Below are positions 1 through 64,000 of a DNA stretch of 64,000 nt, in pieces (the first letter of the stretch is position 1; the number at the start of each line of letters is the position of its first letter). Origin of the DNA: Moniliella sp. 'wahieum' (taxonomy: Eukaryota); contig RSEE01000057.1 of assembly GCA_003971905.1 (NCBI GenBank), positions 124,001 through 188,000 of the forward strand. Direction: 5' to 3'. A program made the translations under genes and the position numbers. Below the pieces are notes generated by a model, which was given only the letters and a program-made list of their open reading frames with translations, did no database searches and had not been told where the DNA came from.

Positions 1-1382
1 GCCCTCCCGCCCACCCCGTCCCACAAGGGCTCCCCACCGCTCGACAGCAGCGGCAACGATCCGCGCAACATCACCCCTCTTCCCTTTGGGACTGGGCCGA
101 CAGCAGCAAGTCTGCCCTCGGTGTCAGTCTAGGTGGCTGGTTGGTTCTCGAGCGGTGGATAGACGAGGACTGGTTTACCAAGTACGCCCCCAACGATTAT
201 GATGAATGGCACTTTACCCAGACCGTCGGTGCGCAGGCGAGCGAGGTGTTGACGGAGCGCTACGACCAGTGGGTTTCGGAGGAGGAGATTGAGACACTGT
301 ATCAGCATGGCATCAACAATGTTCGTGTGCCCATTCCCTTTTGGTCCTTCATCCCCGTCGTGGACGGCGAGCCGTACGTCAACTCGACCCAGCTTGAGCA
401 CCTCACCCGTTTGCTCGGTTGGCTGTGGAAGCGGCAGATGTACGCGATGCTGGATCTGCATGCCATGCCCTCTCAGGTACGTCCGATCCCCTCTCCCTAC
501 TCCCTTCTTTCTGCGTCTTTCCAAACGCCCCAAAATTCTTCTGACCTTTTTCCCTCTGTCCAGTCGGGCGATCAATCCACCGGACTCAACACCACCACAC
601 CTGCTTGGTGGACCCCAGAGAATCAAAACCGATGTGATGCGACGGTGCAAGCGGTAGTGGACTGGCTGTCGTACAACCCGTACAAATCCGTCGTCAGTGC
701 CATCTCGCCCGTCAACGAGCCCAATGGCGCTACCTTTGCCCAGCAGGGCAACAATCTCAACGTGACCGAAGCATTTTACGAGCGGTCGTATGCGACGTTG
801 CAAAAAGCCGGGTTCAGTATGTTTTTCCACCACGGGTTTGCCTCGGACCCAGCGTCGTACTGGAAGCCCTTTGCGACGGGGAAGAACGCGTCGATGTTGG
901 TGATCAACGACAACCCCTACCCTGGCTGGTTCCCCTCGGTAGACAACAGCACGACGATCAACCGGCGCGTGTGCAAGAAAGTGACCGACTTTGATGGTTT
1001 CCCCGTGCCGATGGCCAAGACCGAGTGGTCGCTCATCTCAGGTGTGACCGATCCCAGCTGGCCGGCGCAGTACTATTCGACGCAAGCTTCGGCCTATGGC
1101 GCTAGTGCCGGCTCGTTCTTTTGGAACTTTAAAATGATGAACGCTACCACGCCGGTACTTGCCTTGCCCAACGCGTCCCAAACGCTCTACTCGTTCCTGG
1201 ACCAAGTCCAAGCTGGCGCGGTGCCTGCCAAGCCAACCGGCCAATCCGTTGAAGCGTACCTCGCTACCCTTCCCCCGCCCGCATGTGGCACTTTGGCCGA
1301 CACGTACTCGGCCTCGGGTTCGCCTTCGGCCGCAGGACAACGACGTAAATCCCATGCACGTCGGACCCGGCGTCCGCTGTAA
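1..1382 (+). CDS. Glycoside hydrolase family 5, exo-beta-1,3-glucanase-like; 5' end probably lies outside the window
   Basis: SLGGWLVLERWI, INNVRVPIPFW, LDLHAMP, acid/base VNEP, nucleophile KTEWS and FFWNFK motifs. In-frame 87-nt intron 477-563 (GTACGT...CTGAC...CAG). Confidence 0.9.
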   Translation, partial: PPAHPVPQGLPTARQQRQRSAQHHPSSLWDWADSSKSALGVSLGGWLVLERWIDEDWFTKYAPNDYDEWHFTQTVGAQASEVLTERYDQWVSEEEIETLYQHGINNVRVPIPFWSFIPVVDGEPYVNSTQLEHLTRLLGWLWKRQMYAMLDLHAMPSQVRPIPSPYSLLSASFQTPQNSSDLFPSVQSGDQSTGLNTTTPAWWTPENQNRCDATVQAVVDWLSYNPYKSVVSAISPVNEPNGATFAQQGNNLNVTEAFYERSYATLQKAGFSMFFHHGFASDPASYWKPFATGKNASMLVINDNPYPGWFPSVDNSTTINRRVCKKVTDFDGFPVPMAKTEWSLISGVTDPSWPAQYYSTQASAYGASAGSFFWNFKMMNATTPVLALPNASQTLYSFLDQVQAGAVPAKPTGQSVEAYLATLPPPACGTLADTYSASGSPSAAGQRRKSHARRTRRPL

Positions 1383-1595
1383 CTTGATGTATCGTTTGAG
1401 TACCCTGATTCCTGATCCGCATAATGGTCGGTCCAGTTTCCCCCTCCCCCTATCCCCCCAGGCTGTGCCAGGCTGAGCAACTCTGAAGTGCATCCGGCCT
1501 GTTCTGTATGGTCTTCCTGCTCGTTTCCCTTCCACCTCCATCTTCACCTTCCCCACCATCTCTGCTTTCATTTCCACTCCCACCTTTACCTTTAC

Positions 1596-1629
1596 CTCCA
1601 CCTCCACCTCCACCTCCACCTCCACCTCT
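1596..1629 (+). repeat. (CTCCAC)n microsatellite
   Basis: Tandem CTCCAC hexamers read directly. Confidence 0.85.
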
Positions 1630-1873
1630 ATCCCCATCCCATTCCTATCCCCATCTCCTCACTTGTGCTGCGTTCGAGTTACTGTTTACTTTGTTTTTTG
1701 CGTACGTTTTGCTTGTTTCATGGATTGGTTAAGTTGTACTTGAGCTGGGCTCTTTTCTTGCGCTTATTGGCTTTTGCATCAGCGCATCAGCTGGCACATG
1801 GCATGATTGTAATGCTTGCGCTGACATCGGCTGCATAGTAGGGAGCGAGCACGCTCTCCAATCTTAATCAACC

Positions 1874-2666
1874 ACTAGTTACTAGTTACTATTACTTCGC
1901 TGGTCACTGTAGTCGGTAACTGTCACCGATCAATAGACACTAGTCACTAGTACAAGTAGGTGGTGCACTGCCGGGGAGATCTGAGATCTGAGATGTGCAC
2001 AAGTCGGTGACGCTCCGTGGTAACATACCACGTAACGCGGAACGCGGAACCAGTAATACAACGAGGTGAGCAACTTGAAGCTGGAAGCTGGAAACTGGAA
2101 GCTTGAAGCGTGGCTGTGCCACTGGAAAAGCGATTCGCGAAGCAGGCTGCAGGGGCTATTGTGGATTGTGGCACAGCATTGAACGGAGTTCAAGTTGAGG
2201 TTGAGAGTTGAGAGGTTGGGATCTGAGACCTGAAAGTTGAAAAGTGCATTGGACTTGCAGCTTCAGCTTCAAGCTTCAAAGCCTCAACAGCTTCAAAACG
2301 TTTTGAGAACTGAGATCCTGAGATTGAAGGCCTGAAGCCTGAGGCATGGGGAGGTTGCCGGTTTAGAAAGATGTATACGACGGTCCGTGGGACCGTGAAA
2401 GTGACGGGGGAGTGAAAGTCAGAGCAGGTCAGAGCACGTACTCTGCGCTCACAACTCGGTGTGCTTGCTGGGTAATGGGCTCATACTGAGCGCACAAGCG
2501 GAGGGCTCAGGTGGAAGGCTGAGCCTGACCATGCCCTGTCAGGATTCAGAGCTTCCAGGCCTAGTCAGGCTGGCCAATGATATAATGATCACATGTACAT
2601 CAACGACGTGCTTTTGTAAAGTAGTACCGATATAGTCCAGATTCAAAAAGCTTCAAGCTTCAAGCG
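1874..2666. repeat. Cluster of 7-bp-period palindromic repeats (ACTAGTN, AGATCTG, AAGCTTC/AAGCTGG, AGGCCTG)
   Basis: ACTAGT at 1874/1881 and 1939/1946, AGATCT at 1977/1984, AAGCTT at 2648/2655, with degenerate units in between. Confidence 0.75.
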
Positions 2667-3958
2667 AGCAGAATAGAGGTTGTAGGGGAACGATCAAGAT
2701 GAGCGAAATGATCGATAGTTTATCCGTCAATGCATCCGAACTTGTGTCTCCTTTTGCGAGAGCCCCCGCAGGCCAGCATAAGATAAGCATGGGGATCGGT
2801 GCATGGCATTGGAACAGGTAACTATCAGTAGTAACGGGAGTTACTATATCGAGCCCATGTGAGAGAGAGGATGGAAGCCTCACCTGTGACTTTGGTTCCC
2901 GAATACCGCAGGTACTGGATATACCCGGTATATATATCCCCTCCGCGATACACAGGGCTCAATTCAACGTGTGGTATCTGTATTCCGTCAGTGGCGAACG
3001 TAACCTCGCGTCAAGACCAAACCAAAGGGATTTTCTTTTATTAGCGCCTTGTGTTGGGTCGCTCGACGACGGGGGTGCAATCGGACCACATGGTCAGCAC
3101 GGGTAATCTACTTTTGGTTTGTTGGGAGAGTACCGCGCAATTGCTTTGGTGCAAGGGCAAGACGAACTCTTAACAGAACAATCTCTTCTGCGGAGCCCTT
3201 ACTGTCCCTGTCAAACCTCAAGGCCTCAATACTTAACAGTGCAGTACTCACGTTTACAGAAATGCCACGAGTGGGTCGATACGATCTGCGAGATTCTCCC
3301 AAGAGAGTTGTGTCCCCGATAACCGAGGTTCGAGGGTGTTCCCCCCCCCCGTTTGTAGCTCCCGTTGGTTGCCTCGTCTCTTCTGTCAACATGTCGAACC
3401 CCGTAGTATTAGCACCAGAGGGAACAGGCAACACTGCTCAACGTTCAACTGAACGTCCAACCCCAATGGGTATAGTAAGCGGCCTGATCACACGTGCTTA
3501 CGCCCGACCGACGGTCTCCTCCCTTCGGCCGTATACCTCGGTCGTCTCCAGTGCCGTTTATATACCACACACTCAACACGTTCACCGGATTCACCCCACA
3601 ACTTCAAGCGTCAAGCTTCAAGCTTCAAGCCCAAGCTTCATTACCTGAACACACGACCTATATGAGCATGAGTAATGGTTCAATGGTTCCTCTCCATTTC
3701 GGAACGGCCTATATGACGCCTACCATGGCATCTGTCTCTCTGCATCAGATACGTACAACATGAATGCGAACCCGGCTCAAGCCAAGGCTGCCGGAGCGCC
3801 TCCCGCAAGCAGCTATGCAGGGATACCGGTTCCATGGCACATGGCACATGGCACATGATCCATGATCCCTGATTCATCCCTCACCCCACGCTCCAAGAAG
3901 AAAAATGCATACGGGTGGACAGGATGCAATGCCATGCGAACATGAACGGGTCAACAAA

Positions 3959-4872
3959 CTAAGAGGTAGACGGGGGAGTAGGGGCGGTAGCGGTAGCGGT
4001 GGCCGTTGGGCCGGCCGGGGTGGCAGGGGTAGTAGTGGCGGCAGCCGGGGTGGCAGGTGCGGCGGGACCCTGAGTAGGGCCAGGACCGACGCTGGACGCG
4101 TAGCGTGCGACGAGCTGGCGCGCCGAGACGAAAGTCTTGCGCACGACGGGCGGGCAACGTGGGTCGGCGGTAGCCTTGTCGAGTTCGTCCGAAACGTGAG
4201 GATGGCGAAGCGGGAGAAGGAGGAGAGGTAGAAGCGCAAGCGGAGGAAGTGGATGTAGAGAATCGGGGTCGCGATCGAGTTGCGCAGGGTAATCGCGCCG
4301 AGCAAGACACGCAGAGCAATCACGAGTTCGGCATAGGCTACCAGACGCATCGCAGGGTCGTAATTCGCCTTGACCCAGGTTTGGATTTTGGTGCCGAGCT
4401 GCTTGGGCAGGGTCGTCGTCCCCGCGGGGGCGGGGAAGGCGAGCGGGATGAGGGTAGTGCGAATAAAGGTGAGCACATGGAAGAGCGAAAAGACAACATA
4501 GGGCAGCAGGGTCAACGTGATCGGGGCAGTGCAGAGCCAGTAGAGCGACAAGAGCATGTACTGGACATTCTCATCCATCGCGACGCGTTGGAGGTACGAC
4601 TTGGAGAGCGACGGGGTGCCCGTGGACTTGTACACGACAATCGCATAGCTCACCAGGGCGCCGATGTAGGCGAGGGAGTAGGACGTGGTCGGGGTCTGCC
4701 ACTTCCAGATCAGGAGGAGCGACTTGAGCGCCCACAGGCCGGACAGAAGCGTCACCACGTGGCCGCCGGCCCAGATCATGTGCGGAGTGGTTGCAGCGGG
4801 GCGCGGCTGGGGGCAGAGGCGTCAGCGCGCACGCGGCGGGGCAGGAGGGGGGCGGGAGCGTGTACGAACCAT
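3959..4872 (-). CDS. POM33: Pom33/Per33/TMEM33-family transmembrane nucleoporin/ER protein
   Basis: SYAIVVYKS, DENVQYMLLSLYW, LLPYVVFSLFHVLTFIRT, WVKANYD and FLRLRF motifs. Exon 1 is the ATG alone (4870-4872), followed by intron 4807-4869. Frameshift near 4150-4200 before the Ala/Thr/Pro tail. Confidence 0.85.
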
Positions 4873-5305
4873 GGCGGGCAGAAGAATCAGCGGCGGTGGT
4901 GGGGGGGGGGGCGGGGTGGTGGCTCTGCGGCCGCTGCGATCAGGAGCAGACGGGCCGGAAGGGCGGGGGCCGGGCGAGGCTCAGCCGCGGCAGCGCAGCG
5001 GCAGTGTCCGCTTATGTCAGCCGCTGGCGGGGCGTCCGCGTGCGTGTGCGGCAGCAGGCGCCTACGTCATACTGCCCTCGCCGCCACATCATCGAGCCGG
5101 GCCACAGCGAGCGGTGATGTTCCGATTGGGGGTCGGTGACGCGCGACTAGAAGCAGGCCTGCCCTGCCGCTTTGCACCGATCGCGCGTGTTTGCACCGAC
5201 TGGCAATTTATCCCACCGCCGCTGGGCCCCCGGCGAAAAAAATTAGGCAAGCCCGCCCGGTGCCCACCACCATCTCCCCCTCCCCGCCCCGTCTCGCCTG
5301 GCACG

Positions 5306-6863
5306 ATGGCCAAGCCCCAAGCCAAGCGGAGCAAGACCAGCAACTCCGACCCGTCCCAGCCGCGCCGCACGAGGAAAGTGCAGCTCCCCCGTCCGGAGGA
5401 GGGCAACCTAGGCCCCAAGGACGGGGTGCCGCGGAGCTTTGTGCTGCACTCGGGTGCGCTCACGCCGGCTGGCCGGCAACTGCTGTTGGATCTCCGTGGC
5501 GTGCTGGCGCCCTACACGGCCGAGAAGTTGCGGCAAAACCGGGGCAACACGCTCAAGGACTTTGTGTCGGCCGCGTCGATTTTCGGCGTGACGCATCTGC
5601 TCATGTTGGCCCAGCCGGCCAAGGGACGCCAACGCCGCACCACCGCCGTCGGCGGCATGACGGACATGGCGCGTCTCAACCTGCGCATTGGTGCGCTCCC
5701 GCGTGGCCCGACGCTCACGTTCCGAATCAACAAGTACGCGCTTCGGCGCGACGTGGCGCGCGCCACCAAACATTCTTCTCACCACCCTACCGCACCAGAG
5801 TACATGACCCCCCCGCTGCTCGTCCTCAGCGGGTTCAAGCAGCCCGCGCCTGCTCCTGGCGACACCAAGGCGCGTGACGATTTGCGCGCGTTGAGTCTGA
5901 TTGCGACTACGCTCCAACGTCTCTTCCCGGCGGTCAATCCGGCGCAGATGCGGCTCGGTGCAGCTCGGCGTGTGGTGCTGGTGCACTTTAACCCGACCAC
6001 GCGCACGCTTGACTGGCGGCACTTTGTCATTACTGTTCGTCCCACGGGAGTGAGCAAGCGTCTGCGCAAGGTGGTGGAAGGTCAAAAGAAAGGGATCAGC
6101 GCTCTGCCCGATCTGGGCCAAGTGCACGATTTGGCAGACTACGTGCTGGGCAAGGCGGACAATGAGAGTTCCTACGAGACGGATACGGATGGGGAGTCGG
6201 ATGTGGAAGGGGGCAAGACGGTTGAATTGTTTGACTCGTACGCTGGGCGGGGGAACCGGCGTGCGCACAAGGCCAAGGGCGCACACACGCGTGCTGTTCG
6301 TCTCACCGAGGTGGGGCCGCGCTTGGAACTGAGGTTGATCAAGGTGGAAGAAGGCTTGAATGGGGGCCAGGTGCTGTGGCATGACCGTATCCGCCTCAGC
6401 CCGCAAGAGCAGGCCAAGCAAAAGCAACTGCGTGCCGAGGGCCAGGCAGCACGGGCACAACGGCGCGAGGAACAAGAGGAGAATGTCAGGCGGAAGCGGC
6501 GTGCGCAGTGGGATGCCAAAAACGAAGCCCGCGTACGGCAGGGGCTCGAAGCCATTCCCTACCCGAAGATCAGAAGGTGCCCCTTTCCGATGAGGAAGAC
6601 GAAGAAGAGGGGAGGAGGACGACGAGTTTGCATATGAAGATGCGTTTGGTGCCCAGGCCAACAAGGAAGAGGAGGAGCTCTTCCAGCTTTCGGACCGGGA
6701 AGAGGAAGGGTCGGATGTTGACTCGGAGGACGACGATGAGGAGGACTCCGAGTCGGACCTCAGCCCTATTGAGGTCGGCGCAGGAGAAAGCGAGTCGGAC
6801 GAAGAGAGCGAGCCGGAGGTGGTGGAGCAAGGCACAAAACGCAAGCGCGGAGGGCGGCGCTAG
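5306..6863 (+). CDS. SSF1: Brix-domain 60S ribosome biogenesis factor Ssf1/Peter Pan
   Basis: PRSFV, PYTAEKL, LKDFV, GVTHLL, PRGPTLTFRI, RRVVL, RHFVI and VRLTEVGPRLELRLIKVEEG motifs. Acidic tail after a frameshift near 6580. Confidence 0.92.
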
Positions 6864-7255
6864 GAAGCTTGGAATGATCAAGCACCCAATTTACCTACTG
6901 CCCAAGTAGATTCCGGATGTGTAGGACTTGGACAGGCTGGCAGGTGCCACTAAAGGACCGGACTCGTCCGGCTCTTCTAACACATCAAAGGCCATATTCA
7001 AGAAACACCCTGAACTCTCGTATAGAGCATGACGACGAAATACAGCCAGTAGATCTCCACGCCATTTTTGTCTTTCCACACAACTCGTTGACGCCCTCAC
7101 CTGAAGCCCAAGAGACCTTTTGCGTTCACGGGTACAATCGGTCACATTGTCCAGCCGACATGTGGGCGCAGGGTGCCCCGCCCCGGTTGAAAGTGCTTGA
7201 AGGCGGCGGTGATCCATATAACTTCTACCTGAGTTAACCACAATCCTGCCTGTCC

Positions 7256-7311
7256 TTGCAGTTTGGATTCGACGTAAATACACTTTGCAGTTTGGATTCG
7301 ACGTAAATACA
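7256..7311 (+). repeat. Direct tandem duplication, period 29 bp (TTGCAGTTTGGATTCGACGTAAATACA x2)
   Basis: Identical 27-mers at 7256 and 7285, between the convergent SSF1 and MFS genes. Confidence 0.9.
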
Positions 7312-7424
7312 AACAGCGAGCCGAGGGGGGAGGTACAAAATCATTCGTGGGGCTTGAGGGGTATGATACACAGGGAAGGGGGACAGGTAGGGGGGGGGGG
7401 CGGACAGAATGTACTGACATCCGA

Positions 7425-9060
7425 CTAAAGTGGGTAGCGGAAGAAGCGCCGTTTTCCCAGTCGGTTTGGTTGCTAAGATCGTCAACGAAGTGGTGTTCGG
7501 GCTGGTCACCAAATTCACGGTCACGTTGGCGATTGAGGTAGACGTGAGTGAGGAAAAAGATGCCGTACATGACCCAGCTGATGGCCAAGAGGGAGACCAT
7601 GGCAACTTTGGCAGGAGTGTATTCGGGAGCATCCTTAGCACGGTAGATTTGGGCACCAATAATGTTACCTGTTGAGTAACCGACTTGGAAGATAGCGTTG
7701 GCCACAATTCGCTTGGTTTCCCCCGAGAAGCTACGGGCCAAGGTTCCGTACAGTACCATAGAGGCAGGTGCAAACCAAGGGACAAACATGTACAGTGTCA
7801 CCTTGGCCACGTTGCTAGCGTGCGATGCCAGTACGCCCGAACCGATAATTGAGATGAGCAGCGTGAAGGATCCCATGGCGGACGTGGGCACGTAGAGAGC
7901 GCCAAGGACGATGAAGAGGCATGCAACCACTTCGGACCCGCCCTGGGCTAGGCCCAAGAGAGATGTCTGTTCGGCATCAAAGCCAAGGGAGGAGATGACT
8001 GTTGTTCCAAAGTTGGTAAGTGCGCCATTGGCCACGTCCATGCAGATGATGCAGAGGAACAAGGTCCAGACACGTGGGTCAATCAGCGCCTCCCCACTTG
8101 GTACCACTCAAACTTGTGTGACACAATGCCCGTCTTATTTTTGGCGACCATGTCGACGGCAATCAACTTTTCCCGCTCAGTGAGCACCATTAGCTTGCCC
8201 GGCTCGGACGGCATAAAAATGAGAGTGATAACCGAGAAGAGGGTAGTGACCAGTCCAAGAATGATAAACATTTCTCGCCAGCGGGGGATGGCGGTATTGT
8301 GCTGCCGCTGCAGACCATAGGAGATGAGTCCACCCAGGATTTGAGCCCAACCGTTCTGAAAAGTAATGACGATGGATTGTAGGGTAAGTATTGGGTCCAA
8401 TGCATGCAAGGGTCAGGCATGGGTGGAAAGGAAGGCACGTACAAAGGAGAACCACAGAGCGGTACGGGTGTTGATTTGTTCTGCACTCCAGAAGCGCCCA
8501 GTTATGAGGATAAACCCGGGTGTGATGGCGGACTCAAAGATGCCAAGAAAGACACGGCAGACCATGAGGCCAGCCCAGTTGAAGGCAGCGGCATGGAGCG
8601 TCAGGGTGACACCCCAAAAGAAGACGCATACTGCAAGGTAGCGGCCCAGCTGAACTTTGTGGAAGATGATCGAGTGCACAGGAAGCGCGGCCAAATAGGC
8701 GAGGTAAAATGTGCTGCCCAGCCACGAGTATTGGGAAGAGTCGAAGTGAAGCGTGTTCTGGAAGCCCAACAGATGAGCGTAATTGATGGTGGTCTTGTCC
8801 ACAAAGGTGAGGCAGTACACAATGCACATCATGGGCAGAAGGTACCAGTCGATCTTGCGAAGTACCTTCTTGCACTCCTCTGGCGTAGCGTCCAATCTCT
8901 CCGTGTCCAAGACACGTGCCATTGTGTCGACATCAGCATTGGCCAGGTCGTTGACTTCGACAATTGGCTTGAATGAAGCCTCTGGTGGAGCATAGCCAGC
9001 ATCGGCCTGCTTGGATGAGGCAGACGCAATGGACTTGCTGTCGTGTTCCATTGTTGCCAT
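7425..9060 (-). CDS. MFS transporter, allantoate/anion:cation symporter (Dal5) family
   Basis: VLRKIDWYLLP, DKTTINYA, YSWLGSTFY, RVFLGIFES, WFSF|NGWAQ, GETKR, GNIIGAQIY, DAPEY and terminal TDWEN..FFRYPL motifs. Intron 8356-8442; frameshifts near 8095 and 7448. Confidence 0.92.
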
Positions 9061-10411
9061 CGCGGTGGTGGTTGGGGGGGTACCAGAGACGATGGAACGG
9101 AGAGGAGAACGAGGGGAGAGAGGAGAAGGGAGAGATGCAACGCGGTTGCCCAAAGCTCAGGCGAACTCTTTTGAAGTTAATCGATTATCGGGTAGACGCG
9201 ACCGAAGGCCTGATGCCTGAAAGATAGGATGCATGTTCCTGAAGGCGTGGCCTTACCTGTGCTAGGGGCACTAGGGGCTGGAGTCTCGTTGGCAGCCACG
9301 ATAGTGGTGTTCGCCACACCGGTGTACCTGACATGTGACTAAGGCAGGTCTGCCGCCGCGCCTGGGCTGTGTCGCGCATCCGCAATCTAGACGATCGAGT
9401 CTCTTTTCCGGCCATCCTTAATCCTTTGACAGCCGGGCAGCTAGCCGGCGGGGATAATCGTAATCGATTAATCGATAATGGTGGACAATGGATCCATGAT
9501 GACACGATGCGTTAGTCTGGGAGATTCATGGATGTTTCTACTGAGGATTGAGGACTGATAATGTTCACGCTCAGCCTGAGCGATGAGTCGATTCGATGAG
9601 CAGCACTGATCTCGTCCATCATGCTCATGCATCATGCATCATCGAGCTCAGGCGCGCTCATGGCGCTCATCCAGCGCTCTTAGATATTAGATCTCTTCGG
9701 CATTGATATAGATAGGTCACTAGGTCACATTTCGCCCTCCAGGGCCTCCTGCGTGTCAGGGCAATCAATCAATCCGTCTGTCTTACCCAACCAGTTATTC
9801 ATCAGAAGCCTTCGCGGCGCAACTTGCCCCCAAGCCAAAGCGATAGGCGCCACTGTGCCTGTATGGGCGCGTACCGGCGCTTACCTCGCCAGCCACCCCA
9901 GCCCGGGGGCGCAGTAACTAGTAAACGGCCAAATAGTAGCCGCGGCATAGATAGCGATTGTGGCACACTGGGCTAGTGCAGTGTGGCTCGCTTGCAACCC
10001 GCGTATCTCCTCTGCTGTGATTAAAATAAAAGAATTATCGATTAGGTTCCGAGGTGTCAAAAGATCTTTTCTTGAGGGGCAAGTCTGGGCAAGTGTGCTC
10101 AGGCGCTCAGGTGCGCCCTCGTGTGCCGGCGCCCGCCCCGGTCAGCGATGGGAAGCAGCGAGATGCCAAGCTAGTGCTAGTACCTAGTCGTGATGCATGA
10201 TGCAAGTGATGCACGGTCCGCGAAGGCTTTATCAGAATGATGCATGATGAAGCTTCGATGAAGTTCATCTTCGAAAGTGCCTCTCTTCGGCAAATTTAAT
10301 CGGGATGATGCATGATGGAGATGGTGTATGACCGGATGATCCATTGACTAGCTTGACTAGCTCCACCGCTCTTCCGAGAACCCCACATTCGTCCTTTTCT
10401 GTCAGCTGGCA

Positions 10412-10950
10412 TTATACCAAAACATCACGTAAAACAAATAGCCCCTGTGCAAGAAAGAAAAAGGACGCGATTGAAAGTGTATCGTTCTCCGAGATGGTCA
10501 CCGACGTTACCAGGCAACTGAAGGTATCCACTATGAGAGGGTAGTGGCTGACTTGGGTAGTGCTGTTGGGTCTCCCTTTCACGCGCGTCACGGAGATCCC
10601 TTTAATGAGATCAGGAGTGCTCGCCTCAATAGTTGGGTAGGGCAAGACCCCCCTTTATGCTAATGAATGTGAACCTCCTGCCTGTTCCATCTCGCTTCTC
10701 TGCCTCCTGTCTCCTTCCCTACAGACGTGTTTGAAGATTCGTGGTTCTCGCGTTTGGTCTTTTCGCCTTTTGCCTCAAAAGGCTGCTATCTCCAGTGTAG
10801 CTGATTCTGTATATCCCCCCAGAGTCCCCCAGGGTCGCGCTGACTGTATTGCCATGTTGATGATCGCACCCATCCTCTCGCAGGAAGTCTTGTTGAGTAC
10901 TCAGTGATGCAATGCGGGGAAGGAAAAAAGAATTAGCATAAGAACCCAGT
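10412..10950 (-). mobile_element. Possible highly decayed Ty3/Gypsy integrase relic
   Basis: ISVTRVKGRPNSTTQVSHYPLIVDTFS...TLSIASFFF resembles the Gypsy integrase core ISMDFVxGLPxS...LVIVDxFS...TAxxIAxxFF. The segment has lower GC and contains stops. Confidence 0.35.
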
Positions 10951-11502
10951 AACGCCCAACGGAGTACCGCGCGCCTGGTGAACACATGTGCACAGAGGGA
11001 GAAGAGTTCAGTCACTTGGCGCTAATAAGGCATCTGAAATCTCAAGGCAAGCAGTCCTAGTCAATGTAGGCAACGGGCGGCCGACGAGCAGAGAAGGAGA
11101 AAGCGATGGGGGGGGGAGAAGTGCTAAGCCTCGATGATGGATCATTTCTCCGTTCCTGTCGTTTCGCTAGAACCGAATGGCCTCCACCGGCCACCACTCA
11201 TCACTTATCATTAATCACGTTCTTCCTGGTCCTTTGTCCACCTCGATGTGATGGCCACCGACCAGCGTCCTCGTCCATCGGCCAGCTCAAGCGTCTGCGG
11301 CGCGGTTGGCGACGGCGGAGCAACCAGGTTTCTCCCAGCGGTTCTATGGCAGCAAACGTGGAGGTAAAACCGGTAAACGTTAAATTTCAACCCAGTCGAA
11401 ACTTGAAACAGAGTGCGATCATCGATCAGTCCAAACCCCACGTTGGTCCTACCACTAGCCACTTGGCGTCGCCCGACTGGTCGCGAGAGGTTTGGTTCCC
11501 CC

Positions 11503-12216
11503 ATGTCCTCCCACCTGACTGCGCCGCAGGCTACGGTGCTGCTGGTTGTGCTGAACCTGGTGGGATGGGCGTGGAGTGGACAAGGCCGCGCCGTCCGCAC
11601 GTCCCCAACCACCCCGCCTGCCCCACCTGCTCCACCTTTTCACCCCGATCCCTCGTATCTCCCCGACCTCCCCGACCTCACCTCTCTCACCTCTCTGAGC
11701 TATGGGCGCGCGTAGCGCGTGGCTTTCTGCACGTCGACGGCGCGCATTTGGTGGAGAACGTGGTGGCGTTGGTGGCGCTTGGGCTGTGGGTTGATGCGGG
11801 AGGATGGAGCGGTGCTGGTGGGGACGTACGTGTTAGGATCGGTCGTTGGTCTCGGGTGCGAGGGTCGGGGGAGGGGGAGCGGGAGCGGGGATCGGTATCG
11901 GGGGAGCCAGTGCGGGTCTAGCTGGGTGGGTGGGACTGTTGGCGCGGACTTATCCTCAGCCTCGCTTGTCCGTCTGGTTACGCTTACGTCCAAAGGCTCT
12001 TTGGCCGGGTGGGGTGGGCAGACGGCGCTGCTCGCTTGGGCAGCGGGGGTTAGGTGGGCCCTTGCAGCGTATCGACGTGGTCGAGGTCGAGGTCGAGGTC
12101 GAGGCCAGAGCCGGGTCGGGGGTCGGGATGCGCGTGCGCATCTGCTGGGCTTTGTGGCGGGCCTGGCTGTTGGCCTTTTCCTGCGGTACTGCGGTGTGGG
12201 GCTGGTTAGGCCTTAG
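11503..12216 (+). CDS. Rhomboid-family intramembrane protease-like protein (frameshifted)
   Basis: GFLHVDGAHLVENVVAL (HxxxN motif), D.RAHLLGFVAG (TM6 His) and several hydrophobic helices. The GxSG motif reads GADL. Confidence 0.6.
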
Positions 12217-12876
12217 GCCAGGCTGTTGGCTCGGCTCGTACCTCGTTGGGTGATCCACGGGAGGACGCAAGGGTCAGTGAGCCCAGGGACGTCGTGCTCC
12301 ACAGGCTTAGTAACTTCAAGCTTGACCGCCATTGCTACCAATACCATGGCCGAGCCGACGCGGGGAACGTTACGCTTTATGCTGCTCGTTGCTCGTTGCT
12401 CGGTACTTGGTGACCCCTGTTCCCATAGTCAGCCTACTCTATCGAACAGGACAAGCCTGAGCACAGGACCTCGCAGTAAGTAGTAGGCCAAGGACCGCGT
12501 CTGTTGAACGTTGACCCGAAGAAACAATAGGGATGTAGCGCGCAAAACGGACCCGACAGGGAGGCTTTGTGTCCATCCCATCCTAATGTACGCACCGAGA
12601 AGGAGGTCACTGGAGCCATGTGCCATGGACTGGCAGGTGGACCCAAAGTGTGTGAGTGAATACTACCGCTTGTCCATTTAGGGTGAGATAGGGTGAGATG
12701 GGGAGACCCAAGCGATCTGCCCGACGTAGGAAGACTGTAAGCTAGCTGTCTCCATCTTTCCGCGCCGACTGACTTGCCTTACTGCCACAACACCTACACC
12801 TACATGTACACCTACATTGGACGAGACGCGCGTCTAGCTCGGGAAGGTTGCAGGGTATCCAAACACGTATCACGTA

Positions 12877-15800
12877 TCATGCATCTACGCCAACGCCCAT
12901 CGGGCCTGGAGGAGGGCGGCGAGTTCGCGCGCCATCTCGCGGAGCAAGACGATATTGTCCAGGACGAAGGAGAGGGTGGTCGGGCAGGGTCTTGGGTGGG
13001 CGATTGTCCGTCGAGGGCAAAGCGAAGGACCTTAGTTCTGCGCCAGCGGGCGGGCAAGACAAGGGGGGTGACCAAGACCTGACCGGTTCGGTACGAAGGT
13101 AATGGTCAGCAAAAGGTCGTCCAGGTGCTACTGGACGTTCACGTTCTTCCACTCTCGTCTCGACCTCGCCGCGTCCACCAAATAATTTGGCTAAGCCTTC
13201 GCGTGGATGAGCAGAATGGGACACAGGAGTTGTGGGTGCAACGCACGTGCTGTGCTTTCACCAATTCCACGGTTCCCGTTACTTCGCCAGCGTCCCATGC
13301 CGCCGCACTTGACTCCCCGGGACCAGTTCCCCCATCTGGTTCGGCACAGCCACTTTTTTCCCGAGCGTACGCACGTCCTCTGGTTCCTCTAGCGCATCGA
13401 GCAGTTGTTCGAGAAATACAAAGCTGCCATGCGTTCCGAGAGGAGTGGTGTCCAGCTCCCCTCCGACCTGGTGGCGGAGAGAGAGGACTTGAGCCACGAG
13501 ACCGCGGAGCAATAGAAGGACAATGGGGAGTTTCCTCTACTTTCTCTCCTGCCTTACCTTGATCTTTGTGATCATCTTTGTGATCTTTGCCGTCCTTCAT
13601 TTTGGGACTGGGTTCCTTCTTGTCCTTGCTGCCCTCGTTTCGCGGCTTGTCCTCCGCAGGGAACCGTAGCCAGCCATCCAAGTTTCGCACGGGCGACGCC
13701 GCGAGGGAAGCGAGCACGCCCGAGAGGGCGAGGTTGACCTGAGGGTCATTGGCAACCAGTGTGCCAAGGAGGCCATGAGCAATCGGCTATAGGGTCGGCA
13801 GGGTGGAGCCTGTGTCGGTCGAAGGGGCGAAGAGAGCGGGTCCACTGGAACAGTGAGTCGGAAGCGATGCGCGCCAAGGCAGCCCGTTGGGTGGGTGGGA
13901 AAGCAAACCCTTTTTCCTGGGCAGATGAGCCCCTGGAGCCGCGGCCTAGGCCCAGAGGACCGAGCGGCGGAGAGAGGCAATCAACAACGGCACTAAGCAG
14001 ACGTAAGGTGAGCCAGTGTCGCTGTAGCCCATCGTCGTTTTCTGTCACCGAGGTCGGAGGCGCACGGTGTGGAGCAGCGCCACGGTGGTGAGTGGGATCA
14101 TCCGTGGACAGACTCGAGTGCGGCGGGCGTGCGCGTGGCCATTGCGTGTGGAAGGAGAGCGGTGGTGGCTCGATCGTTGGCGAATGGGCGAGGATGGGGG
14201 TTTGCCCGTTGAAGGTGGGGTAGGGAAGGTAGAGTTGGCGCGAGCAAGGGGAGTCACTTTCATTAGGAGGCGTGTGGCGAACCTGCCATGAGCGTGAAGC
14301 AGAACGTCGAGAAGCCGAGCGCCTGGGCATGTGTGTCGCGAAGGGTGGAAGGGCGCAGGTGGGCAAGGATGAGGTCGGTGAGACTGTACCGCAATCGAGC
14401 CCGTGGTCCCGAAGGAGGCTGTGGTTCCTCTCCATCGTCCAGAAGATGGCCTAACAAAACGGCGCACAAGGGAGAGGAGTCGGGCAGTACTTCAAGGAGT
14501 TGGGTGAGATAGAAAAGACAGCGGTGGCGGTGCCATCAGTGTCGCTGCATTCAAGCATGGCAGGGTAGAGGATCTGATCGAGAAAGCCAGAGCGAAGATC
14601 AGTGTGAGATTCCATGCGGAATCGAGGCCGAGGTGCTGCCTCTCGACTGGGCAGCGTTACGTCCTCGGTGGAGAGATGGTGCGAGGCAGAGGTGCCAGGA
14701 TCCAAGAAGGCGGTGAGAATCCCCGAACTAAACTCAACCAGCCCCAGAAAGTGAGCAAGGGAGGAGACGACGGGCTCCTCAGTGGCGGTAGGTACATCTA
14801 GGACGGACGATGAAGGTGTGATCTGCATGCCCAGTGGAACCCCACCATCATCTTGTGGGACACCAATGGGCAGTCTGATCGCGCGCGGCAGAAGGCCGTA
14901 TGCGGCTCCGAGGGCTGCGCCCAGCATGGGGGATAGATCGGAATGAGTTACCTGCTGTGCAAGAGTGAGGGTTTGGAGGACCAGATCGGGTTCGCCGCCG
15001 GAGAGGGGCGGGCGTTGCATGGCCATCTCGACGCACGCCAAGAGGGCAGTGCGTATTTCACTGCCCAAGGGGTCGGGGAGAGAAATGAGGGGGACAAGTG
15101 CGTCGTAAGGGAGGTAGCGATTCAGTTTACCGGAATGAGAAGAGAGAGAGGCGATCAAATCGCTATTTTCTCTAGTACGTCGGACCAATGCCGAAAGGAA
15201 GTGGACCAAGCTCTCGACTGAAGGGGAGGAGGCTGCTCCCGACGCAGACGGCTCATCGCCCGCATCTGTTCCTCCGGGGTAGACGGCCACCCCAGCATCA
15301 ACCGACGGGTCTTCCCTGACCACCCATGGCGAGGGTTGGACTCGGAAAAGATCGAATCGAGACTGTCGGTGTCGTCGGCGTCGGCGGCGGCGGCGTCAGT
15401 GCCAGTGCTGCGGGCCTGGGTTGGAGCAGCAGCGGTAGCAGCAGAAGCAGGATCCGCGCCTGGTGTAGTGGGCACAAGGGAGAGAAGAAGGTGCTTAAGA
15501 GACCTTGCGACGGCGGGGTCAGTGAGGGTAGCAGTGGGGGCGACGAGGACGAGGCGTGCCAGGCCCTGAAGGACGGCATGGCGGACGCCAGCGGGGGTGT
15601 CGGTAGCCGCGGCGGCAGCGAGGGTGGGGAGAACGTCGTGTTTGAGTACGAAGGACATGCACGGGCCGCGCATCTGCTCTCCCTCGAGGGAGGCAAACAG
15701 GGCGGCGATGCGGGCGTGGGCAGTGCGGGGGAGGCCGTGGGCGAGGGAGCGCTGGTCGGGGGCGGCGAGGACGAGCTGGGATGCGGGCGCAGGGGCGGGG

Positions 15801-16014
15801 TCAGGCAGGCGTGGGGAGGGGAGGCGGGGGGGCAGGGGAGAGACGCACCTTGATGGACGCCCACGTGCCCGAGAAGGTGGCTGCGCCCAGCCCGTCGGGC
15901 ATGGCGAGCATCGCGGCAGGTGGTGGTGGTGGCCGGGCAGCGGCGTGGCTGTGGCGCACCAGGCCGGGAGCGCGGGGCGGGCGGAACGGGGCGGAAGCAG
16001 GCTGCAGGCGCCAT
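12877..16014 (-). CDS. FTS- and Hook-interacting protein (FHIP/FAM160/RAI16-like)
   Basis: FVLKHDVLPTL...DTPAGVR, FLDQILYPAMLECSDTDGT, NDPQVNLALSGVLASLAASP..LDGWL and terminal LDNIVLLREMARELAALLQAR motifs. Likely intron near 15760-15848, several frameshifts, start uncertain. Confidence 0.75.
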
Positions 16015-16092
16015 TTCTAATGCAGCTCGCCGCCCGTCTGGCCTGGCCCGGCCTGCGCCTTCTGCCCCCCGGCCTCCTCCATCGACCCTCCC

Positions 16093-16464
16093 ATGTCGGC
16101 CTTCACGCGTGCGCTGCCCTCGGCGCTCAAGGAGCTGCGCGTGCACTTCTGCCAGTCCGCCCCTCGTCCGCCGGGCTGCGTGAGTTTGTGCAGGCGAACT
16201 ATGCGCAGATCAAGGCTGCCAACCCCTCCCTTCCACTCCTTGTCCGCGAGGCCCAGGGCACCCCGCCCGCGCCTTTGCCCGCTTCGGTGCGTCTCCGTCC
16301 GCGTCTCGGCGCCCGCGTGCACATGCGCATGCGCCCCCGTCCTCGCTCTTACTGACCCCTCCTCCATCCTCCTGTCCCCAGAGCGCGGCGTCGAGAAGCA
16401 CGTCGAGCTTGCTGGGCTCAGCAAGTCCGAGGTGGAGCAGAAGCTGACCAGCCTGGTGCAGTAG
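16093..16464 (+). CDS. NDUFA2: NADH:ubiquinone oxidoreductase subunit B8/NI8M
   Basis: LKELRVHFCQS..SSAGLREFV..NY..IK.ANP.LPLLVREA.G...RAFARF|ERGVE. Intron 16287-16381. Confidence 0.92.
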   Translation: MSAFTRALPSALKELRVHFCQSAPRPPGCVSLCRRTMRRSRLPTPPFHSLSARPRAPRPRLCPLRCVSVRVSAPACTCACAPVLALTDPSSILLSPERGVEKHVELAGLSKSEVEQKLTSLVQ

Positions 16465-17068
16465 CCAGCAGTAGCCCCCTCCCTCCGCCCCTCCTCTGCT
16501 TTAAATCTGATCGCTCTGCCCCCATCCTTGCTAGTATCGCCAGGTCTGTCTGTCCATAGTTCTCGCCTCCTGCTTTCATGCGCTCATGCATTTCTGATGC
16601 GGGGGCCGGACCATCAACGGCACTGCCTGCTTCAGCCAGGGGAACGTCATGCTTGACGACCTTTTCCAAGGACGGGTTCGCTAACGGCGCGCGCGGGTGG
16701 GCGAGAAAGGCCAAGAAATGCAGTGACGGGAATAGGTTCAGTAGGTGTGCAGCATAACACGAGAGAGCAGAAGATGCCAGAGAGCCCAGGGCGTCCTGGC
16801 TGCTGCTGTATTCGGATGTTGCCCTCCTACCCTCAGAGACGGCAAGCGGCAGATCAAGGTGGCGGCCATGGCAGCGCGATGCGTGCCACGAGAGTAGACA
16901 TGCTTCGCAATGCACTCGCGAGGGCCGCCGACCTGACGTCTGCTGGACGCGAGTGACTAGTGAGGACTGCGGATAGACGCAGTGGGGGGTTCGGTGCAAG
17001 CGCAGCAGCGAGCAAAAGGGATTGCCAGAAGCGATTATTCATGTCTCTTCAGCCGCTCAGCCCTCCCC

Positions 17069-19010
17069 ATGTCCCCTCTGTGGCTATCCCACCCGCCCCC
17101 GCTCCCACTCCCACTCCCATTCCCATTCCCGCTGCCCGCCCCACGCCTGTTGGCTTCTGCGCTTCGCCCCGTCCCCCCACCCCGTCGGGCACGACTTGGC
17201 GCACCTCGTTTCGTGTCCCACATCCCCACTCAGGTCCAGCCCTGTCCCCGTCCCCGTGCTGGCTGCCGCCGTGTGCCCCTGCCCCTGTCCCTGCCGCTAC
17301 CCCTGTTCCCTCGCCACCGCCCAATGACCACCGCGCCACCCGCCGCACCGCTTATCCTGACACCGACCGAAGAGCGTATCTGCACGCTGCTCGATGCGGC
17401 ATGCGAGTGGATCCATGCGGAGCGTCCGGCGCTGCCGGCTGAGCTGGGCCGTGCGCCTGCGCTAGAGGAAGCTGGGTGGCGGTGCGAGGTGCGGATAGCG
17501 GGAGGGTGGGTGCGGGACAAGGTGCTAAAGTTAGCGTCGGACGATATGGACGTGTGCGTGTCAACGTTGAGCGGGTACCAATTTGCGTATTACCTCGAGC
17601 GTTACCTGGCCAGTTGGTGGTGGGCGGGATGGCGTATCGATGGGGCTGATCACTAAGATTGAAGCCAATCCGGCGCAGGGCAAGAACCTCGAGACAGCCA
17701 CGGCCAAGGTACTGGTCAATCGTTAGACTTTGTCCAGCTGCGTGGGGGCGCCAATCCCAGTGCCGAGCAGATGCCTACCTGCGCGATTGACCATCAACGC
17801 GTTATTTTTCAATGTGCATACGGGGCGGTGGGGACTGACGAAGCGCGGGCTGGTGGATCTGGAGCAAGGGCTGATCCGGACCCCCCTTGCTCCGAGCGTG
17901 ACGTTGGATGAGGACCCACTTCGTATCCTGCGCAGTGTTCGTTTTGCCGGTCGGTTTGGGTTTGCGTTGGACGATGGGCTGTGCTCGGCGGTGCGCGAAG
18001 GCGGAGCGCTGCGCCACAAGCTGGCTCACAAGATCAGTCGCGAAAGTCTGGGAATGGAGACGGACAAGATGCTACGCAGTGAGCATCCGAGTTTGGCGCT
18101 TAGCACGCTCTATGATCTGCACCTGTTTCCCGTTGTCTTTCGTCCGCCGCCGGAGCCCGAGGCGCCGTCGCAGCTCTATGGGAGCGACGACCACGACCCG
18201 CCACAGGCCGCCGTGCCTTGCCGCCGGACGAATGGGTGGTGGAGAAGGGCAAGCAGCTGGAATCGTTCTGGCTTGATCCGACGTTGAACCCGGGGATTCC
18301 CACGGGGATCCTATCGGACCCGGAACACGACGGCGAATGGCGTATGCGCTGGCAGTCTTTCCTCTGCACGGGTTGCGTGCCTGGTCCCACCCTTTGCCCG
18401 TCAAGGCAGGTCAAGCCGCGAAACGGCACCTGCTTCCAGCGGGGGAGGTGGTGTTGGTGGACGGGTTACGGGTCGGGGTAAAAGCGACAAAAGAGCCGGT
18501 CGAAGCGCTGCACCTGGCGTTCCACGCCCTGGTCCAGTTCCAAGCATGGGAACAGGGTGGGGAAGGAGGAGGATTTGCGCACCAAGCAGACCAAACTCTA
18601 CTTTCTTCTTCGACGTCCGTTCTTTTCCGCTCGGCCCTTGCTATCCGTCCCGAGGCTGGGTTTGTGTTTGCGTTGGTGACAGGTGCCGACGTGGGCCTGC
18701 TTCCTGCCGATTTGGCTCGGTGGTGGGGCTGGGTGGAAACGTTGGGCATGCTGGACAAAGTGGAGGAACGGTCGTTGCTCAATGGAGGCGACTTGGCCAA
18801 CCTGGTGGGATTCCCCCGGCCCACTGATTCCCAAGATGCAAGACAAAATTCTGGAATGGCAGTTCTGGCACGCGGGTCCCGACGCACGAGCTCGAGCCGA
18901 GGCCTGGTTTGTCCATGCATGGACCCAGGGCCAGATCCTCTCCTCGGACGAGGTGGAGGAGGCACGCCAAGGCCGCTACCAAGAAGGGCAAAAAGCGATC
19001 GCGACCCTAA
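17069..19010 (+). CDS. CCA1: Class II tRNA nucleotidyltransferase (CCA-adding family; possibly CC-only)
   Basis: VRIAGGWVRDK..DMDV, KIEANPAQGKNLETA, DFVQLR, RDLTINALFFN, EDPLRILRSVRFAGRF and KISRE motifs. Second in-frame ATG at 17324. Basic C-terminus KKGKKRSRP. Several frameshifts. Confidence 0.9.
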
Positions 19011-20250
19011 GCACCGCCTCTACCAACTTATACCCCAATCGTACTCCTGCCTGTCCCGGCCTCAGCCTGTCAGCTTGCACCCAGTAGGCCCACATGCAGC
19101 CGTCGCGTTGCACATAGAATGGAAGAGACAAGACCGCTGGCGGTAGAACTTGGCGAGGGGGAGTGGTGGTAGTGGTAGTGGTATAGTCCTACACCTCTCG
19201 CCCACAGAACAGCCCACTGCATAGAACGATGGATGGGGGAATTTTACTCCAGAGAGCAACAAGATCTACATGGCGGTGATCCTTGGCGAGGGACCGCACC
19301 GTGGACGGGTGCCGGCGGTTGGAAAACCTCAACCAGGCTGAATGAAATGCGGGTGCTGCTTTGCTGTCAACACAGAGGGCACCAGGGAAAGCGGGCGTCT
19401 GCGTTGAGGCTGGTGGGGCGCAGCGAAGGCCACGGAAGAGGGCAGCCAGGCAGGGTCCGTGCACGTGCATGTGCATGTGCTCCAGGTGTGATGCGTGTGA
19501 TGCATGTGAGATTGCACGTCTCGATCTAACTCCTCTGTGGATGTCCACCCGAGCGAGGGACGATCCACGGGATCATCGATCGTTCGCGGCCTGCCGATGC
19601 TCGCTCCCAGCCGGCCTGCATGCACATATGCATCAGGACGCATGACGCATGATGCATGACGCGTGACGCGTGACGCAAGCCTGCATAGCCCCAGGCAGCA
19701 CCGCAGACGGCTTGTGCGATGGGTGGCAGAGTGTGCTGGTGCGTGCTGCCCCTGCCAGGGGCTGTGCACGGGGCAGGCGTACAGCTTACAGAGTCGCATG
19801 CAGCTGTGGCGGAGGCTGGCGCGCTGCCTGCCGAGCAGCGCACCAGTACGCTTGGCACGGCCGCTGGGCGGTGGGCTCGTGCGCGCGGCTGCCAGCGCCC
19901 ATGTGCGGTGGCCAGAGGCAGTGCGGGCGCTGCCTGGGCCGGGGTATCGCATGGCGAGTGTGTCCTCGTCCACCGGCAGCCAGCCATGCACCATGCATCT
20001 TCGGTCCCTCCCTGTCCATTCACTCGCACTACGCAACACCCACACACTGCCCCCGTAGCCCTCCCCCACGCTTAGCTCAGCGCCCGCCCTTCCCACTGTC
20101 CTGGTTGGTTGATCCATCGGGGGCGCCCTTGCTCGGGCGCGTTTGTGCCTCCACCCTCCATCCCCTTCTCGCCTTTCCTCTCCTCTCCTCCTCTCTCTCT
20201 CTCCTCCTCTCCTCTCCCCCCCTCTCCCCCCCGCTCCCGCTCCCGCACCC

Positions 20251-21463
20251 ATGTCCGAACGCGCCCCCCTCCTGGGCACGCCCACCGGCGCCTCCAACGG
20301 CGCTGCCAACCCCCCCTCTGCCACCGCTCCAGCGCCGGCACCGGCCCTGTGCCCACGCTCGCCCAGTCCCCCACTGGTTCCTGTTCAACTCGTACCTCAA
20401 CACGCTCCTTGTCTTTGTCCCGCTGGGTCTGTTGGCCGAGAAGCTCGAGTGGAGTGCGCTAGCTCGCTTCTCGCTCAACTTTCTTGCGATTGTGCCGCTG
20501 GCCAAGCTGCTGGGCGATGCGACGGAGCAAGTGAGCATGCAATTGGGCGACACGCTGGGCGGGCTCAACGCCACGTTTGGCAATGCCGTCGAGTTGATTG
20601 TTGGTATTGTCGCCTTGCTCCAGGGCCAGCTTCGGATTGTGCAAACGTCGTTGATTGGCAGTGTGTTGAGCAACTTGCTGCTCGTGCTGGGCATGTCGTT
20701 TTGCGCCGGCGGCATTGTCCGCAAGGAAAATACGTTCCAGGCCACTGCGGCCCAAGCCAGTGGCTCCATTCTTCTCTTGGGCACCATCACGCTTGTCATC
20801 CCGGCTGCCTACCGTCTTTCGGGGCACAATGGCGATTCGGCCCAAGACGAAGCGGGGCTGTTGTTTATCAGCCGTGGCGCGGCTGTGATCCTAGTCGCGG
20901 TGTATGGTCTGTACCTGCTGTTCCAACTCAAGACGCATTCCTTCCTGTGGGACTCGGAGGCGTTGACCGAAGCCGAGTTTGACATGGACGAGGACGAGGA
21001 CGAGGAGAAGATGAATACGCAGGCGCTGTGGCGCTGTTGGTGGTGACGATCGTCACGTCGTTCAATGCGGATTACTTGGTGGGAGCGATTGACGAGGTGG
21101 CGAACGAGTACCACATTCCCACTGCTTTCATCTCCACTATCCTCCTTCCCATTGTGGGCAACGCAGCCGAACACGTCACCTCCATCTGGATGGCCATCAA
21201 GAACAAGATGGAGATTGCGCTCGGCGTTGCGGTCGGCAGCAGTATCCAAATTGCCATTGGCTTGATCCCGTCGTTGGTGTTGGTTGGGTGGGCGGTGGGA
21301 CAGCCGTTGACCCTGTACTTCCGCGGGTTCGAGACGGTGGTTCTGGCTACGGGGGTGCTGTTGACCTACCTACGCTCATCCAGGACGGCAAGTCGAACTG
21401 GATCGAAGGCGCGATGCTTGTGCGCTCTACCTCGTCATTTCGCTCGCGTTCTGGGTGCAGTAA
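20251..21463 (+). CDS. VCX1: Vacuolar Ca2+/H+ exchanger (CAX family)
   Basis: NATFGNAVE, LSNLLLVLG, FQLKTH, acidic loop, LLPIVGNAAEH, GSSIQIA and DGKSNWIEG motifs. Frameshifts near 20365, 21030 and 21370. Confidence 0.93.
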
Positions 21464-23461
21464 ATGGCACCAAGGCCATGCCCTGTCGTTGGCAATAAGA
21501 TGCCAATGCTAGCACCAAGCCATGCGTGTTGTTGACGATGGCCGTGGGGGCAGCTATTGAGGGGAAGGGGCATTGCACATGTGGTTCCAGTGACCAGACG
21601 GGACACTGCTTGCTCGATTGCTCTGCATTGATCTTGATTCTTCGTTCGTTTTTGATTTAGTTGCTACTGATGTGGCCCTGTGCGTGTGCTGTGGGGGTGA
21701 GCAGTCTGGCCTATCCACCGCTGGGGCCCTCGCGCTTGGGTGGGGGCTGTGGCCGATGGCCAATGCCAATTACGGGGAAAAGCCAGCGCTTACCCTTGCC
21801 CTTGCCCGCGCCAAAATCCAGTTGATTGAAATGCACACTTCGTTTTGGATGGCTGGCATCGCTTGAGGCCATGCATGCTGCGGTAGCGGTGGGAATTGAG
21901 AACAGGAACCGCCGTTGGCGTTGAATGGGGGATGGCGTGGAAAGGAGGCAGAGAGCCCTCGGCGTCCATCCATCCTGAGATCGCTCAGATCGCTCAGATC
22001 GCTCCCCGACCCGCTCCGCCGCGCCACCCATCCCGAGTGGAGACGCACGAATAATACCCAGCACGCTGTGTGCTGACATAATCGGCCGGCGTGGCGCTGG
22101 TTGGGTGAATAATAATGACTTCCGCGTGATGAACGAGTCGGTACACTTGTGCCCGCATCCCCACTCAGTTCCAGATGTACCTCGTGACGCTCAAGGTGGT
22201 CGACTTTGTCGGGTGCTATGTGATGGAAGGGTGATCAAGGCCTTAGTTGGTAGCCGACCAGCGACCCAAGGCCATTATCACCAAGCGGCGTGAGAAGCAC
22301 GAGGTGCGGCGCAAAGAGCGCATGGCCCAGATGGTGGCCGCGGCACAGGCTTAGTAGGTGGAAACGAACGCGCCAGCATCCTCAACCCAGCGTGGCTGTG
22401 ACGAAAATGGGAACTTTACTGTAGATGTGCATTGCCCGTTGATCACTGTGGGCCGAGGAAAGTAGGACCAAGTGAGGCGAGAGAGAACAGGAGAAAAGAG
22501 AGAGATTGAAGACAGAACTTGGAGCGGATCGATCTACCAAAGAAGGGCCCAGGCGAGCCAACGGGACCACATCAGAAGCAGTAGCTAGTAGTACTAACAA
22601 CCACTGAGAGACGCGTGGCGCAGCCTCTGTTGTGCACGAAGGACGGCACTACTACTAAGCCTGATACAATGTCAAATGGAGAAGGAGCTATTGTGGGGGG
22701 AGATGCAACCGCCACCGCTACCCCAATCAGAGGTTCACCCGCTATTGCGAACCCAACTTTGCGTCGGTCCCCATCGTATGAGGGGTGTATTGCGACGGCC
22801 ACTTCCTGTGAAGTAGATAAATGCACCGGTCCATGTAGCTTGCATGCCCCTCCTTTATGGGCGCGGCTCTCCTCGAACCCTTTCCCGTCCCAGCTGTCCT
22901 TCCCATAACCTCCCCTCCCGAGTCTGTGCCGGTACATATACATATACTCGGAGCCATCATCCTGCGATCGCCATCATCTTCAGTATTATCATTTCTGCAA
23001 GGGCGCTAAGCACAACGGGCACACAAGGGACACGCGCATTGGAAACGGGAGACGGAATGGGATGGTGAGAAGGCGTGCTGAAGTAACTTGAAGATGCGAC
23101 GAGGGAAGGGGGACATAGGAGGGAGAAGAGACATAATTGTGGAAAAGGATAAAGGGAGGGCGGAGGGAAGGGGAGGAGGGTAATATACAAGGACAAAGCG
23201 CGGGACAGCGGGGGGGTGTAGATAGGGGGAAGGTTGATGGGAGGGAGGTAGAAGACGGCAAGGAGAGAGGCAGAAAAAAGGTGGATGAACCGTAAACCCG
23301 TAAGGCAAGTAGGGAAATAGGGTAAGCAATATAGGTCGTGGATTGGTCAAGCTGTGATGAAAGTGACTGTTCAAGTGAACGGGGGGAAAGCAGGCAATTA
23401 AGCTGTTAAGCCACTGAGGTTAAGCCTAAGCACACGAGGCTTCACGTCTTTTATCAGCACC

Positions 23462-23489
23462 AAGCTTCAAGCTTCAAGCTTCAAGCCTC
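23462..23489 (+). repeat. (AAGCTTC)3-AAGCCTC heptamer array
   Basis: Three perfect AAGCTTC units, in the spacer at the 3' end of the arrestin-like gene. Confidence 0.9.
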
Positions 23490-26248
23490 GCCCGACGGCG
23501 GGTCAGGCAAAACAGAGAGTTGAGCAGCTTTCGCTTGCCATAGTTGACGTTCACGTTCGCGCTCGCCCACGGGGCGGAACAGAATGGGCAGCGATACAGT
23601 GTCCTGATCCGGGGGGAACCAAGCCGGAGGTTGTGCATCCAACGAAGGCCGATCGACCCATACTCCCGGAGCAGTGGGAACACCTTGGAGTAACCGTTGT
23701 TCCGCATCGGCCAAGGCGCTCGTCTCGCGGCCACAGTTGCACCGCAGGCGCGAAGTAAGTGTTGGACCGGTAAAGAACGGAGGGTGGGACCAAGATGGCG
23801 TTGGCACCTCTTCCCCTCTCCCTCTCCCTCCCTCTCCGTCCCCATCTCCATCTCCATCTCCATCTCCATCTCCATCTCCATCTCGATCCGCATGTCCTTT
23901 GGTGCCAGCCTCAGCGTCCGTGTCGGCCTCCGCATCGGGGCTGGGATTTTGGACTTGACCTTGGTAGGGGCCGCGGAGACCGGATCTTGTCTGTTGGGCG
24001 TCAGGAGGCCCAGTACGGCACGTGGGGTGGTATGATACGAATGCCGTGTGAGCAGGGCTGGGCGTGGTTTGGTAGTCGTAGTCGATGACAGGGGGGTGGC
24101 GCTGCCCGACCGCGTGCGGCGGTGGAACGGGTACATGCTCTGGCTCGAACTTGTCTTGGTAAGGGGAGGACGGCCACGCAGAGGCGGTGTGCCGGTTGTG
24201 GTACCAATAGGGCTGAGGGCGGGGCGGTCCAAGTGAGCGGAAATGAACGGGTGTAAGGCGGTACGGCTGGGGCGGCGGGGCTCGGCTCGATGCGGAGAAG
24301 AGCGGCGGGAACGGCGACCTGATTTGAATGCGGCAGCCAGACTGGCTCGCAGATTGTGTCCTTCCTGGCCTTCATGTCCTTCATGTCCTTCTTGTCCTTC
24401 ATGTCCTTCGTGTTCGGGGGACGGGTTGCGGGAGTGGGGACCGAGTGGGAGGAAGGGCGGGAAGGGCGGGAAGGGCGGGAGTGAGAAACTGAATGAGAGG
24501 AAGGATGGTGGGTCGAGGCAAGCGGGGAAACGGCGGTTGGGGTGGATGGATCTGTCTCTGCACGCCGGGGGGTGGGCCGGTGCCCGGCTAGTACGTCAAG
24601 TGCCGGGGAAGTGGCGTAAGCGCGGTGAGAGCCGGCAGGAGGTGAAGGAGGGTGAGAAGGCATGGGCGACTCGAGCGAGTACGGGGGCAGATGAATGGTA
24701 TCGTGTGTACACGCGCAGGAAGGAATAGCAATTGCCCGACGCATGCAAAAGACCTGAACTTTGGGTAAACCAAAGCTTTCACTGTTGGCTCGATCATCAA
24801 GGACTGAAATGCGAGAAAAGAAGATCTCAACACCGATTTCGTGGCTGATCCGAATGTCCGTCTTGGACCCACGCACCGTGCTGGGACGGATGACGCGATG
24901 GTCAGGAAGACGAATGATGTTCTTGAGCGTATACCCGGGTGAATCGAGATCGCTTGGCATCTGCGGTGGGCCGGCCGGGCTGTGGTGAGCAAATGTGCCA
25001 GCCAAAGCAGTGCCAAACGGGCACATGTTCGGTCCTCCTTCTCCTGCGCCGCGACCAGGAGTGCCTGCGATGGGGTCACCATCGGGGGTGGTGCGGGCAA
25101 ACCAGATGGTATTGTCATCAGACGAGCCGTCCTGAGTTGAGCGATATGGCATGCGCCCTTTTTCCCACAGCCGTAGTTTTTCGGTTGGGAGCTGCACCAC
25201 GCCTTGCGCTGTGCGCCGTAGAGTTCCATCGTTTGTTGTAGAAAAACACGGATGACGTGCACTGAAAGGCCAGGAGGAGGATCTGGGTGGGTAACCTGCA
25301 CCGATGCTATCCCACCCACCGTCAGGGAGGCTGAGATAAGGGCAATGGAGATGGGACCAAGGGCTCGGTGAACATCATGGTACTGTAGATCCAGCGACGT
25401 AGGCCCACCATCGGGCTGCACCTGCACAATCACAAATACGTCCTGGTGGGTCGAAATATCGCTTTTCCCCCATTGCATCCAGCACCTAGAGCGGTGGCGG
25501 TAAGGACGTAGCGGAGACGCGCATGCTTCGTCCGCTCAAACGCCGGGCTAGTGGAGGGGATAATGAATGCAAACTCAAATCTGGAAAAGGATGAGGACAC
25601 CCCCAAGTCGGTCGTCAGTCAGTCTGTCCCAGGTCCTACCTTCGCCTATCAATACCAGAAGATAGAGTAGCAGCGTACCCATGTACTCCAGACGTAAGAT
25701 GGAGTCCTTCCTGTTTGACGTTGACGGACGCAGCATGGCTCACGTCCAGCGCACCCACACCAGAGTTGGCAGGTGCGGTGGAAGAGAGTTCCATCTCATC
25801 GGCTTGATGCGCATCAGGGCGGGAGATGATGTCAAACTCGTCGGAAGAGGGCGGGGGCACGTCAGGGGAAGGGAGTGCGCCAGGATGAGACTGGACGGGA
25901 ACTTGGGTGGGGGCAGTACGTCGGGATGCAGCAAGGGCGCCCAGGCGGGTGGAACGGGAGGAGCGGGACACATCCAGGATCTCGACAGTCTTGTTCATCA
26001 CGATCTTGTCCTCATACCGTATCTTTTGGGGGTCATTCGGTTCGGGAAACGCGAGGGTCTGGATGCCGCGCAGACTCACACACACCAGAGATGGTGCGTT
26101 CCGAGGGGCAGAGGAGCTCGACGAGGCCACTGAGGGTCTTGTCGTGGCCAGGCTGGCGAGCACGCGGCGGGGGCGGATGGATGTAAAGGTCGGGGGAGGT
26201 GACGTGGATGGCCAGTTGGCACGGCTGCGTGCGGCTAATGGGTGGCAT
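23481..26248 (-). CDS. Alpha-arrestin-like (Rsp5-adaptor-like) protein
   Basis: LSGLVEL, LHLTSGVHG|FEFAFIIPSTSPAFER..H.RLRY.LTA, LPDHRVIRPST...IRISHEIGVEI and LPPY motifs. Intron 25581-25678, several frameshifts, 3' end approximate. Confidence 0.65.
23841..23884 (+). repeat. (CCATCT)n microsatellite
   Basis: About 7 tandem hexamers. Confidence 0.85.
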
Positions 26249-28227
26249 GGCGGGGGAATGGCGGGGCGACGGTATAGCGCTGCGGTCGTGGTGGGGGGTG
26301 GCAGCAATGTGCGTGCTGCAATAGATGAAAACGGAATGGCAGCGGCAGGCCGAATAGCTAATAGTAGGGCTGCTGAGGCCCAAACTGGGTTCTGAGATCT
26401 CGGCCTTTCCCGCCTCGATCGCAGGCGGGGGGAACAGAGTTCGGGAGATAGGATGAAACGATGGCTGCAGTTCTGAGATGCAACATGCAATAGGAGATCC
26501 CGGGGGTTGAAGCGTGCCACGTGAGACAGACTGCCACAGACTGCCACGGGTGGTTCGCACGCTCTCACTCTCCGCAGCAGCTGCGCGTGGCTGCCCGGCT
26601 GCTCCCTTCGGTGCCACGCCTTGCCACTCGCACGCTGCCGTTTCCTGCGGGCCTTCGCCTCCTCCGGCTTACCCCGACGATGCACGCCACGCGTCACGCG
26701 TCACGAGGGTATCACCGGCCCATCACCCATGAGCACCGATGGACGTCGGACAATGGCGAGGCAGTGGCAACGCTCTGGGATGCAAGGCACCTGTCCATGG
26801 CGTCAATATCATGTGACATGGGGTGTGTGATGTCTCGGCCGCTCGCCACCCTGCGGGGCGACGCATGCCTGATGCCTGATGCCTGATGCATGACTTACAT
26901 GTTGCAGTTTGTTTCATCCTGGCATAATCGTAATCAAGCTTCACGCAATCGTGAGTAAGACGTTTTGATCTTGCAGTCCCGTTGGGGAAAGATACTCGGA
27001 TGGCTGAAAGGGTGTCCGTACAACGAACTCGGCCCCCGCGAAACTACGAGCCACTGGTTACTCACGTGTGACATCACACATCCTCTCCCCCCGCAGCTCC
27101 GTCCGTCGGCTGAGGGTTATATACCTGGAGGCAGTTTGGCTGAGTCCTTTTTGCTTTTGCGCTCTTTTGCGGTGCTGATGCGCCGGCACGTGTGGGGCCA
27201 GATCGGTAGTATGGGAGAGGGAGGGAGGGGAGCATCAGTGAGATGGGCCCAGTTGCATTCGGGAAAAAGGTCAGGAATTAATTGAGAGAGGTATATACTC
27301 TAGATGGAGTGTGAATCGGTGTGGCGGCACTCTCGAACGACCCACACACAGATAGATGTGGGACGACGGATGGCAGGATGGGGTACTCACAGTGTACCAG
27401 TGATGATCGATGAGTACTGCATGCCCTGTGCCTTAAAAAGCCTCCGTACCGATATATATTAACCAGATTAACCACCTCTGCGGGCCACCCAGTGCCACCC
27501 CCATATATACTACGTTCAACGTTCGTGCACATGAGGGACTGGACGGTGAAATCACCCACACTGCACCCCTGCTGTACCGGGTCCGACCTGGTCTGACAGG
27601 TCCGCTTGTCCGATGCAATAACCTCAGCTCGATCTCAATCCTCTCTCAATTGAATCCCCTTTTCCCATCTTACAACAGATCTCAATCTGCATCGGTACCA
27701 GTACTCAACTCAGGTATCCACAGTCAACACACCTTCAATAAACGACGTTTCCTATAATAACACATCTCCTGGTGCTGTCAATATATCAATCTCGTGCGAT
27801 TGCGATATGCTGGTGCGATGCTGCCCTGCTACCATGCAGCCATGTTTCGGCAGCACTGACCCAGTCTTGCTCAGCGCGGTCCATGTCCTTCTATAAATGT
27901 GTGGCTACCGGCTACTGTGACGTTGCGAAAAATCTCTCCCACAGCAAAAACACGTCCCGGTCTTCATCAACGTGTGCGCAACACACTACACCACAGGGCG
28001 GTGGTCATCTGACCGGCATGACCGATCATGTACATGTCGGTCATGAACAGGAGCGAGCTGGGTCCCTATAGGGAGCCTAGAAACTGGGATGAAGGTTCAC
28101 CGTGACCGTAGTGTCACATACTCTTCCTCAAGCGGAGACCAAACGTCAGCGTCGGGTTTCTAGAGTGGAGCAAACCATTATGTCGCAGCAAGATATGTCA
28201 TCAAGGGCTTCATCATGCATCACAGCT

Positions 28228-28314
28228 TCTCCGATAGTTTAGTGGCTATGACACGTCCCTGTCATGTTTCTTGGGCGTGCGGACGAGACCCGGGTTCGAT
28301 TCCCGGTCGGAGAG
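28228..28314 (+). tRNA. tRNA-Asp(GTC) with a 15-nt intron (28265-28279)
   Basis: Acceptor stem TCTCCGA/TCGGAGA, D arm AGTTTAGTGG, anticodon stem CGTCC/GGACG around CTGTCA^C, T loop GGTTCGATTCC, discriminator G. Confidence 0.95.
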
Positions 28315-28317
28315 ATC

Positions 28318-28324
28318 TTTTTTT
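28318..28324 (+). terminator. RNA polymerase III T-tract terminator
   Basis: Run of 7 T immediately after the tRNA. Confidence 0.8.
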
Positions 28325-28697
28325 AAAGCCAGAGCCCATTTCGAACTGCAGTGCCTGCTCCTATTAGTTGCGGCACGTGAGCCAGGCGTATTGATCGCCC
28401 GTAGTATTGGCACGTACTGGCGAGAGTCTTCATTGTATGGCCAATCAAGCCTGGTCAGCGCCTTTTGTCTGGGCCGCCCTCTAGTGGAAAGGGGAGAGAC
28501 GTGTGCAACAGCAAACTGGAGAAGCTCTCTCGCCCATATGGCCAGTGTTTGTTATACCTGATGAAGCCTATATATAGCGGCTGAGCGGCTTATCATCATT
28601 GGTACCTATGTATTTCTTCGTCGAAGACAGGGCGTACAGACACAGAGAGTATGGAAGTGACCAAAACGTCCAACTTCCTCTCCTCCTCCGCACACGG

Positions 28698-29864
28698 TTA
28701 CTTGTACAGCTGCTCTTTGTGACCGGAGGACAGTCTCGGTCCAGCGAGCGCGTTGCTCCTCGTCTGTGCCACGGTGACGATGCTGCCAAGTCTGCTTGGC
28801 GTACGTCCAAGTCTCAACGGTAGGGGGCGTCACGCCGTCCTGTTCAAAGTATTCTTGCGACCTTTCAATCGGGCTTTCCTGGATGGTGGAAAGGACAAGA
28901 TCGTTGCGCGGGCGGGAAAAGTAGAGGAGACCGTGCCGTTCAAATTGGCTTTGGTCGCGCGGTGGCAAAACGACACGGTGAATCGTGCTTTTGACATACC
29001 CACCCGTGAGGAAACTAAGCGCATCCGCCGAGTTGACCGTAAATGAAGCCGGGCGCGGGCGGGCGTATTTCCATTCGTTGTCTTGTGGTCCCGGATCTGA
29101 AGACCAGCAACGGGCTGACGATAGAGAAGTGTAAAGGTACCCAAGTCTGTATGGCCACCGACATGCCACTTGTCCTTGAGCACTTCGTACTCCTCTTTCT
29201 TGTACGGCGAGTAGAGCATGTAGCGCAGATGGTCCTCCGTCTTATCGTCGTACCGATGCAAGTCGGACAAGTAATTTTCCGGCAACTCGAGTGCGAGCGA
29301 GAGAAGACGCAAGAGCGGGTCGAGCACTGCGTTGTGCAGCTTGCGTTGAAAAGCCAGCACACGTGTCAATCCGCTGTGCAATGACAGGCGGGTGGACTTG
29401 TGGGAAGGAAGGTTTGGGAATGTTGTAGAAATCCACTTGGTCGCGTAGCCCCGACTCGGGGTCAATCAACGTCCGCCCGGCCGGACGGTAGCCATTGAAC
29501 CGTCCATGGTCGAGGTCGGCTTAAAGCCAACTTTTCTTCCACTGGAAGCTTATGGAACGCCTGGCCAATGGCAAACTGTTCCGCGATCTCCTCTTCCGAC
29601 AGGTCGTAGCCCGTGACGTAAAAGAAACCCCCGTGCGCAACGATTCAAGCAGACGCGCCGCTTGGGCTGCCTTGCCCTCGGCGTGCCCGTCTTGGATAGG
29701 TCAATCGTAGCGAGATCAGCCCAGTCCAGCTCCGCACTCGTCTCCGGCGGAGGGGTGAACTTAGGGAGGACAGCCGGCAGTGCCGGGGACGCGGTAGTAG
29801 TAGTGTCGGCAGCAGTGCCAGAGGCGAGCGAGGCAGGGACAGGGGTAGCAACGGCGGTAGCCAT
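28698..29864 (-). CDS. 2-oxoglutarate/Fe(II)-dependent dioxygenase (IPNS-like, DIOX_N)
   Basis: LDWADLATIDLS, GFFYVTGY, HLRYMLY, GGHTDLGTFTLLYRQPVAGLQI (HxD), KSTIHRVV and RHGLLYFSRP motifs. Several frameshifts. Confidence 0.92.
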
Positions 29865-30684
29865 GGTTGGTTGTAGCTGATGGGGGGAAGTGGATGAAGG
29901 AGATGCGGTTGCTCTCTATATAGCAACTTTGTGGGGAATTCCACTTTCGGAGTAATAGTAATGGTATAGCCGCGGCTGTGTGGGCCTTTTGATGTGGGAG
30001 AGAGACGGGGTTTACCGGCTATAGGAGGTTATCAGTTTCACCGTGTGCATGTGCATGTGCGTATGTGTGCCATCATCCGATTAACGAGACAAGAGAGGTG
30101 CACCACCCGAGAGCGCGAGGGTGGGGGGAGCGAAAGCGGTGGCGCCATGGAACTGTGTAAAAATCGGGACGGGATCCATGTAGTACCACATATTGATAGA
30201 GCTTGCGAACGGAGCTGGAAGGGGTTGCGAGCTTCGCATCTCTCTACTATCTAATAGTCCTAGGGCAGTGGGGGCGCGGGGGGTGATAGTTCGGTGGACG
30301 TTGATATATGATGCATCAACGATTGATTAATGTTCCACCGGAGACCCTCTCTGGCCCCATAAGAATGAGATCAATCGAGGCCTGTGTACGGCTTGAGGTG
30401 CGCACGCCACCCCTTCTGTCCAGCGAGCGGGCACGACATTTTACCCCGTGGTACGCCGGACGACCGTGCGAGCGGAACAATGTGCTTCCGCCTCACCCTT
30501 CGCTCTTCCCCGCTCCGCTTCAAAGTTTCCCGAGGCAGGCTGCTTAGCTCAGCCACGCCGGCACGGGAGCAGCGCTGTTCGCGACCCTGCAGGGAAGGGT
30601 GACGGTTCAGAGGCGATGCATGATTGCCCCTTCATCTCACGCCGCCACCGCGGGCAAACGCGTCGCAACCAATCTGCGTATCCA

Positions 30685-32570
<1,886 letters not shown>

Positions 32571-32815
32571 CGCCATGCGCAATGGCAATCGAGCAATGGC
32601 AATGGCAATGGCACACGAGAGCGAGGGAATCGAGCGCGGGGCGCGCGCAGCACGCAACCCTAGGGCGGGTGGGAGGAGGGGCAGGTAGGGTGTCGTAGCA
32701 AGTTCAAGCAAGCCCTTGGTACCCATAGGTAATGCATGAAGGCAGCGAGGAGGACTACAGGCGCTTGCCCAGGCGGGCCTGCGCGTGCTCCGCATATACG
32801 CGTCCCGGCACAGAC

Positions 32816-33871
32816 ATGCCTTCTCCCCGCTGCTGCTGCCCGCGCTCCGCCTCGTCCCCCCGACGACCCTGATGCCCTCTGTCTGTGGCGCCGCCGCCGC
32901 TGGACCCCCGCCGCGCAGTGCTGCTCGTCACTGGCGCATCGCAGGGCCTCGGCCTCGCCATAGCCGAGCAGCTGGCCAGGCTGGCGCCCAGGTCGTCCTC
33001 GTCGCCCGCCGGCCCGCGCAACTCGAGGCAGCATGGGAACACGTCCGCTCCGTCGCTACGGGCCCGCCGCCACTACTGGTGGTAGGGGACGTATCGTCGT
33101 TCGGGGGCTGCGCGCGTAGTTGCCGCCCTGCCCGCGCGCCCGATACAGTGATCTGTGCCGCGGGCGGTGCCAAGCCCGGCTTGTTTCTCGATATGGACGC
33201 TACTGATTTTCACCAGGGCATTCAGACCAACTACCTTACCACCTTGGCCACTGTGCATGCCAGCGCGATCCGGATGCGCCAGGAGCAGGTCCACGGCACC
33301 ATCGTCCTGGTTTCCTCGATGGTCGCGTTTTGTGGTCTGGTAGGTTACGCGCAGTACCAGCCGATGAAAGCTGCGGTACGGGGTGCGTACCCTCCTGCGT
33401 TCTTTTCTTCCTTCTTCCTTCTTCCTTCTTCCTTTTCTTCTTCTTCTGACGCTGACGCTGACGTTGACGTGGGGAGCGGCCCCAGGCTTGGCAGAGACGT
33501 TACGGAGTGAGTTCCTGCTGTATGACATTTCCATCCACTGCTACTTTCCAGCCACCATTCTCAGTCCCGGGTTTGAGCAGGAGGAGAAGACCAAGCCTGC
33601 TGTGCTGCGGGAGATTGAGCAGGCGGATTCGCCCTTGACACCAGCAGTGTGCGCCGCGCGCCTATTGCAAGGGTTTGCGCGCCGGCCATTTTTTCATCAC
33701 GTCCGATTGGCAACCGACTTGTTCCGCGCGCTCGCCGGCCGCATTCAGCCGGGCAACAACAGTGTAGCCGACCCAGCCAAGGCACTCTTGGCTTCCCTTG
33801 CGTTGCCTGTCTGGCGCAAATTGGGCGTCGACGCCATTGTCCGCAAGTACCGCACTGACCCTTCTCCCTGA
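32816..33871 (+). CDS. TSC10: 3-ketodihydrosphingosine reductase (SDR family)
   Basis: VTGASQGLG, ICAAGGAKPGLF, GYAQYQPMKAAVR|GLAETLRSE (YxxxK), FPATILSPGFEQEEKTKP. Intron 33383-33485. Confidence 0.88.
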
Positions 33872-33989
33872 ACTTGCTAACGCGCCCCGTTAATCATGGA
33901 AAGCGTCCAACTGGCAAAACGGGTGGCTGGCTATACAGACTAGACACAGGGGGGGAGTAGAGCCACAAACAAAATGATTGTAACGAAAC

Positions 33990-35461
33990 CTAATGGCGGT
34001 GAGAGAAAAGCGTCAAGTTGTACTTAGCCATGACGTGCTCGGACCTCAACGAGCGACAGAGCGAGTGACTTGCGCCCTGGGTTGCGCCAGAGGGGTAGAT
34101 GTGTCGACTGGCAACGCCACGATCAAACGTGCGCGGCGGGGGGAAGTCTGAACGAAGGTGGAAGGTCCAGTTGCCCGAATGGGCCGCTGGCTCAGGCGCA
34201 TGAGCATGCGAGTTGGTAGACGAATTGGTAGACGAGTGCACGTGGGTTGGGGGGGGAGCGACGGGGCTAGAGGCGCGAGGGCCGTCGGGCTGGCCCGCGA
34301 CGGCGTAGAGCGTACACTGGCTGCAGTGCGAGTAGGGGCGCGGGTCAAAGTCCGGAGAAGGCGACGAATCAGATGCGACTCGGCGCGATGAAGCGTTGTT
34401 GGTCAAGACGCTTGCGAGCAGCGGAGGAGGGTGGGCGCGCCGCGCCCGAAGGAGGAGGAGGGGGAGGAGGTGGTGCAGCGGGCGAGGCGGGTGCCCGTGC
34501 CGGTGCCATACGCGAAGGAGGGGCCGGGTCGTGCGCATCATCGGTGGGGAGGAGCCGTGTTCGCCGGGGGGGCCGGACGACGAGGGCCGGGGGGGGGGGC
34601 GGGGAGAGAGGGAGGAGGAGGAGGCGGGGCTGCGCGTCCAGGAGAGGAGGGGGGGAGGGGGAGGAGCCGCAGGGCTTGACCGTCCAGGAGGTGCAGGAGC
34701 GCGCAGGAACACCTGGCCGTACCGGGGGTGGAGGAGGGCGAGGTGGCGCCGGAGGCGCCGGAGGCACAGCGGTGAGCCAGAGTGTGCACCTGGCCGAACG
34801 GGGGGCGGCGGAGGCGGGGCCGATGGCTTGCCTCCTGGCTTTGGAGGCGGAGGGCGATTCAGTGCCGAAGGTCGCGGAGGGGCAACCGGAGGACGGTGAG
34901 GAGGCGTTGGAGCCGGAGGAGGAGGATCTTCCTGGGACAGGAGGAGCGCGGCCGGGAATCGGCGGGGCGCGGGCCGGGGCCGGGGGTGCGGGAGGGGCAG
35001 GCGCGGGCGGGGGCGGCGGAGCTGACGGTGCAGGGGGGCAGGACGACCAAAAGGTGGCTTTGGAGCTCCCGGGGGCTTGGGGGCAGCCCCAAAGGGCTTC
35101 GGGGCGCGCGGGCCGGAGGGGACGAACCCTCATCGCGGTGAGCAATCATGGTGGACGCACCGGGGCGACCCGTGGCACGGAGCTTGGGCATGCCGCCGGC
35201 AAAGAGACCCGCAAGCGGCTGAGGGGCAGGCGTCATCCTCAGCGACGGATGCCATGGGCCTGGCCGCAGCCGCAGCGCCCGGGACAGGCGGGCGCCGCCG
35301 CCAGGGGGGTGGCGGCTTGCCCAGCGCAGGACGTCCGCCGCCGCCGCCCCTCCACTTGAGACGACGCCACCGCCGCCAGTGTTGGGGCCCGAGCGGTCGT
35401 TGGTCTGGGTCTTCTTGAGGGTGCGCCCGTTCTTGATAGCAGCCTGCAGGGCCGAGTCCAT
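33990..35461 (-). CDS. VRP1: Verprolin/WIP-family WH2 actin regulator
   Basis: ALQAAIKNGRTLKKTQTNDRSGP (WH2), LAGLFAGGMPKLR, polyproline middle region and C-terminal WTF...DFPPPR.F...YPSG. Many indels in G/C runs. Confidence 0.85.
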
Positions 35462-36599
35462 GGTGAGGGCGGAGGTGGTGGTGGTGGTGGGAATAGACGG
35501 CGGGAGCTTCGAAGCGGAAGCGACCCTGAATGTCGGCGGCCACGTGCTCACGCGGGAAGGTGCTAGCACGGGGCCAGTGCCCCCATGGCGTCATGTGAAC
35601 GCGCGGGGCAGTGCGCTGTCGGCGCGGCCTTTGCGAATGCAACCCGCCAGAAGCGCGCACAGGCGGGGTGCTCTCCAACCCTATCCAATGGCCACCTAGG
35701 GTTGTGCGGGATGTAGCCGTCGTTCTCATCAGCCGCTCTGCCAGTGGCACACCCAACGGGACAAGGAGTCCGCCTAGGATGTATTAACAATGCGAACAAC
35801 GGCCGATCGGCTATGCCGCACTCGTCTATATAGAAAGGACCGAGAAGGTCACGTACAAACAGCAGCAGTGTGGGCCACCTCCAAAGGCAGCGAGGATGTG
35901 TAGTCGAACATACTCGAGGCGACAAAACGGAGCTGTTTTTTGTTTGGGTGAAGTATAGGGAAGAGCAGCCGTCATCGTCCGGACAATTCCCTTTTTTTCA
36001 GGAAGCCGTGTATCGATGGCACAGCGGTGACCTCGCATCAAAGACTCAGAAACAGCACAATGATAGTGCCACTTCAAGCTCGTAACAGCCCCACCGCCAA
36101 CCGCGAGAAACCATGGTCTCCTGCGCGTACCCCACCATGTCATCGCACTATGGGCTGTGCCGGAGGAAGGGAGTGCTAGTGTAACATTATAACAACACTT
36201 TTCTGTGAGGAAGGAAGATAACTTCACGTTGGTCGTTGGCCATTGGCCTCCTGACTTGGGTGGGATTGGGCTTCCTGCAGTAAACGTCAGATGGCCGAAC
36301 TTACTGGAGGGAGATGAAGCGATGCCCCCATCATTCCGGCCACAGCGTTACAAATGATGATACGATGTGCATATAGGGTCCGCCGAGAAGAAAGTGAAGG
36401 AAAAAGAGAAAAGCAGAGATCAACATTGGTGAAAATTAGCTGAGCGCGGTATAACCAAGGCTGTGGTTTGGATAAGCCATAAGACGTCATGGAAGGCTGG
36501 GTGATGGAACCGAAGGGAGATACAATCCAGAGACGGTTGAAACAGAATGGTGGGCATGGTAGGACGCTTCCAGGCTTTGAGCACGCTTGGATTCTGGCC

Positions 36600-37140
36600 A
36601 CGGCTATGGTATCAAAACACGAAAAGAAACCCAAAAAGAATGAACGTCCCTAACGGACCCGAGCGATAAATCGCAATGAAATTGCGTGCAGTAAAAGAAC
36701 TAAAGGGCCAGATGTACAGCGGGACATTGCATAGTCCTACGGGAAGACGCTAGAAACATGCAACTTGAATGGACGATGGACATAGTAGTGACGCATTTAA
36801 CAAGGAGATATTGGCACACTTCTCAATCCCCTTGCAAATTAATCAGAGGCACTTGGAAAAAGCTCGGCCAGTGAAGAGTCTCTCATTGCAAAAAAGTCCA
36901 GGATATTACAACCCGCGTTTCTTTTGCTTTACACATCTCCGGACCTATGGAAAGGGGGGATATATAACGGGGGAAGAGACTTTGAAAACCGACAAAACAA
37001 AAGTGACCAGAAGCCTCGCATCAGCTGGAAGCCGTCAACCAATCACTATATGCACGTGGTTGTTTCGTCCCGAAGCCTGAGGAACCTAAGCCATCTTCAG
37101 GCTGGGCATGCCTCTATGGATGAATGTGTTGATTGAAACA
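36600..37140 (+). mobile_element. Possible decayed non-LTR (CRE-like) reverse transcriptase fragment
   Basis: Ordered degenerate motifs SDAFN, TYG, LASAGSRQPITICTWLF (compare SxxGVRQGDPLGPLLF) and ASMDE (compare AYLDD). Confidence 0.3.
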
Positions 37141-40100
37141 AAAGGCACACATTTCAGGCTAACAAGAAGGGGGGACGGGGCACTATATCAAATGGGGGTG
37201 TTCGCGGCGGCGGGGGGGGGGTGGTTCAAAGAGGTCGTCTGCTGTCAACCGCGTGTGGGCATTAGGGGATAGAAAATTGATGGGTAATAGGGGGGGGGCA
37301 ATCGGATAACCCATTGCTCAGACCTTGAGCCGAGATACCCAACCTGAGTGATGCCGGCGATGGAAGTTGACGAGGCAGCCTGCCCACTTCTTCGCCAGGA
37401 CAGCCCACTCAGCGCTTGTGGCGACCTTCCATTGGCTTGGAATTTGATTATCAACCAAGGCTCAGCGCTCTTCAGTCTCACAAGGATCAATCATTCTCAG
37501 CTCAGCCGCTCAGCTTTTTTGAAGGCGAGTCGGCCGCAGAGGGAGGTTGACGATATATTGTTTTGAGCTTTGCCTCTCTCTTCTCTCGCATATTCTCTTC
37601 ATCAATGGCCGCCTACACGCTCTTCATCCTCGGCCTCACAAGCCCCCCGGGTATATCCAGGCTGGATACCAGTGGGAAGAGCGTCCATAATTCTTGTGCT
37701 GGTGGCACCAAGGGCCTCCTTTACAACGAGACCCACTTCGACACAGGGGGGGTGGCCTCTTCGTGTCTATAGTAACGCCGTCTGTATATAACCCTGTGCT
37801 CGACTGCTATGATCCTTTGCTCCCCTCGGCAACGCCGACATATGCAAACTTTCAATTGCAACGCATCCGAACCAGGGGACTTCGTACAGCCTGCTGACAG
37901 TGCTGACATGTGGCACGTGTGATGCACCTGCTGGCACCTGCTGCCATTTTGAAATGTGGCGAAAAAACCAGGGGAAAGGCCTACGATCCTGAGACTGAGA
38001 TGCAAGGTCTGATGTTCAGGGGAGGCTGTCGCGTCGCATCAGGCCTCGGGATCGATACAACCAGATGGCATAGAGCCACCATCTTCTGCCATATGGCCAC
38101 CCCGCTTCATCTTGCACTAACCCCCCCTCCCCTCGGCAAATCCGCAACCGGGGGAGGAGGCGGACCGAGTTAGCTCCGTGTGTAAAAGTCATTAACTTGT
38201 TGCAAAACCCACCGCAAAGGAGGAGACTCGGCGAGCGACGTATACTCAGTTGTTCGGCAAAAATGGGTTGTGAGTGTGAGCCTGCGTGAGCATTGTGAGC
38301 CACAGCGCCATGTGATGTTGAGGTACGAAAACATTGAAGGGGATACGCGTGTGTACGGCGTGGTGAACGACAGTCAACGTGGTCAACGTGAGCGCGTGAA
38401 CATCAACGTCAGTGCCATTATCACATGCAACGTTCAATCTGTTCCACATGTTCAGCAGGCGTCGACATTTGTGCCTCCAACAACATCTGTATCATCAACT
38501 TCACAGAGCCCACACAAACAAATCAATCCCTTTTCACAACCACGTCCCCGACGCCGTAGAAATGAACGATCTTATCAGCAGGGCAACCCGAACTGTAGTT
38601 GTACACGGCAGTTCAGTATGCCCAGCAAACATTCACAACGTTTAGAACGCATTCGGCTGAATTGTGTGTTTGGCCTGCGATGGATTCGGTGGTCGACACG
38701 TTCGTCACCTCGCTCGTTCGCTGTAGTACGTGATGCGGAAAGAAGTGTTGTGCACCTTTTCATCGACCATCGACCATCGATCAGCATCAGCATCAACGGC
38801 GACCGGTCGGTCACCTATAACGCTGAACGCGGCGGTTGCCGCCATCGCCGCCACAGTTTTGTCCAGCTGTGGCGCCACACTGGTGTAGTGGCGCCGGTAG
38901 CAAGCCCGGGTCATTTTTCCTTCCAATATTCCTTCCTGGAGGGCAGAAATCTTCTCTGGCCTCTGTAGCTCATGTGCAATGCAATACAGCATCAACTGCG
39001 TACTCTCTGGTCTTCTATGCCGATACACCCACCATCGAAGGGGCCTATATATGGCCACACGAGGGAGAAATCGGGGGGTTGGCGATATCCACCCAGGCAA
39101 GGTCGACTCGGTTGGAAACGCACGTGGATGATCGATGATCGATGAGGATTCTTGGCTGGCGTAGCGCCTGATACCTGATGCATGACTGCACAACCGGTTA
39201 CCGGTTACCTAAGGCCTAACCGCGGATTACCCAATGCAACTCTTCCAGTTCCCGCCACGTGTGTATCAGGATCATGCATCGTGCATCATGCATCGTGCAT
39301 CACATGAGGCACCCTCGTGTGTGACATGTGACATGCATAAAACAGCTACTTGGCAGGCACTGCTCCCGTTGCATGGGACCGCGAGGTGTGTCAGGGTGCC
39401 ACATCTCAGGGTGTGTCTCGTGGTGTGTCTCGGCATAGAAAAGGGGACACTCGGTTAGTATCCGTTCCTATCCACATATGGAAAGGCAGGGAAAGCCACA
39501 ATACCTATCCGGCACTTGTCTCCCCTGCCGCAGATGGCTGTTCCTGAGGCCTGAGGCGCGGCAAGGGGAGAGCCAGGAAGAACATGGGGAGAACCCCAAT
39601 AACCGCGGTAACCGGAATAACCTGAATAGCCAACCGAAAGCCAAACATACGAGCACGCCGTGGCTGCCAGATTATCGATCGTCTCGCGAACTGGGCCAGT
39701 GTTCAACGTCTGAACGTTCAAGTTCACGCTCAGCGCTCAACGAGGTCAACGCCTTCGATGAGTGTGATGGTTTAGTAGCCGCCTTGTTGGCACCCATGCG
39801 AAATGAGGGGGGGTGGTCACCGGTCATAGTTCCTGGAAACACAGAAGCCGTGCGATGCCATCTGCCGTCTGTATACTTGCCGCATGGGGGGGAGACCATT
39901 GCAGCTCTATTTGATGTGCCTGGGGTGTGGCCGGTGGGAGCCGGACGCCCCAATTCGCAGATCTTGGCGTTATATATTCTCCGTGCCTTCCCCTGGTGCC
40001 GCGGTCACAAATCCAGTGATTTTCACAGGGTCCAACCCCCCCTTCCCCCCCTCATTTGAAGCGAGAGGGGGGAGGGGGAGGAAGGAGAGGAGGGGGGGCG

Positions 40101-40392
40101 TGTAAATTTTTGGCTGTTGGCTATACTAACTATAAGCAGCTCGATTTCGCTGGATCCGCTATACCTGCGTCAAACAGAACAAGCCATACCCGGCGGGAAA
40201 CCACACTCGTGGACAGCTTTCTTCTGTATTCGGGGGGGGGGGGGGGGAGGGGTGCACCATCCTTCTTTGTTCAACGAGAGCTCGACGAAAACGGTATATA
40301 ACCCCTCTCGTTTGGACACCATTCCTATTTCCTCACCACACAGCTTCTCTTCGCCTCTTCAAGCTTCTTCGCTTCTCCTTCTCTTCTTTACC

Positions 40393-40948
40393 ATGCAGTT
40401 CTCGACTATCTTTGCCACCATTGCCGCTGCCGCCGCCGTTGCTTCGGCCGCTGCCATCCCCAAGAGGCTGAGGCCCCCGCCAAGCGCGGGTACCAGGACT
40501 ACCTCGATGGTATGCTGACTTGGTACGCCGGCTCGTCGCTTGACGCTCCCGCCTGCGGTGGCCCTACCCCTAACGACTGGGACATGGTTGTCGCCGTTGC
40601 CGCCGACTCTCCCTACCCTTGCGGGTCCACGGTTCACCTGCACGCGTACGTATTTCTCATCCGACCAATATTCCTGACTGTTGGTCCAACAGCATTTGTC
40701 GAACATGATACTTACCCTTTTTTCTGCAGCAACGGCAAGATGGTTGCCGCCACCGTCGTTGACCAGTGCGCCGGGTGCGACGCTCACGTGAGTATCAATT
40801 TTCTCTATATTACTTTTTGGGAAACACACATATTCTGACCTCTCTTTCCTCTTATGCAGCACATTGACGCGACCAAGGCCGTGTTCTTGCTCTTGCTCCT
40901 CTGGACCAGGGCGAGATCTACGGTGTGCACATCGTCTCGTTCAACTAA
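40393..40948 (+). CDS. Secreted RlpA-like double-psi beta-barrel (expansin/loosenin-like) protein
   Basis: Signal peptide MQFSTIFATIAAAAAVASA, dibasic KR sites, TWY...ACG, VVAV, CG, VVDQCAGC and HIDAT..VF motifs. Introns 40646-40729 and 40788-40859. Confidence 0.88.
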
Positions 40949-41479
40949 GCGGCTGCCTGCAGTGCATGCCCTTTCTTCAGTTGAATGGTGCCTCCCATCA
41001 CTTCCATTCTTTCCTTGCCTTACTTCTTCTTCCACTCAGAAGGATGAGCCCTTGATATGGCCGAGAGCTGCTATGGTCTTTGACGCCTACAGCCTTTGTT
41101 TTTGGGTTCTCTTCTTTGTGACTCCTGTCATTTTGGGTTCCTTTTTTGAAGGCAATGCTCCGCGCTGCCTCTTTCCCTCCTGTATACTACCGTCCGCCTG
41201 TGGTGGTCATGGTTTTCCTCTAAAAAGTCATCAGTGCGCCTATGCGTGCGCACGTACACTTTTACACTCTTTCTATTGTGTGGCAGCATTGTGGCGAGAG
41301 AAACACAGACAGAATAATAGTGGATTTTGTGTAACGCGTTATCGTGTGGCCCTTTTCGAAACATCTCATTCCGTCATTTTCCCGTCAATGAGCTCATTTT
41401 TCCAGTCCAGGAGCTAGTCCCAACGGAAAAAGCTCGGAGATGGCCACCGTGATATCCCCAATCCCAATTGTCGTACATC

Positions 41480-42780
41480 CTCATTCATATCATTCACAAA
41501 GCATATGAAGGCAGGGACATATAATGCTGCATCTCTATATCAGACTGGCTTTCTCCTATGTCCTGTGAATCAACCCAATTTGAGGACCTCAAGGGAACCG
41601 AGAGCAGAGAGGTCAGGGCCTTCGGCTCCGCTAATATGTCTTTTCCCAAAATCGGATGTAGTGCCATTAGTGTCGACAGGCGAGCGATGAGCTATCTCCA
41701 ATGAGGATCCTAGTCAGCAAGGCTTTTCCGTGCTTCAATGTCTTGTTGACCCTTTTGGGGGCATGATACCCCCGCGTCCTTTTATGGTCAGGGGGAAGAA
41801 CGGCTCTTGAGGGCGTCTCTGGTAATACTTTCTCGGCATTATCTTCCTCCAACCGTCAAAGGCGCCTCTTCTAGCATTCTACTCTCGCTTTGCTGTTACT
41901 AACATGTGTACCACCTTCCGGCGCGCAATCCTCATATTACCTACTCTGTGCCCGAATCTATTGCCTCTTTTTTTCAAGGTACAGTCCACCTCTGCACATT
42001 GCTAAACCTCGGAACGCTCCTGGTTTTATAATCCTGTCGTCTGTACGCCCAGGCTTCCTTCCAGACGGAGTATCGTCCTCTTCCTTCATAGCCAGCTCGT
42101 AATAAGCTCATGTGGTGTCGAATGCAAGTTGCCGTGACCATGGTATAAGCCGCACTGTGCTCTCGCAAAAGAACACCCTCTCCCGGTCCACCCCAAAATC
42201 CACCAGCTCAGCCAATTGTCTTCGCCCTAACCGACTGTACCTATCCCACTCTGCTCACATAGAAAGGTGGAACGGCGGGTTCCCGTGGGCACGGCGGGTT
42301 CCGGTGGGCACGGCTAGCAGTGCCAAACATTCAAAACGAGGAAGTGCTAGCGGATGATATTCTTACTGCCTTCGCAGCCTCCGCTTGCTTCTGTTGGGGG
42401 GGCAGTGCTAGGCTTCCCTCTCGGCCCTCAGTGGATCGGTGACGCTCTCGCTTAACCGGTCGAAAGAGTTCCGCTCGCAGGCCGCGCACGCCCTGCTCGC
42501 TCCATCTCCCTTCTCTCTCTCCTTTCTCCTTCCCTTCAGACGTTGCTTGAAGACTTGTGGCTCACCACTTTGCCTTCACGCCTTGTCTGAAGGCTGCTTT
42601 GCAGCTGATCCATAGGATCGCGAGTGCTCTCAAGTCGCACTCTAGCACATCGGGCCTACGGCCCGGTCAGCTGGGGCTTCGCCCCAGCTTGGTACTTGTC
42701 GCCACCTTAGCTACCGTTCCCCCTTCGCCACCTTTCCTTCGCCATCGTAGTAGAAATAATATCACTGATACGCTCTGGCT
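41480..42780 (-). mobile_element. Decayed CRE/Cnl1/MoTeR-like non-LTR retroelement 3' region (copy C, inverted relative to copy A)
   Basis: Minus strand reads ELAMKEEDDTPSGRKPGRTDDRIIKPGA, EVDCTL, RRKVVH and QEPFFP. DNA matches to copy A include TGGAGATAGCTCATCGCTCGCCTGTCGAC vs TGGAAATGGTTCCTCGCTCGTATGTCAAC. The 5' limit is the weakest part of the alignment. Confidence 0.7.
42272..42314 (+). repeat. 19-bp tandem duplication ACGGCGGGTTCC(C/G)GTGGGC
   Basis: Two near-identical units plus a partial third. Confidence 0.85.
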
Positions 42781-42831
42781 GCGGGTGGCTGGGAGCGTGG
42801 CACCGGTCGGCACGTGTCTATGACGTAAAAG

Positions 42832-43970
42832 ATGCACGGCGGATACTTTTTGCGTATGCCTCTTCGGCTGGGAGGATGTGGCAGCCCGCTTTACTCGTAT
42901 ATCGCGCCCCACGCCCGTGCCGCGGCCAACGAGGTCAACGACTATCTTATTACCACTTATGTTGACCGTTCGGGACCGCAAACGGCAAGGGCCAACGCAT
43001 TTACGAAGCAACGCCAGCGCTGCCGCGAGATGTGGGAGCAAAGTCGACAGGAGCTGCTCCAGAAGCTGGACGCTGCCGATGGTCGCCATGTGGTTGAGCA
43101 CAGCAACCCGCTGAGCCACAACTGGCTCTCCGCCATTCCATCCGTCCCGTACCTCAAGCTCTCGACCAGCAGGTCCAGGTTGGTCTCCAGCTCCGCACGC
43201 TGTGCCGCACCACGCGCAGTATGTGCAAGTGTGGCGTCATGTCCTCGCTGGAACACATCATGTCCTGCACCCGCACCCAGGCCAAGTTTGGTGCGTTGCA
43301 TGAGGCAGTGCGGGAGCCCATTCTCCAGCTCCTACGCTTCATCCCCGACACCCACGTCCACAACGAACCTATGGTGGAGGAAGAGGATGGGACGAGGCGC
43401 GGACGGAAGGCACAGCGCACCGATTACCGCGTGATGGGGCCCGGAGCACGGGAGGAACCGGAATGGAGGTAGACCACACGCTGCGCGACACGGGATCGCA
43501 GGAGGCGCAGAGCGTGTACCGGCGGGTGGTGCATGAGAGCACTGCGTCGCCTTTGGAACGCCGGGAGAAGGAACTGCTTCGGCTGCTTGAACAAGCAGAA
43601 TGCGACAAGAACGCCAAGTACCAGGGACGCACTCAAGAACCGTTTTTCCCCTGGTTTTGACGACGCGAGGATACTACGGCACCAAGACGGCGGGCAAGTT
43701 GTTTGCGCATTGGAAGGAGTTGGCTACTAAGTCTCAGTGGAAATGGTTCCTCGCTCGTATGTCAACCACGTTCCTCCGTGTCCACACGCGCTTCCTAGGG
43801 TACGGGACCGGATGGCGAGAGCCGGAGGGTCCTGATATCCTGGCAATCCCCCTGGTTCCTTGACTTAGTGGCGCTTCCAAACAACCCCGCAAGATGAACG
43901 GTTCGGTTTAGACGTAGCGTTCCCCTGTCCCAGCCTAAGCTCTGTCAATGGAATGCACACAACATGAGAT
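42832..43970 (+). mobile_element. CRE/Cnl1/MoTeR-like non-LTR retroelement 3' region: CCHC knuckle plus restriction-like endonuclease, no RT (copy A)
   Basis: MPLRLGGCG, WLSAIP, CKCG....EHIMSC, LHEAVR, NEP, RTDYRV, EVDHT, DKNAKY and FFPLVLTTRG motifs. Stop at 43863, then about 110 bp of 3' tail shared with copies B and C. Confidence 0.85.
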
Positions 43971-44682
43971 TCGGAAGTAGAGATTGATGCTGCGGCCCCT
44001 TTGCCCGCTCAATTTCAAAGCCAGGCAGTGTGGGGTAAAGTGGGTAGCCAGAGGCTGCAGATTTCAATTTTAGCTTTCAGCGCTGAGCGCCTCAGCGCTG
44101 ATAATGATTTCAGCAATGATCGAGATCATCGATTAAATTACCGCGTCATACGTCAGTACTCAGTCCGGTTCGGTTTAATTTGAAACAGCCCGCAGCCGCA
44201 AAGCGCGCAGCAACAAAAAGTGCGTCAAGTGCCGCCACCACCTTTCGTCCGCCTCGGGCCACTTGTTTCCGCGCTCCCCGTGAGCCAGCTACGCCCAGCT
44301 GCGCCACCGCCATGCCTCACAGCATGAGCAGGGTTTAATTACCTCCCGTCTGGCGCCCCGACTGAGTGCCGCAGCGGAGGCTAAGCGCTAGGCGCTAGGC
44401 TCGACAAAGATATCTTGTCCTGAGCTGAGACGAACAACGGTGCTGGGCAAGCCGAACTCAACGGCGGGCGGCACTATACAACTGTGACATGTGGGTTGTG
44501 AGTCGTGAGTGCTGAGCTGATATCATCCTGTATTTTGTCGATCTGGGCGTTGGAGCGCGTTGAACGACCAGCGGTTTGAACTGGATTCGTATCTGTGCAT
44601 ACCTATACTGTGAGTAAACTGATACTTCTTGCCTTCCATCCTACCATCACCATCACTGTCTCCCCAGCCCCGCCGCCACTTG

Positions 44683-46700
44683 ATGCTCCAAGCAACTACG
44701 GTAGAAGCCCGTCCCACGTCCAACCAACTTCCCTGGGCTTTTGGCCCACCGCCGGTTGAGGTGGCGCTGCAGATAGCCACGTCGGGGTTGTGCTAAGCCC
44801 GCTCGACTGCTTCGTCTCGCTGCAACGTGCCGAGGTGCGTCCCTGTGTTTTGTGCATTTCCTTAGCTCTGACCCGAATGACAGAATGGAATGCACTACTA
44901 GGGAGGAATACATCTGGCACGCATTAGATGTTCGAATCCTCCATCTTCCTTCTTTCCACGCACCCTTAGACCAAGCAGCCAAAGCGGCCGGCCTGGAACG
45001 GCCCCCGGCGTCTTGTTCCAGCTGATCAACCATGCTGAGCAACTTGAGCGACCGTTCGGATACACCTTCGTTGGAGACCGTCTACTTTCCTGCTCTGAGA
45101 AGGCGCTCCTTTGGCGCGCACTGTTCCTCAAGTCCGCGTCCTGACCAGCAAAGGGTGGGATCGGGGTGGCTCATGGTTCCAGAGCAAGATGCTTTGTGGT
45201 GCCCAACACACCTTCCCCATTCGTCCCAAATGCCCACGTGCACTTGGTTGACGCGCGAACTGAATTTCCCATGTGGTCCTACAGTCCTTCCACCAGCCCC
45301 GGTCCAGGTCAAGTGACCGCCTGTGGCGCTGTGCTGAGCGGCGATTGGTTGGCAATCGAATGTGCTGTAGTCTTCCGTTCTCCGGGGGATCAATCTTCAA
45401 TGCAGGTATGGTATGGAGTAGCTAACGCGCCTCTTCTTCCAAGGGAAATCTCTACTGGGTACACAAAACGGTGTGGGCTTCCGTACACAAATCTACGTTC
45501 ACCCTGGCCAAGCGGAATCCTGCCTTGGGTTTGAATGGGTGCGCGATGTCCCGTTGGCCAATACCATCTCCCTTGACTCCCCACCGGCTCAGATCCACTA
45601 CCCATGGCTCTTCTTCATGTACGTAACCGTCTTACTTTCCGTGGGGGGGAACACTAACCCAGTCGCACAGGGATCCAGACGTGTTAGTAGTAGGGCACAA
45701 TCTCTACGGGCCACGTTGACCTAGAGCTGAGATGGGACTCCAGTACGACGTCCGTCGCCCCTCTGGTTGGTACGTACCAATTATTTTGCCTAGCAAGCAC
45801 AATACTGAGACCTATTGTTCCAGGCACCCGAGAGAGATTTGTTCATGGAAAACGTCCCCGTTCCAATTCGTGTTGACGACAAGTTTGTACTGATCATGCC
45901 GGGCCAGCGGGACGTGGTAGCCCTGGACCGGCAGACGGGGGAAACTTGTTGGTCCTTTAGCGAGATGATGGATGGGCGGGGGAAGGGCCCGATTCCTCCC
46001 TCGTCTGGGTGGGACCTTACCCTCTCCCATCCGGGCGAGCAACCTGCACTTGTCCAGACGTTTTGCGACCTCGCCTCACATCAGCTCCTTTCCTTCTACC
46101 TCGATCCGTCCAGTGAGACGCTTCTGTTGGAGACCGCTGGTGGAGAGGGGGAAAAGAAAGAGCCGCACGTCTGGGTGTTGAAAAATTACCTTCATGCGTT
46201 TACCGGACACGTGCACCGTGGTCCTGCTTGGCTCGCTTCGGTTCGCCTGGTACCCGGGATGGACAGCACACTCAACTTGGACAGTAAGTGGTGCGTATGT
46301 CAAGGCCGGGCCTGGTTGCCAGTATTGCTACCTCGGTGGAGGTACGACGGGAAGAGGTACCAGCGCAAACCAGCTCCCCGCAGCTCGTACCACCTTGGTT
46401 TCGAAGCAGGGTACTTGTGTCCCATCATTCTCGATTGGAAGCATGCGCGCTCGCCTGCAGAGTTACGGGCCAGTTGCCTACCGATTGGCCCTGTGCGTCT
46501 GGAAGACGAGCAGGGAAGGAGAAGGGCACTATGCTTCCCCCTATTACTTCAGACTTGGAGACGGACCGCACCGGGGACCCACCTCTGTTGGCAGGAGTTG
46601 CGTTAACCATGTACCAGGTCCGCTTGTTGCCCTACACGGCCTGCCGCGCGTCGCTTTTGGTCACTACGTTTGACACGCCTTCCCGCAAGGAGGTGGAGAG
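44683..46700 (+). CDS. Putative F-box protein with a beta-rich C-terminal region
   Basis: PPVEVALQIA..L.P.D...L, then an intron (GTGCGT...GACAG, about 44835-44883) and EEYIWHAL. Long downstream ORF 45815-46606 containing VVALDRQTGETCWS. Gene structure uncertain. Confidence 0.45.
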
Positions 46701-47402
46701 GGGGAGCCACTCCCGCTTCCGGAACAGAGAAACTTGCTTCTGCAGTTCAACTGGGGCCCCTCCTGGGACCGAAGGGAGCAGGGTGCGGGTCGGGTGCAAT
46801 GAGCTGAGATGCTATAACGCCTTTCCGTTGGCTCACACAACACTCTGGAAACGTTTTCATCATTTGGACGCCGTCGCATACGGCACTTTGCTATGGGTAT
46901 ACACTGGCGCGGTCTCACCAATTCTTCTTGGGTCACTTGCATACACGGGTTTCACACTTCACTACCACCATTCTCTCAGTCCTGCACATACCTCACACGA
47001 ATTGGCCAAACCAACCAATCATAATCTCTTTCGTTGGTATCCTCTATTATTTTGGTTGTGTGCCAGGGATGGCCGGAGCACAGTATAGACCGACGGGGGG
47101 GTGTACATTCGGTCGCCCAGAGAGAGTTGTACGAGCAGTAATCATAGTACGATACCAAACAGAATCAACGTTCAACCCTGCAGAGCATATTCATGCACAC
47201 ACAAAAGTACAAATACGACTGTCCATGTGAAGGAGAGAACGAAGCTCGGGGGAGAATAATAGAAGTTGGGCAGTGGCCAGAAATGGCGTGGAAAGTCTAG
47301 CAAGCTGCCCACCCACGATCAAGGCGACGGATGATGGATAGATTAGAGACCGATCTCCCTATTCCCCTTTCATGCTTCTTCACCTACCCGCCTTTGGCCC
47401 GC

Positions 47403-49118
47403 TCAAGCCGCGCCCCAAAAGGCAAGCATACCCTTGAAGTCGGGCACGCCCAAACCTGTCGCGGGGTCCCACCCTTTTCCGGAAGGGAAGCACAGGTTCA
47501 TGTCCGGGCAGCCACAGGTGGTGCCCTGGACGATATCCCGAACCGCGCCTTGCTGCTGGCCATCGCGGTAGAGGCGAGGGTGAACAAAGCCGACCGTCTT
47601 GCGTCCCTTTTGGCGCAGAGCCGAGTTGACCAGCGCCAGATGCGCGGCCCAAATGGGCGCCGAGGCCGAGGTACCAGCAACCGTCTCGGTGGCATTGTTC
47701 ACCACCACAGCAATCGCCTCGCCAAAGGCAGAGACGTCGGTGATCCCGCGTCCGGTTTGATTGACATACTTGGTCAGGTTGTGCGGGACAGCGCGTTCAA
47801 GTAGGCAGAAGAGATGTTGGCTTGCCAGCTGGGTACCTCGTTGAGGTTGCTCCAGCCCGCACCGGACCAGACGGCAATGTTCTCTTCGGGCGCGGTGAGC
47901 GGGTTGGTGGCGTGTTCGGGGTTGGTGCCGGTAGTGCTGCCGACGACAAGGATGGAAGAAGAGGTAGGCCAGGGAGGCTTGATGCCATTCTTGCAGCTCT
48001 CGTTTGTTTCGTCCACACCGGAATCTCCACTGGCAAAGACGGTCGTGGTGCCTTGTGCCGCCAGCGCCAACGCTGTCTTGTACCACCGCCGCGCATCGTC
48101 CTTGGTCAAGTCGGACTCGGCCGGTCCGTAGGAAACACTAATCACCCCAGGCTTCGCCCCACTGTCCAGTACCTTCTCCAGGGGCTTGAGGAACATATCG
48201 TCACCGGTCACCCCGCTCAAGAGAAAGTCCACCTTGAGAGGAGCGGCAATGCCTACGGCCAACTCCAGGTCCAGCATGGTCTCATCCCCACTTGTTGGGC
48301 CGGTGGCCGAATCGATGCCCATAGTGGAGGTGGCAACCTGATAGTTGGCCTGGTCGGGACGGTACTGCTGCAAATATGAAGTCAGGTCCGAGGGAAGGAA
48401 TTGCTGATCCGAGCCAAACCCAATGATCAGCAGATCCGTCTCGTTGCTGCCAACGGGCTTAAAGTTGGCCGAACCATAATGGTTGCGGATGCAAGACAGG
48501 GTGACAAACGTGTCGGAGCATCCTTGCGGGTTCTTCTTCGCCGAAGCCTCCGCCCTCTCTAGCTGGTCCGGAGTGTAGCGATGACGAAGACGGTGGCGCG
48601 GGGCGGGAACCAAGAAAGAGGTGAGAGGCGTGATGCTCTCCACAGCATCCTCCAACGCATCCGGGACCGTGTAGGATTCGGAGCGGTAGACGCGCACGTT
48701 GCCGGCCAGAGAGTAGAGGCCGAGTGGGCGTGGAACCTGGTGGCCACATCCTTGTGACTGCTGTTGAACGATACTCGGTCACCCAACGGACTCCACTCGA
48801 CATCTGTGATGTCGTTGGCAGCGAGCCAGGCAGTGACAGCGTCCTTATGGGCAGGACGAGGGGACAGGTAAGCCTTGATCTCGTCGGGGGTGAGCCATTG
48901 GCCCTCCGGGTCGGCAGCCAGCTGGGTGACCTTGTCGTCGAGCGCGTCGATGCGGTCTGAAGCAAGGTGGAGCGTCAGCCGGTAGGGCTCGGTGGGTGCT
49001 TCGCCGCGGGCGGCGGGATCTTCTTGACAGAGGCGCTGGCCGGGGCGTAGTGGACGCGTGCGGCCGCGGCCAGGCTGGCGCCGAGGACGGCGGACGTGGC
49101 AAGGGAGGGGAAGAGCAT
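47403..49118 (-). CDS. Secreted sedolisin/tripeptidyl peptidase (peptidase S53) with prodomain
   Basis: Signal peptide, Y.VP, ETMLDLE (Glu/Asp), VISVSYG, FASGDSGV, GTSASAP (Ser) and GWDPATGLG motifs. Several frameshifts. Confidence 0.92.
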
Positions 49119-50763
49119 GTGGCGGCAGGAGACGAAGCCCAGCAGCGGCGGTGGCCGGCGGCCTGTCCTATTAAAGGCTGCCGGCCGCCGCTGAATGGGC
49201 AGTGTGCATGCCGCGACGCTGATCACCGGTCCTGGTCACCGATCGTCGTGATTGGTCAATGTGATCAACCAGGAATCCAGCGGCAGCCACGCCAGCATGG
49301 CGCCTGTCTCATGCGCGGGCGGCTGCATGCGGCAGGTGCTGAGCCAGGATGCAGGGCGCCGCATGCAGGGTGCCGAATACAACCACACTGGACCCTTGCT
49401 TAGCGCTCATGCCAGGCTGCACGGGGCAAGTGTGTGCATGGGCGGGTGGGCGGGGCAGCGGGACAACAAAGCATGCCGCCAAGGCAGGCAAGGCCGCGGG
49501 GTGCGAGCGAGTGCTCCCAGGTGCGCGGTGCTCCCAGTGCTCCTCCAAGCTCCACGCCTCAGCGGCTCCGCAGCCTGAGCTGCCCCTCTCTTCGGTTCGT
49601 CGTCAGTACTCAGTGGGAGCGGGCCCATGCGGGCACATGTGGGGGCGGCGGCGCTGCTGTCTGTCTGCCTCCCCTCGCCCACGCCATAGCGTCATGCACG
49701 TCATGGACCACGCTCATCGATGGGGCAGTAGCCGTGTGTGAAGAGAGCCCCCATGCACTGCGCCCGTGCCAGGGGCGTGACGATCACTGAGCAACCCTAC
49801 TGCATCCGGCCGGCTGCGGCAGGGCGCCTGTGCCGGTGGACTGTCCAGTGTTCCAGTGCGCTTTGCTGGACAATAAGGCTTAAGGCCAAGGGGTAGAAGG
49901 ATAGTCGATATCAAGGTAACGCGTGCGCTGCGTTTCCTGCCCAGCAACAAATCGAGCTCCCGAAATGGACTTCTTGCAGATCTTATTACATCGCTGGCCG
50001 AGGCCGTCATGCACACATCAACGTCAACCCCAGTCTGTGGATTGGGGCACATGCCATTTCACCGGTCTCCATGCTATCCGGCCGGTGGACGTCTCGTACA
50101 GTATAGATATCACCTGTGCGATCAGTCACATGTCACACATGTCACAGCCGATTGAGCCAGTGCCCAAAAGCTCCTTCCCCGTCCATCTCCTTCCCCACCG
50201 TCAGTTGTCTCTTGCGTCTCAGCTTTCCCCCCCCACTTCACCATGTTCAACGTTCAACATTCCTGACCGCATTTGAAAAGAAGAGCAGAAAAAGATACCG
50301 AGAACAAGAAGCGTGAAGCGCTTCAGTCTTGGAAGTCGGCCAATGCGTGGTAGCTACCATGAAAGAATGGGGGCTAGGGCGAAGCACTAGACTGTGGGCG
50401 ATCAAGTGGGTGAGCGCGATAAATCGGTTACACCAGTGAGAGCCCAGAACCGCGGTTGTTCGTTAACTGAGTACCTACGCTACCAAGCCATGGACGATTG
50501 CACTGTGCAGGGTTGGACAAGCTATTGACGGTACTGACGCTAGTCCAACCTTCAAGCTTCAATGCAACAGGGAGAGAGGAAGGAGGGAACCAGGGCGCGA
50601 CGGTAACCAATTCGGAGCGGTCGAGTCGCGGAACTCTATAGCCAGGTCCGCTTGCCGGTGATATGGCCGATCAAACCATCACATCAAGTGGTGCCACATG
50701 CCACCACTCCAACAATTTTAACCACTACGGCGCCACCGCGATAGTGATGCAGCTGTCTTCATA

Positions 50764-51178
50764 ACGCGTAACGCGCGTAAAGCGCAACGCGTGACATGTA
50801 ACTAGTGACTACAGGGACTCTGCTCCACACGGCATATGCTGCACGCAACATGATGGAGCCACTCGAGCCACACTCGCTGCTACATTAGTTGGTTACTAGG
50901 ACTAATTATTGTCGAAGATCATTATATATTGACCGCCCACAATAGGAACATCATTAACGTCTCCTCAGGCCTCAGGTGAGGCCTCATTAATCATTGGCAT
51001 CAAGTACTACTGAGGCCCTGCATATGGGGTGCTACATGTTATCGATCAGCCCTGGCCAGCTCTTCCGTGAGGCCGTGAGGTGCATCCGGCGATTCCTCCT
51101 GCACTGTGGCAGGTTCATGCAGTCTTTCCTCAGATCTCAGATGCTAACATGGTTACGCGGTTACGCGTTACGGTTACG
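50764..51178. repeat. Cluster of 7-bp-register mixed palindromes
   Basis: ACGCGT-G-ACATGT-A-ACTAGT-G at 50787-50807, AGGCCT-C-ATTAAT-C at 50979-50992, and AGATCTC and TTACGCG units at 51131-51178. Confidence 0.75.
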
Positions 51179-52967
51179 AGAGAAAGGTCAGAACGCTTTT
51201 AAAAACCTCTCTTTTTGCCCTCCCCTTTTTGCCGGTTAATACCACTGTCGGTAGTATAGTAGTACATGGTGGTTATTAATGAGCTATTGTCAAGGTCGCA
51301 GTAGAATGCGTGGGATAGTTCTCTCCTACTATCATGCCCACTTCTCAGTTGGAGGATGTTGAAACGTCACCGTGGTCCCGGTCACTCCGTACGCAGGCTG
51401 TTGGCGCAGGGAGCCGGATGGGCAGAAAGCTTAGACCGCAACCACCATCATCCCCATTCATTTTACAGCTCCAGAGGTTCTCCACCCCAAACTAATCCTT
51501 GAGATCCTAATCCGATTCTGCAGAGGAGCGTCCGGCCGGGGGACTGGTTACGTGTTTTTGAAAATCCGGCAAGTTGGCTTTCTCATGCTGCATGATGGGA
51601 GTGGAAAGCAGGGCTTCAGCAACGTCATCAACCCGTGTACACAGCCCAGTATCCTTCCTACTTACCACGGCTGTGCTGCGTACCTAAATCTGTGTACGTG
51701 CCAAAGGGGGTATTGCTTTCGCCGCGGTGAATGGAAAGTTCCTGTTCCATTCGGCCTCGGAACACATGGACGACGGGGCTGGCGCACGGTGCAACGCCCA
51801 AGACCACACAGGCCATACGCCAATGGTGATGAGACTTACAGGTCCCTTGAAGCTTGCGATGTGCCACTTAACGCGCGCGACGTTCCTCATACTCACATCT
51901 CTCCCCAACTTCAGGATGCTCATTGGGGAAACTCTCAGCCGTCTCGTATCCGTTCATAGCGTATTACCCCGTAGTCGTCCCCCATTGGTGCAATCACAGT
52001 GTGGCAAACGCGAACGAGTACATGGATTGTGCCACGCTCGGTGGCTTCACCCCGGTTCTTTCCTTGGGCGCATTCCGTCAGACATTCCCTCCTGGAGGGC
52101 AAGATTTTTCTCTAACCTCTGTTGTGCAATGCACAACTACACACCGGCAACTGCCTGCGCTCTTTGGTCTTCTGCAGCACCTTCGCCATGTTCTAGTGTG
52201 CCTTCGATCTTTTTCTTTATCGACAGGGGGATTGGGTATGTTTGTCAATCCGAGCGATGGGGACCGCCCCAACTCATTCCCAAAGGGGAATTATACTGTA
52301 GAATTTGTTAGCTGCCCCCCCTCGCTACTACTCTAGCCGTTGCACCAGGCGCTTTAATTGCCTAATACATGGGACCCGAGGGAGGGGGGAGGAAACGGAC
52401 CTGTGCGGCCATTGCAACGCGGCGACGGAGAGCGGATAAAAGGGCATTGTGGCCAAGGGAGGGAAACCCATTGGGGCGGAGCCGGCGCGAGGAGGGGTGC
52501 TGAGCGCACCCGTGGTCAGCAATCTTCTTGTGTCCGTGTCGTTCCGTTTGTTGCAAGAGAAGGTGGGGTATGTGCACAGGCCACGCCAGGATCACCGGTC
52601 ACCGGCCCACCACAACTCTCTTGTAGTACTTGCAACATCATGCATCAGGCCCTACAGGTCACAAGTCATCTAGTCACGGACTACTAATGCGTACTAGGGC
52701 TGCACGCGGAAGCACTAGGGTTGCGCAGGGTTAGGTAACGCACGGTGGGGCTGCCCCCCTGCGGCCGGGACGCCAGCTGGCAGCGCACGCCTGGGCAGCC
52801 GCATGGGGGCGCAGTCGGGCTGCGCCGGGGGAGCTGGGTAATAAGCAAGCGGGTGGGCGAGTGGGCGAGTGGGCGTGGGCCGGCTGGCGTAGCTGGGATG
52901 GGGTTGGCAGAGCCAGGGGTGTGCAGCCTGCTTGCTGTTCTGCTCCTCGACCTGTCTTGTTGCCGCC

Positions 52968-53474
52968 ATGTCTGCCCGTCTGCTTGTCCGTGCTGCCGCA
53001 CCTGCCGTCCGGGGATCGCGTACCTTGGCCACCTCGGCGCCCCGCCGCGACATTGTCCAGGACCTCTACCTGACCAACCTCAAGAGCTTCAAGCCGGCTC
53101 CCAAGGTGCGTTTTTTTTTTTCTTGCTTGTCTTCCCCTCTTTCTTCTTGCCGCGCCGCGCCGCGCCGTGCCGTGCGCTGCCTGGCCTTGTCTGCAGTGGC
53201 TTGCTTCACCTCCCTGCGGTATACTGACCTCTTGATCCCTTCAGGCCCCGACGCGCACGTGGGGATCGTTCGGGAATTTGCGGCGCCCAAGGCACCTACG
53301 GCGCCGGAGACGCCGTCGTCCTCGGCGCTGGCAAGCGAGCTGGACGCGTACGCTGCTGCTGAGCCCGACCACGCCGAGCCGCCCAAGACGGAGGGCGCGA
53401 CCGATGCTGGCCTGTCCATTTCGGAGTACCTTAAAGAGGCTGCCAAGCCCATTGAGTTCCATGCGGAGCACTAA
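52968..53474 (+). CDS. ATP14: Mitochondrial ATP synthase subunit h
   Basis: Presequence, then DIVQDLYLTNLKSFKPAP and DAHVG.VREF..PKAP.AP..P. Intron 53106-53244. Confidence 0.9.
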   Translation: MSARLLVRAAAPAVRGSRTLATSAPRRDIVQDLYLTNLKSFKPAPKVRFFFSCLSSPLSSCRAAPRRAVRCLALSAVACFTSLRYTDLLIPSGPDAHVGIVREFAAPKAPTAPETPSSSALASELDAYAAAEPDHAEPPKTEGATDAGLSISEYLKEAAKPIEFHAEH

Positions 53475-54039
53475 GCCACTGGCTAAGGAGCGTCCTGTGT
53501 GGCTTGTCTGCGACTCCAATGCAACCTGCATCCATGCGCATGCACCTGGCTGGCGTGGTGGGACAATCGAAAATGGGAGAAATAGAAGAGGCGGGACCGC
53601 CAGGGGAGACGGGACAGGCCGCTGGGTCTCGTAGCGCGTTAGCGCAGGAGCCTACACGCCTTTGGTACCACACTCTTGTAGCGATGTTTAAGGGCATGGA
53701 GAGACGTCCATCCGGTTGGAAGATTTGCTAGGGGCCTATTTGGCTTCATGCGGAAGCGTCATGAAGTGGGAGGAATAGCATAAAGAAAGGAAACCGAGTT
53801 CTATCGGAGCTCAGTTTTTAGTTCGTACCCTTCCGGAAGCATTTTTGAGCAGCCGATGCGTCCGTTTCCGTCCAGAAGTTGGGAGAGGGGATCCCCCGCG
53901 TCTCAGCCACTTCCAACAACTATTTCGAAACGCGTCACGAGTTTGACCCCTTCACTCCTGCTATCGGAGCTCCACGGATTGTTGTAATTTAGGACCCCCA
54001 AGGTGCCAAGGACGATCATTTCTTCATGCTCATGAGCCC

Positions 54040-54950
54040 GCCTCTTCGGATGAGAGGATGCGCGACCCACTTTATTCGTATAGGTCGAGCACAGAAGCAA
54101 CCCGCTATGCCACACTTGGCTCTCCTGCATTCCATCCGCCCCGTGCCTGCGCCTAACCGACAAGCAGGCTGAGGCTAGTTTCCATCTCCGCACGCTATGC
54201 CGCTCCACGCGCAGTATGTGCAAGTGCAGCGTCCTGTCCTCGCTTGAGCACATCATGGCTTGCACCCGCACCCAGGCCAAGTTTGGTGCGTTGCATTGCA
54301 TAAGGAAGTGCGGGAGCCCATTCTGCAGCTCGTGCGCTCCATCCCCGACACCCACGTCCACAACGCGCCCATTGTGGAGGAAGAGGATGGGACGAGGCGC
54401 AGGAGGAAGGCAATGCGCACTGACTACCGCGTGATGGGGCCTGGAGCAATGGGAGGATCAGGAATGGAGTTGTACCACACGCTATGCGACACGGGAAAGC
54501 AAGAGGCGCGGACCGTGTACCGGAAGGTGGTACATGAGAGCACCGCAACGCCTTTGGAACGCCGGGAGAAGGAGCGGCTTCGGGTGCTGGAGCAAGCAAA
54601 ATGCCACAAGAACTACACCAAGTACCAGAGACGCAACCAAGAACCGTTTTCCCCTTGGTTTCGACGACGGGAGGATACTATACCACCAAGACAGTGAACA
54701 AGATGCTTGGGATTGGAAGTACATTTGACTGCTGACTCCCAATGGAGATGGTTCACGGATGTCTACCACGTTCATGCGTATCCACACGCGCTTCCGAGGG
54801 TCCTGATCTCCTGGCGATTCCCCTGGTTCCATAAATGGGGTTCGCGCTTGTAAGCAGCACACGCTGTGGATGAACGGATAGGTTTAGGCGCAGCGTTTCT
54901 TTGTCCCACAGTCTTACGATCTGTCAATGATATGGTTGCAGCATAGAGAT
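54040..54950 (+). mobile_element. Degenerate copy B of the CRE-like element 3' region
   Basis: Clear DNA homology to about 42858-43970 (CKCS...EHIMAC, RTDYRVMGPGA, LERREKE, QEPF). About 190 bp corresponding to 42901-43090 is deleted. Possible RT remnants upstream at 53715-54040. Confidence 0.85.
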
Positions 54951-55832
54951 CATGCGAGCCAGAAGCAGAGCATCGTTCGTTCAACGTTAAGGAACTGGTT
55001 GTCTCAACGGCCACAGACCAAACCCATTGGACAAGCAGACCGCAAGACGTGTGCAACCTCAGCATCGGGTCCATCCCGCCACCTGCTGGATATAGTAGCG
55101 CGGGTCGTACGTCATACACTGCACTTGAGGTGCTTCCGACTTACACCAAGAAGAATCCGATTAGTCCTGGCCATGGCTGACCATGTTAAGGACCTTGCTC
55201 TTCTTTACCATACATTCGGCGGAAGACACCGATGGCAATATGACATACGGTGCAGAGAATCGTATAGGGAAGTTCAGTCTTTGGTAATGAGCTGCCTACC
55301 TGATGATCCTGATAAGGGCCGACATGATGATGGGCAAGGAAGAGGATGAAGTCTCGGGGTGTGACGCCCTGAGGGGACCGTTAACACAGCTATTTGATCA
55401 TAGTGCAGTGCATCAGCGGGGAAAGTTAACAAGTCAACAGCAGGAAGTTGTGCAGGCGCTAATAAGCTGAAGTTGATTTTCCTATCTTTCTTCCATGAAA
55501 ACGATTCTCCCAAGACTGCTGTGGGTATGTATAGAGAGCACAAGAAAACGACGCAGGCCCAATAGAGAATCACTTTGATGTGGATGAGATTGACCTGTTT
55601 TACATGTTGTACAGTGAAGTGCTGAAGAGGGGTGACGGGGGGCATGAAAGGGGGCTGCGACATGCTTGGAAAGGAAGAGAGGTATGGTATGGAACGTGCG
55701 GTCGTCCCCTCCTGTGCTACTTGCCCCCGTAAGTAAGTGACAGAGAGGTCGCAAGTGTCGACCAGAAATATCGCGCCGCAGGGCGGGTATTGCTTTTTGA
55801 AAAAAGGTAGTTGGGATGAGAAGGCCATCAAA

Positions 55833-56563
55833 TCAGGTCTTGGGGGCGGCCTGGAACTCGGCAAGCACAGGCTTGATCAACCGGAACGCGTCGTAAATCT
55901 CATCGCGGTGCTTAGCGCCAGTGAGCACAATCTTGCCCGAGACAAAGACAAGAAGGACAACTTTGGGCTTCACCATGCGGTAAATAAGACCTGGGAAGAG
56001 CTCGGGTTCGTAGGAGGTGAAAGGGCCGTGCGAGTACGCTAGACCCTCCAGACGAATGGGGAAGCCGACATCGCATGAACCCACAATGTTCTGGATCTTA
56101 AACTCGGAGAACTTGGCTTCAAACCCAAGCTTTTGAACAATGCGCGCATACTTGCGGCTGGCCAGACGGCTGTCATCTTCCGACTTGGCACCCGTTACCA
56201 CCATCTTACCCGAGGCAAACAGCAAAGCCGTCGTCCGTGGTTCCCGAATGCGCATAATGACCGCAGCAAAACGCTTGGGGTTGTACTCGGCATTGCGGGC
56301 GCGAAGGGCAATCGTCTTGAGGTCCAAACGCACCTCGAGGTTCACCGTTGTTGCAACAATGTTTCTGCACAGCAAGAACCGGTTGAGCTAGGGTGCTCAA
56401 GATACGATGAGACAGACGTACTGCAAAGTGGGCAACACCTCGTGCTGGGCTGCCGCCGGCGTGGCCGGGGTGGCCACGACAGCAGGGGTAGGGGGCACAA
56501 GCTGCTTGGCCGGGGCCGGGGCCGGGGCAGGTGCAGTGGCCCGGGCAGGGCAAGGCTGACCAT
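55833..56563 (-). CDS. TBP: TATA-box binding protein
   Basis: [55 protein letters not shown] and [13 protein letters not shown] motifs. Intron 56365-56421. Confidence 0.97.
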
Positions 56564-57181
56564 GGTGGCAGAGGGTGGCGGTGAGAGGTGTAGGGTGCTT
56601 GACGCACAGGCTGAACTGGTGGAGCGATGGTCACGTGGCAAGGGCACAAGCACACTGCGAGCCTTGCAATTTCAACACCCAGGTGCGAGGGGGGGGCGAG
56701 CCGGATGGGGCTTGCAGCGAGCGGAAGTGGGTTCGTTTTATACGCGCAGCCGCCTCACCGGTCAGCAGCGGGTTTGACGGATGATTGCGCGTGACCAGGA
56801 GAAAATTTGCACCTGGAGCACAGAGCCAGTGTTTACCAGCGTATCAATGATCTACACTCCCGCACAGCGCCAGTGTGGCGCTCATTTTGCTTTGAGGCTT
56901 GCATGCCCGCAGGGGGGCGGTCTGCCTTATCGCGCGGCCAGACGGGCGGTGTCACGCGTCGACGGCCCCGCCGGGACAGTAATTCGACGAGCGCGTGGCG
57001 AGCACTGCCCTGCTGCTGCAGCCCAGCTGTGCGCTCCCACTCGCGACGCGTAACCCTGTTGTTGGTGGCGGTGGCGGTAGCCCTCCAGCGTGGCCGCCCG
57101 CCAGCCACCCAGCCACCCAGCCACCAGCCACCTGCTGCCAGCTTGCATCCATGCATCTCCCCTTGTTCCCGCCCCCCTCGC

Positions 57182-57212
<31 letters not shown>

Positions 57213-57958
57213 TTCGACCTCACCCACGCCTTCGCCTCGAGTCCTTTTCCTTCCCACCCCACTCCAGGACCAGGCAGACTGAACGTGTTTGGCGCAAGAG
57301 GGACAGCGCATCGGCAGCAGTAGCGACGCTAGTGATGGCGACAGCTAGGTGATAGAGCCAGTCCAAGACTGCCGTGCGAGCCTGCGGCCGCATTCCGCAT
57401 CCCATCAGCATTCAGCTTTGGCGTGGAGGCTGAGGCGAGGGCGGAATACAATTAATTCCGAACAGGCGCCCCGCCTGCCCCGCCCCGCTTTGCCTCGTCT
57501 CGTTAATCTTACCGGCGTCGAGGGAGGCGCCGCCATGCCTGCTTGGATAGCTACGCTTTTCCCGTCCCCGTTTCCCTCCTGGCTCACATTGTTTGCACGG
57601 GGCCCAGCCTGGTGTAGGCCGAGCGGGTGGGGACGAGAAGCCCACTTTTCCTTCCCGAGCGCAGCCAGTAGCGCCTTGCCCACTCGATGCACTCTTCGTG
57701 TGGATGTCCATGCTGCCACTTCCGCTGTATTATGCGCCGGCCTAGGGGTCACTCACCCGGAGTGTCCTCTCCTCCTGTGGGGCTATCAGTCACATAGAAC
57801 GGGTCTGTAAGGAGGGTCGCGCACCTAGATGCCCTCGCCCGTCTCCTCCGCTTGTCCCCGAGGCATACGCACTTGCATATCCTCTGGGTCCCACCGGCGC
57901 AGCCACGATCGGGCCGGCCACACGCAACCAACTCGACGCACGTAAGGGGCAAATCCAT

Positions 57959-59525
57959 TCATCGCGTTGCCGGGGCCGAGCGAAGATCTTTGGCCAGCTC
58001 GGCCGCCTGGCCCTCCAATCGGCCATGTTCAACCCCGGCCTTGTCGTCCGGCATGTCATCCCACTCGCCTGCGTCGCCTGCGTCCCCGCCATCTGGCTCT
58101 TCTTCCCCCGCGCCCACCGCGTCCACCTCATCAATCGTAAAGTGGGAGCGCTCCTGCGTTGCAGCTGCACGCAACGCTTCCACCGCCACTCCGGGACCCA
58201 GGAGCGCAATATCATCCGGCCGCAGCGAGACGGGGCGAGCTTGCCTCCTCCCAGAAGGTGCAGGCGGAGGGAGGTGAGAGGATTTGAGGGCAGGAGAGCG
58301 GGACGGGGAGCGGATAGGGGTATGCGCCAGAGTACGAGCAGGAGAGACAGTATGCCCAAGAGTCTTGGTCCCACTTGTATTCCCACCCTCCGGAACCCGT
58401 GGGCAAGCGGACCATACCTGCCAGGCGAGAGCCGAGGGAAACAGCGGGCGCCTTGGCTTCGCCCTCGGCTTGGCGGCGGCGGGCATCCTCCGCTGCCTTG
58501 AGCGAAGCCTGGTCCATCGCTGTCCCATCCAACGTCGTGTCCCGCCCAAAGGAAGGAACGGGACCGGTAACGGTATGGGTCTGCAATGTTTGGCCTACAC
58601 TATCGGCCAACTGGTCCATGCGCGCCTTGCCTTCTTCCCCCAACCACCCGCCGAGTAGGCCCACGACTTTGCCTCGCGCGCCGGGAGTCACGTCCTTGCT
58701 GTAAGACGCATTGGAGGTCGTTGGTGCGCCGGTAGGAGAAGCGTGCCAAGAAAATGCACCGCCGCTTTCGCTGCGCTCGGGTGGGGAGAGGAGAAAGGAG
58801 GCCTGCAGGTCCGACTCGAAGAAGGATTCGAGAACGGGGGAGGAGAGGGCAAGCATGCGGAAAGTGGCAAGGGAGATGAAGGGTTCCTCCTCAAGGTCCG
58901 GGTCCACACTGGGCGGAGTGTCGGCGGAGGGCAAAGGACTGCCATTGGATAAGCTGGGTATACGCGCATGGGCAATACTCCATACAGCTTCAAGGTTACG
59001 CTTTAGCTCGGCTGCCCAGTCGGGGGACGCATCCGAGAGGACCAAAGAGGGAGGGAAAGCGGCTGCCTCCACCGCCGCTGCAGGACCGAGATGATCCTGC
59101 AATTCGTCTGCCACAGCCGCAAGGGGGCGGGTGTGCACGACTGTGACAAACGCCTGGCCGGGATAGCGGTGCTCATAGAGCTGGTTGAGCCTTTCAAGCC
59201 GCGCGGCCGTGGCGGCGGAACATACGGCCGAGTCTGCGTTGGCCCCAATTCGAGGCTGAGCATAAATCAATTGCCGTTTCTCTCCCACTGCCCAACCGGG
59301 ATCGTCGTCGACGCAATAGCGGGCCACATGGAGTAGGTCATCAAAGTTGCGCGGGCGGCGGGGTGGTTCGAGCTCAGCAATGGCGGCAGCACACTGGGCA
59401 GCAAGAGTGCGGGCGAGCGCAGGAGGAGCCGAAAGAAGATGCGCAAACAGACGCTCCAGTACAGTAAAGGGGAGGTGGGCCACCGCCTCAGCAGCGGGCC
59501 ATGGCTCGGAAGCAGCAGCAGCCAT
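57959..59525 (-). CDS. OHCU-decarboxylase-like domain fused to a Gyp2/Mdr1-C-terminus-like region
   Basis: AQPRIG, RLERLNQLYEHRYPG..FVTVV, W.AELKR...VW.IA.ARI, then ISLATFRMLAL...LESFFESDLQASF. Frameshift near 58400. Confidence 0.65.
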
Positions 59526-59799
59526 GGGGGGCCAGGCAGGGTGGAGGAAGTGAGGTGGAGCGGCACTGAGACCACCCGCTGCGTGGAGGCCCATGGAAAT
59601 TGAATCAGACAGAACCCTACCCTTCGGGAGCGAGGACGTGTGGAGCAGGCACGTGCAACATTTCAGCTGCCGTTCCGCCGCGTTCCGCCCGGCCCTGAAA
59701 AAATGCCCCCCGCTTGTTTCGATGCGCAGACGAGCCAAGTACGAATGGGATGACCTGGTCGATAGCTCGTCTTGCTTCACCTTCCTTCATCCATCCACC

Positions 59800-60185
59800 A
59801 TGCTCCTCTTTTGCCCCAACTGTGCCAACACCCTCTCTGTTGCCAAGGGTGACACTATGGAGAACAAGTGGGCATGTGCTACGTGTCCATACGAGTACCC
59901 CATCGACACTCCTCTCATCCACCGCCGTTACCTGCCGCGCAAACAGGTCGACGATGTAATGGGCGGTGCCGAGTCTTGGGCCAACGTCGACACAGCTGTT
60001 GTCATCTGCCCCAAGTGCGAACACGATGTGGCGTACTACATGCAGATCCAGATCCGCTCTGCTGATGAGCCAAGTAAGTGAGCCCTTTTACTGAAGTGAA
60101 AGATGCGCGGTCCACTGACCTGCAACTACCAGTGACCACGTTCTACAAGTGCACCCAATGCGAACATCAATGGAGGGAAAACTAG
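59800..60185 (+). CDS. RPC11: RNA polymerase III subunit C11
   Basis: MLLFCPNCAN..., CATCPY, CPKC, YYMQIQIRSADEP|MTTFYKCTQC.HQWREN. Intron 60074-60132. Confidence 0.96.
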
Positions 60186-61432
60186 GCTATCCTCCCCCTT
60201 ACCTTGTGCGGCTCCCGTTTTCCCTCCACGATACCCGCTGCTGGGACCATCGTTGTCACTTGCCAGACCTGTATCCCAGCAACACCATTTCTGCCCTCAT
60301 TTTCCAACTTAGCTGTCGACTCCCATCATATTTTGCCGCCTGGCAGTCTTTCCTTCTAGCAGCCCGTTTATAAGACAGAGCCTTATGACCAGTTTGCCGA
60401 TGAAGTAGAACGTGTGGCTCGACCACACAAGACCAAAATCTCACCAGAGAGTCATCGCGTCTTCGGCCTTTTGCCGTTGCCACTGAACGGGTTTCACTCA
60501 TCTATCCAGCGGCGCCCTCTTCCGCCCCAGCACCTGTCCAACTCGGCCCCCTCAGGCTGCAAAGATCAGTTACCCCATTGTACTGTGTAGCAAGCAGTCC
60601 ACCACTTCATTCGAGAAGGGCATTCCCTGACTTGCTGGTAGGACGAGAAGTCACGGCAGGTGTGAATTCTAAGTAATTCTAAGGCTCGAGTGCTAACTAT
60701 AGGACGAGGATTGCTTTGGGGACTGTGTAGCAGCTGATGGGGCAGACAACGTTCGGAAGGAGGAGCAAACTAGTAATGACGCAAAACGCAAGGCCATCTT
60801 TGGGTGGGCATCTGTTGGCCGCGAGCGCGATCAGGCGTGGTACCTGCGCGACCTGAAGCCTCCAAAAGGCAGACGGCACTCCTTGGGGCATGGCGGGGCT
60901 TGAGAGGGAGCTGGGTGGGGCTCCTGGTTGTTCTCGCTCTGCCTGTTCTCGCTCTGCCCATCTCTTCTGGTTGTCTGGATGGGTCAGTGACGTCATGGTG
61001 ACGCGTCCCTGCTAGGCGTTTAGGCCTTGGGCGTGGGCGGCAGTGTGTATTAGCGCTTTGCTGTTATTCGCGCTTTGTGCGCTGGCTCCTTTCCAGGGTC
61101 CAAGCCTTCTGCCCAGTGTGTGTGTGCTCGGTGTCACGTGACTCGGAGGGTTGTTCGTCCAGATCTCAGATCGTTCTGATCTCAGATCCCAGACGACGTT
61201 TGAAAATTTGAGGCGAGGCGCTGGCGCCGGCCTCTCACTTGTCCTTTGCCCGTTCCACCGTCGCGGGCTAGCCGCCCCAGCCAGCCCCTTTCTCTTTCTC
61301 TTCTCTTGCTCGTTTCCGTTTCTTGCCGCTTCCCCTTCCATCTCCACCTCCACCTCCACCTCCACCTCCACCACCACCACCGCCCCTGCGCCCTCTACCC
61401 CATCCCCTCTAGTGTCGGCGCTCTGCAGGGAG

Positions 61433-63428
61433 ATGGTACACCATGGCCTTCCCTTCCCGATCTGATGCCCCCCCCACCACCGGGGCGCCCAAGACGACAG
61501 CTTAGGCCCGCGGCCCCGGCCTCATCAAATCAAACTGCCGCCGCCTGTGCGGGGCAAGCCGCGTGTGCAAGGCATTGCCACCGCGCCCATTCTGTCCAGC
61601 CCTGGGCGGGTCCAGTCTCCGCGCACGCGTCTCGTCGATCTCAGCAAGGTGGTGGACGAAGAAGATTCCCCCCCCCTCGTCCCTCCCCTGGCCCCTCCCA
61701 CCTGGCCAATGACTACTTTTCTCTCGGCAAGGTCTCGCCCACTGTGAGCACGGGCTTGGAGCTGGGCCTCGGCCACCCTTCCAGCCAAGGCGACCTTAAG
61801 TTTTTCCGTCCCAACGCTGTGGACCCAAGCACTCTGGCCTCATTGGCCCAACATGCTGCCTCTCGCACCGCCGTCCTGCCCAGCACCCTTTTCTCCCCCC
61901 CGCCTCGCACAGAGGTACCCCGCCCTCGCCCCGACCGCGTCCGCGGTCGGAAGATATGGGCCATCTATTTGGACCTCCTCTCCGCGGACCCTACCTTGGC
62001 CCGGCCGTGCAGCCCATGGGGGCGAGTTTGGGTACACTACCGCCACATCCACGCCCACAGGCGATCCCAATCGCCGTCCCTCCTACAACAACAAGTCCCC
62101 TTCCCGCGATAGTGCGCGCAGCCCCGTCTCGGCCACCCGTTCCTCAGCGGAAAGTCTGTATGCCACTTCGTCCGGATGGTTAGATACCAAGCCTGTGCTC
62201 GGATCCTTGTTTGGTGGCGAGGCACCTTCGCACAACCAAGCTGGCTTGCCTCCCATGGGCCAGCAACTGGAACCCGATCCTGCACGCGCAAAGGTCTTCT
62301 CTTCGCTTCAAAAGCGGGTACGGGACGGTTCGCTGCCTTCCCCCGGTCGGCCCGTGAGAGTAGTAGAATACGGATCGGTGCGTGGCCGTGCGTTCCCCCT
62401 GTTGTCCCACTTGATTGGCACATTGGCCGAGGCCTTGTCCACTTCCGCCCCCGCCCGAGAGGAGGGGACCGACATGATCATCATCCATGTTGATACGGAA
62501 GGGACAGACTTTCGCGGTGTCATGGCTGCGCTTCACACCGATCCAACCTCCTACCTTTCCGAGGGGTTTTCACGTGCCTACCCTTCCGCCCATGTGTTTC
62601 CCTACTTTACCACGCATCCCTTTGGTACGCCTGTCTGTCCTCGTCAAAGCGTGGACCTTGGCATCTCATTGATGGACCTTCATTGGGCGCATCCACCACC
62701 AACGGATCCCACCGCCCCTTCCTTCCCCCTACGTCGGTCTTCCGCTTCCGCTTTCTCTGTCACCCCTCTCGCTGCCTCTGAGCATGCGGGGGAACTGAGC
62801 CGATTCCTCCTAAGTCGAGCACGGGAACTGCGACCGGGAGGGCAATTGGTGGTGGCCTACATTGCACGGGATGAGAGGGTGCCAACGGACCATTCCTCTT
62901 CTTCGCATCGATCCGACAAGGACGAAGTGTGGACGGTGCTCAACTCTTTGCTCGGACCTTCGATCCAGCGCTTGGTTTCCTGTGGAATGCTCAAGGCCGA
63001 TGTAGCGCGTGCGATGATGAGTCTACCTCTGTTCCCACGTACGCAGAAACAAAGTCTCCACGCACTCCGGGAACAGGAGGCGTTATGGCAAGTGGAATGG
63101 GCCTGTGGTCTAGGCGATCTACCTTGCCCTTCGCCCCCCGAGTCTCAGCCCCATCCATTGCGCATTCCCCATCCTGCTTGGAGCTCCTACTGCGCCGGCT
63201 ACCTCGCTCGCGACGGCTATGCCGAGCATTTGGTTCTGCTCATCAAGAACTTGTATGAAGCGCATTGGCGTGCCCTCCTTTCTGGCGGGGCCTGAGTAAG
63301 GGCGCAGTAGCCTATACTCTCGATGCGCTCTACGACGTGATCCAGAGCCGCATCGATGACATCCCCCTGAAGAATCCCTACCACGGATCGAGTTTGATGT
63401 GTGCATATACTCCCTGCGACGACGCTAG
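61433..63428 (+). CDS. SABATH/Methyltransf_7-like SAM-dependent methyltransferase domain with a long Pro/Ser-rich N-terminus
   Basis: VVEYGS..G, HVD...TDF, FG.PVCP.QSVDLGIS.MDLHW and FLLSRARELRPGGQLV motifs. Ends IEFDVCIYSLRRR*. Several frameshifts. Confidence 0.7.
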
Positions 63429-64000
63429 TCGTGCCCTCTCCGCATCATCCTGTCCTGCCCTGACCTCTCCTGTCCTTCCTTGCTTCCTTGCTTCTTTCCT
63501 TCCCCCCTCTCTCCCTCTCTCCTTCACACTCCCCCCTCTCCCTACTCAATCCGGTCCTGTTTGATGACGAAAAGAGGGAGGAAAAGTCATTGTTATATGT
63601 TCCCTTGTTGTTCCATTCTCATCGTCGTGTAAACCCTCTTCTCGCTCCTGGGGGGCTGTTATGGAATGTGGTGTGCTATCCTGTACACAGCTAAGCGTCG
63701 GGGAAGGATGGATCTCAATTTGTCCCTGGTGTGTCGGTGCGGGGTGGCCCTAGCTCGAGATAAAGACGGGGCCGGGATAGAGACTGAGCTGAACGTTGCA
63801 CTGAACGATGGTTGAGCCACAAAGACAATCAAGGTGAGCTCTCAGCCTTAGCCGCAAAGGTGAATGGTGAGCTTGGTGTAAAGCTTAAAGCTTGAAGGTA
63901 GAGGCCACTATAGTCACTACATGCGGAGCCCGCAAAACATATCGATCTTGTCGCTGCCAACGAGACTCATGTGCCAAGCGGAAGCAATCGTTCCTTGGCA

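Follow-up and report, generated by a model that had tools for sequence, protein, structure and literature searches.

In the non-coding DNA of Moniliella sp. 'wahieum', a fungus related to the smuts, a pentamer starting T-N-A is repeatedly found duplicated in direct order, with a net gain of 7 bp, and the two copies are separated by the inverted complement of the bases that end the pentamer. The unit reads T-N-A-N1-N2, then N2'-N1', then T-N-A-N1-N2, and it looks like a 5-bp target-site duplication with a P-nucleotide-like filler. We consider there to be an even chance that a lineage-specific process acting at TNA, either break repair or cut-and-paste, left these units as scars, with arrays produced by repeated hits or by slippage. 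This one small insertion is highly specific and recurs throughout the non-coding DNA, and it has the look of a scar from some undescribed break-and-repair or transposon process more than that of a site bound by a protein; no published description of the pattern was found in the literature searched. All counts refer to one window, that is, the whole 64-kb stretch of contig RSEE01000057.1 that was analyzed.

The pattern came to attention in a sequence-only reading, which listed 6-bp palindromes of the form A-N4-T strung in a 7-bp register, and all of the positions in its list (25/25) hold the hexamer given there. Exact arrays of period 7 and 14 bp or more number 41 in the window, compared with a mean of 4.86 and a maximum of 11 in 200 dinucleotide-preserving shuffles of 500-bp blocks, and the enrichment over shuffled controls for which that reading had asked is thereby found. 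A 6-bp palindrome is present in 22 of the 41 arrays and is of the A-N4-T type in all 22 (shuffle mean for such arrays 0.09, maximum 1). Among period-6 arrays there is a palindrome in 3 of 85, none of them A..T, and among period-8 arrays in 1 of 15, that one lying in the same locus family, at 9461. Pairs of A..T hexamers at lag 7 number 21, against 0.39 in shuffles (maximum 3), and 8 of these pairs have different cores, against 0.34 expected (maximum 2); lags 6 and 8-12 hold only 1-2 pairs each. Five-base identities likewise number 441 at lag 7 versus 108-224 at lags 8, 10, 11 and 13, in keeping with the fixed 7-bp period originally proposed. These comparisons confirm that the pattern is real and far beyond chance. 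We found no point in support of an assembly or sequencing artefact, which is extremely improbable given that the pattern is sequence-specific, avoids coding sequence and recurs at 60 loci, among which 15 cores are represented, and no kind of sequencing or assembly error known to us produces inverted-complement fillers. Representative loci, none with an assigned strand, are as follows (positions in the window).

1874..1896: ACTAGT-T array; pentamer TTACT repeated with spacers AG, then A
1938..1951: CACTAGT, two copies
1976..1994: GAGATCT, 2.7 copies, AGATCT core
2258..2340: extended, degenerate series of TCA/TGA words spaced by roughly 7 bp, AAGCTT units among them; a perfect 14-bp palindrome at 2293-2306 marks the switch from TCA phase to TGA phase
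2648..2665: AAGCTTC, 2.6 copies
3604..3631: four TCAAGCn units (TCAAGCG, TCAAGCT, TCAAGCT, TCAAGCC)
9455..9479: TAATC-G-TAATC-GAT-TAATC-GA-TAAT; a single pentamer whose inverted-complement spacers are 1, 3 and 2 nt long
9619..9642: TCATG-C-TCATG-CA-TCATG-CA-TCAT, ATGCAT core
10191..10204: TGATGCA, two copies, with more TGATGCATGA sites at 10238 and 10306
12206..12219: TTAGGCC, two copies
19643..19677: five in-register units with two cores (TGACGCA, TGATGCA, TGACGCG, TGACGCG, TGACGCA)
23461..23486: CAAGCTT, 3.7 copies, the longest exact array
26688..26705: CACGCGT, 2.6 copies
26865..26893: ATGCCTG, 3.6 copies, non-palindromic and one change off the rule, continuing into TGATGCATGA
39127..39145: GATGATC, 2.7 copies, ATCGAT core
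39176..39219: TGATGCATGA, then ACCGGTT, 2.4 copies, then TAAGGCCTAA; three cores in 44 bp
39320..39335: TGTGACA, 2.3 copies, ACATGT core
39543..39557: CCTGAGG, 2.1 copies, AGGCCT core
44077..44162: four clustered 10-mer matches, TCAGCGCTGA twice, TCATCGATTA and TCAGTACTCA
50126..50258: TCACATGTCA and two copies of GTTCAAC (AACGTT core)
50762..50808: ACGCGT string, then ACGCGT-G-ACATGT-A-ACTAGT, which puts three unlike palindromes into a single 7-bp register
50963..50995: CCTCAGG, two copies, GAGGCCTCA and TCATTAATCA
51129..51172: CTCAGAT, two copies (AGATCT core), and TTACGCGTTA
52592..52605: TCACCGG, two copies, ACCGGT core
63879..63895: TAAAGCT, two copies, AAGCTT core

The palindromes are bound to a single frame. 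In 10-mers of the form TNA-N4-TNA the N4 is palindromic in 79 of 172 cases (46%), versus 4.1-7.8% in the 15 other a-n-b frames. The 79 matches represent 60 loci and use 15 of the 16 possible 4-bp palindromic cores; core spacings of 2 or 8 show no comparable palindrome effect and a spacing of 6 shows a weak one. The middle base of TNA is the same in both copies at 58 of the 79 sites, complementary at 11 and otherwise different at 10; TNA is repeated in direct, not inverted, orientation. Of the 58 sites with identical copies, 47 have C or G as the middle base, which agrees with the earlier description of the frame as mostly T(C/G)A. In the non-coding-like DNA, 77 cores are perfect, 36 have one bad pair and 47 have two, versus 5.8%, 35.9% and 58.3%, respectively, in control cores, and the palindromy of the cores is all-or-none. 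The non-coding-like part has 83 TNA-N4-TNA sites whose N4 is not palindromic, against a chance expectation of about 90 calculated from base frequencies; non-palindromic heptamer arrays at equal frequency, which had been named as an observation that would speak against the pattern, were not found.

The hexamer palindrome and the 7-bp register both follow automatically from the pentamer-filler unit, which was recovered in several counts. TxANN pentamers are separated by inverted-complement spacers of one, two and three bases in 13, 62 and 3 cases, against 1.1, 0.17 and 0.13 in shuffles, and spacers of four or five bases are absent from the window. TxANN occurs twice at lag 7 in 89 cases, and 62 of these carry an inverted-complement spacer, versus 54 of 793 (6.8%) for all other pentamers repeated at this lag. 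An unbiased search for any 4-mer repeated around the inverted complement of its last three bases returned 91 sites against 12.5 expected, with A at the second position in 85%, T just before in 71% and C or G as the middle base in 86%. Identity at lag 7 beyond the 10-mer is 0.57 at +1, 0.55 at +2 and 0.35 at +3 and then falls to a background of 0.28, which places a sharp edge two bases outside the 10-mer. The most frequent matched-run length is five bases (13 of 53 runs), and 32 of the 53 runs have fewer than seven matched bases, that is, less than two full units. The inverted filler always lies at the N1N2 end, and none was found to derive from the T end of the pentamer; there are 11 apparent T-end fillers, and 9 of the 10 inspected give the same dinucleotide under both rules. 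Filler length can vary on one pentamer (1, 3 and 2 nt at locus 9455), with similar cases at loci 1879, 9619 and 2278. Of 47 isolated sites, 10 lack the pentamer duplication on either side and 9 have it on both, compared with about 7 and about 3 by our own arithmetic under a pure model, and left and right extension are statistically independent. The insertion-scar model accounts for strings of different cores only in part: about half of the outer flanks match the adjoining core in our reading of the loci.

It is possible in principle, and in our view unlikely, that heptamers consisting of a palindrome plus one base arise by chance and then expand as the single strand folds back into a 5-bp stem with a TNA triloop, which would promote slippage or protect flaps. 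Arrays do reach 3.7 copies, two-copy arrays fold into such a stem and loop, the longest array and that at 3600-3640 are stabler than shuffles (z -2.9 and -2.4), and non-palindromic variants one change off the rule expand as well (GAAGCTG, 4.7 copies; ATGCCTG, 3.6 to 4.1 copies). However, 6 of 8 folded arrays are no stabler than their own shuffles, those 32 of 53 runs stop below two full copies, array edges are phased rather than ragged, and different cores share one register. Palindromy that is all-or-none and bound to T-N-A also weighs against this explanation, as does the weak effect at spacers of 6 and the want of a comparable one at 2 or 8. Chance seeds would furthermore be too few, given that the rule fits 2.1% of random heptamers but 22 of the 41 arrays. 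Self-complementary units whose single strand can fold are shared with hairpin-forming tandem repeats; those repeats have one sequence, whereas the unit here is set by a rule (TNA plus any 4-bp palindrome), mostly in fewer than two copies and with phased edges. The initial view that plain slippage is an insufficient cause, and that some specific process is at work, is borne out.

The sites lie almost entirely in non-coding DNA. The coding-like part, delimited by a rough codon-usage score made for this analysis and not by gene annotation, makes up 32.8% of the window and holds 2 of the 79 palindromic matches, consistent with the earlier reading, which had not noticed any in coding exons. The loci are clustered (variance/mean 2.26 per kb bin), with intergenic groups at, for example, 9.1-10.4 kb, 38.7-39.9 kb and 50.1-51.3 kb. 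Confinement to non-coding DNA and regional clustering would both suit binding sites for a general regulatory or nucleosome-excluding dimer, or a factor family, that recognizes TSA-N4-TSA and whose intergenic sites are kept by selection; the palindromic core is also better kept than the outer flank positions, and some cores, for example ACGCGT, presumably resemble known fungal sites. Nonetheless, we regard this account as very doubtful. Fifteen of the 16 cores are used, and we know of no protein able to read self-complementarity in duplex DNA irrespective of the sequence of the core. As for the TNA words, they repeat in direct rather than inverted orientation (same middle base in 58, complement in 11), and from the sequence a dimeric factor, as the earlier reading had proposed, is an unlikely cause. 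Some long non-coding stretches, for example 36-38 kb, and the divergent POM33/Brix promoter region are without sites, and by the ORF and Pfam coordinates clusters are found upstream of genes as well as downstream. Any 7-bp insertion would equally be expected to be missing from exons; since seven-base insertions shift the reading frame, we propose that selection removes the scars from exons.

Under the insertion-scar reading, a staggered cut, offset by 5 bases, would be made in the DNA at TNA, or a mobile element would make a 5-bp target-site duplication at TNA and later leave. The N1N2 end might then pass through a hairpin opened two bases off its tip, giving P nucleotides, or be extended by snap-back synthesis, after which the ends would be rejoined. 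New hits at the two resulting copies of TNA, or slippage, could yield the short arrays and the in-register strings of different palindromes. Candidate enzymes are a low-copy hairpin-forming cut-and-paste element or a host nuclease nicking 5' of TNA. The inverted filler and the direct pentamer repeat resemble templated DNA synthesis or hairpin opening, and together with the all-or-none palindromy and the 15 cores they favor the mutation or repair mechanism that had been suggested; the symmetry attributed to it does not hold strictly, as the filler lies only at the N1N2 end. Counting against the scar reading, isolated sites depart from the pure model, strings of different cores are only partly accounted for, and the filler is one-sided and unusually uniform; known hairpin footprints are varied, with fillers possible from both flanks. 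The pentamer, T-S-A-N-S, lacks two-fold symmetry, and transposase targets are usually two-fold symmetric. The window yielded no mobile element that has both terminal inverted repeats and a TNA-type duplication, and none of the 160 ORF translations scanned showed a transposase domain.

Templated insertion by alternative end joining, of the synthesis-dependent MMEJ or polymerase-theta type, would need neither hairpin nor mobile element, and would act on breaks of other origin, such as topoisomerase or meiotic breaks, that favor TNA. The regional clustering agrees with this, as does a product that joins direct and inverted copies of flanking bases. Repair of this kind gives widely varying products, different in length and in the template chosen, yet the product here is near-invariant in size and tied to TNA, with 62 of 78 filler junctions at precisely 2 nt and a pentamer as the direct copy. 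No source of breaks preferring TNA was identified either, and we consider this alternative quite improbable. Direct and inverted flank copies are described as a hallmark of snap-back and loop-out synthesis in excerpts of PMC2943611, PMC5728401 and PMC4912351; MMEJ and polymerase theta insertions, as portrayed there, are likewise built from break-adjacent copies in both orientations.

Comparison with mobile elements shows both likenesses and differences. With hAT and Transib elements, with RAG1 and with a MULE, the flanking DNA is left in hairpins that host enzymes open, and rejoining leaves footprints (PMC5499845); Tol2 flank hairpins are likewise opened and rejoined with footprints (PMC8151067). 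As in hAT, Transib and MULE footprints and V(D)J P-nucleotide joints, both copies of a short target duplication are kept around a few inverted-complement flank bases. Unlike in those footprints and joints, the filler is almost always 2 nt and from one flank only, with hardly any nibbling, and the duplication spans 5 bp instead of 8-10 and has to begin with T-N-A; unlike in hairpin-transposon systems, the window holds no element. Transib makes 5-bp duplications and is recorded in one basidiomycete, soybean rust, and both Transib and RAG prefer GC-rich targets (PMC1131882). The 5-bp duplication and flank-hairpin chemistry would match Transib and RAG, but the fixed T and A fit poorly with Transib as a source because of this GC preference, and the window showed neither Transib-like ends nor a transposase. 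For Tc1/mariner (Sleeping Beauty), a review table gives 'Footprint CAG, TSD TA' (PMC8151067), which is similarly a fixed small scar of duplicated target plus a few bases forming a short palindrome-like word; its filler is constant and comes from the element's ends, whereas the filler here is copied from the local flank in 15 forms. Finally, the palindrome-like hAT target preference given for Tol2, TNA(C/G)TTATAA(G/C)TNA (PMC8151067), also has TNA words flanking a symmetric target, but there they are 11 bp apart from start to start, with an 8-bp duplication and a weak consensus, whereas here the distance is 7 bp and the rule is near-absolute.

All counts reported here come from one 64-kb window, and the shuffled control for the arrays and hexamer pairs consists of 200 dinucleotide-preserving shuffles. 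Against this control the pattern described in the sequence-only reading, palindromes of the form A-N4-T strung in a 7-bp register, lies beyond chance, and all 25 of the hexamer positions listed in that reading are correct. Tandem Repeats Finder detects numerous short arrays of period 7. Counted as exact repeats of at least 14 bp, there are 41 such arrays (shuffled mean 4.86), none with more than 3.7 copies. A 6-bp palindrome is present in 22 of the 41 and starts with A and ends with T in every one of the 22, compared with a shuffled mean of 0.09 arrays of this type; period-7 arrays with any other palindrome number 0, with a shuffled mean of 0.5. Among the 85 period-6 arrays, three contain a 6-bp palindrome and none of these is of the A..T type, and the single case among 15 period-8 arrays, at 9461, belongs to the same family of loci as the period-7 arrays. 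Pairs of A..T palindromes one base apart, that is, at lag 7 (a comparison with the sequence seven bases on), occur 21 times versus 0.39 in shuffles and versus one or two pairs at lags 6 and 8–12, and 8 of these pairs combine unlike cores (0.34 in shuffles). Among trinucleotides, the excess at lag 7 is greatest for TTA, TAA, CTA, TGA, TCA, and TAG. As a whole class, A..T hexamer palindromes number 265 versus 178 ± 14 in shuffles, and T..A palindromes are close to the shuffled expectation. The C..G and G..C palindromes are depleted, the opposite of the A..T class (297 and 295 versus about 352 and 357 in shuffles, with a standard deviation of about 18).

The core site of the pattern is the 10-mer TNA-N4-TNA, in which N4 is palindromic in 79 of 172 cases (46%), compared with 4.1–7.8% in the 15 other a-n-b frames. 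No such effect is seen when the two TNA words are 2 nt apart (25 of 91 palindromic, baseline 23.6%) or 8 nt apart (1 of 98), and at a spacing of 6 nt the effect is weak (6 of 144 vs. 1.65%). Within the non-coding-like part of the window, 77 of the N4 cores are perfect, 36 have one bad pair and 47 have two, the corresponding proportions in controls being 5.8%, 35.9%, and 58.3%; thus, the excess consists essentially of perfect palindromes. Non-palindromic TNA-N4-TNA sites occur at approximately chance level, so that the enrichment is specific to palindromic heptamers, as had been proposed, and an exact 7-bp target duplication of arbitrary heptamers is rejected. The 79 palindromic 10-mers fall into 60 loci and make use of 15 of the 16 four-base palindromes that are possible as cores, the commonest being of the form W-S-S-W (for example, TGCA, AGCT, TCGA, and ACGT). 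This breadth is not that of a transcription-factor array, which has a defined core sequence, and the idea that a putative binding factor reads the sites is hard to reconcile with 15 cores set between direct TNA repeats. The two middle bases, that is, the N of each TNA, are identical in 58 of the 79 sites, complementary in 11 and otherwise unlike in 10, which is not the outcome of a long hairpin fill producing a perfect 10-bp palindrome. Where they are identical, the middle base is C or G in 47 of the 58, which bears out the earlier description of the frame as mostly T(C/G)A.

On either side of the 10-mer, the nearest two bases show lag-7 identities of 0.57 and 0.55 and the third 0.35, after which identity returns to a background of 0.28. 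The 53 matched runs have a mode of 5 bases (4 runs of 3 bases, 6 of 4, 13 of 5, 9 of 6, 7 of 7, and 14 longer). Given this mode and the drop in identity after two bases, the commonest object is a 12-mer, T-x-A-N1-N2/N2'-N1'/T-x-A-N1-N2, or its reverse complement. These features also confirm that plain slippage is not the explanation. An ordinary microsatellite has several head-to-tail copies, whereas 32 of the 53 runs have fewer than 7 matched bases and so fall under two units; its ends may lie in any phase, whereas here, on both sides, identity is 0.55 at the second base beyond the 10-mer but only 0.35 at the third. Slippage assisted by hairpins explains part of the data, in that it covers the expanded one-change variants and the few longer arrays, two of which fold better than their own shuffles, but it does not account for the phased edges, the mixed cores, the association with TNA or a mode below two copies. 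Single-strand folding in general is weak and mostly no better than in shuffles.

We describe the sites by an elementary unit in which a T-N-A-N1-N2 pentamer is followed by a filler of k nt and then by the same pentamer, the filler being the inverted complement of the last k bases of the pentamer. Both strands were counted.

Repeats of a T-N-A pentamer around a filler of k nt
k = 0: observed 6, shuffled mean 3.4
k = 1: observed 13, shuffled mean 1.1
k = 2: observed 62, shuffled mean 0.17
k = 3: observed 3, shuffled mean 0.13
k = 4–5: observed 0

The filler is exactly 2 nt long in 62 of the 78 filler junctions, and the spacer is an inverted complement in 62 of the 89 T-N-A pentamers repeated at lag 7, compared with 54 of 793 (6.8%, the chance level) for other pentamers. 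An unbiased search for two copies of any 4-mer separated by the inverted complement of its last 3 bases yielded 91 sites against 12.5 expected; of these, 85% have A at position 2 and 71% have T immediately upstream, the middle base is C or G in 86%, and the palindrome centre is C or G in 78%. Positions 1 and 3 of the pentamer are fixed as T and A, and only positions 2 and 5 are rich in C and G. Among 11 apparent fillers from the T end of the pentamer there is no clear case, both rules yielding the same dinucleotide in 9 of the 10 that were inspected. At four loci one pentamer carries fillers of unequal length, most clearly at 9455–9479 (TAATC-G-TAATC-GAT-TAATC-GA-TAAT). Of 47 isolated sites, 37 have the pentamer duplicated, 28 on a single side and 9 on both, which leaves 10 without a duplication. 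Extension to the left is approximately independent of extension to the right, and the middle base shows no strand asymmetry with respect to the side of extension (16 vs. 12, p = 0.57). We found no extended conserved flanks around the sites. In strings of mixed cores, by our reading of the loci, only about half of the outer flanks agree with the core next to them.

Two loci show further features. A perfect 14-bp palindrome, TCAAAACGTTTTGA, at 2293–2306 lies exactly where a long run switches from TCA-phase to TGA-phase heptamers, and looks like a small inversion or strand switch within the run. The 22-base sequence GCCTGATGCCTGATGCATGACT is present at two widely separated heptamer loci (26874–26895 and 39166–39187, 95% identity), either by convergence of the same process or as a small dispersed repeat; BLAST found no longer match around the pair.

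The window is eukaryotic nuclear DNA with ordinary fungal genes, and its G+C content is 51–68% per 2-kb bin. ORF translations and Pfam identify the following named examples, further genes being present.

3877–4821, minus strand: POM33
4682–6634, plus strand: Brix/SSF1 protein
55836–56387, minus strand: TBP
in the window: MFS transporter gene
in the window: Na/Ca exchanger gene
in the window: ATP synthase subunit h
in the window: RPB9/TFIIS-type zinc ribbons
in the window: sedolisin pro-domain

Coding sequence was approximated by a rough mask based on the codon usage of Pfam-supported exons, which marks 32.8% of the window as coding-like. Of the 79 palindromic 10-mers, only 2 fall inside this mask, in agreement with their reported absence from exons, and A..T hexamers are sparser inside it (1.9 per kb) than outside (5.2 per kb). 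The frameshift produced by a 7-bp gain suffices to account for this absence. In non-coding-like sequence the motif density is about 1.8 per kb (77 in 43 kb), and the loci are clustered (variance/mean 2.26 per kb; chi-square 93.8 with 62 degrees of freedom), with dense patches at 1.9–2.7, 9.1–10.4, 38.7–39.9, and 50.1–51.3 kb. No sites are found in ordinary non-coding sequence at 36–38 kb or in the GC-rich stretch between POM33 and Brix. From the ORF map, as distinct from gene models, clusters lie both upstream and downstream of genes. That the pattern is an assembly or sequencing artefact is very unlikely, because the sites avoid exons and the loci are diverse.

The sites combine a direct repeat of a T-N-A pentamer with an inverted filler templated from the end of that pentamer, a net gain of 7 bp with any core. 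Because the self-complementarity is arbitrary, only copying or joining of the complementary strand can make such cores. The established routes are a covalently closed hairpin opened off its tip, giving P nucleotides, and snap-back synthesis; either could have supplied the filler, and a staggered cut or target-site duplication would supply the direct repeat of fixed length beside it. Together, the direct repeat and the filler match the footprint left when a hairpin-forming cut-and-paste element leaves its site, and our preferred reading, held with moderate confidence, is that the scars record a lineage-specific break-repair or cut-and-paste process. Hairpin opening by Artemis-type nucleases takes place two bases from the tip. 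Passages of PMC5499845 describe flanking-DNA hairpins formed by hAT, Transib, RAG1, and a MULE, which are opened by host nucleases and rejoined with footprints. As in a hairpin-type excision footprint, two copies of a target-site duplication are present here, with TxANN directly repeated, and the junction is an inverted complement of the adjoining flank, like P nucleotides. Since each scar doubles the TNA target, repeated hits or slippage could give rise to arrays and to in-register strings of unlike palindromes, and local reinsertion could give rise to the clustering of loci. By our own arithmetic, the scar density needs about 1e-4 events per generation if scars last for a few per cent of divergence, a rate that is compatible with a low-copy element outside the window.

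Several observations run against the footprint reading. Hairpin-type excision footprints have varied fillers from either flank together with nibbling, whereas the filler here is one-sided and nearly always 2 nt, and truncated forms are barely enriched (L4 k1, 9 vs. 3.5). The target T-S-A-N-S lacks two-fold symmetry, the 9 two-sided and 10 zero-sided pentamer sites fit a pure footprint model poorly, and the outer flanks of mixed-core strings match only as often as stated. In the 64-kb window we found no element that combines inverted ends with a duplication of the TNA type, and Pfam scans of 8, 147, and 13 ORF translations from the window found no transposase domain; among candidate elements with terminal inverted repeats and 3-, 5- or 7-bp duplications, none shows a duplication of TNA. 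A paralogous pair (43092–43950 and 54083–54929) revealed no insertion event, its aligned part being without a heptamer site; its sole repeat-type indel is a 5-bp TTGCA duplication in one copy only. Other models were rejected. A 3-bp TNA duplication with a 4-bp transposon-end remnant, as in a Tc1- or Harbinger-style footprint, does not fit a core with 15 forms, and a 3-bp TNA duplication does not fit a direct repeat that usually reaches 5 bases, a run of 3 being seen in only 4 of 53. Decay of perfect 14-mers is disfavoured: each outer dinucleotide matches only about half the time, whereas we calculate about 83% for neutral decay at sites whose 10-mer is intact.

Similar products are reported for alternative end joining that involves templated synthesis (PMC2943611, PMC5728401, and PMC4912351), and the insertion of direct and inverted flank copies is seen here, but such joining has heterogeneous lengths and templates and lacks the uniformity of 62 fillers of exactly 2 nt among 78. 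Among transposons, a 5-bp duplication is the hallmark of Transib, which is found in one basidiomycete, and the word repeated here is likewise a pentamer; Transib is described as preferring GC-rich targets, whereas here T and A are fixed (passages of PMC1131882). The 8-bp target-site duplication of hAT elements differs from the period of 7 and the 5-bp direct repeat seen here, and period-8 forms are few (3 of 29). As described in parts of PMC8151067, the Sleeping Beauty scar (target TA plus CAG) is likewise fixed, but its filler comes from the element, and the weak target consensus of Tol2, TNA(C/G)TTATAA(G/C)TNA, shares the TNA words but not their spacing. The "palindromic microsatellites" known from Fusarium (PMC7218506) are a different kind of element, found in mitochondria. 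The pattern works like a target-site duplication with P nucleotides, which does not show membership of a named transposon family. Like the sequence-only reading, which knew of no description, we found none in the literature searched, although subscription journals and unsearched articles may hold one.

We tentatively raise a broader proposal, which we regard as possible but rather doubtful: that a sequence-specific mutational process new to science is, or recently was, at work throughout the non-coding genome of this fungus, a relative of the smuts. The agent would be a nuclease or transposase of the hairpin-forming type, endogenous or domesticated, that cuts 5' of T-N-A with a 5-base stagger, and repair would write a fixed 7-bp scar (a 2-nt mirror filler plus the pentamer), creating an A-N4-T palindrome and two new targets, so that arrays would seed themselves and come to occupy a visible share of intergenic DNA. 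A single rule, speculative as it is, would cover both the cut position and the one-sided filler: nicking immediately 5' of T-N-A, whether in a duplex or in a hairpin. If true, the scars would be a clean natural mutational signature, legible in sequence alone, that reflects a specific DNA-cutting activity in a poorly studied lineage of fungi and points to an enzyme searchable in the genome. Restriction-site-like palindromes and 7-bp periodicity would then arise without selection, and one insertion type would rival point mutation in shaping intergenic DNA. The scars would serve as polarised markers for population and phylogenetic work and, since they cluster in some intergenic regions, may alter promoters. 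If the sites are instead bound or conserved, they would represent an unusual class of structure-defined regulatory element.

The nearest named relative of the POM33 protein is that of Tilletiaria anomala (56% identity), followed by those of Violaceomyces, Moesziomyces, Thecaphora, Malassezia, and Ustilago (46–51%), and the Brix protein has only about 40% identity to any named fungus; two further database proteins are nearer (70–79%). These identities place the source within the Ustilaginomycotina, without a close relative among annotated species. The POM33 and Brix/SSF1 genes are arranged head to head (3877–6634), and proteins 68% and 72% identical to them share one 16.8-kb contig, which indicates that a relative has kept the pairing. 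Part of the long ORF 5' of the Brix domain is probably non-coding, as matches span only about 60–69% of the ORF. The paralogous pair is a dispersed duplicate of about 0.85 kb with 78% identity, broken reading frames and no Pfam match, and may therefore be a decayed gene family or a novel mobile element; a short related piece lies in inverted orientation at 41793–41824. A perfect 29-bp tandem duplication, TTGCAGTTTGGATTCGACGTAAATACACT (7256–7311, 1.9 copies), lies inside or beside the MFS transporter gene region. Sixteen uninterrupted G (40232–40247) form part of a 21-base G-rich tract (40232–40252) that adjoins G/A-rich low-complexity sequence. Exact hexamer arrays at 1594–1628, 23842–23884, 61342–61372, and 57184–57212 (ACCTCC, CCATCT, CTCCAC, and TCGCCC) are partly alike between loci, bear no relation to the palindromic heptamers, and each lie within or overlap coding-like segments of the codon-usage mask.
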